Assembly (NCBI RefSeq): GCF_004010195.1
Contig: NC_057719.1
Location: 2,596,784-2,660,783 of the forward strand
Length of the DNA: 64,000 nt
Reading direction: 5' to 3'
From: Chiloscyllium plagiosum
Lineage: Eukaryota
Below the pieces are notes generated by a model. The model was not told the origin of the DNA. It ran no database searches and saw only the letters and a program-made list of their open reading frames with translations. The translations under genes were made by a program, and so were the position numbers. This document shows, one piece after another, positions 1 through 64,000 of this stretch. Every line of letters starts with the position of its first letter. Position 1 is the first letter of the stretch.

Positions 1-790
1 ACAGGATCTTGACCAGATAGGCCAATGGGCTGAGAAGTGGCAGATGGAGTTTGATTCAGATAAATGTGAGGTGCTGCATTTTGGGAAAGCAAATCTTAGC
101 AGGACTTATACACATTATGGGAAGGTCCGAGGGAGTGTTCTGAACAAAGAGACCTTGGAGTGCAGGTTCATAGCTCCTTGAAAGTGGAGTCACAGGTAGA
201 TAGGATAGTGAAGGCGGCGTTTGGTATGCTTTCCTATATTGGTCAGAGTATTGAGTACAGGAGTTCGGAGGTCATGTTGGAAAATTGCATGCAATTCTGG
301 TCTCCTTCCTATCAGAAAGATGTTGTGAAACTTGAAAGAGTTCAGAAAAGATTTACAAGGATATTGCCAGGGTTGGAGGATCTGAGATACAGGGAGACGC
401 TGAACAGGCTGGGGCTGTTTTCCCTGGAGCGTCGGAGACTGAGGGGTGATCTTATAGAGGTTTACAAAATTATGAGGGCATGGATAGGGTAAATAGGACT
501 AGAGGGCATAGGTTTAAGGTGAGAGGAGAAAGATATAAAAGAGACCTAAGGGTCAACCTTTTCACACAGAGGGTGGTACGGGTATGGAATGAGCTGCCAG
601 AGGAAGTGGTGGAGGCTGGTACAATTGCAACATTTAAAAGGAATTTGGATGGGTATATTGAATAGGAAGGGTTTGGAAGGATATGGGTCGGGTGCTGGCA
701 GGTGGGACTAGATTGGGTTGGGATATCTAGTTGGCATGGATGGGTTGGACCGAAGGGTCTGTTTCCATGCTGTACATCTCTATGACTCTA
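1..790 (+). mobile_element. CR1-clade (HER1-like) LINE, 3' part of ORF2 and 3' tail, degraded
   Basis: ORF pieces QFWSPSYQKDVVKLERVQKRFTR, LGLFSLERRRLRGDLIEVYKI and TRGHRFKV...FTQRVVRVWNELP; ends in CTCTATGACTCTA tail; runs off the window start. Confidence 0.92.
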
Positions 791-794
791 TATG

Positions 795-1865
795 GAATCC
801 AGGGGCAGTTAGCCATTTGGATACAAAATTGGCTCTAAGTAGAAGACTGAGGATGGTGGTGGAGGATTGCTTTTCAGACTGGAGGCCTTACACCCGCAGT
901 GTGCTGCAAGGATCGGTGCTGGGTCCACAGCGTTTTCTCATTACATAAAGATTTGGATGAGAATATAGTAGGTATGGTTAGTAAGTTTGCAGATGACACC
1001 AAAATTGGAGACATAGTGGACAGTGAAGAAGGTTACCTCAGAGCACAATGAGATCTTGATCAAATGACCCAATGGGCTGATGAGTGCCAGATGGAGTTTA
1101 AACTTGATATATGTGAGGCGTTCAATTTTGGAAAGGCAGATCAGAGTAGGGGGTTACACACTTAATGGTAGGGTCCTGAGGAATGTTGCTGAACAAAGAG
1201 ATCTTGGAGTGCAGGTTCCTTGAAGGAAGAATCACAGGTAGACAGTGCAGTGGAGAAGGCATTTGAATATAGGAGTTGGGTTGTCATGTTGTGGTTGTAG
1301 AGGCTACATCAGTTGGACCGCTATTGGAATACTGCATTCAATTCTGGCCACCCTGCTATAAGAAAGATGTTATGAAACTTGAAAGGGTTCAGAAAAGAAT
1401 GTTGCCAGGGTTGGAGGATTTGAGCTACAGGGAGAGGCTGAACAGGCTGGGGCTGTTTTACCTGGAGCATCGAAGGCTGAAGGGTGACCTTATAGAGGTT
1501 TATAAAATCACGAGGCGTTTGGATAGGATAAATAGACAAGGTCTTTTTCCCAGGGTAGGGGAATCAAAGTTAGAGGGCATGGGTTTAGAGTGAGAGGGGA
1601 AAGATTTAAAAGGAACCTAAGGGGCAACTTTTTCACACAGAGGGTGGTGCATGTATGGAATGAGGTGCCAGAGGAAGTGGTGGACGTTGGTACAATTACA
1701 GCATTTAAAAGGCATCTGGATGGGTATATGAATAGGAAGGGTTTGGAGGGATATGGGCCAAGTGCTGGCAGGTGGGACTAGATTAGGTTGGGATATCTGG
1801 TTCGTGTGGACGAGTTGGACCAAAGGGTCTGTTTCCATATTGTACATCTCCATGACTATGTGACT
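795..1865 (+). mobile_element. CR1-clade LINE, 5'-truncated RT C-terminal half and tail
   Basis: LQGSVLGP, FADDTK (near 987-1004), LEYCIQFWPP and FFTQRVV motifs with stops and frameshifts; same tail as the first copy. Confidence 0.92.
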
Positions 1866-2235
1866 ACTTGCTTGACACCAAACTCATAACAATAAGATCA
1901 TAAGAAATGAGAGCTGACGTAGGCCATTCAGCCTATCGAAGAGGATTTGGAAGAAGACTCCCAGGAGAACAGTGGAAATGCTTTATTTTAGGAATGTCCT
2001 CTTAACATTCCCGATGAAGTAAAATATCACGGTAACTCATGAGAGATCCTAGCTTGTGACAGATTAAAATGGAGAAGGATAATTTGAGAAAATATCAAAG
2101 ATATTATGAAAATTTGTTTGGGAACCTGAATTGCCAATGTTGAGGAATTGGAGAGAACACACAAGCCTCCCAATAGCTCATCCACATGTCCTTTCAATCA
2201 CCAGCTAAACCAAATGTGACAAATCCTACATTGGG

Positions 2236-2352
2236 AGAAAGTGAGGACTGCTGATGCTGAAGATCAGAGTCAAAGAGTGTGGTGCTGGAAAAGCACAGCC
2301 GCTCAGGCAGCATCCGAGAAGCAGGAGAATCGACGTTTCGGGATTCCTGATG
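2236..2352 (-). mobile_element. Penelope-like terminal-repeat fragment (family A)
   Basis: Matches the reverse complement of the 3' terminus of the GIY-YIG-bearing copies (33630-33720, 53089-53177); degenerate TSD at 2221-2235 and 2353-2367. Confidence 0.75.
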
Positions 2353-3293
2353 AAATCCTATGTTAGGTATACCTGCCATTTCAGACCCATCAAACTGCAA
2401 TGGAACAAGTCATCCTTGAACACAATGGATTATTTTCAAAGAAAAAGAAATTGGATTGAAATTGTTGCTAGAAATGACCAACTAACACTTCACACATTCA
2501 AATGACTCCTATGTGGATAGCTGATGAATTATTCAAGTTGTTTTAAATAGCTTAACTGTTCTAATGAAAATATAGAGAAATGTTTTACAAACATAACCAA
2601 CATGCATCTCCCTCAATACCAACAGTAATTTGTCGCTTTATATTTTAAAAGATGTATAAGATGTTTCGTGTACAAATTGGTATCAGAAATGGAAATGATA
2701 TTGAGATGTGATAACTTATCAGATTCAGTACTATGAATTTCTTTAGATAGCAGTCAAAAGGTTCAAAAAAGTCATGTCTATCTGCAGTACAAAGTCATAA
2801 CTGCCAGAAGGGAAATGAAAGTATTTTAACTCAATGACAGCAAACAAACAGCGATATATTTCCAAGTCAGCAGCATATTTGAATGGCTTGGGAAGGAACA
2901 CCAGGGCGTGGTGTTGCATGTATCTGCTGCCCTTGTCCTTCTCGGTGCGAGGAGTCTCTGGTTTGGAAGGTGCTATCAAAAGAGCCTCAGGGAGTTGTTG
3001 CAGTGAGTCTTGCAGACAGTACACACCGCTACTACTGAATGTCAGTGATGGAGGGAGTGGATGTTTGTGGACGTGGTGCCAATCAAGTGGCTGCTTTGTC
3101 CTGGATGGTGTCAAATTTCTTGATTGCTGTTGGAGCTGCCCCCATCCAGGCAAGTGGGGAGTATTCCATCACACTCCTGACTTGAGGCTTATAGGTAAGA
3201 ACGCCAATATTTCACACCTTGTGTTATAACTGTTACTTGCTGCTTGTTAGTCCAAGCCTGAATATTGCCAGGTCTTGCTATATTAGGATATGG

Positions 3294-3483
3294 ACATCAG
3301 TTCAGGTAGCATCCAAGGAGCAGTAAAATCCACGTTTCGGGCAAAAGCCCTTCTTGATGAAGGGCTTTTGCCTGAAATGTCGATTTTACTGCTCCTCGGA
3401 TGCTGCCTGAACTGCTGTGCTTTTCCAGCACCACTCCACTCCAGAATCTGGTTTCCAGCATCTGCAGTCATTGTTTTTTATCC
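3294..3483. mobile_element. Fold-back (inverted) Penelope terminal mini-insertion
   Basis: Inverted arms 3298-3353 and 3359-3414; TSD ATTAGGA(T/C)ATGG at 3282-3293 and 3484-3495. Confidence 0.8.
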
Positions 3484-3612
3484 ATTAGGACATGGTCTGC
3501 TTCAGCATCTGTGAAGTCATGAATGGTGTTGAATGTTGTGCAATCATTAGTGAACACTCTGAATTCTTTCTTTATGATGGAACAAAGGTAATTAATGAAA
3601 AGAGCCACAGGG

Positions 3613-4032
3613 AAAGGTTGAGCAGGCTGGGGCTGTTTTCCCTGCAGGCTGAGGGGTGACCTTTTGGAGGCTCATAAAATCATGAGGGGTATGGATAAGG
3701 TAAATAGACAAGAACATTTTCCCAGGATAAGGGAGTCCAAAGCTCGAGGGCATAGTTTTAGGGTGAGAGGGGCAAGATACAAAAGGGACCCAAGAGATAA
3801 CTTTTTTGTGCAGAGGGTGGTGCCAGAATGAGCTGCCAGAAGAAGTGGTGGATGCTGCTACAATTACAACATTTAAAAGGCATCTGGATGGGTACACGAA
3901 TAGGAAGGGTTTAGAGGGATATGGGCCGGGTGCTGGCAAATAGGACTAGATTAGGTTAGGACATCTGGGTGGATGGGCAAGTTAGATCGAAGGGTCTGTT
4001 TCCGTGCTGTACATCTCTATGACTCTATGACT
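3613..4032 (+). mobile_element. CR1-clade LINE 3' end
   Basis: Same sequence as 400-790; CTCTATGACTCTATGACT tail. Confidence 0.9.
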
Positions 4033-4140
4033 GGAGACCGTTGCACCTTGGACATTCCTCTGAGGAACTCCTATAGTGATATCCTCGGATTGAGATGATT
4101 GACCTCCAACAATCATAATCATCTTCCTTTTGTGCTAAGC

Positions 4141-6430
4141 ATAGAACATTACAGCGCAGTACAGGCCCTTCGGCCCTCGATGTTGCGCCGACCTGTCATA
4201 CCAATCTGAAGCCCATCTAACCTACACTATTCCATGTACGTCCATATGCTTGTCCAATGATGACTTAAATGTACTTAAAATTGGTGAATCTACTACCGTT
4301 ACAGGCAAAGCATTCCATACCCTTACTACTCTCTGAGTAAAGAAACTACCTCTGACATTTGTCCTATATCTATCACCNNNNNNNNNNNNNNNNNNNNNNN
4401 NNNNNNNNNNNNNNNNNNNNNNNNNNNNNNNNNNNNNNNNNNNNNNNNNNNNNNNNNNNNNNNNNNNNNNNNNNNNNNNNNNNNNNNNNNNNNNNNNNNN
4501 NNNNNNNNNNNNNNNNNNNNNNNNNNNNNNNNNNNNNNNNNNNNNNNNNNNNNNNNNNNNNNNNNNNNNNNNNNNNNNNNNNNNNNNNNNNNNNNNNNNN
4601 NNNNNNNNNNNNNNNNNNNNNNNNNNNNNNNNNNNNNNNNNNNNNNNNNNNNNNNNNNNNNNNNNNNNNNNNNNNNNNNNNNNNNNNNNNNNNNNNNNNN
4701 NNNNNNNNNNNNNNNNNNNNNNNNNNNNNNNNNNNNNNNNNNNNNNNNNNNNNNNNNNNNNNNNNNNNNNNNNNNNNNNNNNNNNNNNNNNNNNNNNNNN
4801 NNNNNNNNNNNNNNNNNNNNNNNNNNNNNNNNNNNNNNNNNNNNNNNNNNNNNNNNNNNNNNNNNNNNNNNNNNNNNNNNNNNNNNNNNNNNNNNNNNNN
4901 NNNNNNNNNNNNNNNNNNNNNNNNNNNNNNNNNNNNNNNNNNNNNNNNNNNNNNNNNNNNNNNNNNNNNNNNNNNNNNNNNNNNNNNNNNNNNNNNNNNN
5001 NNNNNNNNNNNNNNNNNNNNNNNNNNNNNNNNNNNNNNNNNNNNNNNNNNNNNNNNNNNNNNNNNNNNNNNNNNNNNNNNNNNNNNNNNNNNNNNNNNNN
5101 NNNNNNNNNNNNNNNNNNNNNNNNNNNNNNNNNNNNNNNNNNNNNNNNNNNNNNNNNNNNNNNNNNNNNNNNNNNNNNNNNNNNNNNNNNNNNNNNNNNN
5201 NNNNNNNNNNNNNNNNNNNNNNNNNNNNNNNNNNNNNNNNNNNNNNNNNNNNNNNNNNNNNNNNNNNNNNNNNNNNNNNNNNNNNNNNNNNNNNNNNNNN
5301 NNNNNNNNCAGAGGATCCTAGGATAAATCCCATCCGGCCCAGGGGACTTATCTATTTTCACACTCTGCAGGATTTCTAATACCTTTTCCTTGTGAACCTC
5401 AATCCCACCCAGTCTAGTAGTCTGTATCTCAGTATTCTCCTCAATAACATTGTCGTTTTCTAGAGTGAAACCTGTCATTTAGTGCTTCCCCTATCTCCTC
5501 TGACTCCACACACAACTTCCCACTACTATCCTTGATTGGCTCTAATCTTACTCTTGTCATTCTTTTATTCCTTAAATACCTATAAAAAGCCTTAGGGTTT
5601 ACCTCGATCCTATCTGCCAACAACTTCTCATGTCTCCTCCTGGCTCTTCTGAGTTCTCTCTTTAGGTCTTTCCTGGCTACCTTGTAACCCTCAAGCGCCC
5701 TAACTGAGCCTTCACATCTCATCCTAACATAAATCTTCTTCTTCCTCTTGACCAGAGATTCCACTTCCTTCGTAAACCGCAGCTCCCGCGCTCTACAGCT
5801 TCCTCCCTACCTGACAGGTACATACTTATCTAGGACACAAGGAGCTTTTCCTTGAATAAGCTCCACATTTCTAATGTGCCCATCCCTTGCAGTTTCCTTC
5901 TCCATCCTATGCTTCCTAAATCTTGCCTAATCGCATTGTAATTGCCTTTCCCCCAGCAGTAACTCTTGCCCAGTGGTATACACCTATCCCTTTCTATCAC
6001 TAAAGTAAACATACCAGAATTGTGATCGCTATCACCAAAGTGCTCACCTGCTTCCAAGTTTAACACCTGGCTGGGCTCATTACCCAGTACCAAATCTAAT
6101 GTGGCTTCGCCCCTTGTTGGGTTGTCTACATACTGTGTCAGGAAGCCCTTCTGCAAACACTGGACAAAAACTCATACTATGATGTTCCCAGTCAATATTT
6201 GGAATTGAGAATCATCTTTGCTATCCTTTCCTCTACATCTCTGGAACTATTCGGAGGCCTATAGAAAACTTCCAACAGGGTGACCTCTTCTTTCCTGTTT
6301 CTAACCTCAGCCCATACTACCTCAGCTGACGAGTCCTCAAACATTCTTTCTGCAACTGTAATACTGTCCTTGATCAACAATGCCACACCTCCCCCTCTTT
6401 TACTGTCTTCTCTGTTCTTACTGAAACATC
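4141..6430 (-). mobile_element. CR1-clade LINE (second subfamily), endonuclease region to 3' tail, spanning a gap
   Basis: EVFYRPPNS, LDLVLGNEP...FGDSDHN, DKSPGPDGIYPRIL and FFTQRVVRVWNALP; same subfamily as 56396-60463. Confidence 0.9.
4378..5308. other. Assembly gap (N run)
   Basis: Run of N. Confidence 1.
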
Positions 6431-6841
6431 ATGACTCCAACCAATTGGGAATTTTACCCTGGACTCTCACTAACTCCAGTTTTGCTATGGCTCCCTGATG
6501 TCATATTTGGTCAAATTTATATTGAGGTCAAGGACAGCCACTATCACTGTGTTTGAGCCAAGGCTCAAGTGAGGTTAGAAACTAAGTGGCCCTGGGGGAA
6601 CCCAAACTGGGCATCACTGAGCAGGTTATTGCTGAGCAGGTGCTGCTTGATAGCACGGTTGGTGACCCCTTCCAGCACTTTACTGATGATCGAGAGTAGA
6701 CTGATGGGGCAGTAGCCTCCCACATTAAATTTGTCCTGCTTTGTGTGAACAGGACAAATCTGAGCAATTTTCTGCATTGCTTCACTACTGAAAAATTTCT
6801 GAATGGCAAACAGAAAATGCTGAAAGTGGTAATCCTGTTTT

Positions 6842-6910
6842 ACACACAGACACAGACACACCCACATACAAACACATACACTCGCCCCACACACATACAC
6901 ACACCCACCC
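6842..6910. repeat. Degenerate (CA)n microsatellite
   Basis: ACACAGACACAGACACACCCACATACA... Confidence 0.8.
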
Positions 6911-7101
6911 CCCATCCCCCCAGAAGGAGAACTTGTCCAATATTCATCATTGAGTCAACATCACTAAAATAGATGATCTGATCATGTTCTAGAAGGACAA
7001 GGTCAGCAGATACATGGGAACACCATCAACTGCAAGTTCTCCTCCAAGTCACTCACCATCCTGTGATGATACTGTGGCTTTAAGAGTTTTTTTTTCTGTT
7101 A

Positions 7102-7343
7102 AAATAGAGGCTTTAAGACAGAGGCACCAACCTGTCCAGTTAGAAAGCCAATGAATTAAACAGCTTGTGAGGTCTTGGGTTTTTTTTTAAAGTTGTAACA
7201 ATAGGAGCCTGAATGGGTGTGGTAAATAGAGGCTTTAAGACAGAGGCACCAACCTGTCCAGTTAGAAAAAAAAAAAAAAAAACAGCTTGTGAGGTCTTGG
7301 GTTTTTTTTAAAGTTGTAACAATAGGAGCCTGAATGGGTGTGG
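7102..7343 (+). repeat. Tandem duplication of about 120 bp inside the LTR
   Basis: AAATAGAGGCTTTAAGACAGAGGC...GAATGGGTGTGGT occurs twice; the second copy has an A-run in place of GCCAATGAATT. Confidence 0.9.
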
Positions 7344-7685
7344 TCAAACTCCCATGGAACCAGGATCTTTAGTTTAGCTTTCAGCAGTTACTGTTGGGGT
7401 CATGAAGAAGTGGAAACTATTTTTCCCCTCTCTCAGTTAGAGTCAACAGCTGGGGGCTCTCTGCCTGTTACAGGAGTTGCATGTGAGACAACCTGTTATC
7501 TGAATTTGCCGTTTGCCAAGGGTATGTTTATGGGATGTTACTATATTGGAATAGTTAATAGTTACTGTATCTATTATTCTGTTATGTTTTCCAATAGATT
7601 CAAGTTATCCTTATTCCTTCTTTCTTTTGTTGTATTTTAACTATAGTGGATGAATAAAGTGTGTTTTGCTTCAAATCTGATTTGA

Positions 7686-9707
7686 CCCTAGAACTCTGTG
7701 GGAAGCTAGAGAAGTGATTGCTGGGCCTCTTACTGAGATACTTGTATCATTGGTAGTCACAGGTGAGGTGCTGAAAGACTGGAGGTTGACTAACATGGTG
7801 CCACTGTTTAAGAAAGGTGTTAAGGATAAGCCAGGGAACTATAGACCGGTGAGCCTGACCTCGGTGGTGGGCAAATTGTTGGAGGGAATCCTGAGGGACA
7901 GAATGTACATGTATTTGGAAAGGCAAGGACTGATTAGGGATAGTCAACATGGCTTTGAGTGTGGGAAATCATGTCTCACAAACTTGATTGAGTTTTATGA
8001 AGAAGTAACAAAGAGGATTGATGAGGGCAGAGCGGTAGATGTGATCTATATGGACTTCAGTAAGGCTTTTGACAAGCTTCCCCATGGGAGACTGATTAGC
8101 AAGGTTAGATCTCACGGAATACAGGGAGAACTAGCCATTTGAATACAGAACTGGCTCATAGGTAGAAGACAGAGGGTGGTGGTGGAGGGTTGTTTTTCAG
8201 ACTGGAGGCCTGTGACCAGTGGAGTGCCACAAGGATCGGTGCTGGGTCCACCACTTTTCATCACTTTTTTTCTTTCTTTCTCCCCCACACTCCCGCCTAA
8301 CTACAGTAGTGCTTATACTTTTCCCCAGCACCCATCTGGTGTGTGTGCAGGTGTGAGACACAATGAAAGACAACAGGTGTACAAATCTTTATTCAATTTC
8401 CACCACCAGAAAGAAAGGAAACACCCGAGTGGCCAGTGACAAGCAGTGCCCTTCACATCAGAGGGCAGTGCTGCGTGATCAAACAGTGAAGGGGGAGGGC
8501 AGGGACTAAATCAAAATAGAGTTGTGGGGGAAATAATACACTCCACTCCCTGCGGCGCCCACCTCTCCCTGAACAACTCCAGGGTGTTGGTGGACACCGC
8601 GTGCTCCTTCTCCAGGGACACCAAGGCTCGGATGTAGCCGTGGAAGAGGGGCAGGCAGTCGGCCCTAACGACTCTCTCCACAGCCCACTGCCTGGACCTG
8701 TTTATGGCCAGTTTGGTCGGGCCCAGGAGCAGAACTTTTTGCCATTTATATAAATGATTCAGATGTGAGCATAAGAGGTATAGTTAATAAGTTTGCATAT
8801 GACACCAAAATTGGAGGTGTAGTGAATAGCAAAGAAGGTTATCTCAGATTACAACGGGATCAATTCAGATGGGCCAATGGGCTGAGAAGTGGCAGATGGA
8901 GTTTAATTCAGATAAATGCGAGGTGCTGCATTTTGGAAAAGCAAATCTTAGCAGGACTTATACACTTAATGGTAAGGTCCTAGGGAGTGTTGCTGAACAA
9001 AGAGACCTTGGAGTGCAGGTTCATAGCTCCTTGAAAGTGGAGTTGCAGGTAGATAAGATAGTGAAGAAGGTGTTTGGTATGCTTTCCTTTATTGGTCAGA
9101 GTATTGAGTACAGGAGTTGGGAGGTCATGTTGTGGCTGTGCAGGACATTGGTTAGGCCACTGTTGGAATATTGCGTGCAAATCTGGTCTCCTTCCTATCG
9201 GAAAGGTATTGTAAAACGTGCAAGGGTTCAAAAAAGATTTACACGGATGTTGCCAGGCTTGGAGGATTTGAGCTACAGGGAGAGGCTGAACAGGCTGGGG
9301 CTGTTTTCTCTGGAGCATCGGAGGCTGAGGGTGACCTTATAGAGTTTATAAAATCATGAGGGGCATGGATAGGGTAAATAGACAAAGTCTTTTCTCTGGG
9401 GTGGGAGTGTTCAGAACTAAAGGGCATAGGTTTAGGGTGAGAGGGGAAAGATATAAAAGAGACCTAAGGGGCTACTTTTTCATGCAGAGGGTGGTACATG
9501 TATGGAATGAGCTGCCAGAGGAAGTGGTGGAGGCTGGTACAATTGCAACATTTAAGAGGCATTTGGATGGGTATATGAATAGGAAGGGTTTGGAGAGATA
9601 TGGGCCAGGTACTGGCAGGTGGGTTTAGATTGGGTTGGGATATCTGGGCAGCATGGATGAGTTGGACTGAAAGGTCTGTTTCCATGCTGTTCGTCTCTAT
9701 GACTCTA
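7686..9707 (+). mobile_element. CR1-clade LINE, RT domain to 3' tail
   Basis: [49 protein letters not shown] and C-terminal motifs. Confidence 0.93.
8264..8733 (-). mobile_element. Tx1-clade non-LTR retrotransposon 3' fragment
   Basis: Minus translation LLLGPTKLAINRSRQWAVERVVRADCLPLFHGYIRALVSLEKEHAVSTNTLELFRERWAPQG resembles the Tx1 ORF2 C-terminus; AATAAA and A-rich tail; degenerate 11-bp TSD at 8253-8263 and 8734-8744. Confidence 0.75.
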
Positions 9708-11838
9708 ATTGCATTGCATCTGAAACATGTTACATTTATCTTTAAAATAGGAAAAAGATAGGGTCCAATTTGGTCTGGTTCATAACCATCCTGACTTGGA
9801 AATCTATCGCTGCTTGTTCAGTCTGACTGGATCAGAATCCTGGAATTCCTTCCCTCAGGGCATTGTGGGTCTACCTACAGCACACAGACCTCAGTGTGAA
9901 GAAGTGAACATGTGAATAAAAAATATCATGATCACATTACTGATACTTTTTTATTTATTCATGGGACATGGGTGTCACTAGCTGGGCCCACCATTTACTG
10001 CCCGTCCCAGTTGCCCCTTGAGAAGGTGGGGGTGAGCTGCCTTCTTGAACCGCTGCAGGCCATGTGCTGCAGGTAGACCCACAATGCCTTGAGGAAGGGA
10101 ATTCCAGGATTTTAACTCATGAGATCATGTTGTGTTCAATTTGCAATTGGCTGTCGTATGCTCCATTGGAACAGTGCCTACACTTCAATGAACACTGCTT
10201 TATCAGCTGGAATACTCCAAGAAAGATGGTATTAAAATGCAAGTTGCTCAATTGTTGACTTTCATATTCACCCAATACTTCTTCAGAGTAATTAAAAATA
10301 CAAAGCACTTGTTTATTTTATTTCCCCAACTAATTTTCAGGAAGTGGGTGTTGCTGGCAAAGCGAGCACATTTTATTGCACATTCCCCAAATGTCCTTGA
10401 GAAGGTGGTGGTGAGCTGTCTTTCTGAACTACTGCAATGTACAGTAGGTTGTTGTTAGGCAGAGAAATGAAAGATTATCGAATGTCAATGCGAATGTGGA
10501 ATTCAAACTACAGCCGGGATCAGCTAGGTTAGTATTGAATGGCAAAGCAAACTCAATAATCTAATGGTCTATTTCTAGAGGGATTAATAGAGTTTTGAAG
10601 TACAAAAGCAGGAAGGTTATATTCTACATGTATAAGACACTTGTACAGCCTCAGCTGGCATATAGCGTACTTTATTGGTGCTGCCTCACAAACTAAACCC
10701 CTTTTGTTAAGAGAAAACTTCTCTTTTGAATAAATGCCTGACTCTTTGAAATGAAGCCAAATGGTCCCTGGTCTGTCTTTTCTGTCAGTTGCAAACTCAA
10801 CAGAACAAACTTTCTATCAATTCACACAACTATCCTGTTAGGCACTTGACTGGACCATATGCTTTCTTGGAATTGATGTATTAAGTTATAAGACCATACG
10901 ACATAGAAGCAGTAATTAGGCCATTCAGCCCATCAAGTCAGCTCCACCATTCAATCATAGTTGATAAATTTCTCAAACCCATTCTCCTGGCTTCTCCCCA
11001 TAACCCTTGATCCCTTTGACAAACAAGAACCTATCTATCTCCGTCTTAATTATACTGTTTCAAATGACTTTCTGACCAAAACAAAAAAAATTACCTTCTT
11101 AGAATGTAAGTCAAATTCTCCTTAAAAAATTTCAAAATCCAAAATAACAATAATAGATTATACATGCCTTTCAACCTGGATATATACACTTTTACACTTT
11201 TGTAGACTGCAGGATAGATTGGGAGTGCAGTTAATAAAGTATTTAATCCTGGGTTTTATCAATAGGGCCACAGATTAAAATAGTAAGGAGGTGATGTTGA
11301 ATTTGTACATGACACTAGTTAAGCCTCAGCTGGAGTATTTTAGAACATGGAACACAGAACATTACAGTGCAGTGCAGGTCCTTCGGCCCTCGATGTTGCG
11401 CTGACCTGTGGAACCAATCTGAATTTTGTCCAGTTTTGGGCTTTTGGATGTGAAATTTATGATGAGAGTGCAGAAAAGACTCAGGATGCTTCAGTTATGA
11501 AACTTCAGTTATGAAGATAAATCAGAGAAGCTAGGGTAGTTTCCTTTTTTTGCAGCAGAGAGCGGCGGGAGCTGGGCGGAAGTGAAGTCGGAGCACAGAG
11601 GCTGTTGGGAAGGTGGGTGAGTGTTATTTAAGTAGGCGTGTTCTAGGCCCCAGGTCCTACACAGTAGGGCCTCCTTCCCACCCCCCTCCTCTAACCTAAA
11701 TTAAAAGTCCACAGACTTGCAACAAAACACAGGGGTCGAGGGTAGTTTCTGTTGAGAAAAGAGCGAGTCTTTGGCTCAGGAGTCTTTGACAAAGAAGTTG
11801 AGTGAAGTGATTACGCCACAGTTGAAGAGGGTGAAGAC

Positions 11839-12123
11839 ATGACTGCCAAGCTGATTCAGTGTACCGCGTGCATGATGTGGGAGGTCAGGGACTCTGGTGT
11901 AGCTGGCTCGTATAACTGTGGAAAGTGTGTACACGTTCAGCTTCTGACAGAGCATATTGCAGCACTGAAGAAAGAACTAGATGACCTCAGGCTCATCTGA
12001 GAGAACGAGATCTTTCTGGACAGGACCTTCAGCGAGGTTATTACACCGAGCATACCAGAAGAGAGTAGAAGGGAGAAGACGATGAGGAAGGCAGAGATGA
12101 GACAAGTGCAAGAGACCCCGGGG
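11839..12123 (+). pseudogene. CR1 ORF1 N-terminus (zinc finger and coiled coil), premature stop
   Basis: MTAKLIQCTACMMWEV...YNCGKCVHVQLLTEHIAALKKELDDLRLI then TGA at 11998; continues into the gap; homologous to 56681-57037. Confidence 0.8.
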
Positions 12124-13062
12124 NNNNNNNNNNNNNNNNNNNNNNNNNNNNNNNNNNNNNNNNNNNNNNNNNNNNNNNNNNNNNNNNNNNNNNNNNNNNN
12201 NNNNNNNNNNNNNNNNNNNNNNNNNNNNNNNNNNNNNNNNNNNNNNNNNNNNNNNNNNNNNNNNNNNNNNNNNNNNNNNNNNNNNNNNNNNNNNNNNNNN
12301 NNNNNNNNNNNNNNNNNNNNNNNNNNNNNNNNNNNNNNNNNNNNNNNNNNNNNNNNNNNNNNNNNNNNNNNNNNNNNNNNNNNNNNNNNNNNNNNNNNNN
12401 NNNNNNNNNNNNNNNNNNNNNNNNNNNNNNNNNNNNNNNNNNNNNNNNNNNNNNNNNNNNNNNNNNNNNNNNNNNNNNNNNNNNNNNNNNNNNNNNNNNN
12501 NNNNNNNNNNNNNNNNNNNNNNNNNNNNNNNNNNNNNNNNNNNNNNNNNNNNNNNNNNNNNNNNNNNNNNNNNNNNNNNNNNNNNNNNNNNNNNNNNNNN
12601 NNNNNNNNNNNNNNNNNNNNNNNNNNNNNNNNNNNNNNNNNNNNNNNNNNNNNNNNNNNNNNNNNNNNNNNNNNNNNNNNNNNNNNNNNNNNNNNNNNNN
12701 NNNNNNNNNNNNNNNNNNNNNNNNNNNNNNNNNNNNNNNNNNNNNNNNNNNNNNNNNNNNNNNNNNNNNNNNNNNNNNNNNNNNNNNNNNNNNNNNNNNN
12801 NNNNNNNNNNNNNNNNNNNNNNNNNNNNNNNNNNNNNNNNNNNNNNNNNNNNNNNNNNNNNNNNNNNNNNNNNNNNNNNNNNNNNNNNNNNNNNNNNNNN
12901 NNNNNNNNNNNNNNNNNNNNNNNNNNNNNNNNNNNNNNNNNNNNNNNNNNNNNNNNNNNNNNNNNNNNNNNNNNNNNNNNNNNNNNNNNNNNNNNNNNNN
13001 NNNNNNNNNNNNNNNNNNNNNNNNNNNNNNNNNNNNNNNNNNNNNNNNNNNNNNNNNNNNNN
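12124..13062. other. Assembly gap (N run)
   Basis: Run of N. Confidence 1.
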
Positions 13063-16000
13063 TGTCACAAAGATATTACTACAGTTGTTATGGGGGATTT
13101 CAACATGCAGGTAGACTGGGAGAATCAGGATGGTATTGGACCCCAAGAAAGGGAGTTTGTGGAGTGCCTCAGAGATGGATTCTTAGAACAGCTTGTACTG
13201 GAGCCTACCAGGGAGAAAGCAATTCTGGATGTGATGTTGTGCAATGAACCGGATTATCAGGGACCTCAAAGTAAAGGAGCCATTAGGAGGGAGTGACCAT
13301 AATACAATAAGCTTTAATCTGCTGTTTGAAAGGGAGAGGGTATAATCGGAAGTGACAATATTTCAGTTGAATAAGGGGAACTATGGAGCTATGAGGGAGA
13401 AGCTAGCCAAAGTTCAATGGTGCAATACCCTAGCAGGGATGGCAGTGGAGCAACAATGGCAGGTATTTCTGGGTATAATGCAGACGATGCAGGATCAGTT
13501 CATTCCAAAAAGGAAGAAAGATCCTAAGGGGAGGCAGGGGTGGCCGTGACGAGGGAAGTTAAGGACCATATAAAGACAAAAGGGAAAAAGTATAACATAG
13601 CAAAGATGAGGGGTGAAAATGGAGGACTTGGAAAGCTTTTAAAGAACAACAGAGGATAACTAAAAAGGATAAAAGAACTAAAAAGGATAACTAAAACTAA
13701 ATATGCAAAGAAAAAATAAGGTACGAAGGTAAACTGGCCAAAAATATAAAGGAGGGTGGTAAAGGCTTTTTTAAGTATGTGAAAAGAAAGAAAATGGTTA
13801 CGACTAAAATTGGGCCCTTGAAGACAGAAACGGGTGAATTTATTACGGGGAATGAAGAAATGGCAGAAGAGTTGAATTGGTACTTTAGATCTGTCTTCAC
13901 TGGGGAAGACACGAGAAATCTCCCAGATGTAATAGTGGCTGAAGGACCTGAACTGAAGGGAATTTATATTTGGCAGGAAATAGTGTTGGAGAGACTATTA
14001 GGTCTGAAGGTTGATAAGTCCCCGGGGCCTGATGGTCTGCATCCCAGGGTACTGAAGGAGGTGGCTCGAGAAATCGTGGATGCATTGGTGATCATTTTCC
14101 AATGTTCTATAGATTCAGGATCAGTTCCTGCGGATTGGAGGGTGGCTAATGTTGTCCCACTTTTTAAGAAAGGAGGGACCAGTTAGTCTGACCTCAGTGG
14201 TGGGAAAAATGCTGGAGTCAATTATAAAGGACGAAATTGCGACACATCTGGATAGCAGTAACAGGATAGGACAGAGTCAGCATGGATTTATGAAGAGGAA
14301 ATCATGCTTGACTAATCTTCTGGAATTTTTTGAGGATGTAACTCTGAAGATAGACAGGGGAGCTCCAGTGGATGTAGTATACCTGGACTTTCGGAAAGCC
14401 TTTGATAAAGTCCCACATAGGAGGTTAGTGAGCAATATTAGGGCACATGGTATTGGGGACAAAATACTGATTTGGACTGAAAATTGGTTGGCTGCCAGGA
14501 AACAACAGAGAAGTGATAAACAGCTCCCTTTCGGAATGGCAGGCGGTGACCAGTGGTGTGCCGCAGGGATCAGTGCTGGGACCGCAGCTTTTTACAATGT
14601 ACATTAATGATATAGAAGAAGGTATTAAAAGTAATATTAGCAAATTTGCTGATGACACAAAGCTGGACGGCAGGGTGAAATGTGATGAGGATGTTAGGAG
14701 ATTACAGGGTGATCTGGACAAGTTAGGTGAGTGGTCAGATGCATGGCAGATGCAGTTTAATGTGGATAAATGTGTGGTTATCCACTTTGGTGGCAAGAAC
14801 AGGAAGCAGAATACTACCTAAATGGAGTCAAATTAGGTAACGAAACAGTACAACGAGATCTAGGTGTTCTTGTACATCAGTCAATGAAGGCAAGCATGCA
14901 GGTACAGCAGACAGTGGGGAAAGCTAATGGCATGCTGGCCTTCATAACAAGAGGAATTGAGTATAGAAGCAAAGAGGTCCTTCTCTAGGTGTATAGGGTC
15001 CTGGTGAGACCGCAGTTGGAATATTGTGCGCAGTTTTGGTCTCCAAATTTGAGGAAAGACATTCTGGCTATTGAGGGAGTGCAGCGTAGGTTCACAAGGT
15101 CAATTCCCGGAATAGCGGGACTATCTTACGCTGAAAGATTGGAGCAACTGGGCTTGTATATGCTTGAGTTTAGACGGCTGAGAGGGGATCTGACTGAGAC
15201 ATATAAGATTATTAAAGGATTGGACACTCTGGAGGCAGGAAGCATGTTTCCGTTGATGAGTGTGTGCCGAACCAGAGGACACAGTTTAAAAATAAGGGGT
15301 AGGCCACTTAGAACAGAGTTGAGGAGAAACTTCTTCACCCAGACTAAGAACAAGAGGGTGCAGATTCAAAGTAATAGGGAAAAAGAGCACAAGTGACATG
15401 AGGAAAGTCTTTTATGTGCAGATGAATGGTTAAAGATTGGAATGCATTTCCTAAGAGTTTAGAGAATACACTTCGATTAAGAGTTCCAGATGGAATCAGA
15501 CTGTTTTATGAAATGTTTATGAAGAACATGCAGAGCTATGAGGGGACGGCAAGAGAATAGCACCAGGTTTAGGGGAGATTAGAGAAAACTTGATTTCATC
15601 CAGAGAGTGGTGGGTATCTGGAACTCACTGTCTAAAAGGGTGGCAAAGTTAGGAACACTCCAGATATTTCAGACGTATTTCGATGTACACTTGGAATGGC
15701 ACAGCATACAAGCTCACAGCATATAGCCAAGTGCTGGAAAAAGGTATTAGAGTAGATGGATGTTTGTTGATTGGTGATGGTGTGGACACCAAGGGCCAAA
15801 GGGTCATGCTGTAAAAACTCTATGACTCACTATAAGTCTAAGTGAATTACTCATTTGGAGAGTTAACACAGATACGTTTGGAAAGTTTTATGAGTGAGTA
15901 AAATGAAGAGTGTCCTGAATTTGGCTGTCAGATAGAAGATCCTGAAGTTGATTTTCAGCAGTCATATACTGGGGGGAAAGAAGCTTTTTATCTTCACTTT

Positions 16001-16839
16001 GGGCATTTTTTGTCAAAGTCATGGCAGGTGCTGAATGTGTAAAACAGTTGCTCCTGAGATAGGAAGGTGGTTTAGGACTGTTGAGCTTACCTTGTTGAAA
16101 GGAATTTAAGGCTGTCTTTGCTGACACCAGTGCATGTACACTGTGCACCGGTTAAATTTGTGTGAGCAACAGGAATGCGGGGGACACAAATATAAACAAC
16201 TTGTTGTCACTGTATGTGGGGATAGAGAGAGGAGGCAGAGGAGCAGGGTCTGACAGGGAGGGGACAGGGGAAGCCAATGGGACATGGGTATGAGGGACAA
16301 GGGGAGGGTATGGGGGCAAGAGGAGTTGTGAGCCTCCTGGACATTACCTACCCCTTTGCTGCCTGTCCTCTCTCCCTCTTCCTCACACTGCCATCCCGTG
16401 TCCTCATACCTGCCCCCCCAACAATTCTCGACCTCTCTCGTTCTACTGCAGTCCCCTACCAACATTCTCTCTGCCCTGTTCCCCTCCCCGTGACCACTCC
16501 TCCCTCTGTTGAACTCTGTTTCAAAATCACAATTCTTCTCTTTGCATATGATGTACATAGAACATAGAACATTACAGCGCAGTACAAGCCCTTCAGCCCT
16601 CGATGTTGCGCCGTCCTGTCATACTAATCTCTGTCATACTGATTCCTCATAAGACATTCCCTCCACACCAGGCAACATCTAGTAAATGTCCTCTGTACCC
16701 TTTCCAAAGCTTCCACAGCTTTCTTATAATGCGGTGACCAGAACTGTACACAATACTCCAAGTGTAGACATTTACATGAACGGTGCACATGCATGTTTCT
16801 GGATTAGCACACACATGTGTGGAGTTGCTGTGGGGGTCA

Positions 16840-17742
16840 TGTTATGATTCAGAACCAGACCTCCGGCAGATATATATCAAGGAGACAGCCTAGACCCTAC
16901 CTTTTATCTTATTTAAAGGCAAGTGTAAAGTGCTGTGTTCTGGATGTAATTCAATTCATCACACTACTTGGCTTTAAGCCAAACACACCTTGTTCTTACA
17001 CTACAGTTTAAATACAAACAAAAGAAAGAAGTCTAACTTTTAACCCTACTGGAAAATCTAACAGAATAATAAATTATTTATCTATGAAATGGTGGCTCAG
17101 TGGTTAGCATTGCTGCCTCACAGTGCCAGGGACCTGTTTTTGATTCCAGCCTCGGGCAACTGTATGGAGTTTGCACATTCTCCCCCTTTTTGCGTGGGTT
17201 TCCTCCAGGTGCTCTGGTTTCCTTCCACAATCCAAAGATGTGCAGGTCAGGTGGATTGGTCATACTAAATTGCCAATAATGTTGGGTGCATTAGTCAGAA
17301 ATGGGTTTGGGTGGGTTACTCTTCAGAGAGTCGGTGTGGACTTGTTGGGCCAAAGGGCCTATTTCCACACTGTAGGGAATCTAATCTAATCTCAACAGAA
17401 CTGTTCCAATACAATAACATCCTCTAAACACACCCTTGGCCAAGGCAAATTCAGTAAAACAGATTGTCTCACAGGTAATACTAGCAACAAAGACAGAAAG
17501 ATGTAACAGCTTTCACAACTGGCTTCAAGACCCCAGCAACTACCGAAAACTAAATTAAAACCCTGGTTCTGTGCGAGCCTGACTCCACCCATTCAGGCTG
17601 CTCCTATTGTTCCAACTTAAAAAAAACCCAAGGCCTCACACACTGTTTACGTTATTGGCTCTGAGTAGACTGCTCTTTACCTCTGTCTCAACCTCTCTTC
17701 ATAAATAAATTGATAAAATACATCTCTTAAAGTAACATCACA
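16840..17742 (-). mobile_element. Solo LTR (same family as 7062-9787) containing an HE1 SINE
   Basis: TG...CA termini (TGTTATG ... CATCACA); flanks GTCA and ATCA form a near-perfect 4-bp TSD. Confidence 0.75.
17090..17392 (+). mobile_element. HE1-type tRNA-derived V-SINE
   Basis: A-box TGGCTCAGTGG; central GGAGTTTGCACATTCTCCCC...GGGTTTCCTCC domain; CR1-like tail and (CTAAT)n end. Confidence 0.88.
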
Positions 17743-17956
17743 ATCAGAGAGATTTGAAAAAGTATGTCATGGAAGTTACCTAAATCCCTTTCAGGAACAG
17801 AAGAAAAAACAAATTATTTATACAGCATTTTTAGCGCCGTAAAACCTTTACAGCAAAGTATTTGTGGTGATTGGAACCAGGTAGATCTCATGGACTATGA
17901 GATCCTTAACTGGGGTTGTTAACCTGGGCCAATCAGGGATCATCTGGCTAACAGAT

Positions 17957-20331
17957 ACAGATGGAGAGGAATTTGTTAAGTGGGTACAAGAAAATGTTCT
18001 GATTCAGTATGTGAATGTACCTGCAAGAGAAGGTGCAAAACTTGACCTACTCTTGGGAAATAAGGTAGACAGGTGACTGAGTGTCAGTGGGGGAGCACTT
18101 TCGGGTCAGCGACCAAAATTCTATTAGTTTTAAAATAGTGATGGAAAAGGATAGACGAGATCTAAAAGATAAAGTTCTAAATTGGAGAAAGGCCAATTTT
18201 GATGATATTAGGCAAGAACTTTCAAAAGTTGATTGGGGATGGATATTCATAGGTAAAGGGACAGCTGGAAAATGGGAAGCTTTCAGAAATGAGATAACAA
18301 GAGTCCAGAGACAGTATGTTCCTGTTAGGGTGAAAGACAAGGCTGGTAAATGTAAGGAATGCTGGATGACTACAGAAATTGAGGTTTTGGTCAAAAAAAG
18401 GAAAGCATATGTCAAGTATAGACAGCAGGGATCAAGTGAATCCTTAGAAGAGTATTAAGGCAGTAGGAGCATACTTAAGAGAGAAATCAGGAGGGCAAAA
18501 AGGGGATATGAGGTAGCTTTGGCAAATAGGCTTAAGGAGAATCCAAAAGAATTACATTAAGGACAAAAGAGTAACTAGGGAGAGAATAGGGCCCCTAGAG
18601 ATGAGCAATGCAGCCGATGTATGAAACCGCAAGAGATGGGGGAGATACTAAACCAGTATTTTGCAATTAGTGTTTACTATGGAGAAGGATATGGAAGATA
18701 CAGAATGTGGGAAAATAGATGGTGACATCTTGAAATGTGTCCATATTATCGAGGAGGACGTGCTGGATGTCTTAAAATTAAAATGCATAAAGGTGGATAA
18801 AACCCCAGGACCTGATCAAGTGTATCCTAGAGCTCGGTGGGAAGCTAGGGAAGTTATTGCTGGGCCCCTTGCTGAGATATTTCTATCATCGATAGTCACA
18901 GGTGAGGTGCCGGAAGACTGGAGGTTGGCTAACGTGGTGCCACTATTTAAGAAAGGTGGTAAAGAAATGCAAGGGAATATAGATTGGTGAGCCCGACATT
19001 GGTGGTGGGCAAGTTGTTGGAGGGAATCCTGAAGGATAGGATTTACATGTACTTGGAGAGGCAAGGACTGATTATGGATAATTAACATGACTTTGTGTGT
19101 GGGAAATTGTATCCCATTAACTTAATTGAGTTTTTTGAAGAAGTAACAAAGAGGATTGATAAGGGCAGAGTAGTGGATGTGATCTATATGGACTTCAGTA
19201 AGGTATTTGACCATGTTCCTCGTGGTAGACTGGTTAGCAAGGTCAGATCACATGCAACGCAAGGAGAACTAGCCATTTGGATACAGAATGGGCTTGAAGA
19301 TAGAAGACAGAGGGTGGTGGTGGAGTGTTCCCTTTCAGACTGGAGGCCTGTGACCAGTGGAGTGCCACAAGGATCGGTGCTAGATCCACTGCTTTTTGTC
19401 ATTTAAATAAATGATTTGGATGTGAACATAGGAGTTATAGTTAGTAAGTTTGCAGACGACACCAAAATTGGAGGTGTAGTGGACAGTGAAAAAGGTTACC
19501 TCAGATTACAACAGGATCTTGATCAGAGGAGTAGCAGATGAAGTTTAATTTAGAAAAATGTGAAGTGCTGAATTTTGGAAAGGCAAATCACTTAATGGTA
19601 GGGCCCTGGGGAGTGTTGCTGAACAAAGAGACCTTGGAGTGTAGGTTCATAGCTCCTTGAAAGTAGAGTCGCAGGTAGATAGGATAGTGAAGAAGGTGTT
19701 TGGTATGCTTTCCTTTATTGGTCAGAGTATTGAGTATAGGAGTTGGGAGGTCATGTTACAGCTGTGCAGGACATTGGTTAGGCCACATTTGGAATACTGT
19801 GTGCAATTCTGGTTTCCTTCCTATTGGAAATATGTTGTGAAACTTGACAGGGTTCAGAAAAGATTTACAAGGATGTTGCCAGGATTGGAGGATTTGAGCT
19901 ATAGGGAGAGGCCGAATAGGCTGGGGCTGTTTTCCCTGGAGTGTTGGAGGCTGAAGGGTGACCTAATAAATGTTTATAAAATAATGAGAGGCATGGATAG
20001 GGTAAATAGACATGGGGTGGGAGAGTCCAGAACTAGAGGGCATAGGTTTAGGGTAAGAGGGGAAAAGATTTAAAAGGAACCAAAGGGGAAACTTTTTCAC
20101 GCAGAGGGTGGTATGTGTATGGAATGAGTTGCCAGAGGAGGTGATGGAGGCTGGTACAATTACAACATTTAAAAGGAATCTGGATGGATATATGAATAGG
20201 AAGGGTGTGGAGGGATATGGGCCAAATGCTGGCAAATGGGACTTTATTAATTTAGGATATCTCATCGGCATGGACAATTTGTACTGAAGGGTGTGGTTTT
20301 GTGCTGTACACCTCTGTGACTCTATGACTAT
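17957..20331 (+). mobile_element. CR1-clade LINE ORF2 (endonuclease C-terminus and RT) with tail, degraded
   Basis: [46 protein letters not shown] and LEYCVQFW. Confidence 0.93.
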
Positions 20332-20340
20332 ATATAAACA

Positions 20341-20741
20341 AAGTTAAAAGTCACACAACACCAGGTAGTAGTCCAACAGGTTTATTTGAAAGCACTAGCT
20401 CAGGTCAAGTGCCACACCTTCAATCTGAGCTGAGATGGCACCTATTTTTAAAGATATCTTGAGAATGTAACTTTAAAAAAGTTCTGAGATTTATATATGA
20501 AAAAACTGAAACTAACATGATCATTCTAACAGATCAAAGACTCAAGCTAAGTTTGTTTAATATTACATTTTATGATACTGCAATCCTGTTGCTATAAATC
20601 CTGTGTCTTATGATTCTGCTCCACAACCACCTGATAAAGAGGCAGAACTCTGAAAGCTAGTGCCCCCAAATTAACCTGTTGGACTATAACCTGGTGTTGT
20701 GTCCATCCCAGTCCAACACTGGCACCTCTAAGTCATATTTT
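20341..20741 (+). mobile_element. Penelope-like terminal element (family E) with inverted ends
   Basis: 20354-20400 is the inverse of 20655-20701; hammerhead-like motif at 20628-20662; TAAACA duplicated at both sides. Confidence 0.65.
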
Positions 20742-21049
20742 TAAACAGGGGATTTGGAATCTCCTCAGTTTGGGAGACTGACTCTGAGCTGGCTGGCCAC
20801 AACCACTTTACTGTGCACCAGTAAATATAATGTCAGGATACTGGCTTCTGTGAAGTTATTTCTATATCATGCCAAAGTTTGACATGAATCAAAGAAGAAT
20901 TAGAATTAGATTTTATTGTCACATGTACTGAAGTACAGGAGTACAGTGGGAAATGAATTATGTCACCAGTTCTGGTGCCATCTTAGATGTAAAGGTACAA
21001 CAACTTAGAAACAAAGTAGAAAAATAAAGAAATAAAGCTTTTTTTTGGA

Positions 21050-22670
21050 TTCACTCTAACCTTCTCAGCCAAGGCTATCTCGTGTCCCCTTTTCACCCTC
21101 CTGATTTCCTTCTTCAGTCACCTCCTGTATCCCCTACATACCTCCAGGGATTCCCTTGATCCCAGCTGCTTGTACCAGAGCCATGTCTCCTCCTTTTTTC
21201 TGGTTAAAGCCTCAATATCTTTTGTCATCCAGGGTACCCTATTCCTGCCAACCTTGCCCCTCACCCTCAGAGGAACATACGGACTTTGAACTCCAGCTAT
21301 CTCACTTTTGAAGGCCTCTCACTTGCTGGAGGTCCCTTTACCTGCAAATTACTCCAATCAACCCCTGCAAGCTCCTGTCTAATTCCATCAAAATTCACTC
21401 TGCCCGAATTTAGAACATGAACCTGTAGACCAGTTTTGTCCTTCTCCATAACTATTTAAAAATTTTAAAAAAACTATGGTCACTGGTCCCAAAGTGCTCG
21501 CATGCTGTCACTTCCATCACCTGTCCTGCACTATTTCCCAAGATTAGACCATGTTTTGCCCTTTTCCAAATAGCACACTCCATATACTGCTTGAGGAAAC
21601 TTTCCTGAATACACATAACACATTCCACCCCATCTAAGCTCTTTGCGTTATGGCAATCCCAGTCTATGTTAGGAACATTAAAATCCCCTACTATGTCAAC
21701 TCTATTACTCCTGCAGGTCTCCCCAGTCTCCCTGCAATTCTGTTCCTCTTAGCAAGTTTTGAGAAGATTTGAAGCTCAGGTTGATGATATGGATGTAAAT
21801 TAGCTCACTGAGCTGGAAGGTTTGTTTCATCACCATGACTAGGTAACATCATCAGTGAGAGTCTTCAGTGGGGGCCTGTAGTACAACCCTAATAACGTCA
21901 TCGCCCCCTTCTTATTTCTTAGTTCCACCCACAAAGCCTCACTGGATGATCCTTCAGTTATTTCATCTCTGATTACTGCTGTGATACTCATCTCAATCAA
22001 AAATGCAACCCCCCCCCTCCCCTCCTTCCACCACCTCTGTCCCGGCTAAAGCACCTGTACCCTGGCACATTAAGCTGCCAGTCCTGTCCCGAGGTGAAGG
22101 GCTCCAGCCTGAAACATTGATGTTCCTGCTCCTTGAATGCTGCCTAACCTGCTGTGCTTTTTCAACAACACACTCTCAACTCTGTCCCTCCCTTAGCCAT
22201 GTTTCTGTAATGGCTATAATATCCCAGTGCAATTTAATCCAACAGGCATTCCTTGCTCCCTGTCCCGTTCCAATCTTACTGGTTTCTTTACTTTACTATT
22301 TCTGATTACTGTATCTCCTTCCAGCCTCAAACTTGCCTCCCTGCTGTTGAGGATCCCCATGAATCTAGTTTAAACCCTTCCTTGCAGCACTGGTAAACAT
22401 GGCTGCCAAGATATTGGTTTCCCCCTCAGTTCAGATGCAACCTGTCCCCAGAAAAATATCCCAATGATCTATAAATCTGAATCCCTGCCCCCTACACCAA
22501 TTCTTTAGCCATGCATTCATTTGCCATATTCTCCTGTTCTCACCCTCACTAGTTTGTGGGACTGGAAGTAATCCGGAGATTACCATCGACGAGGTCCTGC
22601 TTTTTAACTTTTGTTCCTAGCTCTCTATAATCACTCTGCAGGACCTCATCCCTATTCCTACCGATGTCAT
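21050..22670 (-). mobile_element. Old CR1-clade LINE, ORF1 end and endonuclease region, with small Penelope terminal inserts (21750-21870, 22090-22180)
   Basis: Minus-strand VGDFN-like motif near 21680 and DHSF-like motif near 21475; similarity to 57500-58500. Confidence 0.65.
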
Positions 22671-22976
22671 TTGTCTAAAGAGGTTCCTTAAGTATATTAA
22701 AGGAAAAAGAATAACTAGAAGACCCCTCAAGGACCAAAGTGGACATGTATGTGTAGAATCGAGAGTGTGGTGCTGGAAAAGCACAGCAGGTCAGGCAGCA
22801 TCCAAGCAGCAGGAGAATCGATGTTTCGGGCAAAAGCCTGATGAATGAATAATGATTAAAGAGTATAATGGAACAGAGCGACTTTGGAGTTCAGATGCAC
22901 GGGTCTCTGAAAGGGAAATCACTGATAGACAGGGCAGTGAAGAAGGCTTTTGGCACACTGGCTTTCATCAGTCAGC

Positions 22977-23449
22977 CAGTTTTGTCCATCTCCATAACTA
23001 TTTAAAAATTAATAGAACTATGGTCACTGGTCCCAAAGTGCTCCCATGCTGTCACCTCCATCACCTGTCCTGCCCTATTTCCCAAGATTAGACCATGTTT
23101 TGCCCCTTTTCCAAATAGCACACTCCATATACTGCTTGAAGAAACTTTCCTGAATACACATAACACATTCCACCCCATCTAAACTCTTTGCGTTATGGCA
23201 ATCCCAGTCTATGTTAGGAACATTAAAATCCCCTCCTATGACAATCCTATTACTCCTGCAGGTCTCCCCAGTCTTCCTGCAATCGTGTTCCTCTTAGCAA
23301 GTTTTGAGAAGATTTGAAGCTCAGGTTGATGTGGATGTAAGTTAGCTCGCTGAACTGGAATGTTTGTTTTCAGACGTTTCATCACCATGACTAGATAACA
23401 TCATCAGTGAGAGTCTCCAGTGGGGGCCTATAGTACAAGCCCAATAACG
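22977..23449 (+). repeat. About 470-bp direct copy of 21431-21898
   Basis: High identity along the whole length, including the embedded Penelope fragment. Confidence 0.9.
23370..23410 (-). ncRNA. Minimal type I hammerhead ribozyme motif (family D terminus)
   Basis: Minus strand UCA-CUGAUGA-U-GUUAUC-uagucau-GGUGAU-GAAA-CGUC-UGA: intact core, pairing stems I and II, GUC triplet. Confidence 0.7.
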
Positions 23450-24750
23450 TATAGAAGTTGGGAAGTTATGTTGCAGTTATACAGCACGTTGGTGAGGCCA
23501 CACTTGGAATATTGTGTTCAGTTTTGGTCACCTTGCTAGAGGAAGGATGTTACTAAAATGGAAAGAGTGTAGAAGAAATTTACAAGGATGTTGCCAGGAC
23601 TCAATGGTCTGAGTTATAGGGAGAGGTTGGACAAGCTAGGACTTATTTCTTTAGAGAGTAGGAGATTGAGGTTTGGGGGGGGAGGAATACCCCATAGAGG
23701 TGCCTAAGACCATGAGAGGCCATGGGTAGGGTGAATGCAATCAGTCTTTTCCCCAGGGTTGGGGAATCGAGGACTAGAGGCTATCAGTTTATAGTTAGAG
23801 GGGAAAGAAGAAAAGGGAACCTGAGGAGCAACTCTTTTACACAAAGGGTGGTATGCATATGGAATGAGGAAGTGGTTGAGGTGGGTACATTAACAACATT
23901 TAAAAGGCATTTGGACAAATACAAGGATAGGAAAGGACTAGAAGGATATGGGCTAAATGCAGGGAAATGGGGTTAGTGTGGACGGACATTTTGGTCGGCA
24001 TGGACCAGTTTGGGCCAAAGGGCCTGTCTCAGCGCTGTAGGACTCTATGACTCTAAGTTAGAAGTTAAACATTACAGTCCTTCTTAGTATAAAGTAGAAA
24101 AATAAATTAATAAAGTTACAAGTTAAAATATTGTCACAGATTAAAGATTAACTCAAGAGCCTAATTTAAACAGAAGCAAGCAATATATTTCCCAACAAAA
24201 ATAAATGAGATTAAAGATTGGTACAGCATGTTCAAACAGGTAGATTTGAAGGAATGTCATGGAGGAGTTTAGAGTAAAACGAAAACAGGGGGACCAAATT
24301 CTGGAGCCTAGGGCATAGGTCACATAGCAGAACATGTTTACAGATATGCTGTTTGAGGATAGTTTAACTATTACTCAGGATATTGGGCTATCTTTCTGAC
24401 TTTCCAATATGGAGCCTTAGTTTCTTACAGCATGCACTAGGAAGTTTGATATAATTTTACATGGAAAATAAACACGATGTGCTTTCAAAGCCCTGTTTGT
24501 CATAACAGGTGGCGCTAACCCATGGAAAGAGCAAAAGGCAGGAGGTAAGCTTTCAGAGTTGTAGGTCGTGAGTTAGCAGCTGAACCTGAGATTTTCTGCT
24601 CCATGTTCACGTGTCTCTGACATTCTTCTCATCCTGAAATCCCAGCTCAAAACTAAAAATCATTAACCAAAAATGCCACAATGCCTTTGGTTTTACACAG
24701 TTTGCTTAAGACTATGTCTGGCCAACTCTTGTGCATGACTAAACACTTAC

Positions 24751-24801
24751 CTTATAAAGTATCTCAATACTATTCGTTGTAGTAGTTGTCCGTTCAGACA
24801 T
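24751..24801 (-). CDS. Candidate first coding exon of an unidentified host gene (MSERTTTTTNSIEILYK)
   Basis: ATG with A at -3; 17 open codons ending at a consensus donor AAG|GTAAGT (phase 0); non-repetitive context with several retained CpGs. Confidence 0.5.
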
Positions 24802-25081
24802 TCTTCCAAACACGCATTAAATGCACTAAGCGTTAACAGAGAATGAGCAGGAAGCAGATGATCTCACAACTGGGTGGGAGTGCGCTCGTTATAACAGGAA
24901 ACCACTGAATGAGCAAAATCTTGCAATATGTGATCAGAAAAGGGATGTAAGTGTGCCTTCACATGGTTTTACGAGTGGGGATCTTTCAGCTGGTAGTGGA
25001 AACACATCAAGGAGAGTTGTAGTCGGCTGGGTCTAGCAGAGGAAAGGAAGTTCAAATATCGCCTGCACTGCCTATATTGAC

Positions 25082-25531
25082 TCATAGAATCCCTACAGTG
25101 TGGGAGCAGGCCATTCAGCCCATCAGATCCACACATATCCTCTGAAGAGTGTTGCATCCAGACCCAATTGCCTAACCTGCCCCTGTATTTTCCATGGCCA
25201 ATCCACCTAACCTGCACATATTTCTATGTCTTATGGTCTTATGTCCACTCCTATGTCTTATGGTCTTATGAATGCGAGTAAGTGGAGTTGAAATGCCCAT
25301 CAGCCATGATTGAATGGCGGAGTGGACTCAATGGGCCGAATGGCCTTACTTCCACTCCTATGTCTTATGGTCTTATTTAGACTGTGGGAGGAAACCGGAG
25401 CACCTGGAGGAAACCCACACAGACATGGGGAGAATGGGCAAACTCCACACAGTCTCCCGAGGCTGAAATTGAACACAGGTCTGTGGCACTGTGAGGCAGT
25501 AGTGCCAACCCCTGAGCCACCGTGCCGCCCA
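25082..25531 (-). mobile_element. HE1-type V-SINE interrupted by a CR1 tail insertion (25222-25376)
   Basis: Reverse complement of the HE1 head, central domain and tail. Confidence 0.85.
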
Positions 25532-25667
25532 ACGCCTGATCAAGCATCACCTTAATTTTAAAATTTGCATCCTCGAGTTCAAATGCCTTCATGGCTTCAT
25601 CTCTCCATATCTTTGAAATTTCCTACTGTCCTATCCAACCTTCAGAGTTACCTGCACTCCTCTCAGT

Positions 25668-26295
25668 TATAGAGTCATAAAGACCCTATAGTTCAACTCG
25701 TCCATGCTGACCAGATGTCCTAAATTAATCTAGTCCTATTTGCCAGCATTTGGCCCATATCCCTCTAAATCCTTCCTATTCATATATCCACCCAGATGCC
25801 TTTTAAATGCTGTAATTGTACTAACCTCCACCACTTCCTCTGGCAGCTCATTCCATACACGCACCACCTTCTGCGTGAAAACATTGTCCCTTAGATCCCT
25901 CTTAAATCTTAAACTCAATGGGCTAAATGGCCTTCCATGTAGTTCTGGACTCCCCCACCCTGGGGAAAAGACCTTGTCTATTTACCCTATTCATGCCCCT
26001 CATGATTTTATCAACCTCTATATGGTCTCCCCTCAGCCTCTGATGCTCCAGGGAAAACAGCCCCAGTCTATTCAGACTCTCCCTATAGCTTAAACACTCC
26101 AACTCTGGCAATATCTTTGTAAGTCTTTTCGGAACCCTTCAAGTTTCACAACATCTTTCCTACATCAGGGAGACCAGAATTGAATGCAGTATTCCAAAAG
26201 TGGCCTAACCAATCCTGTACAGCCGCAACAATGACCTTGCACCTCCTCTGCACTGACCAATAATGGCAAGGATTTTCTTCATTGTCCTGTCTACC
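25668..26295 (-). mobile_element. CR1-clade LINE 3' fragment
   Basis: LGLFSLEHQRLRGD and VFTQKVVRVWNELP on the minus strand. Confidence 0.9.
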
Positions 26296-26959
26296 ACTTA
26301 CCACGAACTATGGCCTCTCAGCCTGATTGCGTGTCACAGGTGAGTGTGCCTAGATGTTAAATTCTGGAATTCCCTTCTTAAACCTTACTACATTTCTCTT
26401 AACAGAAAGATAGGTGCTGTCACAGCAGCAGCCTGTGTTGTGGAGGGACAGCCACAGTGCTGTTAGGTAGGGAGTTCCAGGATTCACTGCCAGTGAGGAC
26501 GATGCCAAAGCTTCAAAGCATGATGATGTGGTTTGGAGGGAAACTCATTGGTGGTGGTGTTCACAGGCATCTGCTGCTGAGGTGGCAGAGCTCCCAGGAT
26601 TGCTACCAAGGGGTCTGGGTGGATTGTTGCATTGAATCTTGTGGATCATACCTACCTGCTGCCTGTGTTTGCATTGGTGCTGGATGGGGAGGCTGAGCAA
26701 GTGCACTGATTTTAGTCATCTGCCTCAATATCTCACCAGGCTCAGTGTCAACGTTTCTTCGATCGTTCATTGGGTGCAGTGTATTTGACCATTTTACTAC
26801 ATGCAGGGCAATATTTTGAAGCAGAGTTGTTAAATCTGAGGGTGTGGCAGTGCCAATGAAATTCCGGTCATGAGTCGGCATGTTCGTCCTGCTCTCCAAA
26901 GGAGAGTCTGGGCCTCCAACCAGGATCTCACCAGCCCTTCCCCACAGTCAAAACACGAC

Positions 26960-27992
26960 TTGGCAAGTTGGAACCAGAATTGGCTTCGTGGTAAGAGACA
27001 AAGGGTGGTGGTGGAAGGATGTTTGTGTGACTGGAGCTCAGTGTACTGTGAGTGTACCACAGAGATCAATGCTTGTTCCCTTATTGTTCATGATATATAT
27101 AAACAACACAGAGGAAAATGTTGGGGAGATGATGAGTAAGTGTGCGGATGACATGAAATGGGTGACTGACAATGAGGAGGAAAGTATTAGATGACACGAC
27201 AATGAAACAGACTGGTCAGATAGGCAGATGGATGTTAGATGACATTTAAGACTAAAAAATGCAAGGTTATGCATTTTTGAAGAAGTAACAAGACAAGAGA
27301 ATACTCAATAAGTGGCCAGGACACTAGGAATTTCAGATAAACAGAGGGATGTTTGTCCACACATCTCTGAGTGTGGCAGGACAGGCTATTAGGATAGCTA
27401 GGAAGGCATACGGGACACTTACCAGTTGTGGCATAGATTATAAGAGCAGGGAGGTTATGTTGGAGCTGTCCAGGACTTTGGTTAGACCACAACTGCTGTA
27501 CTGTGTGCTCTTCTGCTGACCCCAATATAGGAAGGCTTTGATTGCACTGGAGCAGGTACAGAGGAGATTCATCAGGATGTTGCCTGGGAATGAAGATAGA
27601 AGAGAGGTTAGATAAGCTCAGGTTGTTTACTTAAGATGAAAGAAGGCCTGGAAGGGGACCTGACTGAGTTGTATAAGATGGAGCGTGGAGCGGGTGGAGA
27701 GAAAGTAGTTGATTCCCTTAGTTGAAAGGTCAAGAACAAAGGGGCATAATTTTAACGTGAAAGGGTGGTATGTGTATGGAATGCTCTGTTGGAAGGGGTG
27801 TTGAGGCAGGAATCCTCACAATATTTTGAAAAGAAAGAACTTGGATGACCACTTGAAATATCATAACTTTCAAGGCTATGGGCCGAGTACGGGAATATGG
27901 GACTTGTATCGATCAAGTGTTGCTTTATGGGTTCAGGCTCCAAGGGCTAAAGGACCTGTTCTGTGCTGTATGATCCTACAATTTATGACTTA
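26960..27992 (+). mobile_element. Old CR1-clade LINE RT to 3' fragment
   Basis: [26 protein letters not shown]; decayed tail. Confidence 0.8.
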
Positions 27993-28121
27993 TCAAGAGT
28001 GCTCTGCAGGATGCCTATTGTCTCATCTCATTCAACTCCTTCTCTACGTTTATTCCAGTCAGAGCATCCAATGGCCAAAGCATCCAAGGCTATTGGCCAA
28101 GTGCTGGAAAATGGAATTACA

Positions 28122-28404
28122 TTAGATTAGATTAGATTCCCTACAGTGTGGAAACAGGCCCTTCGGCCCAACCAGTCCACATCGACCCTCCGAAGATTAA
28201 CCCACCCAGATCCATTCCCCTCTGAGTAATGCACATAACACTACAGGCAATTTAGCATGGCCAATTCACCTGACCTGCACATCTTTGGACTGTGGGAGGA
28301 AACCCACGCAGACACAGGGAGAATGTGCAAACTCCACACAGACAGTTGCCCCAGGCTGGAATTGAACCCAGGTCCCTGGCGCTGTGAGGCAGCAGTGCTA
28401 ACCA
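28122..28404 (-). mobile_element. HE1-type V-SINE, full length
   Basis: Minus strand GGCACGGTGGCTCAGTGGTTAGCACTGCTGCCTCACAGCGCCAGGGACCTGGGTTCAATTCC (A and B boxes); (CTAAT)n tail. Confidence 0.9.
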
Positions 28405-28683
28405 CTGAGCCACCGTGCCGCCCCAAATTAGAATTAGAATAGGTAGGTACAGACTTGATGGGCCAAAGGGCCTTTTTCTGTACTTTAGGCTTCTATGACT
28501 CATTGATTAACACAGACAGTTGCCCCAGGCTGGAATTGAACCCAGGTCCCTGGCGCTGTGAGGCAGCAGTGCTAACCACTGAGCCACCGTGCCACCCCAA
28601 ATTAGAATTAGAATAGGTAGGTACAGACTTGATGGGCCAAAGGGCCTTTTCTGTACTTTAGGCTTCTATGACTCATTGATTAA
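28337..28683 (+). repeat. 174-bp tandem duplication
   Basis: 28337-28510 and 28511-28683 differ by one substitution and one T. Confidence 0.95.
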
Positions 28684-29834
28684 TATGCATAGAGATTCCT
28701 ACTGTGTCTCCTGTTCATGAGACCTGCAGGATCCACTTATTTCTTGCCAAGAATAGAGGTGTCAATCTCCACCGGTATCTCTGAAGGCAAACATCAGATT
28801 ACAGTCTCTAAAGCCTCTCTTAAACTGGTTGTTGCCTGTAGTACAGGAGGTTAATTATCTCCTGTTCTGCTTGCTCTGCTCCCTCCTTCACATCTTCGTC
28901 CAATGTAGACTGGCACCCATCTAAGACCTTCAGCCCCAAGACATTCCCTCTCTGCAATATCAGACAATGATGACACTTTGAGGAAATGTTGCTTGAAACG
29001 AATAGATAACAGCCAAAACTTTCCAGCTGTCTTAAACAATGCATTGGCTATCTCCCTAGAAAATCCCAGACAATGCCACTGGGTCTCTGGAAGGAGCTGA
29101 ATCTGTAGAAATTCAATGGTTATGGTGCAGGCACAAACTCAGTGGGTACCCACTGATCAGCATATTCATAGCTCACTCTGCAGCATCGTACACAGGTCAG
29201 CAATGAGCCTCTCAGTACAGCTGCCATTGTCGTTGACATCAATGCTTTGACTGGTGGAGGTATTTCACACATGACTAGAACATTCTGGACTGTGATTGGG
29301 CCGAGGCATCCTGAATCCCGTCCACTAGTCATCTTTCTGAGGCTTGCCAGCCAGGTATTGGCCTGTTTTTGTTGGTGCTGTGACACTGATGTCTCTGGTG
29401 CACCCTCCCTTTGAACCATTCCAGTTCAACAGAGGGATTCAGCAGGACCAGGTGTCAGAGCGCACTGGTTCGTTTCCCATGTTATTCGTGCTGTCTTTGA
29501 AGGTGCCATGAGCCTGTTAACTATGGGCACTTCTTGTTGAATTAAATTATATTCGGTGAAATGAGGGCAGTTTAAAGCTTCATCTGCAAGACACTACAAG
29601 ACTCCGACAGTGCAGTACGCCCTCAATGCTGCACAAGAATCAGCCTGACTCTGTTTCCAAGCCCTTGGATTAAGAGTCATGCTTTCCAAGTCAGAGGCAG
29701 GAGTGCTAACTACTGATCCACATCCATTACTGACAAATCTGTTGGTGCTGCCGCCGGAAGAGAACAGCTTCTATTGGCCCCAGGATAAAAGTATTTTGCT
29801 TTTGATTTTGAAAAGCTTTGGAAAATCAAATGCT

Positions 29835-30678
29835 TTTGATTTCATTTGATTTACATGCACCTAGGTACAATGAAAAGTGTTCTGCTTGCAGTTAAGGAAG
29901 ATCGTACCACACAATGTGTTTGAGGGCAATAGCACAGAGCAAGGAATACAATGTTACGGCAGCAGAGAAGGAGCAGAAAGAGCGAGATCAACGTTAAATT
30001 TGAAGTTTGAGGGGTCCAATCACAAGCCTGATAACAGCAGGAAAGAAGCTGTTCTTGAATCTGTTGGCACCATGTATTTAAGGTTTTGGACCTTCTGCCT
30101 AATGGAAGAGGTTGGAAGAGATTGTAACCAGGGTGAGGGATCTTTATGCTGGCTCCCTTTCTGAGGCCGTGAGAAGTGTAGATGGAGTCAATGGATGGAA
30201 GGTTGGTTTACATGATAGTCTGGGCTGTGCATACAACTCTCTGTAGTTCCTTAGGCTTCTGGGCAGAGCAGTTTCCATACCAGGGGCACCCAGAAAGTAT
30301 GCTTTCTATGGTGCATCTGTAAAGGTTGGTGAGGGTCCCTATGGGCATGCTGAATTTCCTTAGTCTCCTGAGGAAGCAGAGGCATTGTTGTGCTTTGTTG
30401 ACCGTAGCATTGATGTGGGTGGAACAGACTGATGTTGGTGATCATCATTCCTCGGAATTTGACTCTTTCCACCATCTCCACTTCAGCTCTGTTGGCGTAG
30501 ATAGGGACATGCCCTCAACCTTCCTTCCTGAAATTGATGACCAGCTCTTTCATTTTGCTGATGTTGAGGGAGAGATTGCTATCTTTACACCATGCCACCA
30601 AGCACTCTACCTATTTCCTGGATTCCACCTCATCAATTGTTTGAAATCTTACCTACAGCAATGGTGTTGTCAGTGAAT
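29835..30678 (-). mobile_element. Rex1/Babar-clade LINE 3' fragment
   Basis: Minus-strand EMVERVKF, KAQQCLCFLRRLRKF and PLPLGRR...NRFKNSFFPAVIRL; related 3' UTR at about 40105-40280. Confidence 0.75.
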
Positions 30679-30896
30679 GTTTACTTTGCTATTTTGTAAC
30701 ATGCTGGTTTCCATTCTGAGATGTCTTCCTTTCTTATGTTATATAATGAGTTAACATCTGAGTGTGAGAAATTAAATGGTATACAATGCTATTTACCACA
30801 ACTCTTACGGGCAATTGTCGGAGGAAGGGCTAAGGATTAGAAACTGCAGTTTTCATCTGAACAGATTGGGAGGTATTAGGTGCATCAGTTATCAAA

Positions 30897-31197
30897 GTCA
30901 TAAAATCCCCACAATGCAGGAGGTAGCCATTCAGCCCATCAAGTCCACAGAAAGAGCGAGTGCCCTCCAAACAGCATCCCATCCAGACTCATCCCCCTAA
31001 TCCTGCATTTCCCATGGCTAATCTGCCTAACCTGCACATCTTTGGACTATGGGAGGAAACCAGAGCACCTGGAGGAAACCCATGCAGACACGGGGAGAAT
31101 ATGCAAACTCCACGCAGACAGTCACAGAGGCGGGAATTGAACCCAGGTCACGGGCACTGTGAGGCAGCATGCTAACCACTGAGCCATTGTACCATCC
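30897..31197 (-). mobile_element. HE1-type V-SINE
   Basis: Same head and central domain as 28122-28404. Confidence 0.85.
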
Positions 31198-31496
31198 AAG
31201 CACAATTTTGGACATAGCTCCATCTCCTGCTCCCATTTTCCTCTATCAGTTTTTCAGCCTGCATTCCCATGAAAGCAAACAGGAGAAGCAATTCACCAGA
31301 CTTGTAAAAGGTGCTGATGGCTTGTCATTGGCCACTTCTCACTTTTGTCCAAGATCACTTTCATCCTTAAGGTGAGAATTGAGCTGAGAGATTTTAAGAA
31401 CCAAAAGTATGGTTCTAACTCTGAGCCTTGTGGAATGCCACTGAGTACTTCCCAGCCCTCCAATTCGACCATAACTTCTCTATCAAGTACACTGTG

Positions 31497-31760
31497 GGGC
31501 AGCATGGTGGCTCAGTGGTTAGCACTGCTACCCCACAGTGCCAGGGACCCAGGTTCAATTCCCGCCTTAGGCGACTGTCTGCGTGGTTTCCTCCAGGTGC
31601 TCCAGTTTCCTCCCACAATCCAAAGATGTGCAAGTCAGGTGAATTGGTCAAGAGTAAATGTAGAGTAGTAGGATAGGTGAATGGATCTGGGTGGGTTGCT
31701 CTTCGGGGGGTTGGTATGGACTTGTTGGGCCAAATGGCCTGTTTCCACACTGTAGGGATT
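31497..31760 (+). mobile_element. HE1-type V-SINE
   Basis: A and B boxes, partial central domain, tail. Confidence 0.85.
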
Positions 31761-31764
31761 GACC

Positions 31765-33720
31765 TCTACACTGCTGAAGCCAGGTGCCAACTTGCAGACA
31801 CCTCCTCCTACTGCCCCCTTGATCACGACATCACCTCCCATCACTAGACCATCCACAACCTCATCACCTCTGGGGATCTCCAACCTCATTGTCCATGAAC
31901 ACAGCACCACCCAGTTCTACCTCCTTCCTAAGATTCACAAACCTGACTGCCCCGGTTGACCCATTGTCTCAGCTTGCACCTGTCCCACTGAACCCATCTC
32001 TTCAAACCTTGAAACTGTCCTGTCCCGCTTAGTCCAGGAACTCCCCACCTACATTCATGACACCACCTACACTCTTCAGTTCCTCCAAGGTTTCCGTTTC
32101 CCTAGCCCCCAATGCCTCATCTTCACCATGGACATCCAGTCCCTATATACATGATTCCACCACAACGAAGGTCTCCAAATCCTCCGTTTCTTCCTCTCAT
32201 GCTGTCCCAACCAGTACCCTTCCGACACCCTCATCTGCCTGGCTGAACTGGTCCTCAACCTCAACAAATTCTCCTTCGAATTCTCCTACTTCCTCGAAAT
32301 GAAAGGAGTAGCCATGGGCACCCATAGGAGACCCAGCTATGCCTGCCAGTTTGTCGGTTACGTGGAACAATCCATCTTCTGCAGTTACACCCACCACCTG
32401 TTCCTCCGCCACATCGATGACTATATCAGCGCTGCCTCATGCTCCCACTAGGAGGTTGAACAGTTCATCAACTTTACCAATACCTTCCACCCCAACCTCA
32501 AATTCACCAGGACCATCTCAGCAACCTCCCTCCCCTTCCTTGACCTCTCCGTCACCATCTCTGGCAACCGACTAATCACAGACATATACTACAAGCCCAC
32601 CAACTCCCACAGCTACCTGGATTACACCTCCTCTGACCCTACCTTCTGTAAAAGCGCCATCTCTCATTCCCAAATCCTCCGCCTCCATCACATCTGTTCC
32701 CAAGATGATCAATCCCACCTCAGAAAATTCCAGATATCCTCTTTCTTCCACGATCACAACTTCCCTTCCCACATGGTTGACAATGCCCTCCAGCACATCT
32801 CCAAAACTTCACGCACCATTGCCCTTGAACCCCAGCCCTCCCAAAGCAACAAGAATAGAACTCCCTCGGTCCTCACATTCCACCCCACTAACCTCCGCAT
32901 TCATCACATTATCCTCCGCCACCTCCAAACGGATCCCACCACCAAAGATATTTCCCTCCCTACCCCATTAGTGTTCCTGACAGTCCATTCCCTCCGCGAC
33001 TCCCTCATCAAGTCCATGCTCCCACCAGCCCATACCTCCTGGCAACTTTCCCTACCACCGCAAGAAGTGCAAAGCCTGTGCCCAGATCCCTCCCCTCACC
33101 TTTGTCCAAGGCCCCAAATTCACCTGTACTTCTACTAATGTCATCTACTGCATCTGTTCCACCCGGTTTGGTTTCCTCTACATTGGGGAGATAGGATGCC
33201 TTCTTGTGGATTGTTTCAGAGAACATCTCTTGGAACCCCCACCCACCAACCCCACCGCCCCGTGGCTGAACACTTCAACTCCCCCTCCCACTCCGTCAAG
33301 GACATGCAGGTCCTGAGCCTCCTCCATTGCCAAACTCCTATCACCTGACACCTGGAGGAGGAACACCTCATCTCCTGCTTTGGGACCCCGCAACCACATG
33401 AGATAAATATTGATTTCAACAGCTTCCTCATTTCTCCTCCCCCCCCCCCCAACTTTATCCCAAGTCTCCAACTCAGCATGGTCTTCCAGACCCATCCATC
33501 ATTCCCCCCCTCTGCCCTATTACTTTCTCTCTCACCTTCATCCACCATTCTGCTTTCCCAGCTACCTTCCCCCAACCCCACCCCACCCTCCCATTTATCT
33601 CTCAACCTCCCAGCCCACAAACCTCATTCCTGATTAAGGGCTTATACCTGAAATGTCGATTCTCCTGCTCCTTGGATGCTGCCTGACCTGCTGTGCTTTT
33701 CCAGCAACACACCCTCAATT
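31765..33720 (+). mobile_element. Penelope-like element (RT and GIY-YIG), degraded
   Basis: FYLLPKIHKPDCPG, LIFTMDIQSLY, GVAMGT, FLRHIDD, NVIYCIC...LYIGE and VAEHFNSPSHS; family A terminus. Confidence 0.9.
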
Positions 33721-34249
33721 CTATGAATTCCCCCTGGATTTCTGTTACCTGCAATTTGTTTCTGAATCTAGGTCATTGATGTGAATTAGTTTCACTGCGG
33801 ATGAAGCTCCTGGAATTTATGCCAGGATGGGGTTTGTTGTGCCAGGATGTTTGCACAATGTTGAGTTTCAAAATTAACATTTCGGACTCTTGTGGTGTCA
33901 TGACAGTCTCCCTACCTCTGGGTCAGAAGGTCTGAGTTCAACTTGCACTTACCCTGTGAATTTACCATAGCATATCTAAAACATTTAAAAACCAAAAGTG
34001 GTGGTTCGAATTCTGAGCCTTGTGGAATGTTACTGAGTACTTCCCACCTCTCCACTTTGACTAGAACTCCTCTATCAAGTAGCAGAGGAGGCTTTATTCT
34101 GCCCAAGACTTGACAGTAGGCTCAGCTAACAGCCTTGAAATTCTTTGGTCGTACACACCTGAGTATGGCTTGAAAAAGACACTTTATATCAAAGATTTTT
34201 ATCTTGCACTCCTCAAGATAATTTGCAAGAAATGCCAGAATAAAAGGGA

Positions 34250-34592
34250 AACAACACTACCATTATAGGGCAAGCGAAACAAAGAACAGCCAGGGAATTC
34301 CTAGAAGCATGGCACTCATCCACAAACTCCATCAACAAACACATAGACCTGGACCCAATATACCGGCCACTACAGCGGACAGCTGAAACTGACAACCGGA
34401 AGCGGCAGGGACAGGCCACTATAAACACCGGAGGAAACACCACTTCACAGGAGAAGCGCTTCACAGGAGGCTCCCAAGCACTGAGGATGTCACCTAGACA
34501 GAGGATGAAACGTTTACAACAAAAGCTTCCAGCTCGGCGAACAGAACCACAGCAACGAGCACCCGAGCTACAAATCTTCTCACAAACTTTGA
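34250..34592 (+). mobile_element. Penelope-like 3' fragment (family C)
   Basis: NTTIIGQAKQRTAREFLEAWHSSTNSINKHIDLDPIY (GIY-YIG C-terminal type) followed by a hammerhead-like motif at 34478-34517. Confidence 0.8.
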
Positions 34593-34679
34593 ACAACTTT
34601 TCTTATATCATCTGAGAAAAGAATGATGATTGATTGGCATGTGGTCTTGTTGCTAGAGGCTTTGCCATGGCAAATGTAC

Positions 34680-36395
34680 CAATTGGATGATGAGGGCAGA
34701 GCAGTGGACGTGATCGTTATGGACCTCAGTAAGACATTCAACAAGATTCCACGTGGCAGAATGGTTAGCAACGTTAGATCATACAGAATAAAAAGAGTAC
34801 CAGCCAGGTACTTGGTGGTGGAGGGTTGCTTTTCAGACTGGAGGCCTCTGACTGGCGGTGTGCCACAAGGATCAGTGCTTTGTCCGCTGCGTGTGACTAT
34901 GTGAGGTATGGTTAGTAGGGTTGCAGATGACACCAAAATTGGAGGTACAGTGAACTGGAAAGAAAGTTACCTCAGAGTACAATGAGATCTTGATCAGAGG
35001 GCCAATGGGCTGAGGATTGACAGACGCAGTTTAATTTAGATAAATGTGAGCTGCTGAATTTTGGAAAGGCAAATCAGAGCAGCAATTACACACTTAATGG
35101 TAAGTAGGGGGTGCAGATTCATAGTTCCTTGAAAGTGGAGTTGCAGGTAGATAGGATAGTGAAGAAGATGTTTGGTATGCTCACCTTTATAGGTCAGCGC
35201 ATTATAGTATCGGATTTGGGAGGTCATGTTGTGGTTGTACAGGTCATTGCTGAGGCCACTTTCAGATTCCTGCATGCAATTTGAGCACCCTGTATAGGAA
35301 GGATGTTGTGGAACTTAAAAGGCTTCAAAAACGGTTTTCAAGGATGTTGTTGGACTGGAGAGTTTGAGCTGCAGGGAGAGGCTGAATAGAATGGGGCTGT
35401 TTTCTCTGGAGTATCGAAGGCTAAGGGGTGACTTTATGGAAGTTTATATAATCATGAGGGGCATGGATACAGTAAACAGTCAAGGTCTTTCTCCAGGGTA
35501 AGGCAGTCCAAAACCAGAAGGCATAGGTTTAAGGTGAGAGGGGAAAGATATAAAAGAAACCTAAGGAGCAACTTTTTCATACAGACAGTGGTGCATGTAT
35601 GGAAAGAGCTATAAGAGGAAATGGTGGAGGCTAGTACAATTTGTTATGGACTAGGCCAGACCACTCAAAACATTCTTGAGCAGGCAAATCAGACCATAAC
35701 CTTGCAATTTGTTTCGGTAAGTGTACAGTGAAAATTACCCAGAGGAATTTAGCCAGGTTGACTATCAGGTTTTAAAACAGACAGAAATTTATTCACAAAA
35801 TTACGCAGTGAAACACGAAGAACAGAATAAAGAACCGCTACAGATCTCAGTCTATCCAAACTAGACTTAAGTATGCTGTTCTGAATATACACAACAGTTC
35901 CAATAAACAAACCCTCTTAAAAAAACAGTAAAAAAATGGAACAGATGCTTACAGGTTGAAGTTAGAAGCGCAGAAGGAGAGAGAGAACCTAATTCCACAC
36001 AGCTGAACTCCTAACAGCTAGAGAGCTGACCACTCCCCTTTCATTATACAGGTCACTTCTAAAGCATGACCACTTTGGTCTGAAGTCATATAAACATATA
36101 AACTAAAGGCCTCTCAAAATCCTTTTTCATCTCTGTACCAAACCAGTCACTCCGGACCCCTCTGAAAAAAACTAAGGACACAGTATCTTTGAGAAAAAGA
36201 ACAGCTTTTAGAATAAAAAGGGACCAGCTTTGTGACAAATTACAACATTTAAAAGGCATCTGGTTGGGTAGATGAATAGAAAGGGTTAGATGGATATGGG
36301 CCAAGTGCTGGCAAATGTGACTAGATTAATTTAGGATATCTGCTCAGTGTGGACAAATTGGACCGAAGGACTTTATGACCTTATGGCTCTATAAC
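34680..36395 (+). mobile_element. CR1-clade LINE RT to 3' end, interrupted by an LTR
   Basis: [24 protein letters not shown] and tail. Confidence 0.88.
35642..36237 (-). mobile_element. Solo LTR, 596 bp
   Basis: TG...CA termini; perfect 4-bp TSD AATT at 35638-35641 and 36238-36241 inside CR1 sequence. Confidence 0.85.
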
Positions 36396-36799
36396 TGACA
36401 GTTAACTGCCAAGGTTTGTTTAAATTTTAAATCAGGTTGGTTGACTCTGCTTGATCAAGATCATTTTTGAACTGAAAAGTGCTCAATTTATCTCAAATTA
36501 TTTGGGAGGGATAAGGTATCTTGAAAGTGTAAGCAACAGCTAAAGCTAGCTGTTTCATGTTGCTATTGTCTAGTATCTCACAGAACACTGCCTTGAAGCC
36601 AAAGTGATGGCCTGCCCATTATACGGATATGTAATGTGGTATATGAATTTCAGCGATGGTGTGAAATTTTAAAATTCATTCATGGGATATGTGTGCCATT
36701 GGCTGGGCCAGTGAGTTTTGATAAGATTTATGGACCAGCATTTATTGCTGATTGCTAGTCATTGGAGAGAAGGTGGTGGTGGCCTGCTGTCTAAGATGT

Positions 36800-37890
36800 T
36801 TGATGCACATCCAGAGGACTGTCAGGTTGCATCAAACAGTTGAACTCTTTGGTTGCTGGCAACAAACAAGATATTGACTGTACCATCACCCGCCAATGCT
36901 GGCAAAACGCAAAACACAAAACACAAAACACAGTGTCCAAATGTCATACGCAATTCTGTGATTGGACAGCATTTGCTGAATCACTCTGAGTTTGTTAGGC
37001 TGACAAACAATTGTCAGGTTTGCAGAGTGGCATTCCCATTTACAGATGTGGGTACTGCTGACTACACCATTGCCATGGGTGTACAGTCAGATGTAGGTAG
37101 AAGTGGGTACTGCAGATGCTGGAGATTAGAGTCAAGGTTAGAATGGAGCTGGAAAAGCACAGCAGATCAGGCAGCATCCGAGGAGCAGGATGAAGGGCTG
37201 ATGAAGGGCTCCTGCCCGACTCTCCTGCTCCTTGGATGCTGCCCGATCTGCCGTGTTTTTCCAGCACCACTCTCATCTTGACTATAGTCATATGTAGACC
37301 AGGCCAAGTATAAAAAGCCAATTTCCATCCTTAAAGGACATGAGTGAATCAGTCACATTTTTCGCAACAATCATTGGAGTCTTAATTCCAGATTTTTATT
37401 CAATTTAAATACACTATCTGCCAGGACAAGATTCAAACCTGGATCCACTGAACAGTACCTGAGTCTCTAGATGAATAGTTTAGTATACTACGATGATGCC
37501 ATTGACACCCTTTGTAGATACTGGAATATTTGCAGGGCAGAAAGAACATGTATAAACATGATGCCTGTCTCATTTCAACAAAACAGGGGACAGTCATTCA
37601 CAAGCTCACTTCTCAAGGCAATTCCAGTGACAAATTAAAAGTCAACTTGTCTGGTTTAACATTTAAACAAAGCTTGGCTGTTAACTGTCGGATATCATTT
37701 AACACTTGCATTTCCCATTGTAACACCTCTACCTAACAAAGTCCATTTGCCAACCAATCAGCAGTCTCTTCTCAGACAGTATTTGTAACAAGAAATGCTT
37801 TTCCTTTACGTTGGTATTCTTGTGATTTGTCCTGATGTGTGCAAGATGAAAAGTTTTAATAAAATGTATAACTTTTCAGCAATATTCAAC
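36800..37890 (+). mobile_element. Ancient Penelope-like 3' remnants (family F) mixed with a SINE and a fold-back insertion
   Basis: SVIGQHLLNH near 36955; decayed hammerhead-like motif at 37827-37862; fold-back insert 37097-37285 with a 12-bp TSD. Confidence 0.5.
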
Positions 37891-38261
37891 CCTTGATGTT
37901 TAATCAATGAAACAGGACTTAATCAAAGTTTAGCTGGGAAGAAAATTCCTCCAACAAGAAAGATAGGTTGTATCCTTACTAACTCCAAGTTGCCAGGTCT
38001 CACAAAGATCCTTTAGCCTGTTTAGAACTTCCACTTCATTGATATTAAACTGACTGATTTTGCCCGGTTTAATCTTGCCCAGGGATGGCATGTTGCTCAT
38101 GACATCTTTGTGAATACTTGGCAGAAGCAGACAATTATAATGATCACTAACGTGTGCTAATATGCTGTGTCTTGCTAAGGTTTACATTGATTATTACTTT
38201 TACCTTCTTCTTGACTGCCCTATTGCCGAAAAATATATGAGTACGCTTTTTACAACAAAAA

Positions 38262-38612
38262 GAAAGACTTGCATTTGTATAGTCCCTTGTACAACTTTCA
38301 GAGATTCCAAAATACTGTCCAGTTACTGAAGCATAGTGATTGCTGTGATCCAATAATTGGGATAGTTAATTTCCAAACAGCCTATTTCTATAAATAACAA
38401 TGCTTGATCTGCTATATTGATGTTGGTTGAGGCATTAATATTGACCAGAACTCTGGGGCAAACTCCCTGGCTTTTCTTTGAGTGATGAAAGCTTATCCAT
38501 CATTCGGAGTGTGCAGATGAGAGCTTGGTTTAACAGCTCATCCTAAAGAAGTGAACTCTGGAAGTGAGGACTTCTTCCGTACTGCACTGGGGTCTCAGCA
38601 TAGATGTTCGCA
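38262..38612 (-). mobile_element. Deu-domain SINE (SacSINE1/AmnSINE1-like), old
   Basis: Tail AAAGACTTGCATTTGTATAG; core GATGTTGGTTGAGG...GGTTTAACAGCTCATCC...GTACTGCACTGG recognised from the family consensus; second fragment at about 29600-29725. Confidence 0.6.
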
Positions 38613-39175
38613 TTGAACTGAAACAAATAATCTGTTTCAGAGTTGAGAATGCTTTCAATTGAATGACAGCTGGCACTTTGTCAGCATTCTCTATTAACAC
38701 ATATTTTCTGATCACACAGCAACCTTTGTGAATCCTTTCTTCATTGTTGTATGACTGTTCACCTAGAAAACTCCATGTCTCTGGTAATGGGTTCTGTGTG
38801 TTACTCACGAGCCTGATCCGAGAGTTGCAATTCCTACTGCACACTTGGCAGGTGTTTCCAGAAAATGGAAGTGGTCCTTGGTCTTGATTGACGTTCCTTT
38901 CTCCACTTCTTTGTCAGCACTTCCTCCTGCCCAATGGGTGTTCCATTTCTTTCGCAAGAATTTACAGCCTGGCAGACTGATACAGCCCAGAGATTATTCA
39001 GTCCATTGCGCCTTCTCTTTTGGAAAAGCTATGAAGTTAATCAAATTCCACTGCACTTTCCACATAATTCAGCAAATGTTGCTCTCTCAATATTTAACTC
39101 ATTTCTTATTGAAAGTTATTGCTGTTGTTACACTTTCAATATCCATTTGAAACTGAGCTGAGAAGGAATTTCTTG

Positions 39176-39740
39176 GAGTCATAGAGATGTACAGCATACC
39201 AAATGTCTTCTTCTATCCTATCTAACTGCGACTTCACTTTCAAGGAGCTATGAACCTGCACTCCAAGGTCTTTTTGTTCAGCAACACTCGAATTAAACTC
39301 CATCTGCCACTTCTCAGCCCATTGGCCCATCTGATCAAGATCCTGTTGTAATCTGAGGTAACATTCTTCGCTACATATCCAATTTTGGTGTCATGAGCAA
39401 ACTTACTAACTACACCTGTTATGCTCACATCATTTATATCAATAATGAAAAGTAGTGGACCCAGCACCGATCCTGTGGTACTCCACTGGTCACAGGCCTC
39501 TAGTCAGAAAAACAACCCTCCACTACTACCCTCTGTCTCCTAACTCTGAGCCAGTTCTGTCTCCAAATGGCTAGTTCTCACTGTATTCCATGAGATCTAA
39601 CATTGCTCACCCATGGGGAACCTTGTCAAACACATTACTGAAGTCCATATAGATCACATCTACTGCTCTACCCTCATCAATCCTCTTTGTTACTTCTTCA
39701 AAAAACTCAATCAAGTTTGTGAGACATGATTTCCCATGCG
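39176..39740 (-). mobile_element. CR1-clade LINE, internally deleted
   Basis: VLGPLLFII, KFAHDTK and MGQWAEKWQMEFN on the minus strand. Confidence 0.88.
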
Positions 39741-40404
39741 ATAAAATGGTGAATGTTTCCAGAGATTTGTGGAGGCTGGATCACTGAATATACTTAAAAG
39801 ACACTTGAAGCATGGGCTAGATCAATCATGATCTTATGAAATGACAGGGCAGGTCTGAGGAACTGAATATTCTATTGCTTCTATTTCTTATGTTCAGATG
39901 GTGCATTTCAAATCACATCAGCTTATTGCTTTAAAAGTTCTTTGCCCTTATGTTGCCTTTGGATCTGTTCATCCTTAAATCTCGAACCTTTTTCTAACCG
40001 TTCTTCCACTGGAAGTAGTTTAGAATGGAACAGAATAGAAAGCTGGGAATAGTTTCTCCTTATTTTCCCTATTCTTTATGCTTTTGAAAACCTGGGTTAG
40101 ATTCGAATTGATTTGATTTATTGCTGTCACAGTGAAAAGTTTTATTTTGCAAGTAGTACAGGCAGATCATTACATACAAGGACATACAGATCATAGGGTG
40201 CTTAGACAGAGTGAGGCACACAAGGTTACAGCTGCACTGGAGTTGCACAAAAGCAAGATCAGCAATAAATGTGAAGTTAAATCTCCGCTTAGCTTTTCCA
40301 GCTCCAAAGGAAGTAGCTTCAGTTCCTCCAGTGTCTTAAATAACTGAAGCCTTCCTGGTGTCATTTGAGTAAATACCTTCTGCACCCTCTCAAAGGCATT
40401 GATG

Positions 40405-40498
40405 GAGATGAAACGTCTGAAAATGAACCTTCCAGCTCAGCGAGCGAACCTACATCCAGAACCTCAACGTGAGCTACAAATCTTCTCAAAACTCACTC
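40405..40498 (+). mobile_element. Penelope family D terminal fragment
   Basis: GATGAAACGTCTGAAAA...CTACAAATCTTCTCAAAACT; perfect TSD GCATTGATG at 40396-40404 and 40499-40507. Confidence 0.75.
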
Positions 40499-41707
40499 GC
40501 ATTGATGTCTTCCCTAAAGTGTGATGCTTGGTAGAATGCTTTATAAAGGCAAGCTTGTTTTATATATCTCACCTCTATTTATAAAGTCAAGCAGTCCATA
40601 TGCTTTTTTGTAGAACATTTTGAACTTGTCCTGTCATTTCTCAGAGACATGTACATACATGCCAGATGTCTCTGTTCCTGCATGCCTTTTAAAATTGCAT
40701 CATCCCATTTATATCTCTTAGTTTTTCCTACAAGAATCAAATGTCACTCAATCTCTAAATTAACTTTCACTTGCCTAGTGTCTGCCCAGTTCCTCAAAGT
40801 CCTCCTAAAGTTTGCTGCTATTTTCCTCACTGTTCACTGCAATTTGAAGTTGGTGTGTTTTGCGAAGTTTAATATTAGCTTCTGTACTTTTAGATCACTC
40901 CATTCCTTCATGTGATTTTAGACAAGAAACAAAGCTAATGCCATATATTCCAGGCTGATGTGTGGCCTTTCACACATGCAGCTTAGCAGGACCACCTGCT
41001 AGAACATCCCAGCCTTCCAGGTGCACTAACTGAGCTAGAATCCGAGCAATTGCAAGCATTGCCTAAACATGTCATTACCTAGAACTTAATAGGAGACATA
41101 CATGCCACAGAATGTACAGCCAGTGGATTCTAGTTGGCCGTTATTTTGCTTTTATTTCATTCCCCATGATGGTTGCCGATGGTTTTTGACCTATACACAT
41201 TGCAGATTAGAAGAATCTTATTAAAATATAACAGATTCCAAGGGGACTCCCCTGTTCCAGAGGTGTGTAATAGCATCTCCAAGCAGGTTTATTAGAAAAA
41301 TAGGTTTGATAGTGTATGTAGGGACACAGTTTAAATATTAGGGTCTCTCATTAAAGAGAGAGCTGAGTTTTGCTTTCTCAGAGGGTCTGTAATCTTTGAA
41401 AGTCTCTTCCCAGAGAACATGGGAACACTTCTGAGGTTGAGATAAATTTTTAATCCACAAAGGAGAGAGGGGTTGTGGAGGCACAGAAAATTAAGTGGGG
41501 TTGAGGCTGTGATCAGATCAACCTTAATTTATCAAATAATGCAGCATATATAAGGGATTTAAATGTGTATAGCTGCTCTCATTTCTTGTGTATTTTATAT
41601 ATGTTTCTGAAATAACCCAGGAAGCCCAACTTTAAAGGAACATAATTTCTTGTTGAACACTAAAATAGAGCCATTATTCATGATATACATAGGTTAGTCC
41701 CAGCCCT

Positions 41708-42945
41708 GGGTCTGCTTTCTTTCAAAGTATCTGAAAATGCTCTTACACAGAACAGAATGGTTTTCCCACCACTAAATCATTGTGACATTTTCTCAACTAC
41801 TGACCACCACCTGTGTAGCCAATTAAATATTTACAAGCAAAGCCCACTATGGGCATTACAAACCATTAAACATAAGAGGAGATAGGAAGAGTGGGCAACA
41901 ATCAAATCAAAATGGGGTTAGAGGGCAAAGGGAGTCTGCTTTCTTTCTCTAACACTCATAAGTACTATCATGCACAACCGAGCACCTTTCCCACTACCAA
42001 ATCTCCATGACTTTTTAAAACTACTAACACCAACACCAGTAATAGGGGTCTGCTTTACATATTTCCTAATCAACCGGATCAATGAAGTTATTACACTCCT
42101 CTGGAGGAGGCCCAGGGCTCAGAGACAGGGACACTATCGTTACACCAAATGACCCTATAGGGGTCTTTGTTTTTATATGCCCAGAGGTGTTGCCACATGC
42201 AATGGAGTAACTTTCCCACCACCAAAATTACCATTTTTAAAAATGTTTTCTTTGCTTTAACTACTGACCAACCAACAGTAGTCACCTGTGTAGGCAATTC
42301 AGCATTAACACACAGAGTCCACTATGGGCCATTTAAATCATTAAAAGTGCAGGGGGTGTGGAAGCATGGGAGGTGACTAAATCAAGATGGAGTTGGAGGG
42401 GGAAACAAAGCAATGTTTCCCCTGCGGTGCACATCTTTTCTCTCAAGGTGGCGAGCGTGTTAATGGACACGCATACTCCTTCTCCATGGACACAAACGTA
42501 ACCCCAAAGAGAGGCAGGGAGTTTGCAAAGATGACCCTGCCACAACCTGCTTTCTAGAGGGGTCTGCCTTATTTTTATTTGAAACTACTAACCACCACCA
42601 GTAACTAATGTGTAGTTAATTAAATATTTACAAGCAAAAGATTAGATTAGATTACATTACATTACAGTGTGGAAACAGGCCCTTTGATCTAATCTAATCT
42701 AATCTAATCTAATCTAATCTAATCTAATCTAATCTAATCTAATCTAATCTAATCTAATCTAATCTAAAACCCATTACAGACAATGCAGTGTCAAAGGAGG
42801 TTGAGATATGTATCATTTTAAAAGCTTAATCTACTTTGCCTAATCAACCTGTTCAGAGATGTTATTACAGTATGGTCTCTGAAGAAGATGGGACTTGAAC
42901 CCAGGTTTCTCAGTCCAGGGGTAGGGGCCACTGTGCTGATGAGTT
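41708..42945 (-). mobile_element. Cluster of Tx1-like 3' fragments and tRNA-type SINEs
   Basis: 42375-42550 aligns by eye with Tx1 fragment 8505-8690; 3' UTR motif AACTACT(G/A)AC recurs four times; SINEs at 42054-42156 and 42835-42945. Confidence 0.65.
42687..42767 (+). repeat. (AATCT)n microsatellite, about 16 units (SINE-tail derived)
   Basis: Perfect pentamer run. Confidence 0.95.
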
Positions 42946-44047
42946 CTAATAAAAAGGATCGTTGCCTGTTACCCAGAGAACTCATACCCAGTCAGCTCCA
43001 CATAGAGATTAGGGATTCCCCATGGGCCTAGTAGGGGTTATCACAAGGCCCAACTTTATGTATGTTTCCATTTAATATCCCCTTTGTTCTATTATGTACA
43101 AATATCTACCTCATTCCAATTTGGATCCCTGCAGAATTGGTCTATTTAGCTTTATCCCTTAGATCTGAACAATTACTCTGCTGTTTTCCATAATTAATGC
43201 TGTGCCTTAATTTTAACTACTTAGCATTTCATCCCTCCTACATTCAATTCCTATTTACCAAATTCCCGTAGTCACTTCTGAGCAAGCTAATCCATGTATA
43301 AGATTCATTTAACTTTCACCCAGCTCTGTGCTTGCCACCAAACTGTACCTTTCAAAACGTATCACTCATTTAATTATGCTGAGCCTTCTCAAAATTGCAC
43401 ATGTAGCTTGTGAACTTTGGCACTTTTGAACTTTAGATAGTACTGAATTGAGTTCTGTGGTTACCCGTTTGTGTCTGCTTCCAGTTTCTGGTTTATTCAT
43501 GAATATACATCATGATCCTACAGTGTTGTGACTACTTCTTCTTTCCTGTGATGTACTATATCTTATCTGTAACATCTCAGATTTTACATCAGGTCAAATT
43601 AAGTCACCCAATAAAACAAATTCCAAATTCTCAGCAGTTGTTTCGCCAAGTTGGCAGGACGGATGAGCGCTTCAATGCCTGAATATGCTGAGGCATTACA
43701 TGTTGATGCTTCTTGTTGCTTTGCACCATAATTAACAGAGAATGGTGCACCCCAAACTACATAACACCAGTTATTTCTCAATATAGTCCTTTGTGGACTA
43801 TAGCCAATTGCTTTACTGTAATTCTTCACATTTTCACAACAAACCATTTCCTATTCTTCAGGAGCCTCCTCAGGATGCAGACAGACATAGAGTACAAAAT
43901 TATCATTCATTTCCCAACCATCACTCAGCTTTCCTACAGCTGGGGAACAGAAAATTTGAAGACCAGAATCTCAAACTCGAATTGAGGTCATAGCTCACCA
44001 GAGAGCAATGACCCTCTTATAAGCTGCTGAGGCTTGGATAACCTTCA

Positions 44048-44563
44048 GAATCAAAGAATCCCTACAGTATGGAAGCAGGCCATTTGGTCCATTGAGTCCA
44101 TGCCAACCCTCCAAATGGCATCCCACCCAGGCCCACCCCGACCTGTAACCCTGCGTTTCCCAGAGCTAATCCACCCAACTTGCACATCTCTGGACACTAT
44201 GGTCAATTTAGCATAGCCAATCCACCTAAACTGCACATCTTTGGACTGTGGGAGGAAACTGGAGCACCCAGAGGAAAATAAACACACACACACAATGTGC
44301 GAACTCCACACAGTTGTCTGAGCCTGCAATTGAACCCAGGTCATTGGTGCTGTGCGACAGCAGTGCTAACCACTAAGCCACCGTGTTGACCATTGGATTA
44401 GGTGGATTGGCTGTGCTAAATTGGCCCATAGTGTCCAGAGATGTGCAGATTAGGTGGATTAGCCATGGCAAATAGGGGGGTATGGGGACAGGGTGGATGC
44501 TCTTTGGAGGGTTGGTGTAAACTTGATGAATTGAATGGCCTCTCTCCGCACTGTAGGGATTCC
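44048..44563. mobile_element. Two HE1-type SINEs in opposite orientation (minus 44048-44386, plus 3' half 44394-44563)
   Basis: 44395-44470 is an inverted match to 44165-44230. Confidence 0.8.
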
Positions 44564-44699
44564 TTGAAGATCCTTTAAATCTGGTGGTCCAAGAGAAACA
44601 TTCTCTCCCACGCTAGCTTGACCAGTGTTGATGTATATAATCATTCGGAATCAGTTAAGCAGGGCCTTGGCTGCTTCTTTTCTTTGGCTTTCCTCATGT

Positions 44700-45040
44700 G
44701 TGAGATATGGATGTCACTGGTCAGGCCAGCATCTATGACCACCCCTATCTGTCTTAGAACTTACAAGCTCTGAGGGCAGTTAAGAGCTAACCTCATTGCT
44801 ACGGGTCTGGAGTCACATGTAGGCCAGGCCATGTAAGTACAGGCGATTTCGTTCCCCAAAGAACGTTAGTGAATCAGATGAATATTCATCTCAATCAACA
44901 TTAGTTCCATGGTGACCATCAGACTAATTTTTATTGTAGATTTTTACCATCTGCCAAGATGGGATTCAGCCTATGTCCTGAGAGTATTACCCTGAAGCTC
45001 TGGATTAATACTACAACGACATTACCACAATGCCAACTGC
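44700..45040 (-). mobile_element. tRNA-derived SINE sharing its 3' tail with the older LINE family
   Basis: Homologous to 53410-53735 and 37286-37510; GGCCAGCAT...GAGGGCAGTTAAGAG...GGGTCTGGAGTCACATGTAGGCCAG. Confidence 0.65.
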
Positions 45041-45044
45041 ATTG

Positions 45045-45387
45045 TCGAAACCCTAGGACCACTTCATTTATTTACTTGATATTACACCCCCAGAAAGTGC
45101 TCTATCTCGAATATGGTCAGAGCTTGAGACTGCCAGGAGGGCATGGGAATGCCTAAGGAATAGCCTCAAAGCAATATTGACAAAATCAAACTTAACCACT
45201 GATTCATGGGAGCCCTGGCTTGTAACTGAACAAAACACTGAAGATTTATTCAAGAAGGCAGCAACCTTCTGGAGAGAGTGCACAAACTTTCAACCTCTCA
45301 ATCACCAGAGTTTTTTGAGGACCATCTCCTCACTTTGCGACAGAGTCTCCACATATGAGCCATCTCAGAACTCATCCAACTAAAGTC
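45045..45387 (+). mobile_element. RTE-clade LINE 3' fragment, old
   Basis: PQKVLYLE...RLPGG, NSLKAILTKSNLTTDSWE and terminal SLCDRV...SHLRTH zinc-finger remnant. Confidence 0.6.
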
Positions 45388-48300
45388 GAAACAAAAACAG
45401 AAATTACTGGAAAAACTCAGGAGGCCTGGCAGCATCTGTGGAGAGAAAGCAGAGTTAACGTTTTGGGTCCAGTGACCCTTCTTCAGAACGGATTGTAGCC
45501 AAGGAAAGTGTTGGTATTGTGCAGAAGATATGGCGGGATGGTGGGGGGTGCGCAGAATAAATGATAGGTGGAGTTGGAGTTCACAGAGAGAGTATAGCAG
45601 CTGTGCAGAGTAATGGGGAAAGGTCAGCCCAAGAGAATGAGCTAATAACGAGCATTAATAGCTGACAATAGCTTGTGAGTGGTAGCAGCTCATTTGATGA
45701 CAAGACCCGGTGTGTGGGGATTGGGGCAAGGATTGAGAGAAGGTGCTCAGGCCCTAAATTTGTTCAATTTGATATCGAGTCCTGAAGGCTGCAGATCTCC
45801 AGAAAAATGAAACACTGCTCTTTCAGCTTGCGCTGAGTTCGCTGGAGCACTGCAGCAAGTCTGATGGACATATGTTGGGCAGGGAACACCGTGGTCTGTT
45901 GAAGTGGCTGACCACAGGAAGCTCAGGGTCATTTCTGTGGAAAACGGTTGTCCAGTCTGCACTTTGCCTCCCCATGTAGAGGAAACAACATTGTTAGCGG
46001 TGAATATAGGAGACTAGATCAAGTGAAGTACAAGTTGTGGGGGTGCACAGAGGTGTGAGGACTGGACAAAGGGGTCCTGGAGGGAATGGTCCTTGTGGAG
46101 GGGAATATGTATCTGGTGGTGGCATTCCATTGGTGGTGACATACACTACTCCTCAGATAGCTATTCCTACTGCACACTTAGGGCCATGCAGTGCTATATG
46201 CACACTCGCAACTTCTCTCTCCATCAGCACTGCCTCACACTGGCTCAGAGATGCTCTGCCCCAAGTTCCACTGTATCCTTCAGCTCATTCAACTTTCTAA
46301 CAAGAAACATTTTCTTTTCCTTTCAGCCTTAGGGAACCCAAGCTGCAACAACTCAGAGACACCAACATCTCTCTAAAAACCTTTCTCTCTTCCCCTTCCC
46401 TCTGACTCTATCTCCTCTCCCAACCTCACCTCCTGTCCTGCAATTACTATTGCTTTTGACGTTCCTGTCTGATGCTAAACATTCTGTAGTTAGCAAAGGT
46501 CTCAGTTTTATCCCTCTGTGCAGGTTCAATGTTCCTTAAAAGTGGAATAACAGGTAGATGTGATAGTGAAGAAGGCATTTGGCACATTTACTCTCATTGG
46601 TTAGTGTACTGAATGTAGGAGTTAGGATGCCACATTGTGACTGTACTAGACATTGATCATACCATTTATGAAACACTGTGTGCAATTCTGGTCTCCCTGC
46701 TAGAGGAACAAGACTATTTAACTTGAAAGGGTTCAGAGAAGGTTTACAAGGATCATAGCATCATAGAATTCCTACAGTGTGGAAACAGGCCATTTGGACC
46801 AACAAGTAACACCGGCCCTCTGAACAGTAACCCACCCAGACCCAATTACTCCACATTTGCCCCTAACTAATGCACCTAACCTACACATCCATGAACACTA
46901 TGGGCAATTTAGCTTGGCCAATCCACCTGATCTACGCATCTTTGGACTGTGGGAGTAAACTGGAGCACCCGGAGGAAACCCACGCAGACATGGGGAGAAT
47001 GTGCAAACTCCACCCACTCAGTCACCCGAGGGTGGAATTGAACCCAGGTCCCTGGTGCTGTGAGACAGCAGTGCTAACCACTGAGCCACCGTTGCCAGGG
47101 TTGAAGGGTTTGAATAGGCTGGGGCTACTTTCCCTGGAGGGTTGGAGAATGAGGAGTAACTTTATAGAGTTTATAAAATCATAAGAGGCATGGGTAGGGT
47201 GAACAGTCAACGGTAGGGGAATCCAAAACTAGAGGACATAGATTTATGGTTTAGAGAGGGAAAAGATTTAAAAGGGACTTAAAGGACAATGTTTTCACAC
47301 AGAGGGTGGTGTGTGTATGGAATGAGCTGCCAGAGGAAGTGGTGGAGGCTGGTACACTTCCAACATTTAAAAGCTATCTGGTTGGGTATATGAATAGGAA
47401 GGGTTTAAGAGTGATATGGGCCAAATGCTGGCAAATGGGACTAGATTAATTTAGGATATCTGGTCAGCATGAACAAGTTAGACAAAGCTGTCCATTGCTA
47501 TGACTCTAGAACTCATCCTTTCCTACCTCGACTGAATTTTTTTTCTCTTCTCGTCCAGTCCCTTCCACTTACATCCACAACTGTCTGACACATAATGTCA
47601 GTTTTGGAACGTCCAGTTTATGGGCTCCAGCTACCTCCCCTTTCCCATGGAGGTACAACCCCCCCTTCCACACCCATCCCCCACCAGGATGGTCTCAGGG
47701 CTCTCCATTTCTTCCTGGAGTAAAGGCCTGAACAGTCCCCACCCCCCAGCACCCTCCACCACCCGGCCGACCCCACCCTCACCCTCAACAACTTCTCTTT
47801 TCATTCCTCTCACTCCTTTCAGCTCAGAGAGGTGGCCATGGGGACCCACATGGGCCCTAGTTATACCTGTCTCTTTGTGGGGGACGTGGAACATCCTTGT
47901 TCCAATCCTATTCTAGACCCAACCCACAGTTTTTTCCAGGATATCAATGACATCATCAGTGGTGCTTCCCTCTCTCTCGTCTGGAATTGGAAAGGTTTAT
48001 TGATTTCTGTTCCAACTTTCATTGCACTCTGACCTTCACCTGGTCCACTTCTGACTCCTCCCTTCCTTTCCTCAACATTCCTATTTCAATTTCTAGAGAG
48101 AGGCTTGTCATTAATGTCCACTACAAACTCAGTAACTCCCTGTTACCATGATGATACATTTTCATACCCACCTTCCTGTAAAGACTCTATTTCATTCTCC
48201 ATTTTTCTGCCTCTGTCGTATCTGTTCTGATGATTCTTATGTTGATTGGGGGGCATCTGAAATGTCTATCTTCTTCCTCAACTGAGGACTCCCCACCACC

Positions 48301-49520
48301 GTTATTGATAGGGCCGTCAGCTGTGTCCAACCCACCTCCCACACTTCAACCCTCACCCTTTTCTTCCCTCCCACAACAACAGGGTCACTTCTGTCCTCAC
48401 CTACCATCCCACCAACATCTACATATAAAGGATAATTAGTCGCCAATTCCACTATCTCCACAGGATGCCATCACTAAACACATATTCCCCTCTCCTCCCA
48501 TGTCAGCCTTCCGCAGGGACTGTTCCCATCGCCACATCTTGGTCCACTCCTCCTTCACTCCCAACACCTCCACAGCACTTCCCTTGCAATCACAGAAGGT
48601 GTAACACCTGCTTGTTTACTTTCTCCCTCCTCAGTATCCAAAGGCCTAGACACACCTTCCAGGCGAAGCTGCACTTCACTCAATCTAGTCTCCTGTATTC
48701 TTTGCTGACAATATGGTATTCTCTTCATGGGGTGACCTCTTTGCAGAACATCACCATTCTATGTGCAAAAAGGACCCTGACCTTACTGAGACCTGCCAGT
48801 TCAACACCCCATCCTGTTCCCTGGCCAACATCTCTGTCTCAGGCTTGCTGCAGTGTTCCAGTGAAGCTCAGTGCAAGCTGGAAGAGAGCACCTCATTTAT
48901 TGCTTGGGAATCCTGCAGCCTTCTGGATTCAATAACGAGTTCAACAATTTTAGGAGAAAATGAGGACTGCAGGTGCTGGAGATCAGAGTCGAAGAATGTG
49001 GTGCTGGAAAAAGCACAGCCGGTCAGGCACCATCCGAGGAGCAGGAGAATCGACATTTCGGGCATAAGCCTTTCAACAGGAATTGCTTGAAATGTCAACT
49101 CTCCTGCTCCTCCGATGCTGCCTGACTGGCTGTGCTTTACCAGCACCACACTCTTCCACAATTTTAGGGCCTGAACACCTTATTCCATGTCCTATCCCCA
49201 ACCCCCACACACCATTGACAACTACCACAAGCAATTTATTGCCAACCACTAACCATTTACAGCCATTTATTCTCCAAGGCCAATCTTTACTCATTCTTCT
49301 GTGTGCCCAACTGTGTTTTTCTCTGTCTGGGCTCCATCTCCACCTACTGCTTACTCCTCCCTTCCACTCATCTTTAACATATACCGTACCAACGTTTTCC
49401 TACCTCCCATTCCTACAATCAGTTCTGAAGAAGGGTCACTGGATGCTGCTGGCCTTGCTGCGTTTTTCCAGTAATTTCCATTTTTGTTTCTGATTTGCAG
49501 CATCTGCAGTTCTTTGTTTT
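45388..49520 (+). mobile_element. Degraded near-complete Penelope-like element (family B) with an inverted 5' terminal copy
   Basis: 45388-46140 is an inverted copy of the 3' region; plus-strand SKGLSFIP, AMGTHMGPSYTCLF, QDIND, FPCNHRRCNTC and KLEE; terminus at 49420-49520; interrupted by CR1 with HE1 and by a fold-back insert. Confidence 0.75.
46517..47508 (+). mobile_element. CR1-clade LINE 3' fragment containing a minus-strand HE1 SINE (46760-47093)
   Basis: CVQFWSP and FTQRVVCVWNELP; SINE splits ACAAGGAT and GTTGCCAGG. Confidence 0.85.
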
Positions 49521-50580
49521 TTTTTTGTAAGGTGGAAGCAATTAATCCTTAATCTAGGGAGACAGTCGAAAAGAAACTTCTGAAACCCCTTTAGTGTAAT
49601 AAATATTGACTCATAGATTGTCAGTAACACAACACTTGATTCTTCTTATGCAAATGCCATTTATAACTCTATGATAAAAACTGGGCAAATCATTTGTGAG
49701 GTAACCAGGAGTGTGGATGAAAGACTTTAGCAAGGCTTTTGATAAGGTTCCTCATGGGAACTGATCAAGAAACTAAGATGCACTAGAATCCAAGGCAAAC
49801 TGTCTTGCATCCAAAATCCAAAATTAGCTGAGAAGTCGGTAGCAGGGATGTTTCTATTTCTGGAAGTCAGTTTTAAGAGGAGTTGCACAGAGTTGGTGCT
49901 GCGGCCCTTACGGTTTGTCTGAGGTAATGCATTTGGTGAGGGGTAATAAGGCAAGGGATTTCACTGAGTGGTAGCACAATGTAATGTGTGGAAGGTCAGA
50001 AGAAATTTGGTGTACACAGTCAAAGATCCCTAAAGGATGGTGAGATATAGTGGTTAAAAAAACAATTTTTACATTGCTATTGCTCCTCATTCTGGGCTGT
50101 GGGTTTTGCTGCCTAGGCCAACATTCATGGTTCATGACACTTTTGGAATTTAAAAGAATGAGAGGCAAACTTATTGAAACATATAAGATTCTTAGGGGAC
50201 TTAGGGATAGATATGGAAGTTTGTTTCCCCTTGTGGGAGAATCTAGGACTTGGGTTGTACATTTAGGACAGAAATGGGCAGGAGTTTCTTCTCTCGGAGG
50301 TTCATGTAGAGTTGTTCTGTGGATTGTTTACTGATCTTTAAGTATATTCAAGACTGTATTAAGATAGGTTTTAATTAGTAAGGGAATAAAGGATAATGGA
50401 AAAAAGGCAGGAAAGTAGAACTGAGGGTAATCAGATCAGCCATGGTACCTTTGTAAGGCAGAACACTGTCAACTGAATGGTCCAACTCTACACTTACTTC
50501 TTATGGATTAACAGTTGGCCATTTATTTATGGCAAGAGGTGTAGAGTTGAAAAGATATACTCAGAAATCATATGACATCA

Positions 50581-50869
50581 TAGAATAGAATCACTTCAGT
50601 GTGGAAACAGGCCCTTTGGTCCAACAAGAGTAACCTACCCAAACCCATTTCCCCCTGAGTCTTTTACCTAACCTACACATCCTTGTACACTATGGGCAAT
50701 TTAGCACAGCCAGTTCACCTGACCTGCACATCTTTGGACTGTGGGAGGAAACCCACACAGGCACAGGGAGAATGTGCAAATTCCACACAGACAGTCGCCC
50801 AAGGCTGGAATCAAACCCGGGTCATCAGCACTATGAGGCAGCAGTGCTAACCGCTGAGCCATCATTGCC
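50581..50869 (-). mobile_element. HE1-type V-SINE
   Basis: Same head and central domain as other copies. Confidence 0.85.
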
Positions 50870-52495
50870 CTTTTGCAGGTAAAGGGGGTAATGCACCAAA
50901 CGCTTGTGATTTCAAATAAGCCTGTTGGATTATAACCAGATGTTGTTTGATTTCTGAACCTGTCCACCCCAGTCCAACACCGGCACCTCTGCATCAGAAA
51001 TGATCAAAACATTGTGAGAGTCTGGAACTCAATGAGTGAAAGAATGGTTGAGTCTGAAACTTTTGAGACATTTAAGCAATATTTATGTATTTGCTTGTCC
51101 TACCATCATCCTCCAGGCCAATGGGCAAACAGCTGGAAGATAGGATTAGTACAGTCTGATCCTTGTTGACGAGCTTGGACACATTGGCAGAATAGCTTCC
51201 TTCTGTGCTGTAAATGTCTATGAGTCCTCATATGTTGTCAGAAGTTCATACAGTTCACACTTATAGTTTACTAGAAGTAGTCTGTAAAATGTCCACTAAA
51301 TTCCATGTGGCCTCCACTTATAAATCAAACTGAAATGATTCTTTTTGTGCATTGAAATCATCATTATCACAGAGTGAGCTATTCAGCCAACCATAAATGA
51401 GTCAACTGAATTTTATGACAAGCAAAACAAAAATGCTTGTTTCTGTAAATAATTCTTTACCATAAAGTGTGTAATGGAACTCATCAGTGGTACAGACATG
51501 GCAGCAAGTAATGGTGCTGCTGCATAAATGTGAAGAGTTCAAGGTGCTTTTTAGGGTCCTCATGGTATACTGCTAGGGTCCCAACCTCTGCACTAGGAGA
51601 TCTAGGTTCAAGTCTCATCAGCTCCTGAAATATATGATAATATTTCTGAACAGGGAGATTAGAAAATATAAATGTGAAGAATTAACTGCAGGAAGGGCAT
51701 GTAGCTGTAAAATCACCTGTTAATTTCAAATGATGATTAAAAGAATTAAAATGGCAGCCCGGTCAGGACTCACTCTGCAAATGATGCACAAGGTCTCTAC
51801 CTGAACCCTACGTGGAACAACCAAGGGTTTCTATTAAGGGAGCAAGGATGGCTAAAGAGGGAAAACCAAAGGAAAAGTGAAAAGATGATCAAGCTTAAAA
51901 AGGCACACCTTTATGGACATACGAAATAGGTCAATTGGATCTTTGAATCTTCTCCACCATTTTGGAAGATCATGGTTAATCTGATATATGTAGTGATCCA
52001 GCCTCGAATGCCCACTAGGGAAGACAATTCCAAACACTAATGACCCTCAGGGAAGAAAGTTCTTCTAATCTTTATCTTAAATGGGAGACCCGTATTTTAA
52101 AACTCTGCTTCCCAGTTTCGAGACTCCTGCACAAGAGTCTCTCAGGGCAGAATGATCCCAGCATATGAATGATAAGGGAAAAGCAATAAAATTGAGAAAA
52201 TACATTGAATATGAAAAAAAATTATTGATGTGAAGATTATTTACTTTGAAGGAAAAAAACCTCGATTTTCTCCTCAAGGATTCAACGGCTAGACGATAGT
52301 CTTGCTAGTAAATAGCAAGGGCCCTATTTGCATTATTACCTTTTTTACATGCAGGATGCTAGTGTCCTTTAGGGAAGATAATCTGCTGTTGATTGCTGAT
52401 CTGGCCTGTACATGACTCCAGATCCATGGCAATCTGGTTCATTTATAACCAATCATAGCATATAGGAGCAGAAGTTGGCCATTTAGCCCATCAAG

Positions 52496-53177
52496 GAGAA
52501 AGTGAGGACTGCAGATGCTGGAGATCAGAGCTGAAAATGTGTTGCTGGAAAAGCGCAGCATCCACCTGCACCTCCACACACATCATCTATTGCATCTGCT
52601 GCACCCAATGTGGCCTCCTCTATATTGGGGAGACAGGCCGCCTACTTGCGGAACGTTTCAGAGAACACCTCTGGGACACCCGGACCAACCAACCCAACCA
52701 CCCCGTGACTCAACACTTCAACTCCCCCTCCCACTCCACCAAGGACATGCAGGTCCTTGGACTCCTTCATTGCCAGACCATGGCAACACGACAGTTGGAG
52801 GAAGAGCGCCTCATCTTCTGCCTGGGAACCCTCCAACCACAAGGGATGAACTCAGATTTCTCCAGTTTCCTCATTTCCCCTTCCCCCACCTTGTCTCAGT
52901 CAAATCCCTCGAACTCAGCACCACCTTCCTAACCTGCAATCTTCTTCCTGACCTCTCCGCCCCCACCCTCACTCCGACCTATCACCCTCACCTTGACCTC
53001 CCTCCACCTATTGCAATTCCAACGCCCCTCCCCCAAGTCCCTCCTCCCTACCTTTTATCTTAGCCTGCTGGACACACTTTCCTCATTCCTGAAGAAGGGT
53101 TTATGCCCGAAACGTCGATTCTCCTGTTCCTTGGATGCTGCCTGACCGGCTGCGCTTTTCCAGCAACACATTTTCAG
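52496..53177 (+). mobile_element. Young 5'-truncated Penelope (family A): GIY-YIG domain and terminus, with inverted 5' piece
   Basis: HIIYCICCTQCGLLYIGETGRLLAERFREH...LEEERLI; perfect 16-bp TSD CATTTAGCCCATCAAG at 52480-52495 and 53178-53193. Confidence 0.92.
53085..53120 (+). ncRNA. Minimal hammerhead ribozyme motif (family A terminus)
   Basis: CUGAAGA-A-GGGU-uuau-GCCC-GAAA-CGUC; core intact, stem I weak. Confidence 0.65.
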
Positions 53178-54704
53178 CATTTAGCCCATCAAGTCAGCTT
53201 TGCCATTCAATGAGATCAGAGCTGATTTAACAAATCTTCAACTCCATACTCCTGCCTTTTCTTTCTAATCGCGATTCCCTTACTGCTTAAAAATCTATCT
53301 CAGCCATGAATATACCTAATGGCCTAGCCTCAATTTCCTTCTGCATTAAAGAATTCCACAGTTTCATTACTCTCTGAGAGAGGAATAACTCCTCATCTCT
53401 GTTGCAAATGGGATGAAGGTGTCACTGGCTAGGCCAGCATTTATTGCCCATTCCAAATTGCCCAGAGGGCAGTTAAGAGTCAACCACATTGCTGTGGGTC
53501 TGGAGTTACTTTTAGGCCAGAGTGGGTATGGATGGCAGTTTTCTTCCCTCAAGGACATTAGTGAACCAAGGTTAATCCAACAATTGACAGTGGATTCATA
53601 ATCATCATTCAACTCTTAATTCCAGACTTTTACTTGTATTCAGTAAAAATGGGATTTGTACCTGGGTTCCCAGAACATTACCTGGACCTCTGGATTAACA
53701 GTCAAATGATAATACCACAAGGCCATTGCTTCCCCACTGGAGAGGTTGAGATTATGCCCTCTGGTCCTCGATTCTCCCATTAGGGAGAATCTGCATTTAC
53801 CCTGTCAAAGCGATTAAGAATCTTGTCTGTTTCAGTAAGATCACCTCTCATTTTTCTAAACCTCAAGGAGCACAGGCTCAATCTACTCAACCTCTCCTCA
53901 TAATCCAGTACCTCTGTACCTGATTATCACCTTCTCTGGACTCCCTCCAATACCAGTATATCTTTCACAGTCAAGGGGCTAAAACTGTTCACTGCTCCAC
54001 CTGTGGTCTGACTTGTGCCTTGTATAGATTTAGCAAAGCCTCCTTACTTCTATATTCTATTTCATTGAAATAAAGGCCAACTTGCCATTTTTTCTTCCCT
54101 ATTACTCACTGAACTTGGATGATAGCTTCTGGTCATTTAATGTACAAGGTCTCCTAAATCCTTCTGATCTGCAGCTTACTGCAGTCCTTCTCATTTAAAT
54201 ACTACTCAGCTCCTCTATTCTTCCTGCCAAAGTACATAACCTCACATTTTCCCCACATTATTGTGGTTCTGTTTGCCGAGCTGGGAATTTGTGTTGCAGA
54301 TGTTTCGTCCCCTGTCTAGGTGACATCCTCAGTGCTTGGGAGCCTCCTGTGAAGCGCTTCTGTGATCTTTCCTCCGGCATTTATAGTGGTTTGAATCTGC
54401 TGCTTCCGGTTGTCAGTTCCAGCCTGTCCGTTGCAGTGGTCGGTATATTGGGTCCAGGTCGATGTGCTTATTGATTGAATCTGTGGATGAGTGCCATGCC
54501 TCTAGGAATTCCCTGGCTGTTCTCTGTTTGGCTTGTCCTATAATAGTAGTGTTGTCCCAGTCGAATTCATGTTGCTTGTCATCTGCATGTGTGGCTACTA
54601 AGCATAGCTGGTCGTGTCGTTTCGTGGCCACTTCAACGGACAGCTGGAACTGACAACTGCAAGCGGCAGATTCAAACCACTACAAATACCGGAGGAAAGA
54701 TCAC

Positions 54705-55099
54705 NNNNNNNNNNNNNNNNNNNNNNNNNNNNNNNNNNNNNNNNNNNNNNNNNNNNNNNNNNNNNNNNNNNNNNNNNNNNNNNNNNNNNNNNNNNNNNNN
54801 NNNNNNNNNNNNNNNNNNNNNNNNNNNNNNNNNNNNNNNNNNNNNNNNNNNNNNNNNNNNNNNNNNNNNNNNNNNNNNNNNNNNNNNNNNNNNNNNNNNN
54901 NNNNNNNNNNNNNNNNNNNNNNNNNNNNNNNNNNNNNNNNNNNNNNNNNNNNNNNNNNNNNNNNNNNNNNNNNNNNNNNNNNNNNNNNNNNNNNNNNNNN
55001 NNNNNNNNNNNNNNNNNNNNNNNNNNNNNNNNNNNNNNNNNNNNNNNNNNNNNNNNNNNNNNNNNNNNNNNNNNNNNNNNNNNNNNNNNNNNNNNNNNN
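54705..55099. other. Assembly gap (N run)
   Basis: Run of N. Confidence 1.
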
Positions 55100-55185
55100 T
55101 GGAACTGACAACTGGAAGTGGCAGATTCAAACCACTACAAATGCCGGAGGAAAGATCACAGAAGCGCTTCACAAGAGGCTCCCAA

Positions 55186-55225
55186 GCACTGAGGATGTCA
55201 CCTAGACAGGGGACGAAATGTCTGC
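55186..55225 (+). ncRNA. Minimal hammerhead ribozyme motif (family C terminus)
   Basis: GCA-CUGAGGA-U-GUCACC-uagaca-GGGGAC-GAAA-UGUC-UGC; antisense twin at 54296-54335. Confidence 0.65.
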
Positions 55226-56680
55226 AACACAAATTCCCAGCTCGGCGAACAGAACCACAACGAGCACCTGAGCTACAAATCTTCTCCCAAACTTTGTTCC
55301 CCACATTATATTCTATCTGCTGTCTTGTCCACTTGCTTAGCCTGTATCTGTCTCTCTGCAGACTTTTTGTGTTATCCTCACCACTCGCCTTCCTACCTGT
55401 TTGTGTCATCTGCAAACTTTGCTTCAGTATGTTTCTTGTTTTCTTCCAAGTCATTAATATATTATAGAAAATTGTGGTCCCAGCACTGATTCCTCTGGCA
55501 CTCCATTAGTTACAGGTTGCTATTCTGAAAATGTTCGCCCTATTCCAACTCTCTGTCTTCAATTAGTTAGTCAGTTTTCTAACCATGCTAATATGCTACC
55601 TCCAACATCACAGGTACTTATCCTACTAAACAGCTTAACGTGTAGTACCTTATCAAATGACTTCTGAAAGTTCAAAGATATTACAGCTTTGCCTTTATCT
55701 ATCCTGCTTGTTATCTCCTCAAAGAATTCTAATACATTTATCAGGTCTAATTTCCCTTCATGAAATCATGCTGATTCTACTTAATCATTGTTATGTCTAA
55801 ATACTCTGCTATTATGTACTTTATAATACTGATACTTTCCCAATACAAATGAAAGGCAAGTGAATTTCCCCTTATCGGTTGAAGGAAACTGTCACTTTTA
55901 ATCCTTAGATAAGGATCTTTATGAGTGTGAAGCAGTCATCTGCCTTCTGCAAACAAGGGAAAGAACAAGTAGTTAAATGGAAAAGCAGTATTCTAATCAG
56001 CAAATCCTGCAGACAGGGACCACTGAACAACCTCCAAGTCTTTCCCTCTGTGGATAACACCTTTTATTGTTTCAGTCTGTGTTCTATATGGAGAGGGGTT
56101 ACAGTTTGAACTAGTCAAGTAACATGTCAATGGTTAATAGCAGTTAATCAGTACTTAGAATTTTTTTTCTAATTAAGTAGCAATTCTTATTAAGTACAGA
56201 AACCTAGTTTGTCCTTTCTGTCAACCCACATTGATATGACAGGAAAATTTGGGAATTGTGCATACTGTTAAAAAGCTGTAACTTGTGATGAATTTTGGAG
56301 TACTGGACTCTGATTTCCAATGTGCTATCCTGGTGGCATATATTTCTTCTTCTTTCTTGATCAGTCAAATAGTTCATTACTCCATTTTTGTTTTAGCAGC
56401 AGAAAGAGCGGGAGAGTTGACCAGTGAACTGATGGGAAAGTGCATTATTGATATAAAAACTTATCTTGTGAAGAGGCGGAGTGCAGGAGCGGACATGGGA
56501 CTGCGGACGAAGTGAAGCAATATATTTGGGAAGTTGCGTTACCTAAAATATTACTTAGGTAGTGTCTCCCACCCATCCTCCTCCTCTAACCACAAAAAAG
56601 GTTCTGTGCATCAGATTGTGAACTAGTTTCTTTTATTGTTTATTTTTCTATAGTCTCTTTGGGAATTTAGAACAGGGGAA

Positions 56681-57590
56681 ATGGTGGTTATGGCAGTTGA
56701 ATGTTCATCCTGCAGAATGTGGGAGGTAAGGGTCACCACTAGAGTCCCTGCTGACTACATCTGCGGGAAGTGCACCCAACTCCAGCTCCTCAAAAACTGG
56801 GTTGGGGAACTGGAGCTGGAGCTGGATGAACTTCGGATCATTTGGGACGTGGAAGGGGTTATTGAGAGGAGTTTCAGGGAGGTAGTCACACCTCAGGTAC
56901 AAGAAAAAGACAGATGGGTTACTGTTAGGGGATGGAAAGGGAACTGGCAGTTAGTGGAGGGAAGCCCTGTGGTCATTCCTCTCAACAAGTACACCATTTG
57001 GATACTGTTAGGGGGAGTGGCGACTTACCAGGGGTAAGCAATAGGGTACATGTCACTGGCACAAAGTGTGTCCTTGTTGCTCAGAAGAGAAAGGGGAGAT
57101 GAATAGAGCATTAGTTATTGGGAACTCCATTGTTAGGGGGACTGATAGGAGGTTCTGTGGGAACAAGACAGACTCATGGTTGGTGTGTTGCCTCCCAGGT
57201 GCCAGGGTTCGTGATGTCTTGGATTGTGTTTTTGGGATCCTTTAGGGGGAGGGGGAGCAGCCCCAAGTCTGGTCCACATAGGCAGAAAAAGGGATGGGGA
57301 TTTAAGGCAGAAATTCAGGGAGCTAGGTTGGAGCTTAGAGCTAGAAGAAACAGAGTTGTTATCCCTGGTTTGTTGCCCGTGCTAGTGAGGTGAGGAATAG
57401 GGAGAGAGAGGAGTTGAACATGTGGCTGCAGGGATGGTGCAGGAGGGAGGGTTATGGATTCCTGGATAATTGGGGCTCATTCTGGGGAAGGTGGGACTTC
57501 TACAAACAGGATGGTCCACACCTGAACCAGAGGGGTACCAATATCCTGGAGGGGAAATTTGCTAATGCTCTTCGGGTGGGTTTAAACTAA
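56681..57590 (+). pseudogene. CR1 ORF1: zinc finger, leucine zipper and SGNH-esterase domain, frameshifted
   Basis: CSSC...CGKC, LELELDEL, VIGNSIVRG (GDS-type block), CLPGARV and QDGPHLN (DxxH-type block). Confidence 0.85.
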
Positions 57591-59596
57591 TTCAGCAGGG
57601 GGAAGGGAACGCAAATTGTAGTTCGAGTATACGGGAGGATGAGAGTAGTGAAGTTAGAACTGGGATTCCAAGGTTGCAAGAAGGCACTGGCAAGCAGGAG
57701 GTTGGTTTGAAGTGTGTCTACTTCAACACCAGGAGCATTGGAATAAGGTGGGTGAATTTGCAGGATGGGTTGGTTCCTGGGACTTCGATGTTGTGGCCAT
57801 TTCGGAGACATGGATAGAGCAGGGACAGGAATGGGTGTTGCAGGTTTCGGCATTGATATGTTTCAGTAAGAACAGGGAAGGTGTGGCATTGTTAGTCAAC
57901 GACATTCTTATGATGGCAGAAAGGACATTTGAGGACTGGTCTACTGAGGTAGACTGGACTGAGCTTAGAAACAGGAAAGGAGGTCACCCTGTTGGGAGAT
58001 TTCTATCGGCCTCCGAATAGTCCCTGAGATGTAGAGGAAAGGATAGCAAAGATAATTCTGGATAGGAGCAAGAGTAACAGGGTAGTTGATATGGGGGCAT
58101 TTAACTTTCCAACTATTGTCTGGAAATACTATAGTTTGAGAACTTTAGATTGGTCAGTTTTTGTCCAATGTGTGCAGGAGGGTTTCCTGACAGAACATAT
58201 AGACAAGCCAACAAGGGGCAGGGCCACATTGGATTTGATACTGGGTAATGATCCCGTCCAGGTGTTAGATTTGGAGGTAGGTGAGCACTTTGGTAATAGT
58301 GACCACAATTCAGTTATGTTTACTTTAGTAATGGAAGGGGATAGGTATACACCAGAGGGCAAAAGCTACAGCTGGGGGCAAGACAATTATGATGTGATTA
58401 GGCAAGATTTAGGATGAACAGAGTGGGGAAGGAAACTGCAGGGGATGGGCACAATTGAAATATGGTGCTTATTCAAGAAACAGCTACTGTGTGTCCTTGA
58501 TAATTATGCACCTGTCAGGCAGGGAGGAAGTGGATGAGTGAGGGAGCCGTGGTTTACGAAAGAAGTTGAATTGCTTGTCAAGAGTAGGAAGAAGGCTTCT
58601 GTTAAGATGAGATATGAAGGCACAGTTAAGGTGCTTGAGAGTTACAAGTTAGCCAGAAAAGACCTAAAGAGACAACTAAAAAGAGCCAGGAGGGACATGA
58701 GAAGTCATTGGCAGATAGGATCGAGGAAAACCCTAAAGCTTTTGATAGGTGCATCACGAATAAAAGAATAACTAGTGAAAGATTAGGGTCAATCAAGGAT
58801 AGTAGTGGGAAGTTGTAAGTTGAGTCCAAGGAGATGGGAAAGCACTAAATGAATATTTTTCATCAGTATTTTCATTGGAAAAAGACAATGTGGTTGAGAA
58901 GAATACTGACTTACAGGCTACTAGACTAGATGGGATTGAGGCTCACAAGGAGGTGTTAGATATTCTGGAAAGTGTAAAAAATGGATAAGTCCCCTGGGCT
59001 GGATGGGATTTATCCAAGGATTCTTTGGGCAGCCAGGGAGCAGATTGCAGAGCCTTTGGCTTTGATCTTTATGTCATCAATTTCTACAGGAATAGTGGTA
59101 CAAGAGCAGGGGAGAGCAAATGTTGCTCCCTTGTTCAAGAAGAGGAGTAGAGACAACCCTGAAAATTATACACCTGTAAGCCTTACTTTGTTTGTGGTTG
59201 AAGCATTGGAAAAGGTTATAAGAGATAGGATTTAATATCATCTAGAAAGGAACAAGTTGATTAGGGATAGACAACATGGTTTTGTGAAGGGTAGGGTGTG
59301 CCTCACAAACCTTATTGAGTTCTTTGAGAAGGTGTCTAAACAGGTGGATGAGGGTAAAGTGGTTGATGTGGTGTATATGGATTTCAGTAAGGTTTTTGAT
59401 AAGGTTCCTCATGGTCATCTATTGCACAAAATATGAAAGCTTGGGATTGAGGATGAGTTAGCAGTTTTAATCAGAAATTGGCTAACTGAAAGAAGATGGT
59501 GGTTGATGGGAAATGTTCATCCTGGAGTTGTTACTAATGGTGTACTGCAAGGATCTGTTTTGGGGCCACTGCTGTTTGCCATTTTCACAAATGATG

Positions 59597-59878
59597 GGTT
59601 AGAGTGGTGCTGGAAAAGCACAGCAGTTCAGGCAGCATCCGAGGAGCAGTAAAATCGATGTTTCGGGCAAAAGCCCTTCATCAGGAATACAGGCAGAGTG
59701 CCTGAAGGGTGGAGTGATAAATGAGAGGAGGGTGGGGATGGGGAGAAAGTAGCATAGAGTACAATAGGTGAATGGGGGAGGGGATGAAGGTGATAGGTCA
59801 GGGAGGAGGGTGGAGTGGATAGGTGGAAAAGGAGATAGGCAGGTAGGACAAGTCATGGGGACAGTGCTGAGCTGAGGT
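59597..59878 (-). mobile_element. Penelope family A terminal fragment with an intact hammerhead core (59657-59684)
   Basis: Minus strand CTGATGA-A-GGGC-TTTT-GCCC-GAAA-CATC; host sequence duplicated at 59579-59594 and 59887-59902. Confidence 0.8.
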
Positions 59879-60463
59879 GTTTTTACCCATTTTCATAAAT
59901 TACCCAGATGAGGGTATAGAAGGATGGGTTAGTCGAGTTGCAGATGACACTAAGGTTGGTGGAGCTGTGGATAGTGCTGAAGGATGCTGCAGGTGACAGA
60001 GGGACACAGATAAGCTGCAGAGCTGGGCTGAGAGATGGCAAATGGAGCTTAATGTGGGAAAGTGTGAGGTGATTTAACTTGAAAGGAGCAACAGGAATAA
60101 AGAGTACTGGGCTAACAGTAAGATTCTGGGTTGTGCAGATAAGCAGAGAGACCTCGGTGTTCACGTACGTAGATCCCTTAAAGTTGTCACCCAGGTTGAT
60201 AGGGTTGTTAAGAAGGCATATAGTGTGTTCGCTTTTATTGGTAGAGGGATTGAGTTTCGAAGCCATAAGGTCATGCTGCAGTTGTGTAAAACTCTGGTGT
60301 GGCTGTACTTGGAGTACTGTGTACAGTTCTGGTCACTGCATTATAGGAAGGATGTGGAAGCTTTGAGAAGGGTTCAGAGGTGATCTACTAGGATATTGCC
60401 TGGTATAGAGGGAAGGTTTTATGAGGAAAGGCTGAGGGACTTGAGGCTGTTTTCATTAGAGAT

Positions 60464-62128
60464 ATGATATTCATCCAGGTGCCTTTTAAATGCTGTAATT
60501 GTACCAGCATTCAGCACTTCTTCTGGCAATTCATTCCATACACCTACCGCCATCTACATGAAAAATTTGCCCCTTAAGTCCCTTTTAAATCTTTCCCCTT
60601 TCACCTTAAATCTATGTCCTCTAGTTTTGGACTCACCTACCTTGCAGGCAAGACCTCGCCTGTTCACCCTAACCATGTCCTTGTGATTTCATAAACCTCG
60701 ATAAAGTCACCCCTCAGTGTCCAACGCCCCAGCCTATTCAGCATCTCCCTGTAGCTCACACCCTCCAACCCTGGCAACATCCTTGTAAATCTTTTCTGAA
60801 CCTTTTTAACAACATCTTTCCAATAGCAGGGAGACCGGAATTGAACGCAGTATTCTAACCAATGTGCAGTACAGCAGCAACATGACTGCCCAACTCTCCA
60901 CTCCAAGCACCGACCAATAAAGGCAAGGATACCAAACACCTTCTTAACTATGGAGAAAGTGAGGACTGCAGGTGCTGGAGATCAGAGTTGAAAATTGTGA
61001 TGCTGGAAAAGCACAGCCGGTCAGGCAGCATCCGAGGAGCAGGACAGTCTTCATCAGGAACCTTGTGCATCGGAGGCTAAGGGATAACCTTTTGGAGGCT
61101 TATGAAATTATGAGGGACATGGTTAGGGTGAACAGGTATGGTCTTTCCTGTAGGGGAGGGGAGTCCAAGACTAGAGGACATAGATTTAAAGTGAAAGGGG
61201 AAAGATTTAAAAGGGACCTAAGGGGCAACATTTTCATGTAGAGGGTGGCTCGTGTGTGGAATGAAGAGCTCATGCTCAAAACATCGATGGTCCTGCTCCT
61301 CGGATGCTGTCTGACTGGCTGTGCCTTTCCAGCACCACACATTTTGACCTTCTTCACTCTCCTGTCTATATGTGACTCCACTCTCAAGGAACTATGAACC
61401 TCCAAGGTCTCTTTGTTTGGCAATGACCTGACCATTAATTGAGTAAGTCCTGCCTTTGCAAAATGCAGCACATCACATTTCACTAAATTAAACTCCAACT
61501 ACCACTCCTCAGCCCATCTGATCAAGGTCCCATTGTACTCTGAGATAACCTTTGCTGTCCATTCCATTTCCAATTTTGGTGTCATCTGCAAATTTACTAA
61601 CCATACCTCCTATATTCATTTCCAAATTATTTACATAAATGACAAAAAGCAAAGCATCCAGCACTGAATCTTGTGGGCATTTGATGGTCACAGACCTCTG
61701 GTCTGAAAAGCAACCCTCCACCACCATCCCCTGTCTCTTATGTTCTTGCCAAGTTTGTATTCAAATGTATTCCCTGTATTCCGCATGATCTAACCTTGCC
61801 AATCAGTCTACCATGTGGAACCTGGTTGAAATCCTTACTGAAATTCATATAGATAATGTCCACCGCTCTGCCTTCATCAATCCTCTTTGTCACTTCTTCA
61901 AAATACTCAATCAACTTAGTGAGATATGATTGCCTACACACAAAGCCATGTTGACCATTCCTAATCAGTCCTCATCTTTCCAAGTACATGTAAATCCAGT
62001 CCCTCAGAATCCCCTCCAACAACTTGCCCACTGCTGATGTCAGGCTCACAGCTCTATAGTTCCCTGGCTCCTCCTTACCACCATTTTAAATAATGGCATC
62101 ATATTAGCCAACCTTCAGTCTTCTGGAG
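60464..62128 (-). mobile_element. CR1-clade LINE RT fragment with a composite insertion at 60950-61346
   Basis: AVDIIYMNFSK, KFADDTK and LEYCVQF on the minus strand. Confidence 0.88.
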
Positions 62129-62129
62129 A

Positions 62130-64000
62130 CAAGCAGGAGGCTGGAAGAACACAGCAAGCTAGGCGAAGGTGAAGCCAACAATTTCGGAATAACCTTTCTT
62201 CGGGACTAGGGCTGGGGAGAGGGGCAGAGTGGTGAAGTAGTGATTGGTGAATGCAGGTAGTGGGTATGTTCTAGTTGGTCAATGGGAGGAATAAATCTGG
62301 TTGGCAGCTGGAAGGAAGTTTGATCAGAGGAATGGAAGAGAGGGAGGGGTTGGGAAGGGAGTTGGGGAATGGGAAAGGTTATCAGAAATTGGAGAACTTA
62401 ATGCTCAGTCCTCTGGGCTGCCCAGGCAGAAGATGAGATGTTGTTCTTCCAATTTGTGGTCTAATTCGCTGTGGCAATGGAGGAGGCCAAAGCTGGTCAT
62501 GTCAGAGAGGGAATAGGAAGGGGAATTAAAATGGGCAGTGACTGGAAGGTCAGGTCTGCCCTTGCAGGCCCGGCTGAGGTGCTCAGCGAAACATGCCCTT
62601 AGTTTGCGTTTGGTCACACCGATGTTGAAAAGACATAGGGAGCATCTGAACAGTGAACAAGGTTGAAGGAGAGGCGGGTGAATCTCTGTCTCACCTGGAA
62701 GGAGGTGAGGGAGGTGGTGAGATGACTGGCCTTGCAGGGAAAGAACCTGGGGGCTTGGGGAGAGGGATTGGTTGGTGGGGAGAATGGTGCAAACCAAAGA
62801 TGACAAAGGGAACAGTCCTTGCCGAAGGCAGACAGGGGTGGGGGGGGGGGGGAAGATGTTCTTGGTGGTGGGATCTAGTTGGAGTTGGCAAGTGTTTCAG
62901 AATGCACGGTCGCTCAGTGGTTAGCACTGCTGCCTCACAGCGCCAGGGACCAGGGTTCAATCCTCGCACAATCCAAAAATATGCAGGTTAGGTGAATTGA
63001 CCATGCTAAATTGCCCATAGTGTTAAGTGCAGGGGTAAATGTAAGGGAATGGGTTTGGGTGGGTTGCTCTTTGCAGGGTCGGTGTGGACTTGTTGGGCTG
63101 AAGGGCCTGTTTCCACACTGTAGGGAATCTAAGGATGATATTTTGGATGTGGAGACTGGTGAGGTGGTAGGTGAGGACATGGGGGACCCTATGTTTATTT
63201 CTTTTGGAGTAGGGGTACTTTAGAACAGTAAAGCCGGGAATGAAGGAAGTGCAGTGGAGGACTGTTTGGATAACGAGGGAGGAAAGCATGTTGTTCAAAA
63301 AGGGTGGACATCTGTGATGCTTAGGAGTAGATGTATTCATTGAAGGAATTGGGAAAACAGGATGGAGTTCTTGCAGGATACTGGGTGGGAGGAGGTTTAG
63401 TCCAGGTAGTTGTAGGAGTCTTTGGGTATATAGTAAATGTCTGTCTGTAAAAGGGGCGGGAGGTGTCCAAGATGGACCAAGTGAATTTGAGGGCGGGGTG
63501 GAAGTTGTGGGTGAAGTTGACAGCAGCAGTGTTACAGTCAACAATGTGACAGCGGAACAGCTGGGGCACAGTGCCTGTGTAGGTACTGAAGAGGGACTGT
63601 TTGACATAGTTGACAAAGAGGCATGTGTAGCTCAGGTCCATCCAAATGCCCGTGGCCACACCCTGGATTTGGAGGGAATGGGAAGAGTTGAAGGAACAGT
63701 TAATGAGGGTGATGACATGTTTGGCAAGGTGGATGAGGGTATTGGTGGAGTGGAAGCTGGAGGAAGCAACTAAGGGCCTGAAGGCCATCCTTGTTGGGTT
63801 TTGATGTGTATAAGGACTGCATGTCCATAGTGAAGATAAAGCACTATTAGGTGGAGAAATGCAAGTTACTGAATAGGTGGAGGGTGTGGTTGGTGTCACT
63901 GATGCAGGTGGGAAATGTCTGAACCAAACGGGCGAGTATGGAGTTGAGATAGGAAGAAATAAGTTCGGTAGGGCAGGAGCTGCGGAGACAAAGGGTTTTC
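62130..64000 (-). mobile_element. Penelope-like element (RT and GIY-YIG), degraded, containing an HE1 SINE (62905-63132)
   Basis: Minus-strand QIQGVATG, NFHPALKFTWSI, CSLCLFNIGVTKRKLRACFAEHL and KLEEQHLIFCLG; runs off the window end. Confidence 0.88.

What the first reader, a model, noticed from the sequence alone, without database searches (positions are those of the whole stretch)
20628..59688. At least six Penelope terminal-repeat families each carry a minimal hammerhead ribozyme with covarying stems
Seen: the CUGAnGA...GAAA...UH core recurs at the same position in otherwise different termini. Family A: 53085-53120 (+) and 59657-59684 (-), stem II GGGC/GCCC. B: 45454-45489 (-), stem I GUU/AAC, stem II GGGUC/GACCC, G12 mutated. 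C: 55186-55225 (+), 54296-54335 (-) and 34478-34517 (+), stem I GCA/UGC. D: 23370-23410 (-), stem I UCA/UGA. E: 20628-20662 (+), stem I CAC/GUG, G8 mutated. F: 37827-37862 (+), decayed. Stem III is reduced to a palindrome (ACGU in A, B and D; AGCU in E; CpG-decayed variants in two C copies), and families A-E have one extra nucleotide after A9. Established: Penelope-like elements carry minimal type I hammerheads thought to work as dimers. Inference: this genome holds very many such motifs, and copies inside a host intron could cleave pre-mRNA.
Basis: partly seen in the sequence, partly recalled or inferred. Interest (0 to 1): 0.72.

Follow-up and report, generated by a model that had tools for sequence, protein, structure and literature searches.

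The report
Penelope hammerheads that cut in vivo
The small self-cutting RNA motifs are real but belong to a known kind carried by Penelope-type jumping genes, and nearly all copies here are broken; elsewhere in this genome the U6 splicing RNA is joined to these elements at the exact bond the ribozyme is predicted to cut, which likely records real cutting in the germ line.

Summary
All nine motifs are at the stated places. They are minimal type I hammerheads in the end repeats of Penelope-like elements. The extra base after A9, the palindromic stem III and the family-level covariation were all described in 2014. A and B share a tail, as do C and D, so the six families form four clades. Only 1 of the 9 copies is intact. 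A 1.15-Mb sample gives roughly a million termini and about 100,000 intact motifs genome-wide (37 hits; 0 in five shuffles). Compensatory pairs separate subfamilies. Across dead copies the core decays like the tail. No host exon was found, so intron cleavage is unsupported. Two results go further, and this scan noted both before on other DNA of this genome. First, most short A copies and about 40% of B and E copies begin within 10 bases of the core, likely at the transcript start, so uncut RNA is the usual template. Second, U6 snRNA ends join the tails at the predicted cut: A at 7 loci, D and E once each, C once in register. This is indirect in vivo evidence of cleavage.

The parts
52459..52932 (+). 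Remnant of the family A endonuclease ORF (GIY-YIG)
   Evidence: Pfam GIY-YIG E=6.6e-5; the A1 terminus follows on the same strand
53085..53120 (+). Family A hammerhead (A1), the only intact copy in the window; C3 at 53089, predicted cut between 53116 and 53117
   Evidence: U6 chimeras elsewhere join at the same bond
59657..59688 (-). Family A hammerhead (A2), stem III CpG-decayed, at the 3' end of a copy of 300 nt or more
45454..45489 (-). Family B hammerhead, G12 changed; same clade as A
55186..55225 (+). Family C hammerhead (C1); A9 + extra U + G10.1 spell an AUG; palindrome decayed
54296..54335 (-). Family C hammerhead (C2), inverted partner of C1 across an assembly gap
34478..34517 (+). 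Family C hammerhead (C3), C11.1 and a stem I pair lost, downstream of endonuclease C-terminal codons
23302..23422 (-). Family D stub starting 15 nt above the core; hammerhead 23370-23410, C11.1 lost
21757..21870 (-).
20628..20662 (+). Family E hammerhead, G8 changed; a short inverted E arm lies at 20338-20400 (-)
37827..37862 (+). Family F hammerhead-like motif, decayed; family form has 5-bp stem I, 2-bp stem II, 6-nt palindrome and no extra base; second copy at 34140-34251 (-)
3286..3450 (.). Head-to-head pair of family A stubs, both arms starting 3 nt above the core
37114..37278 (.). Head-to-head family A pair inside a 12-bp near-duplication of the target
48980..49152 (.). Head-to-head family A pair inside a 15-bp near-duplication, inserted in a family B copy
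60970..61338 (.). Two inverted family A arms around about 215 nt of LINE-derived DNA, inside a 12-bp near-duplication
32452..33722 (+). Long decayed family A copy: RT/thumb and endonuclease remnants with the linker cysteines, ending in a decayed hammerhead and tail

Best explanation
These are minimal type I hammerhead motifs in the end repeats of several endonuclease-bearing Penelope-like retrotransposons; the parent elements' ribozymes likely do cut in the germ line, while most genomic copies are broken stubs likely copied from uncut RNA. Shown: motifs, decay, subfamily covariation, linkage to RT/GIY-YIG remnants, the pile of 5' ends at the core, and U6 joined at the predicted cut. Inferred: the repeat holds a promoter that starts the RNA about 4-20 nt above the core. 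The element's protein binds the tail, starts reverse transcription inside the RNA, and often copies only this front end, once or twice head to head. A minority of RNAs fold into the active form, with a second hammerhead or the element's protein helping, and cut after UH. The 5'-OH product can be ligated to U6 by RtcB and then retrotransposed. Cutting would remove the cap, and in C and some D the start codon, so its likeliest role is to process or silence the element's own RNA rather than host RNA.
For: Descriptor 37 hits against 0 in five shuffles. Double changes that keep Watson-Crick pairs: A stem II 7 copies, B stem II 16, B stem I 4 and 4, D stem I 6, E stem I 6, E stem II 9, each above the shuffled expectation; these are about seven lineage events, not independent copies. 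GIY-YIG and RT remnants upstream of A-E. 5' ends at -10..+9 of C3: A 111 of 198, 5.9 per 100 nt at risk against 0.5-0.7 elsewhere; B 41 of 95; E 33 of 85. TATA-like boxes at -35 to -53 in B, C, D, E and F. U6: 4 of 40 fetched copies join an A tail at the first base after the cut, where 4 of 271 ordinary A copies begin. Pattern searches: 8 of 15 A/B hits at that bond (7 loci), 1 exact D and 1 in-register C among 4 hits, 1 of 1 exact E. RtcB joins U6 cyclic phosphate to 5'-OH RNA (PMC6789731). Internal RT start and protein-assisted cleavage were shown for the anole element (PMC11167929).
Against: No transcript start was measured. A has only a degenerate TATA (2-3 mismatches). C shows no pile of 5' ends (2 of 29 at -10..+9), and the F ends seen lie at -23 or further up, in a set biased to longer copies. 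The cap-G test was inconclusive: G before the end in 3 of 33 non-inverted A copies against 9.4 expected. For 3 A loci and the D and E hits only about 12 letters of U6 were seen. No B junction was found and F was not tested. Three hits lead into A sequence upstream of the cut and were not checked for U6. Most A copies have only a 2-bp stem I plus a U-U mismatch. Predicted lowest-energy folds are mostly not the hammerhead. D. virilis Penelope has a TATA-less internal promoter (PMC2377424).
Confidence: 0.75

Rival explanations
1. The motifs are ancestral hammerheads kept as a protein-binding or promoter structure, and the U6 junctions come from a protein nuclease or a template switch at that spot.
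For: Catalytic mutants do not affect insertion in vitro and no RNA-seq reads end at the cut in the anole. In vitro activity of minimal hammerheads is low. In A and B the stem I 5' strand also resembles an initiator, and in C/D the motif overlaps codons, which could explain some conservation.
Against: The junction falls after UH in families whose sequences around the bond differ. Ordinary copies do not favour that base (4 of 271). There is no microhomology between the U6 U-tract and the bases before the cut.
Confidence: 0.12
2. The pile of 5' ends is not a transcript start but a stop or fold-back of reverse transcription at the hammerhead, or self-priming on an antisense template.
For: Some junctions use stem I or stem II complementarity as microhomology, and minor piles lie at +9 and +20. 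Self-priming was proposed for head-to-head Penelope structures (PMC3846280). The cap signal is unclear.
Against: The main pile lies at the 5' edge, after the enzyme has already unwound the motif. It is present in non-inverted copies (A 46 of 93) and sits about 30 nt below the TATA-like boxes in B, D and E.
Confidence: 0.3
3. One reading: dispersed copies in host introns cut pre-mRNA to a degree that matters.
For: About 100,000 intact motifs are extrapolated, cleavage seems to occur in vivo, and stubs keep the tail that the protein would bind.
Against: No host exon was found in the window. No splice joint was seen in one RNA run with 520 laid reads, nearly all partial repeat matches, which is a weak test. 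Only 1 of 9 listed copies is intact. Same-strand neighbours at least 90% alike within 4.5 kb number 5 of 37 pairs. Head-to-head pairs would fold into long hairpins instead.
Confidence: 0.1

Closest known systems
Minimal hammerheads (min-HHR) in pLTRs of metazoan Penelope-like elements (Cervera and De la Pena 2014, PMC4209133; parts 1-2 of 4 read)
   Same: Type I core, short stem I, extra base between 9 and 10.1, G10.1-C11.1, palindromic 15.2-16.2, several covarying families per genome, mostly solo truncated copies, opposite-strand pairs
   Different: Copy number: about 100,000 intact and a million total here (extrapolated), against 4,000-9,000 in coelacanth and Xenopus. That paper had no in vivo evidence; U6 junctions give indirect evidence here. 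F lacks the extra base and has a 2-bp stem II.
Poseidon of Anolis carolinensis, PAc (Frangieh et al. 2024, PMC11167929; parts 1-2 of 4 read)
   Same: C/D: an AUG at the start of stem II with the cut 28 nt further on in C (26 in PAc); several 3' end positions in the tail; uncut RNA as main template
   Different: No reads ended at the PAc cut site. The pile of genomic 5' ends at the core and U6 chimeras are not reported in the parts read.
Neptune/Nematis-type elements with the cysteine linker between RT and endonuclease (Craig et al. 2021, PMC8557442; passages read)
   Same: A, B and E carry C-x4-C-x2-C before the GIY-YIG region; partial tandems, inverted 5' copies and tail
   Different: No RT tree was built, so Neptune versus Nematis is not resolved
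U6/LINE-1 chimeras made by RtcB (Moldovan et al. 2019, PMC6789731; passages read)
   Same: U6 ending in five U joined directly to a retroelement RNA with a 5'-OH
   Different: L1 partners are variably truncated by an unknown nuclease; here the partner starts at one fixed bond, the ribozyme site

Membership tests
PLE minimal type I hammerhead | Core CUGAnGA, GAAA and UH in type I order | tested here: met
   Family majorities A-F keep it; 1 of 9 listed copies passes the strict descriptor
PLE minimal type I hammerhead | Extra base after A9 and G10.1-C11.1 pair | tested here: met
   A-E yes; F has G10.1-C11.1 but no extra base
PLE minimal type I hammerhead | Palindromic, minimal stem III | tested here: met
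   ACGU in A-D, AGCU in E, 6-nt palindrome in F majorities
PLE minimal type I hammerhead | Compensatory changes in stems I and II | tested here: met
   Seen in A, B, D and E on sequence-only alignments; none within C or F
PLE minimal type I hammerhead | Self-cleavage after UH, as dimer or with protein | not testable with these tools
   Indirect only: U6 junctions at the bond in A, D, E and in register in C
Endonuclease-bearing Penelope-like element (A-E) | End repeat downstream of an RT plus C-terminal GIY-YIG ORF | tested here: met
   GIY-YIG at 52459-52932; RVT_1 upstream of D, below the family cut-off; like remnants read by eye upstream of B, C and E
Endonuclease-bearing Penelope-like element (F) | End repeat linked to an RT/GIY-YIG ORF | tested here: inconclusive
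   No coding remnant recognised upstream of 42 F copies
Endonuclease-bearing Penelope-like element | Full-length ORF between two direct repeats | not tested
   Long open frames exist (up to 1659 aa) but were not read
Neptune clade (A, B, E) | Cysteine linker before the endonuclease | tested here: met
   C-x4-C-x2-C read; absent from C and D
Neptune or Poseidon clade | Position in the RT tree | not tested
   No reference RT sequences on hand
Non-LTR retrozyme | Tandem non-coding units each with a hammerhead | tested here: not met
   Copies are solo or head to head; 5 of 37 same-strand neighbour pairs are 90% alike or more

The most novel reading that the evidence does not exclude
In vertebrate Penelope-like elements the hammerhead is the first thing transcribed, in A and B built partly from the initiator itself. 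It works in the germ line as a switch that removes the cap (and in Poseidon types the AUG) from the element's own mRNA. The genome records both states: hundreds of thousands of stubs copied from uncut leaders, and U6 chimeras ligated to cut ones.
Probability: 0.4. Interest if true: 0.68.

Novelty: new member of a known kind. Interest (0 to 1): 0.5.

Why it matters
The function of Penelope hammerheads is an open question. The 2014 paper had no in vivo evidence, the 2021 paper calls the function unclear, and the 2024 paper saw no RNA ends at the cut. U6 joined at the predicted bond in several families gives a DNA record of cleavage and maps the site without an experiment. The 5' end pile predicts where transcription starts. 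Both can be tested cheaply. The motifs in this window add little on their own.

Tried and rejected
Rfam scan: no hammerhead family among the matches. Host gene search: 70 open frames from less repetitive stretches gave no Pfam hit above a cut-off; no RNA holder was listed for 37300-45000; reads laid on 36500-46900 fell on repeats, one RNA run laid nothing, and no RNA joint appeared among the rows shown. This does not show that the window is intergenic. Core against tail conservation across copies: no excess after base matching except in B (0.904 against 0.858). Cap-G signature: inconclusive. A -29/-30 peak of 5' ends was an artefact of inverted partners and vanished with subfamily references. 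Energy folding did not favour the hammerhead in most monomers or in any of 6 dimers. A possible distal extension of stem I in C/D was seen by eye but not tested, and both strands overlap codons. No Infernal model was built. Lunse et al. (PMC5785218) is not held and is known to me only through a review. Supplement file 1 of PMC4209133 could not be searched and may list cartilaginous-fish examples.
Full report
Observation. All nine sites are present at the stated coordinates. Only A1 (C3 at 53089) passes a strict hammerhead descriptor. The others carry core changes (B, E, F), a lost C11.1 (C3, D) or a CpG-decayed palindrome (A2, C1, C2). A and B share their tail and C and D share theirs, so there are four clades. 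The window lies on a 95.8-Mb contig of a 3.56-Gb assembly. That the host is a cartilaginous fish is my recall of its repeat families and the wording of earlier notes, not a test.

Abundance and chance. I took 120 stretches of 10 kb at round coordinates of large contigs (1,148,280 bases without N). They hold 393 termini: A 186, B 98, C 11, D 27, E 63, F 8. Of these 262 span the core, 109 keep the core letters and 37 pass the strict descriptor, against 0 in each of five shuffles. Extrapolated, that is about 1.2 million termini and 110,000 intact motifs. The figure is rough because the sample is not strictly random and the genome size includes gaps.

What carries them. A1 lies 157 nt below a GIY-YIG remnant. 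Long copies of A, B and E run back into coding remnants with a C-x4-C-x2-C linker before the endonuclease, the mark of Neptune/Nematis types in PMC8557442 (passages). C and D lack it and D links to RT. In C the extra base after A9 is the U of an AUG that opens a frame through the tail, as in the anole Poseidon element. That this AUG is the true start is inferred by analogy. In the window's D subfamily a one-base longer loop shifts that frame to a second AUG. No ORF was linked to F.

Covariation. On sequence-only alignments, double changes that keep a Watson-Crick pair exceed shuffled expectation at seven positions: A stem II (7 copies, 1.0 expected), B stem II (16, 9.4), B stem I (4, 0.8 and 4, 1.2), D stem I (6, 0.9), E stem I (6, 1.3) and E stem II (9, 2.7). 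Each is probably one event in a parent lineage, and all are transitions. C and F show none. Most A copies have a weak stem I of two pairs, a U-U mismatch and an A-U pair; a young subfamily has four pairs. Across copies the core is no better kept than a base-matched tail, except in B. That is expected for dead insertions and does not test the ribozyme.

Where copies begin. Using subfamily references and leaving out the hits that the searches were centred on, 111 of 198 A copies at 90% identity or more begin within -10..+9 of C3. That is 5.9 ends per 100 nt at risk, against 0.72 downstream and 0.49-0.57 upstream; non-inverted copies alone give 46 of 93. B gives 41 of 95 and E 33 of 85. D has 9 of 40 at -15..+6, two of them one duplication, and none between -53 and -15. 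C has no pile. In about 82 inverted A pairs the longer arm ends at -13..+9 in 64. TATA-like boxes lie at -35 (B), -40 (E), -46 (F), -50 (D) and -53 (C); A has only a degenerate one. In A and B the stem I 5' strand resembles a recalled initiator consensus. I read this as a transcript start just above the core, with the leader copied by internal initiation as shown for the anole element. Few copies begin at the cut (A 9 of 198 within 2 nt), so uncut RNA is the usual template. A test for a cap-derived G was inconclusive. I reached this reading before looking at earlier notes, which hold the same idea.

Evidence of cutting. Earlier notes reported U6 joined at the cut, and I tested this. An Rfam search listed 48 top U6 matches, a lower bound. 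I fetched the 3' junction of 40, leaving out six in one cluster that I took for true genes and two overlapping entries. Four join an A tail at the first base after the predicted cut and one joins a C-type tail in the same register with different first letters; the other 35 gave no match to these families. Only 4 of 271 ordinary A copies start at that base. Pattern searches over 62 offsets gave 15 hits for the A/B tail. Eight are at the cut, at 7 loci with 7 different tail variants; two of the eight are the arms of one head-to-head insertion. The other 7 are scattered and unverified. The C/D search gave 4 hits: one exact D junction, the in-register C junction and two unrelated. The E search gave one hit, exact. 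No B junction appeared and F was not searched. For three A loci and the D and E hits only the last 12 letters of U6 were seen. U6 ends in a cyclic phosphate and RtcB joins it to 5'-OH RNA (PMC6789731, passages). A 5'-OH is what hammerhead cleavage leaves (established knowledge). The simplest account is cleavage, ligation and retrotransposition in the germ line.

Intron idea. I found no host exon or splice joint, though the RNA test was weak. Intact same-strand partners are rare, and the tested relatives need a dimer or the element's protein. A preprint reports related retrozymes under-represented in Xenopus introns (10.64898/2026.07.22.740005; part 1 of 5 and passages), which leaves some room for selection against genic copies. 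I put meaningful host cleavage at about 0.1.

What is known. PMC4209133 describes the motif type, the extra base, the palindrome, covarying families and opposite-strand pairs. Inverted repeats, tails and TATA/initiator-like motifs are in PMC3846280 (passages), and a promoter in the repeat is in PMC2377424 (passages). Six library searches listed no paper whose title or abstract start reports U6-Penelope chimeras or shark Penelope hammerheads. The library lacks most subscription journals, Lunse et al. could not be read, and one supplement of the 2014 paper was not searchable.

Verdict. The finding is real and of a known kind, and most copies are dead. Interest comes from two genome-wide by-products that I tested: the U6-marked cut sites and the leader-length stubs. 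Interest 0.5; new member of a known kind.

Noticed in passing
G000:C31:9507336-9507643: One head-to-head insertion whose two arms both carry U6 joined at the cut, as if one chimeric RNA had been copied twice
   Followed up: partly
L337, L338, L342, L347, L350-L357, L360, L368, L369: Many U6 copies are joined at or near the 5' head of the common tRNA-derived SINE; the SINE label is recalled
   Followed up: no
L333: U6 joined to a tRNA-like sequence at its 5' end
   Followed up: no
window 60970-61338: About 215 nt of LINE-derived DNA between two inverted family A arms inside a 12-bp near-duplication; possible capture of other DNA
   Followed up: partly
window 34140-34593: A C copy and an F copy abut head to head at 34251
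   Followed up: no
window 21757-21926 and 23302-23437: Two D stubs share the same 5' end and both flanks, a local duplication about 1.55 kb apart
   Followed up: partly
window 23370-23422 and family C/D majorities: Possible distal extension of stem I beyond an internal loop, starting near the inferred transcript start; not tested for covariation
   Followed up: no
G000:C8:49517892, C5:90093633, C15:75185861: Open frames of 1659, 1170 and 1144 aa around family A-type RT matches; candidates for intact elements
   Followed up: no
window 1-64000: About 71% of the window matches other sampled loci, mostly decayed LINE and SINE pieces; three assembly gaps
   Followed up: no

Follow-up and report, generated by a model that had tools for sequence, protein, structure and literature searches.

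The closest described counterparts of the arrangement reported here are the Tx1-Mar LINEs and SINEU elements of crocodilians, which share sites within a Mariner element and have target-site duplications of 16 nt (Kojima 2015, PMC4494074). The sections of that paper available to us read tandem SINEU-3 copies 'sandwiching a TSD' as sequential insertion, and take a Tx1 family to be target-specific when more than 20% of its flanks are one target sequence (PMC4494074). They also describe Tx1-8_Crp and Tx1-4_AMi, crocodilian Tx1 families aimed at LTR retrotransposons. Tx1L of Xenopus laevis uses an APE-type endonuclease to make a sequence-specific nick in another transposon, Tx1D, a DNA transposon of the piggyBac type (PMC4494074, PMC1950540). 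Double-insertion tandems of R1 and of the P element in Drosophila, mostly dimers of a single family, keep the target duplication between their members, with varied 5' truncation of the non-LTR ones (McGurk and Barbash, bioRxiv 10.1101/158386). As to cartilaginous fish, the accessible text of one study records Tx1-like repeats in whale shark and Callorhinchus and gives no targets (PMC8455134), and that of two others names no shark target (PMC3747384, PMC8869645).

Here we analyse a window, meaning the whole stretch of 64,000 nt of repeat-rich Chiloscyllium plagiosum DNA under study, in which a real and old stack records five or more insertions at a target that renews itself and lies next to, or within, a multicopy repeat. 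Compared with the available descriptions of these systems, the stack is like Tx1-Mar/SINEU-3 in that a LINE and a SINE occupy a common site, which here too would lie inside another transposon, and in its sequential tandems. It differs in that the host there is a Mariner element and the SINE, of which the host flanks 313 of 347 copies, has a U2-derived head (PMC4494074), whereas here the SINE is of tRNA type and also inserts elsewhere, the host is LTR-like and the motif is a different one. The candidate LTR host recalls Tx1-8_Crp and Tx1-4_AMi, and full-length relatives of the window's ORF2 end appear to carry a targeting loop like that of Tx1L; unlike Tx1L, the stack is known from 3' ends alone. 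The R1 and P element tandems share the duplication between members and the varied truncation, but the stack has five mixed units inside a host repeat. In the literature covered, which lies outside Repbase Reports and subscription journals and was partly accessible, we found no report of this motif as a Tx1 target in sharks. The behaviour of the locus appears, by analogy, to be that of Tx1-Mar and SINEU and to involve no new principle.

Motif copies and units of the stack

The five motif copies that the earlier note had placed at the stack were borne out, each of them adjoining the A-rich tail of a minus-strand unit (Table 1). Scored against the copy at 42042-42056, the other four reach 11, 11, 10 and 11, values attained by 0 of 6039 background 20-mers. 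The bare count of the 11-mer GGGTCTGCYTT with at most one mismatch is at chance level (4 matches in the window, a number also reached by 26 of 100 shuffles). All four matches nevertheless fall on one strand within the 863 nt of 41708-42570, a clustering for which our own arithmetic gives a chance near 1e-5. A sixth copy, proposed earlier as a 'degenerate motif' before the second SINE, was rejected, its score of 4 being reached by 89% of the background. Departures from a clean model are the missing ATAG of copy 1, three differences in copy 5 in species B, and the end of the stack, where scoring against background 20-mers found no clear closing copy after the last unit.

Table 1 Features of the stack and of the repeat around it, in window coordinates.
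Feature	Position	Strand	Remarks
Left copy of 14-nt direct repeat bracketing the composite	41594..41607	+	13/14 identical; candidate host-made duplication
Host left half	41608..41707	+	Multicopy repeat; TG start, 11-nt arm, TATA-like box at 41684
Motif copy 1 (GGGTCTGCTTT)	41708..41718	+	Upstream ATAG of copies 3-5 missing
Unit 1: Tx1-like 3' UTR and last 8-9 ORF2 codons (about 41902-41930)	41719..41930	-	z 15.3 to unit 3
Motif copy 2	41931..41942	+	1 mismatch
Unit 2: short 5'-truncated Tx1-like 3' UTR	41943..42041	-	z 5.4, 5.5 and 4.0 to units 1, 3 and 4
Motif copy 3 (ATAGGGGTCTGCTTT)	42042..42056	+	Fullest copy
SINE 1: tRNA-type	42057..42156	-	A-box-like head, no B box; 10-nt exact direct repeat on both sides; multicopy
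Motif copy 4 (ATAGGGGTCT)	42157..42169	+	2 bases shorter
Unit 3: Tx1-like 3' UTR and broken ORF2 C-terminus (about 42377-42550)	42170..42554	-	Matched by blastn and tblastn, weakly by profile
Motif copy 5	42555..42570	+	3 upstream positions differ in species B
Unit 4: Tx1-like UTR lacking the 3'-most segment of units 1-3	42571..42638	-	z 11.9 to unit 1
Unrelated later insertion: fold-back retroposon tail, (ATCTA)16	42639..42767	.	Splits unit 4
Probable continuation of unit 4	42768..42826	-	z below 1 against every unit; collinear with unit 1 by eye
SINE 2: SINE 1 family	42835..42945	-	B box kept; z 9.2 to SINE 1; no motif and no duplication found
Putative host right half	42946..43054	+	AATAAA at 42948; arm ending CA at 43035-43045, 9/11 complementary to 41608-41618
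Right copy of 14-nt direct repeat	43055..43068	+	Pairs with 41594..41607

The motif stands on both sides of units 1, 2 and 3 and of SINE 1, forming flanking direct repeats of 16 nt (tail letters included), 12, 12 and 10 nt, respectively. It thus behaves as a target-site duplication, each insertion rebuilding the site, which supports the earlier proposal of a self-regenerating target filled by sequential insertion. The related Tx1 copy at 8262-8735 has a different, decayed duplication of about 14 nt, and the SINE copy at 51553-51670 is flanked by a 16-nt duplication (15/16) of sequence unrelated to the motif. As these other copies in the window lack the motif and have duplications of their own, the motif belongs to the site; the evidence rules against a motif that is the elements' own terminus, one of the findings that would have told against the earlier proposal.

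Units 1-4 are homologous: each of the six pairs scores above every one of 300 shuffles (z 4.0-15.3), and identity at aligned positions is 69-91%. An A-rich 3' tail, 5' truncation and a target duplication of roughly 10-16 nt are all present in units 1-3. The 5' cut points and the lengths vary (about 210, 100, 385 and 70-130 nt) and SINE 1 has its own two-sided duplication, which speaks, as had been argued, against a simple tandem duplication. Units 1 and 3 reach the ORF2 stop codon. The ORF2 C-terminus of unit 3 is frameshifted and contains stops, with about 55 last codons surviving; it matches 8504-8624 by blastn (72% over 123 nt, E 4e-11) and the protein P0003 by tblastn (E 3e-4). Against a profile of 13 relatives the match of unit 3 is weak (E 0.082), although it ranks highest outside the 8.5-kb copy (8262-8735) among 2742 pieces. 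The earlier reading of the units as Tx1-like pieces stands, with two corrections: unit 1, described as UTR only, includes ORF2 codons, and 42167-42556, assigned wholly to ORF2, is coding in origin only over the stretch given in Table 1.

Unit 4 terminates in an A-rich tract internal to the element (42571-42590), where the minus strand reads AATAAA, an arrangement suggestive of either internal priming or premature polyadenylation. In the insertion that splits this unit, 42639-42667 and 42682-42710 are inverted arms of one 5-nt tail repeat, resembling the tail of a twin-primed retroposon, presumably of CR1/HE1 type; we found no flanking duplication around 42639-42767.

The host repeat and the stack in three species

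Contigs derived from reads, from four of the 24 runs listed, were mapped on 41420-42638 at 80% likeness. Contigs of the window's own species differ from it at 1 position over 41420-41837 and at 3 over 41819-42638; the run may be that of the source sample. Given this coverage, the stack is no assembly artefact. Species B covers 41420-41698, 41671-41832 and 41817-42604 with 8, 7 and 30 differences, and species C covers 41735-42105 and 42108-42638 with 12 and 26. Over 41420-42638, units 1-4 and SINE 1 are common to three species about 3-5% apart, and because this part of the stack is shared, the stack is old. The comparison of unit number at the orthologous locus, which the earlier note had called for, therefore gives the same units in all three species over this interval. 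Among the 15 joints listed of 90 there was neither an empty site nor a motif-to-motif joint skipping a unit. The description of the stack as a polarised archive holds as far as sequential insertion is concerned, but is overstated, since the units are common to three species over this interval, no recent loading is seen, and the arrangement has a precedent in print (PMC4494074).

The target, left unrecognised in the earlier note, can be placed at the edge of, and probably inside, the multicopy repeat at 41608-41707. Own-species contigs are about 4 deep at 41543-41583 but 265 deep at 41625-41665, and contigs from other loci number 40, 51 and 46 at 41649 in species A, B and C. Among the 24 pieces listed, with 2006 more beyond the listing, 15 are of this host repeat from other loci; they start at 41606-41619 and end at 41701-41709, with 0 of the 15 running through the motif. 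That these pieces stop before the motif may reflect the altered copy 1, or a motif that lies outside the host.

From its terminal features we lean towards reading the host as a solo LTR, short at about 210 nt, which would extend from 41608 to about 43045-43054; the inserts, every one of them antisense to it, would have split it close to its start site. The 14-nt direct repeat that brackets the composite occurs at only 2 places in the window at no more than one mismatch. Chance alone yields such a repeat at 123 of 8207 positions and, once a slack of ±5 is allowed, at 53 of 1500. The inverted arm alone has 13 window matches at the stringency of its own match (9/11). Repeat and arm together were found at 1 of 4626 TG starts, namely at this locus, in a test devised after the locus had been seen. 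An LTR element is expected to have a target duplication of 4-6 nt. None of that size stands directly outside TG...CA; the 14-nt repeat is found instead, with 9 extra bases after CA on the right.

A 13-nt direct repeat (12/13; 41622-41634 and 43046-43058), unique in the window, lies in the left host half and overlaps the right flanking repeat. No second copy of the host was found in the window, the sole weak match (37785-37823, E 4.1) being rejected, and the host pattern gave 0 hits in metagenomes and 0 in viral contigs. A structural RNA gene as target was also rejected: Rfam matches at gathering score number 0 over the window, those in 41000-43400 number 3 and are at chance level (E 4.6-7.1), and ARAGORN gives none. 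A bacterial promoter scan, not relevant here, found nothing.

Relatives of the Tx1-like units and of the SINEs

The stack units keep neither endonuclease nor reverse transcriptase (RT), and the label 'Tx1-like' is supported through their relatives, not from the units themselves. The window holds a better-kept Tx1-like 3' end at 8262-8735, with a different UTR and about 70 ORF2 codons, inside the RT region of another LINE, which we take to be of CR1 type. Used as query, this copy returned 50 protein matches, the top one of which, P0002, a SEA-domain mucin, was a compositional false match and was dropped. Among its relatives a zf-RVT domain was found once at the Pfam cut-off and three more times below it, and P0053 matches the copy directly (E 6e-7). 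A chain via P0004 and P0052 leads to full ORF2s of 1304-1306 residues with endonuclease (PF03372) and RT (PF00078). P0058, one of these full ORF2s, gave no match of its own to the Tx1 pieces of the window. Its endonuclease scores 81.8 bits on 2V0R, the L1 endonuclease onto which, according to the accessible text, the Tx1L targeting loop was grafted (PMC1950540), versus 63.3 on the plain L1 endonuclease 1VYB; the difference is due to the loop, where 8 of 13 positions are identical. A cluster look-up returned no Tx1 name. The units are likely to belong to a target-specific Tx1 family.

Relatives of the 8262-8735 copy reach a depth of about 520 reads at 42386 in a 1.9-Gb read sample, indicating that this copy comes from an abundant family. 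The sole return of a first homolog search was P0001, a CutA isoform model of Chiloscyllium punctatum that includes about 40 residues of the Tx1 ORF2 C-terminus, either as an exonised Tx1 piece or through a gene-model error. In viral and prokaryote contigs, 0 occurrences of the ORF2 C-terminus were confirmed.

The SINE family has four copies in the window and is multicopy in the read runs. Its heads were read with A- and B-box patterns that we take to be those of Pol III, and the copy at 51553-51670 has both boxes; across copies the family is short, multicopy and provided with A and B boxes, as a tRNA-derived SINE should be. Neither ARAGORN nor Rfam found a tRNA gene in the window. A tail common to SINE and LINE units was considered and rejected (z -1.0 to 1.3 against units 1-4).

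The earlier note had also proposed that the SINE is a partner inheriting the specificity of the LINE, a claim that is weakened by the unrelated duplication of the 51553-51670 copy and by the tail flanks. For these flanks, the tail-side loose ends of 18, 21 and 19 records in three runs give consensuses that are AT-rich with low agreement (0.43-0.54) and from which the motif is absent, in a sample that is small and with variable tails that blur the consensus. The motif stands beside one of the four window copies, whereas most copies of a SINEU-3-type partner are flanked by the LINE target. The SINE is best read as a passenger of L1/Tx1-type machinery in general, and not as a dedicated partner. 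A search with the SINE tail pattern in metagenomes gave 28 loci that match at most about 30 nt of the SINE profile, and these are attributed to chance. Read on the primer strand, the target of the SINE at 51524-51683 bears a loose likeness to that of the Tx1 copy at 8.3 kb, a hint, from two cases only, of a second class of targets.

How the stack may have formed

We think it probable that one site in a short multicopy repeat was used five times or more, through target-primed reverse transcription, by a sequence-preferring LINE subfamily of the Tx1 clade. By analogy with L1 and Tx1 biochemistry, the endonuclease would nick the + strand at the T-run ending ATAGGGGTCTGCTTT, and the T-ended 3'-OH would prime on the A-rich tail of the RNA. 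A second nick 12-16 nt away would duplicate the motif, and each event would leave two intact targets, so that later copies, almost all of them 5'-truncated, could land at the same place and in the same orientation; in one event a SINE RNA would have been used in trans. The T-run end of the motif beside each tail is consistent with the target-primed reverse transcription known from L1 and Tx1L. The enzyme and a family-wide preference for the motif are what we infer from these insertions, not what the locus itself displays.

The same mechanism could have operated at a local hot spot that attracts L1/Tx1 endonucleases of loose specificity, with no dedicated subfamily. The 8262-8735 Tx1 copy and the 51553-51670 SINE used other sequences and the tail flanks of the SINE yield no motif consensus, both in favour of this reading, and double insertion at one site is described, in the accessible text of the source, as general among transposons (bioRxiv 10.1101/158386). 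However, without a real preference it is difficult to see how five insertions would share one base position and one orientation in a repeat that is old and non-genic, and the UTR of the 8262-8735 copy differs enough (z 4.2 to unit 1 and 0.0 to unit 2) to indicate another subfamily. The joints between distant parts of the locus also hint that host and UTR meet at other loci. Of these, among the 15 listed of 90, one from 41722 to 41811 leads from 21 letters ending in the motif into the UTR (species A and B), another from 41642 to 41817 leads from 32 host letters into the UTR (species B and C), and two have the UTR segment twice in a row; with sides of 21-46 letters and a low likeness setting, they hint at further stacks. 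We regard the hot spot as unlikely.

That every copy of the motif sits directly at a tail, and that the host-repeat pieces aligned from elsewhere end immediately ahead of it, would also fit a motif carried by the elements, as a 3'-transduced flank or a fixed terminal sequence, with no target duplication involved. Yet SINE 1 bears the motif on both sides without any likeness to the LINE tail, and the motif is missing from other LINE and SINE copies, which makes this reading very unlikely. A decayed old tandem duplication of a motif-plus-tail unit, to which the SINEs were added later, could account for the homology of units 1-4 and for their all starting at a motif copy. We find it barely credible given the differing unit lengths, the ORF2 stretch of unit 3 that is missing from the others, the two-sided duplication of the SINE itself, and contigs from other loci that match the Tx1 units in all three species.

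If sequence-preferring Tx1 insertion is the right reading, the known Tx1 targets gain a motif from a cartilaginous fish and a host that is probably LTR-like, and the locus indicates that an ordinary tRNA SINE can enter a site of this kind and yet not be tied to it. Such stacks record the order of insertion and can date subfamilies, and a site that stays open to independent insertions calls for caution when retroposons serve as markers in phylogeny. A defined target of 12-15 nt would give a Tx1 endonuclease some interest for targeted insertion tools.

The finding would carry greater weight only if the host promoter read such stacks antisense into small RNAs. The TATA-like box at 41684, a start near the motif and the AATAAA at 42948 would place a putative LTR promoter in opposition to every captured unit, as in a self-loading antisense trap, a scheme that we consider highly improbable; none of the 18 holders returned by a DNA search is registered as RNA. 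Were it true, an LTR family would file LINE 3' ends and SINE passengers into Pol II units read antisense, feeding germline small RNAs directed at the LINE family, as a dispersed, transposon-built analogue of a piRNA cluster.

Elsewhere in the window, three runs of N (4378-5308, 12124-13062 and 54705-55099) each lie within a LINE-like stretch, and 28336-28683 is a two-copy tandem of a 174-nt SINE-like unit with 98% matches.
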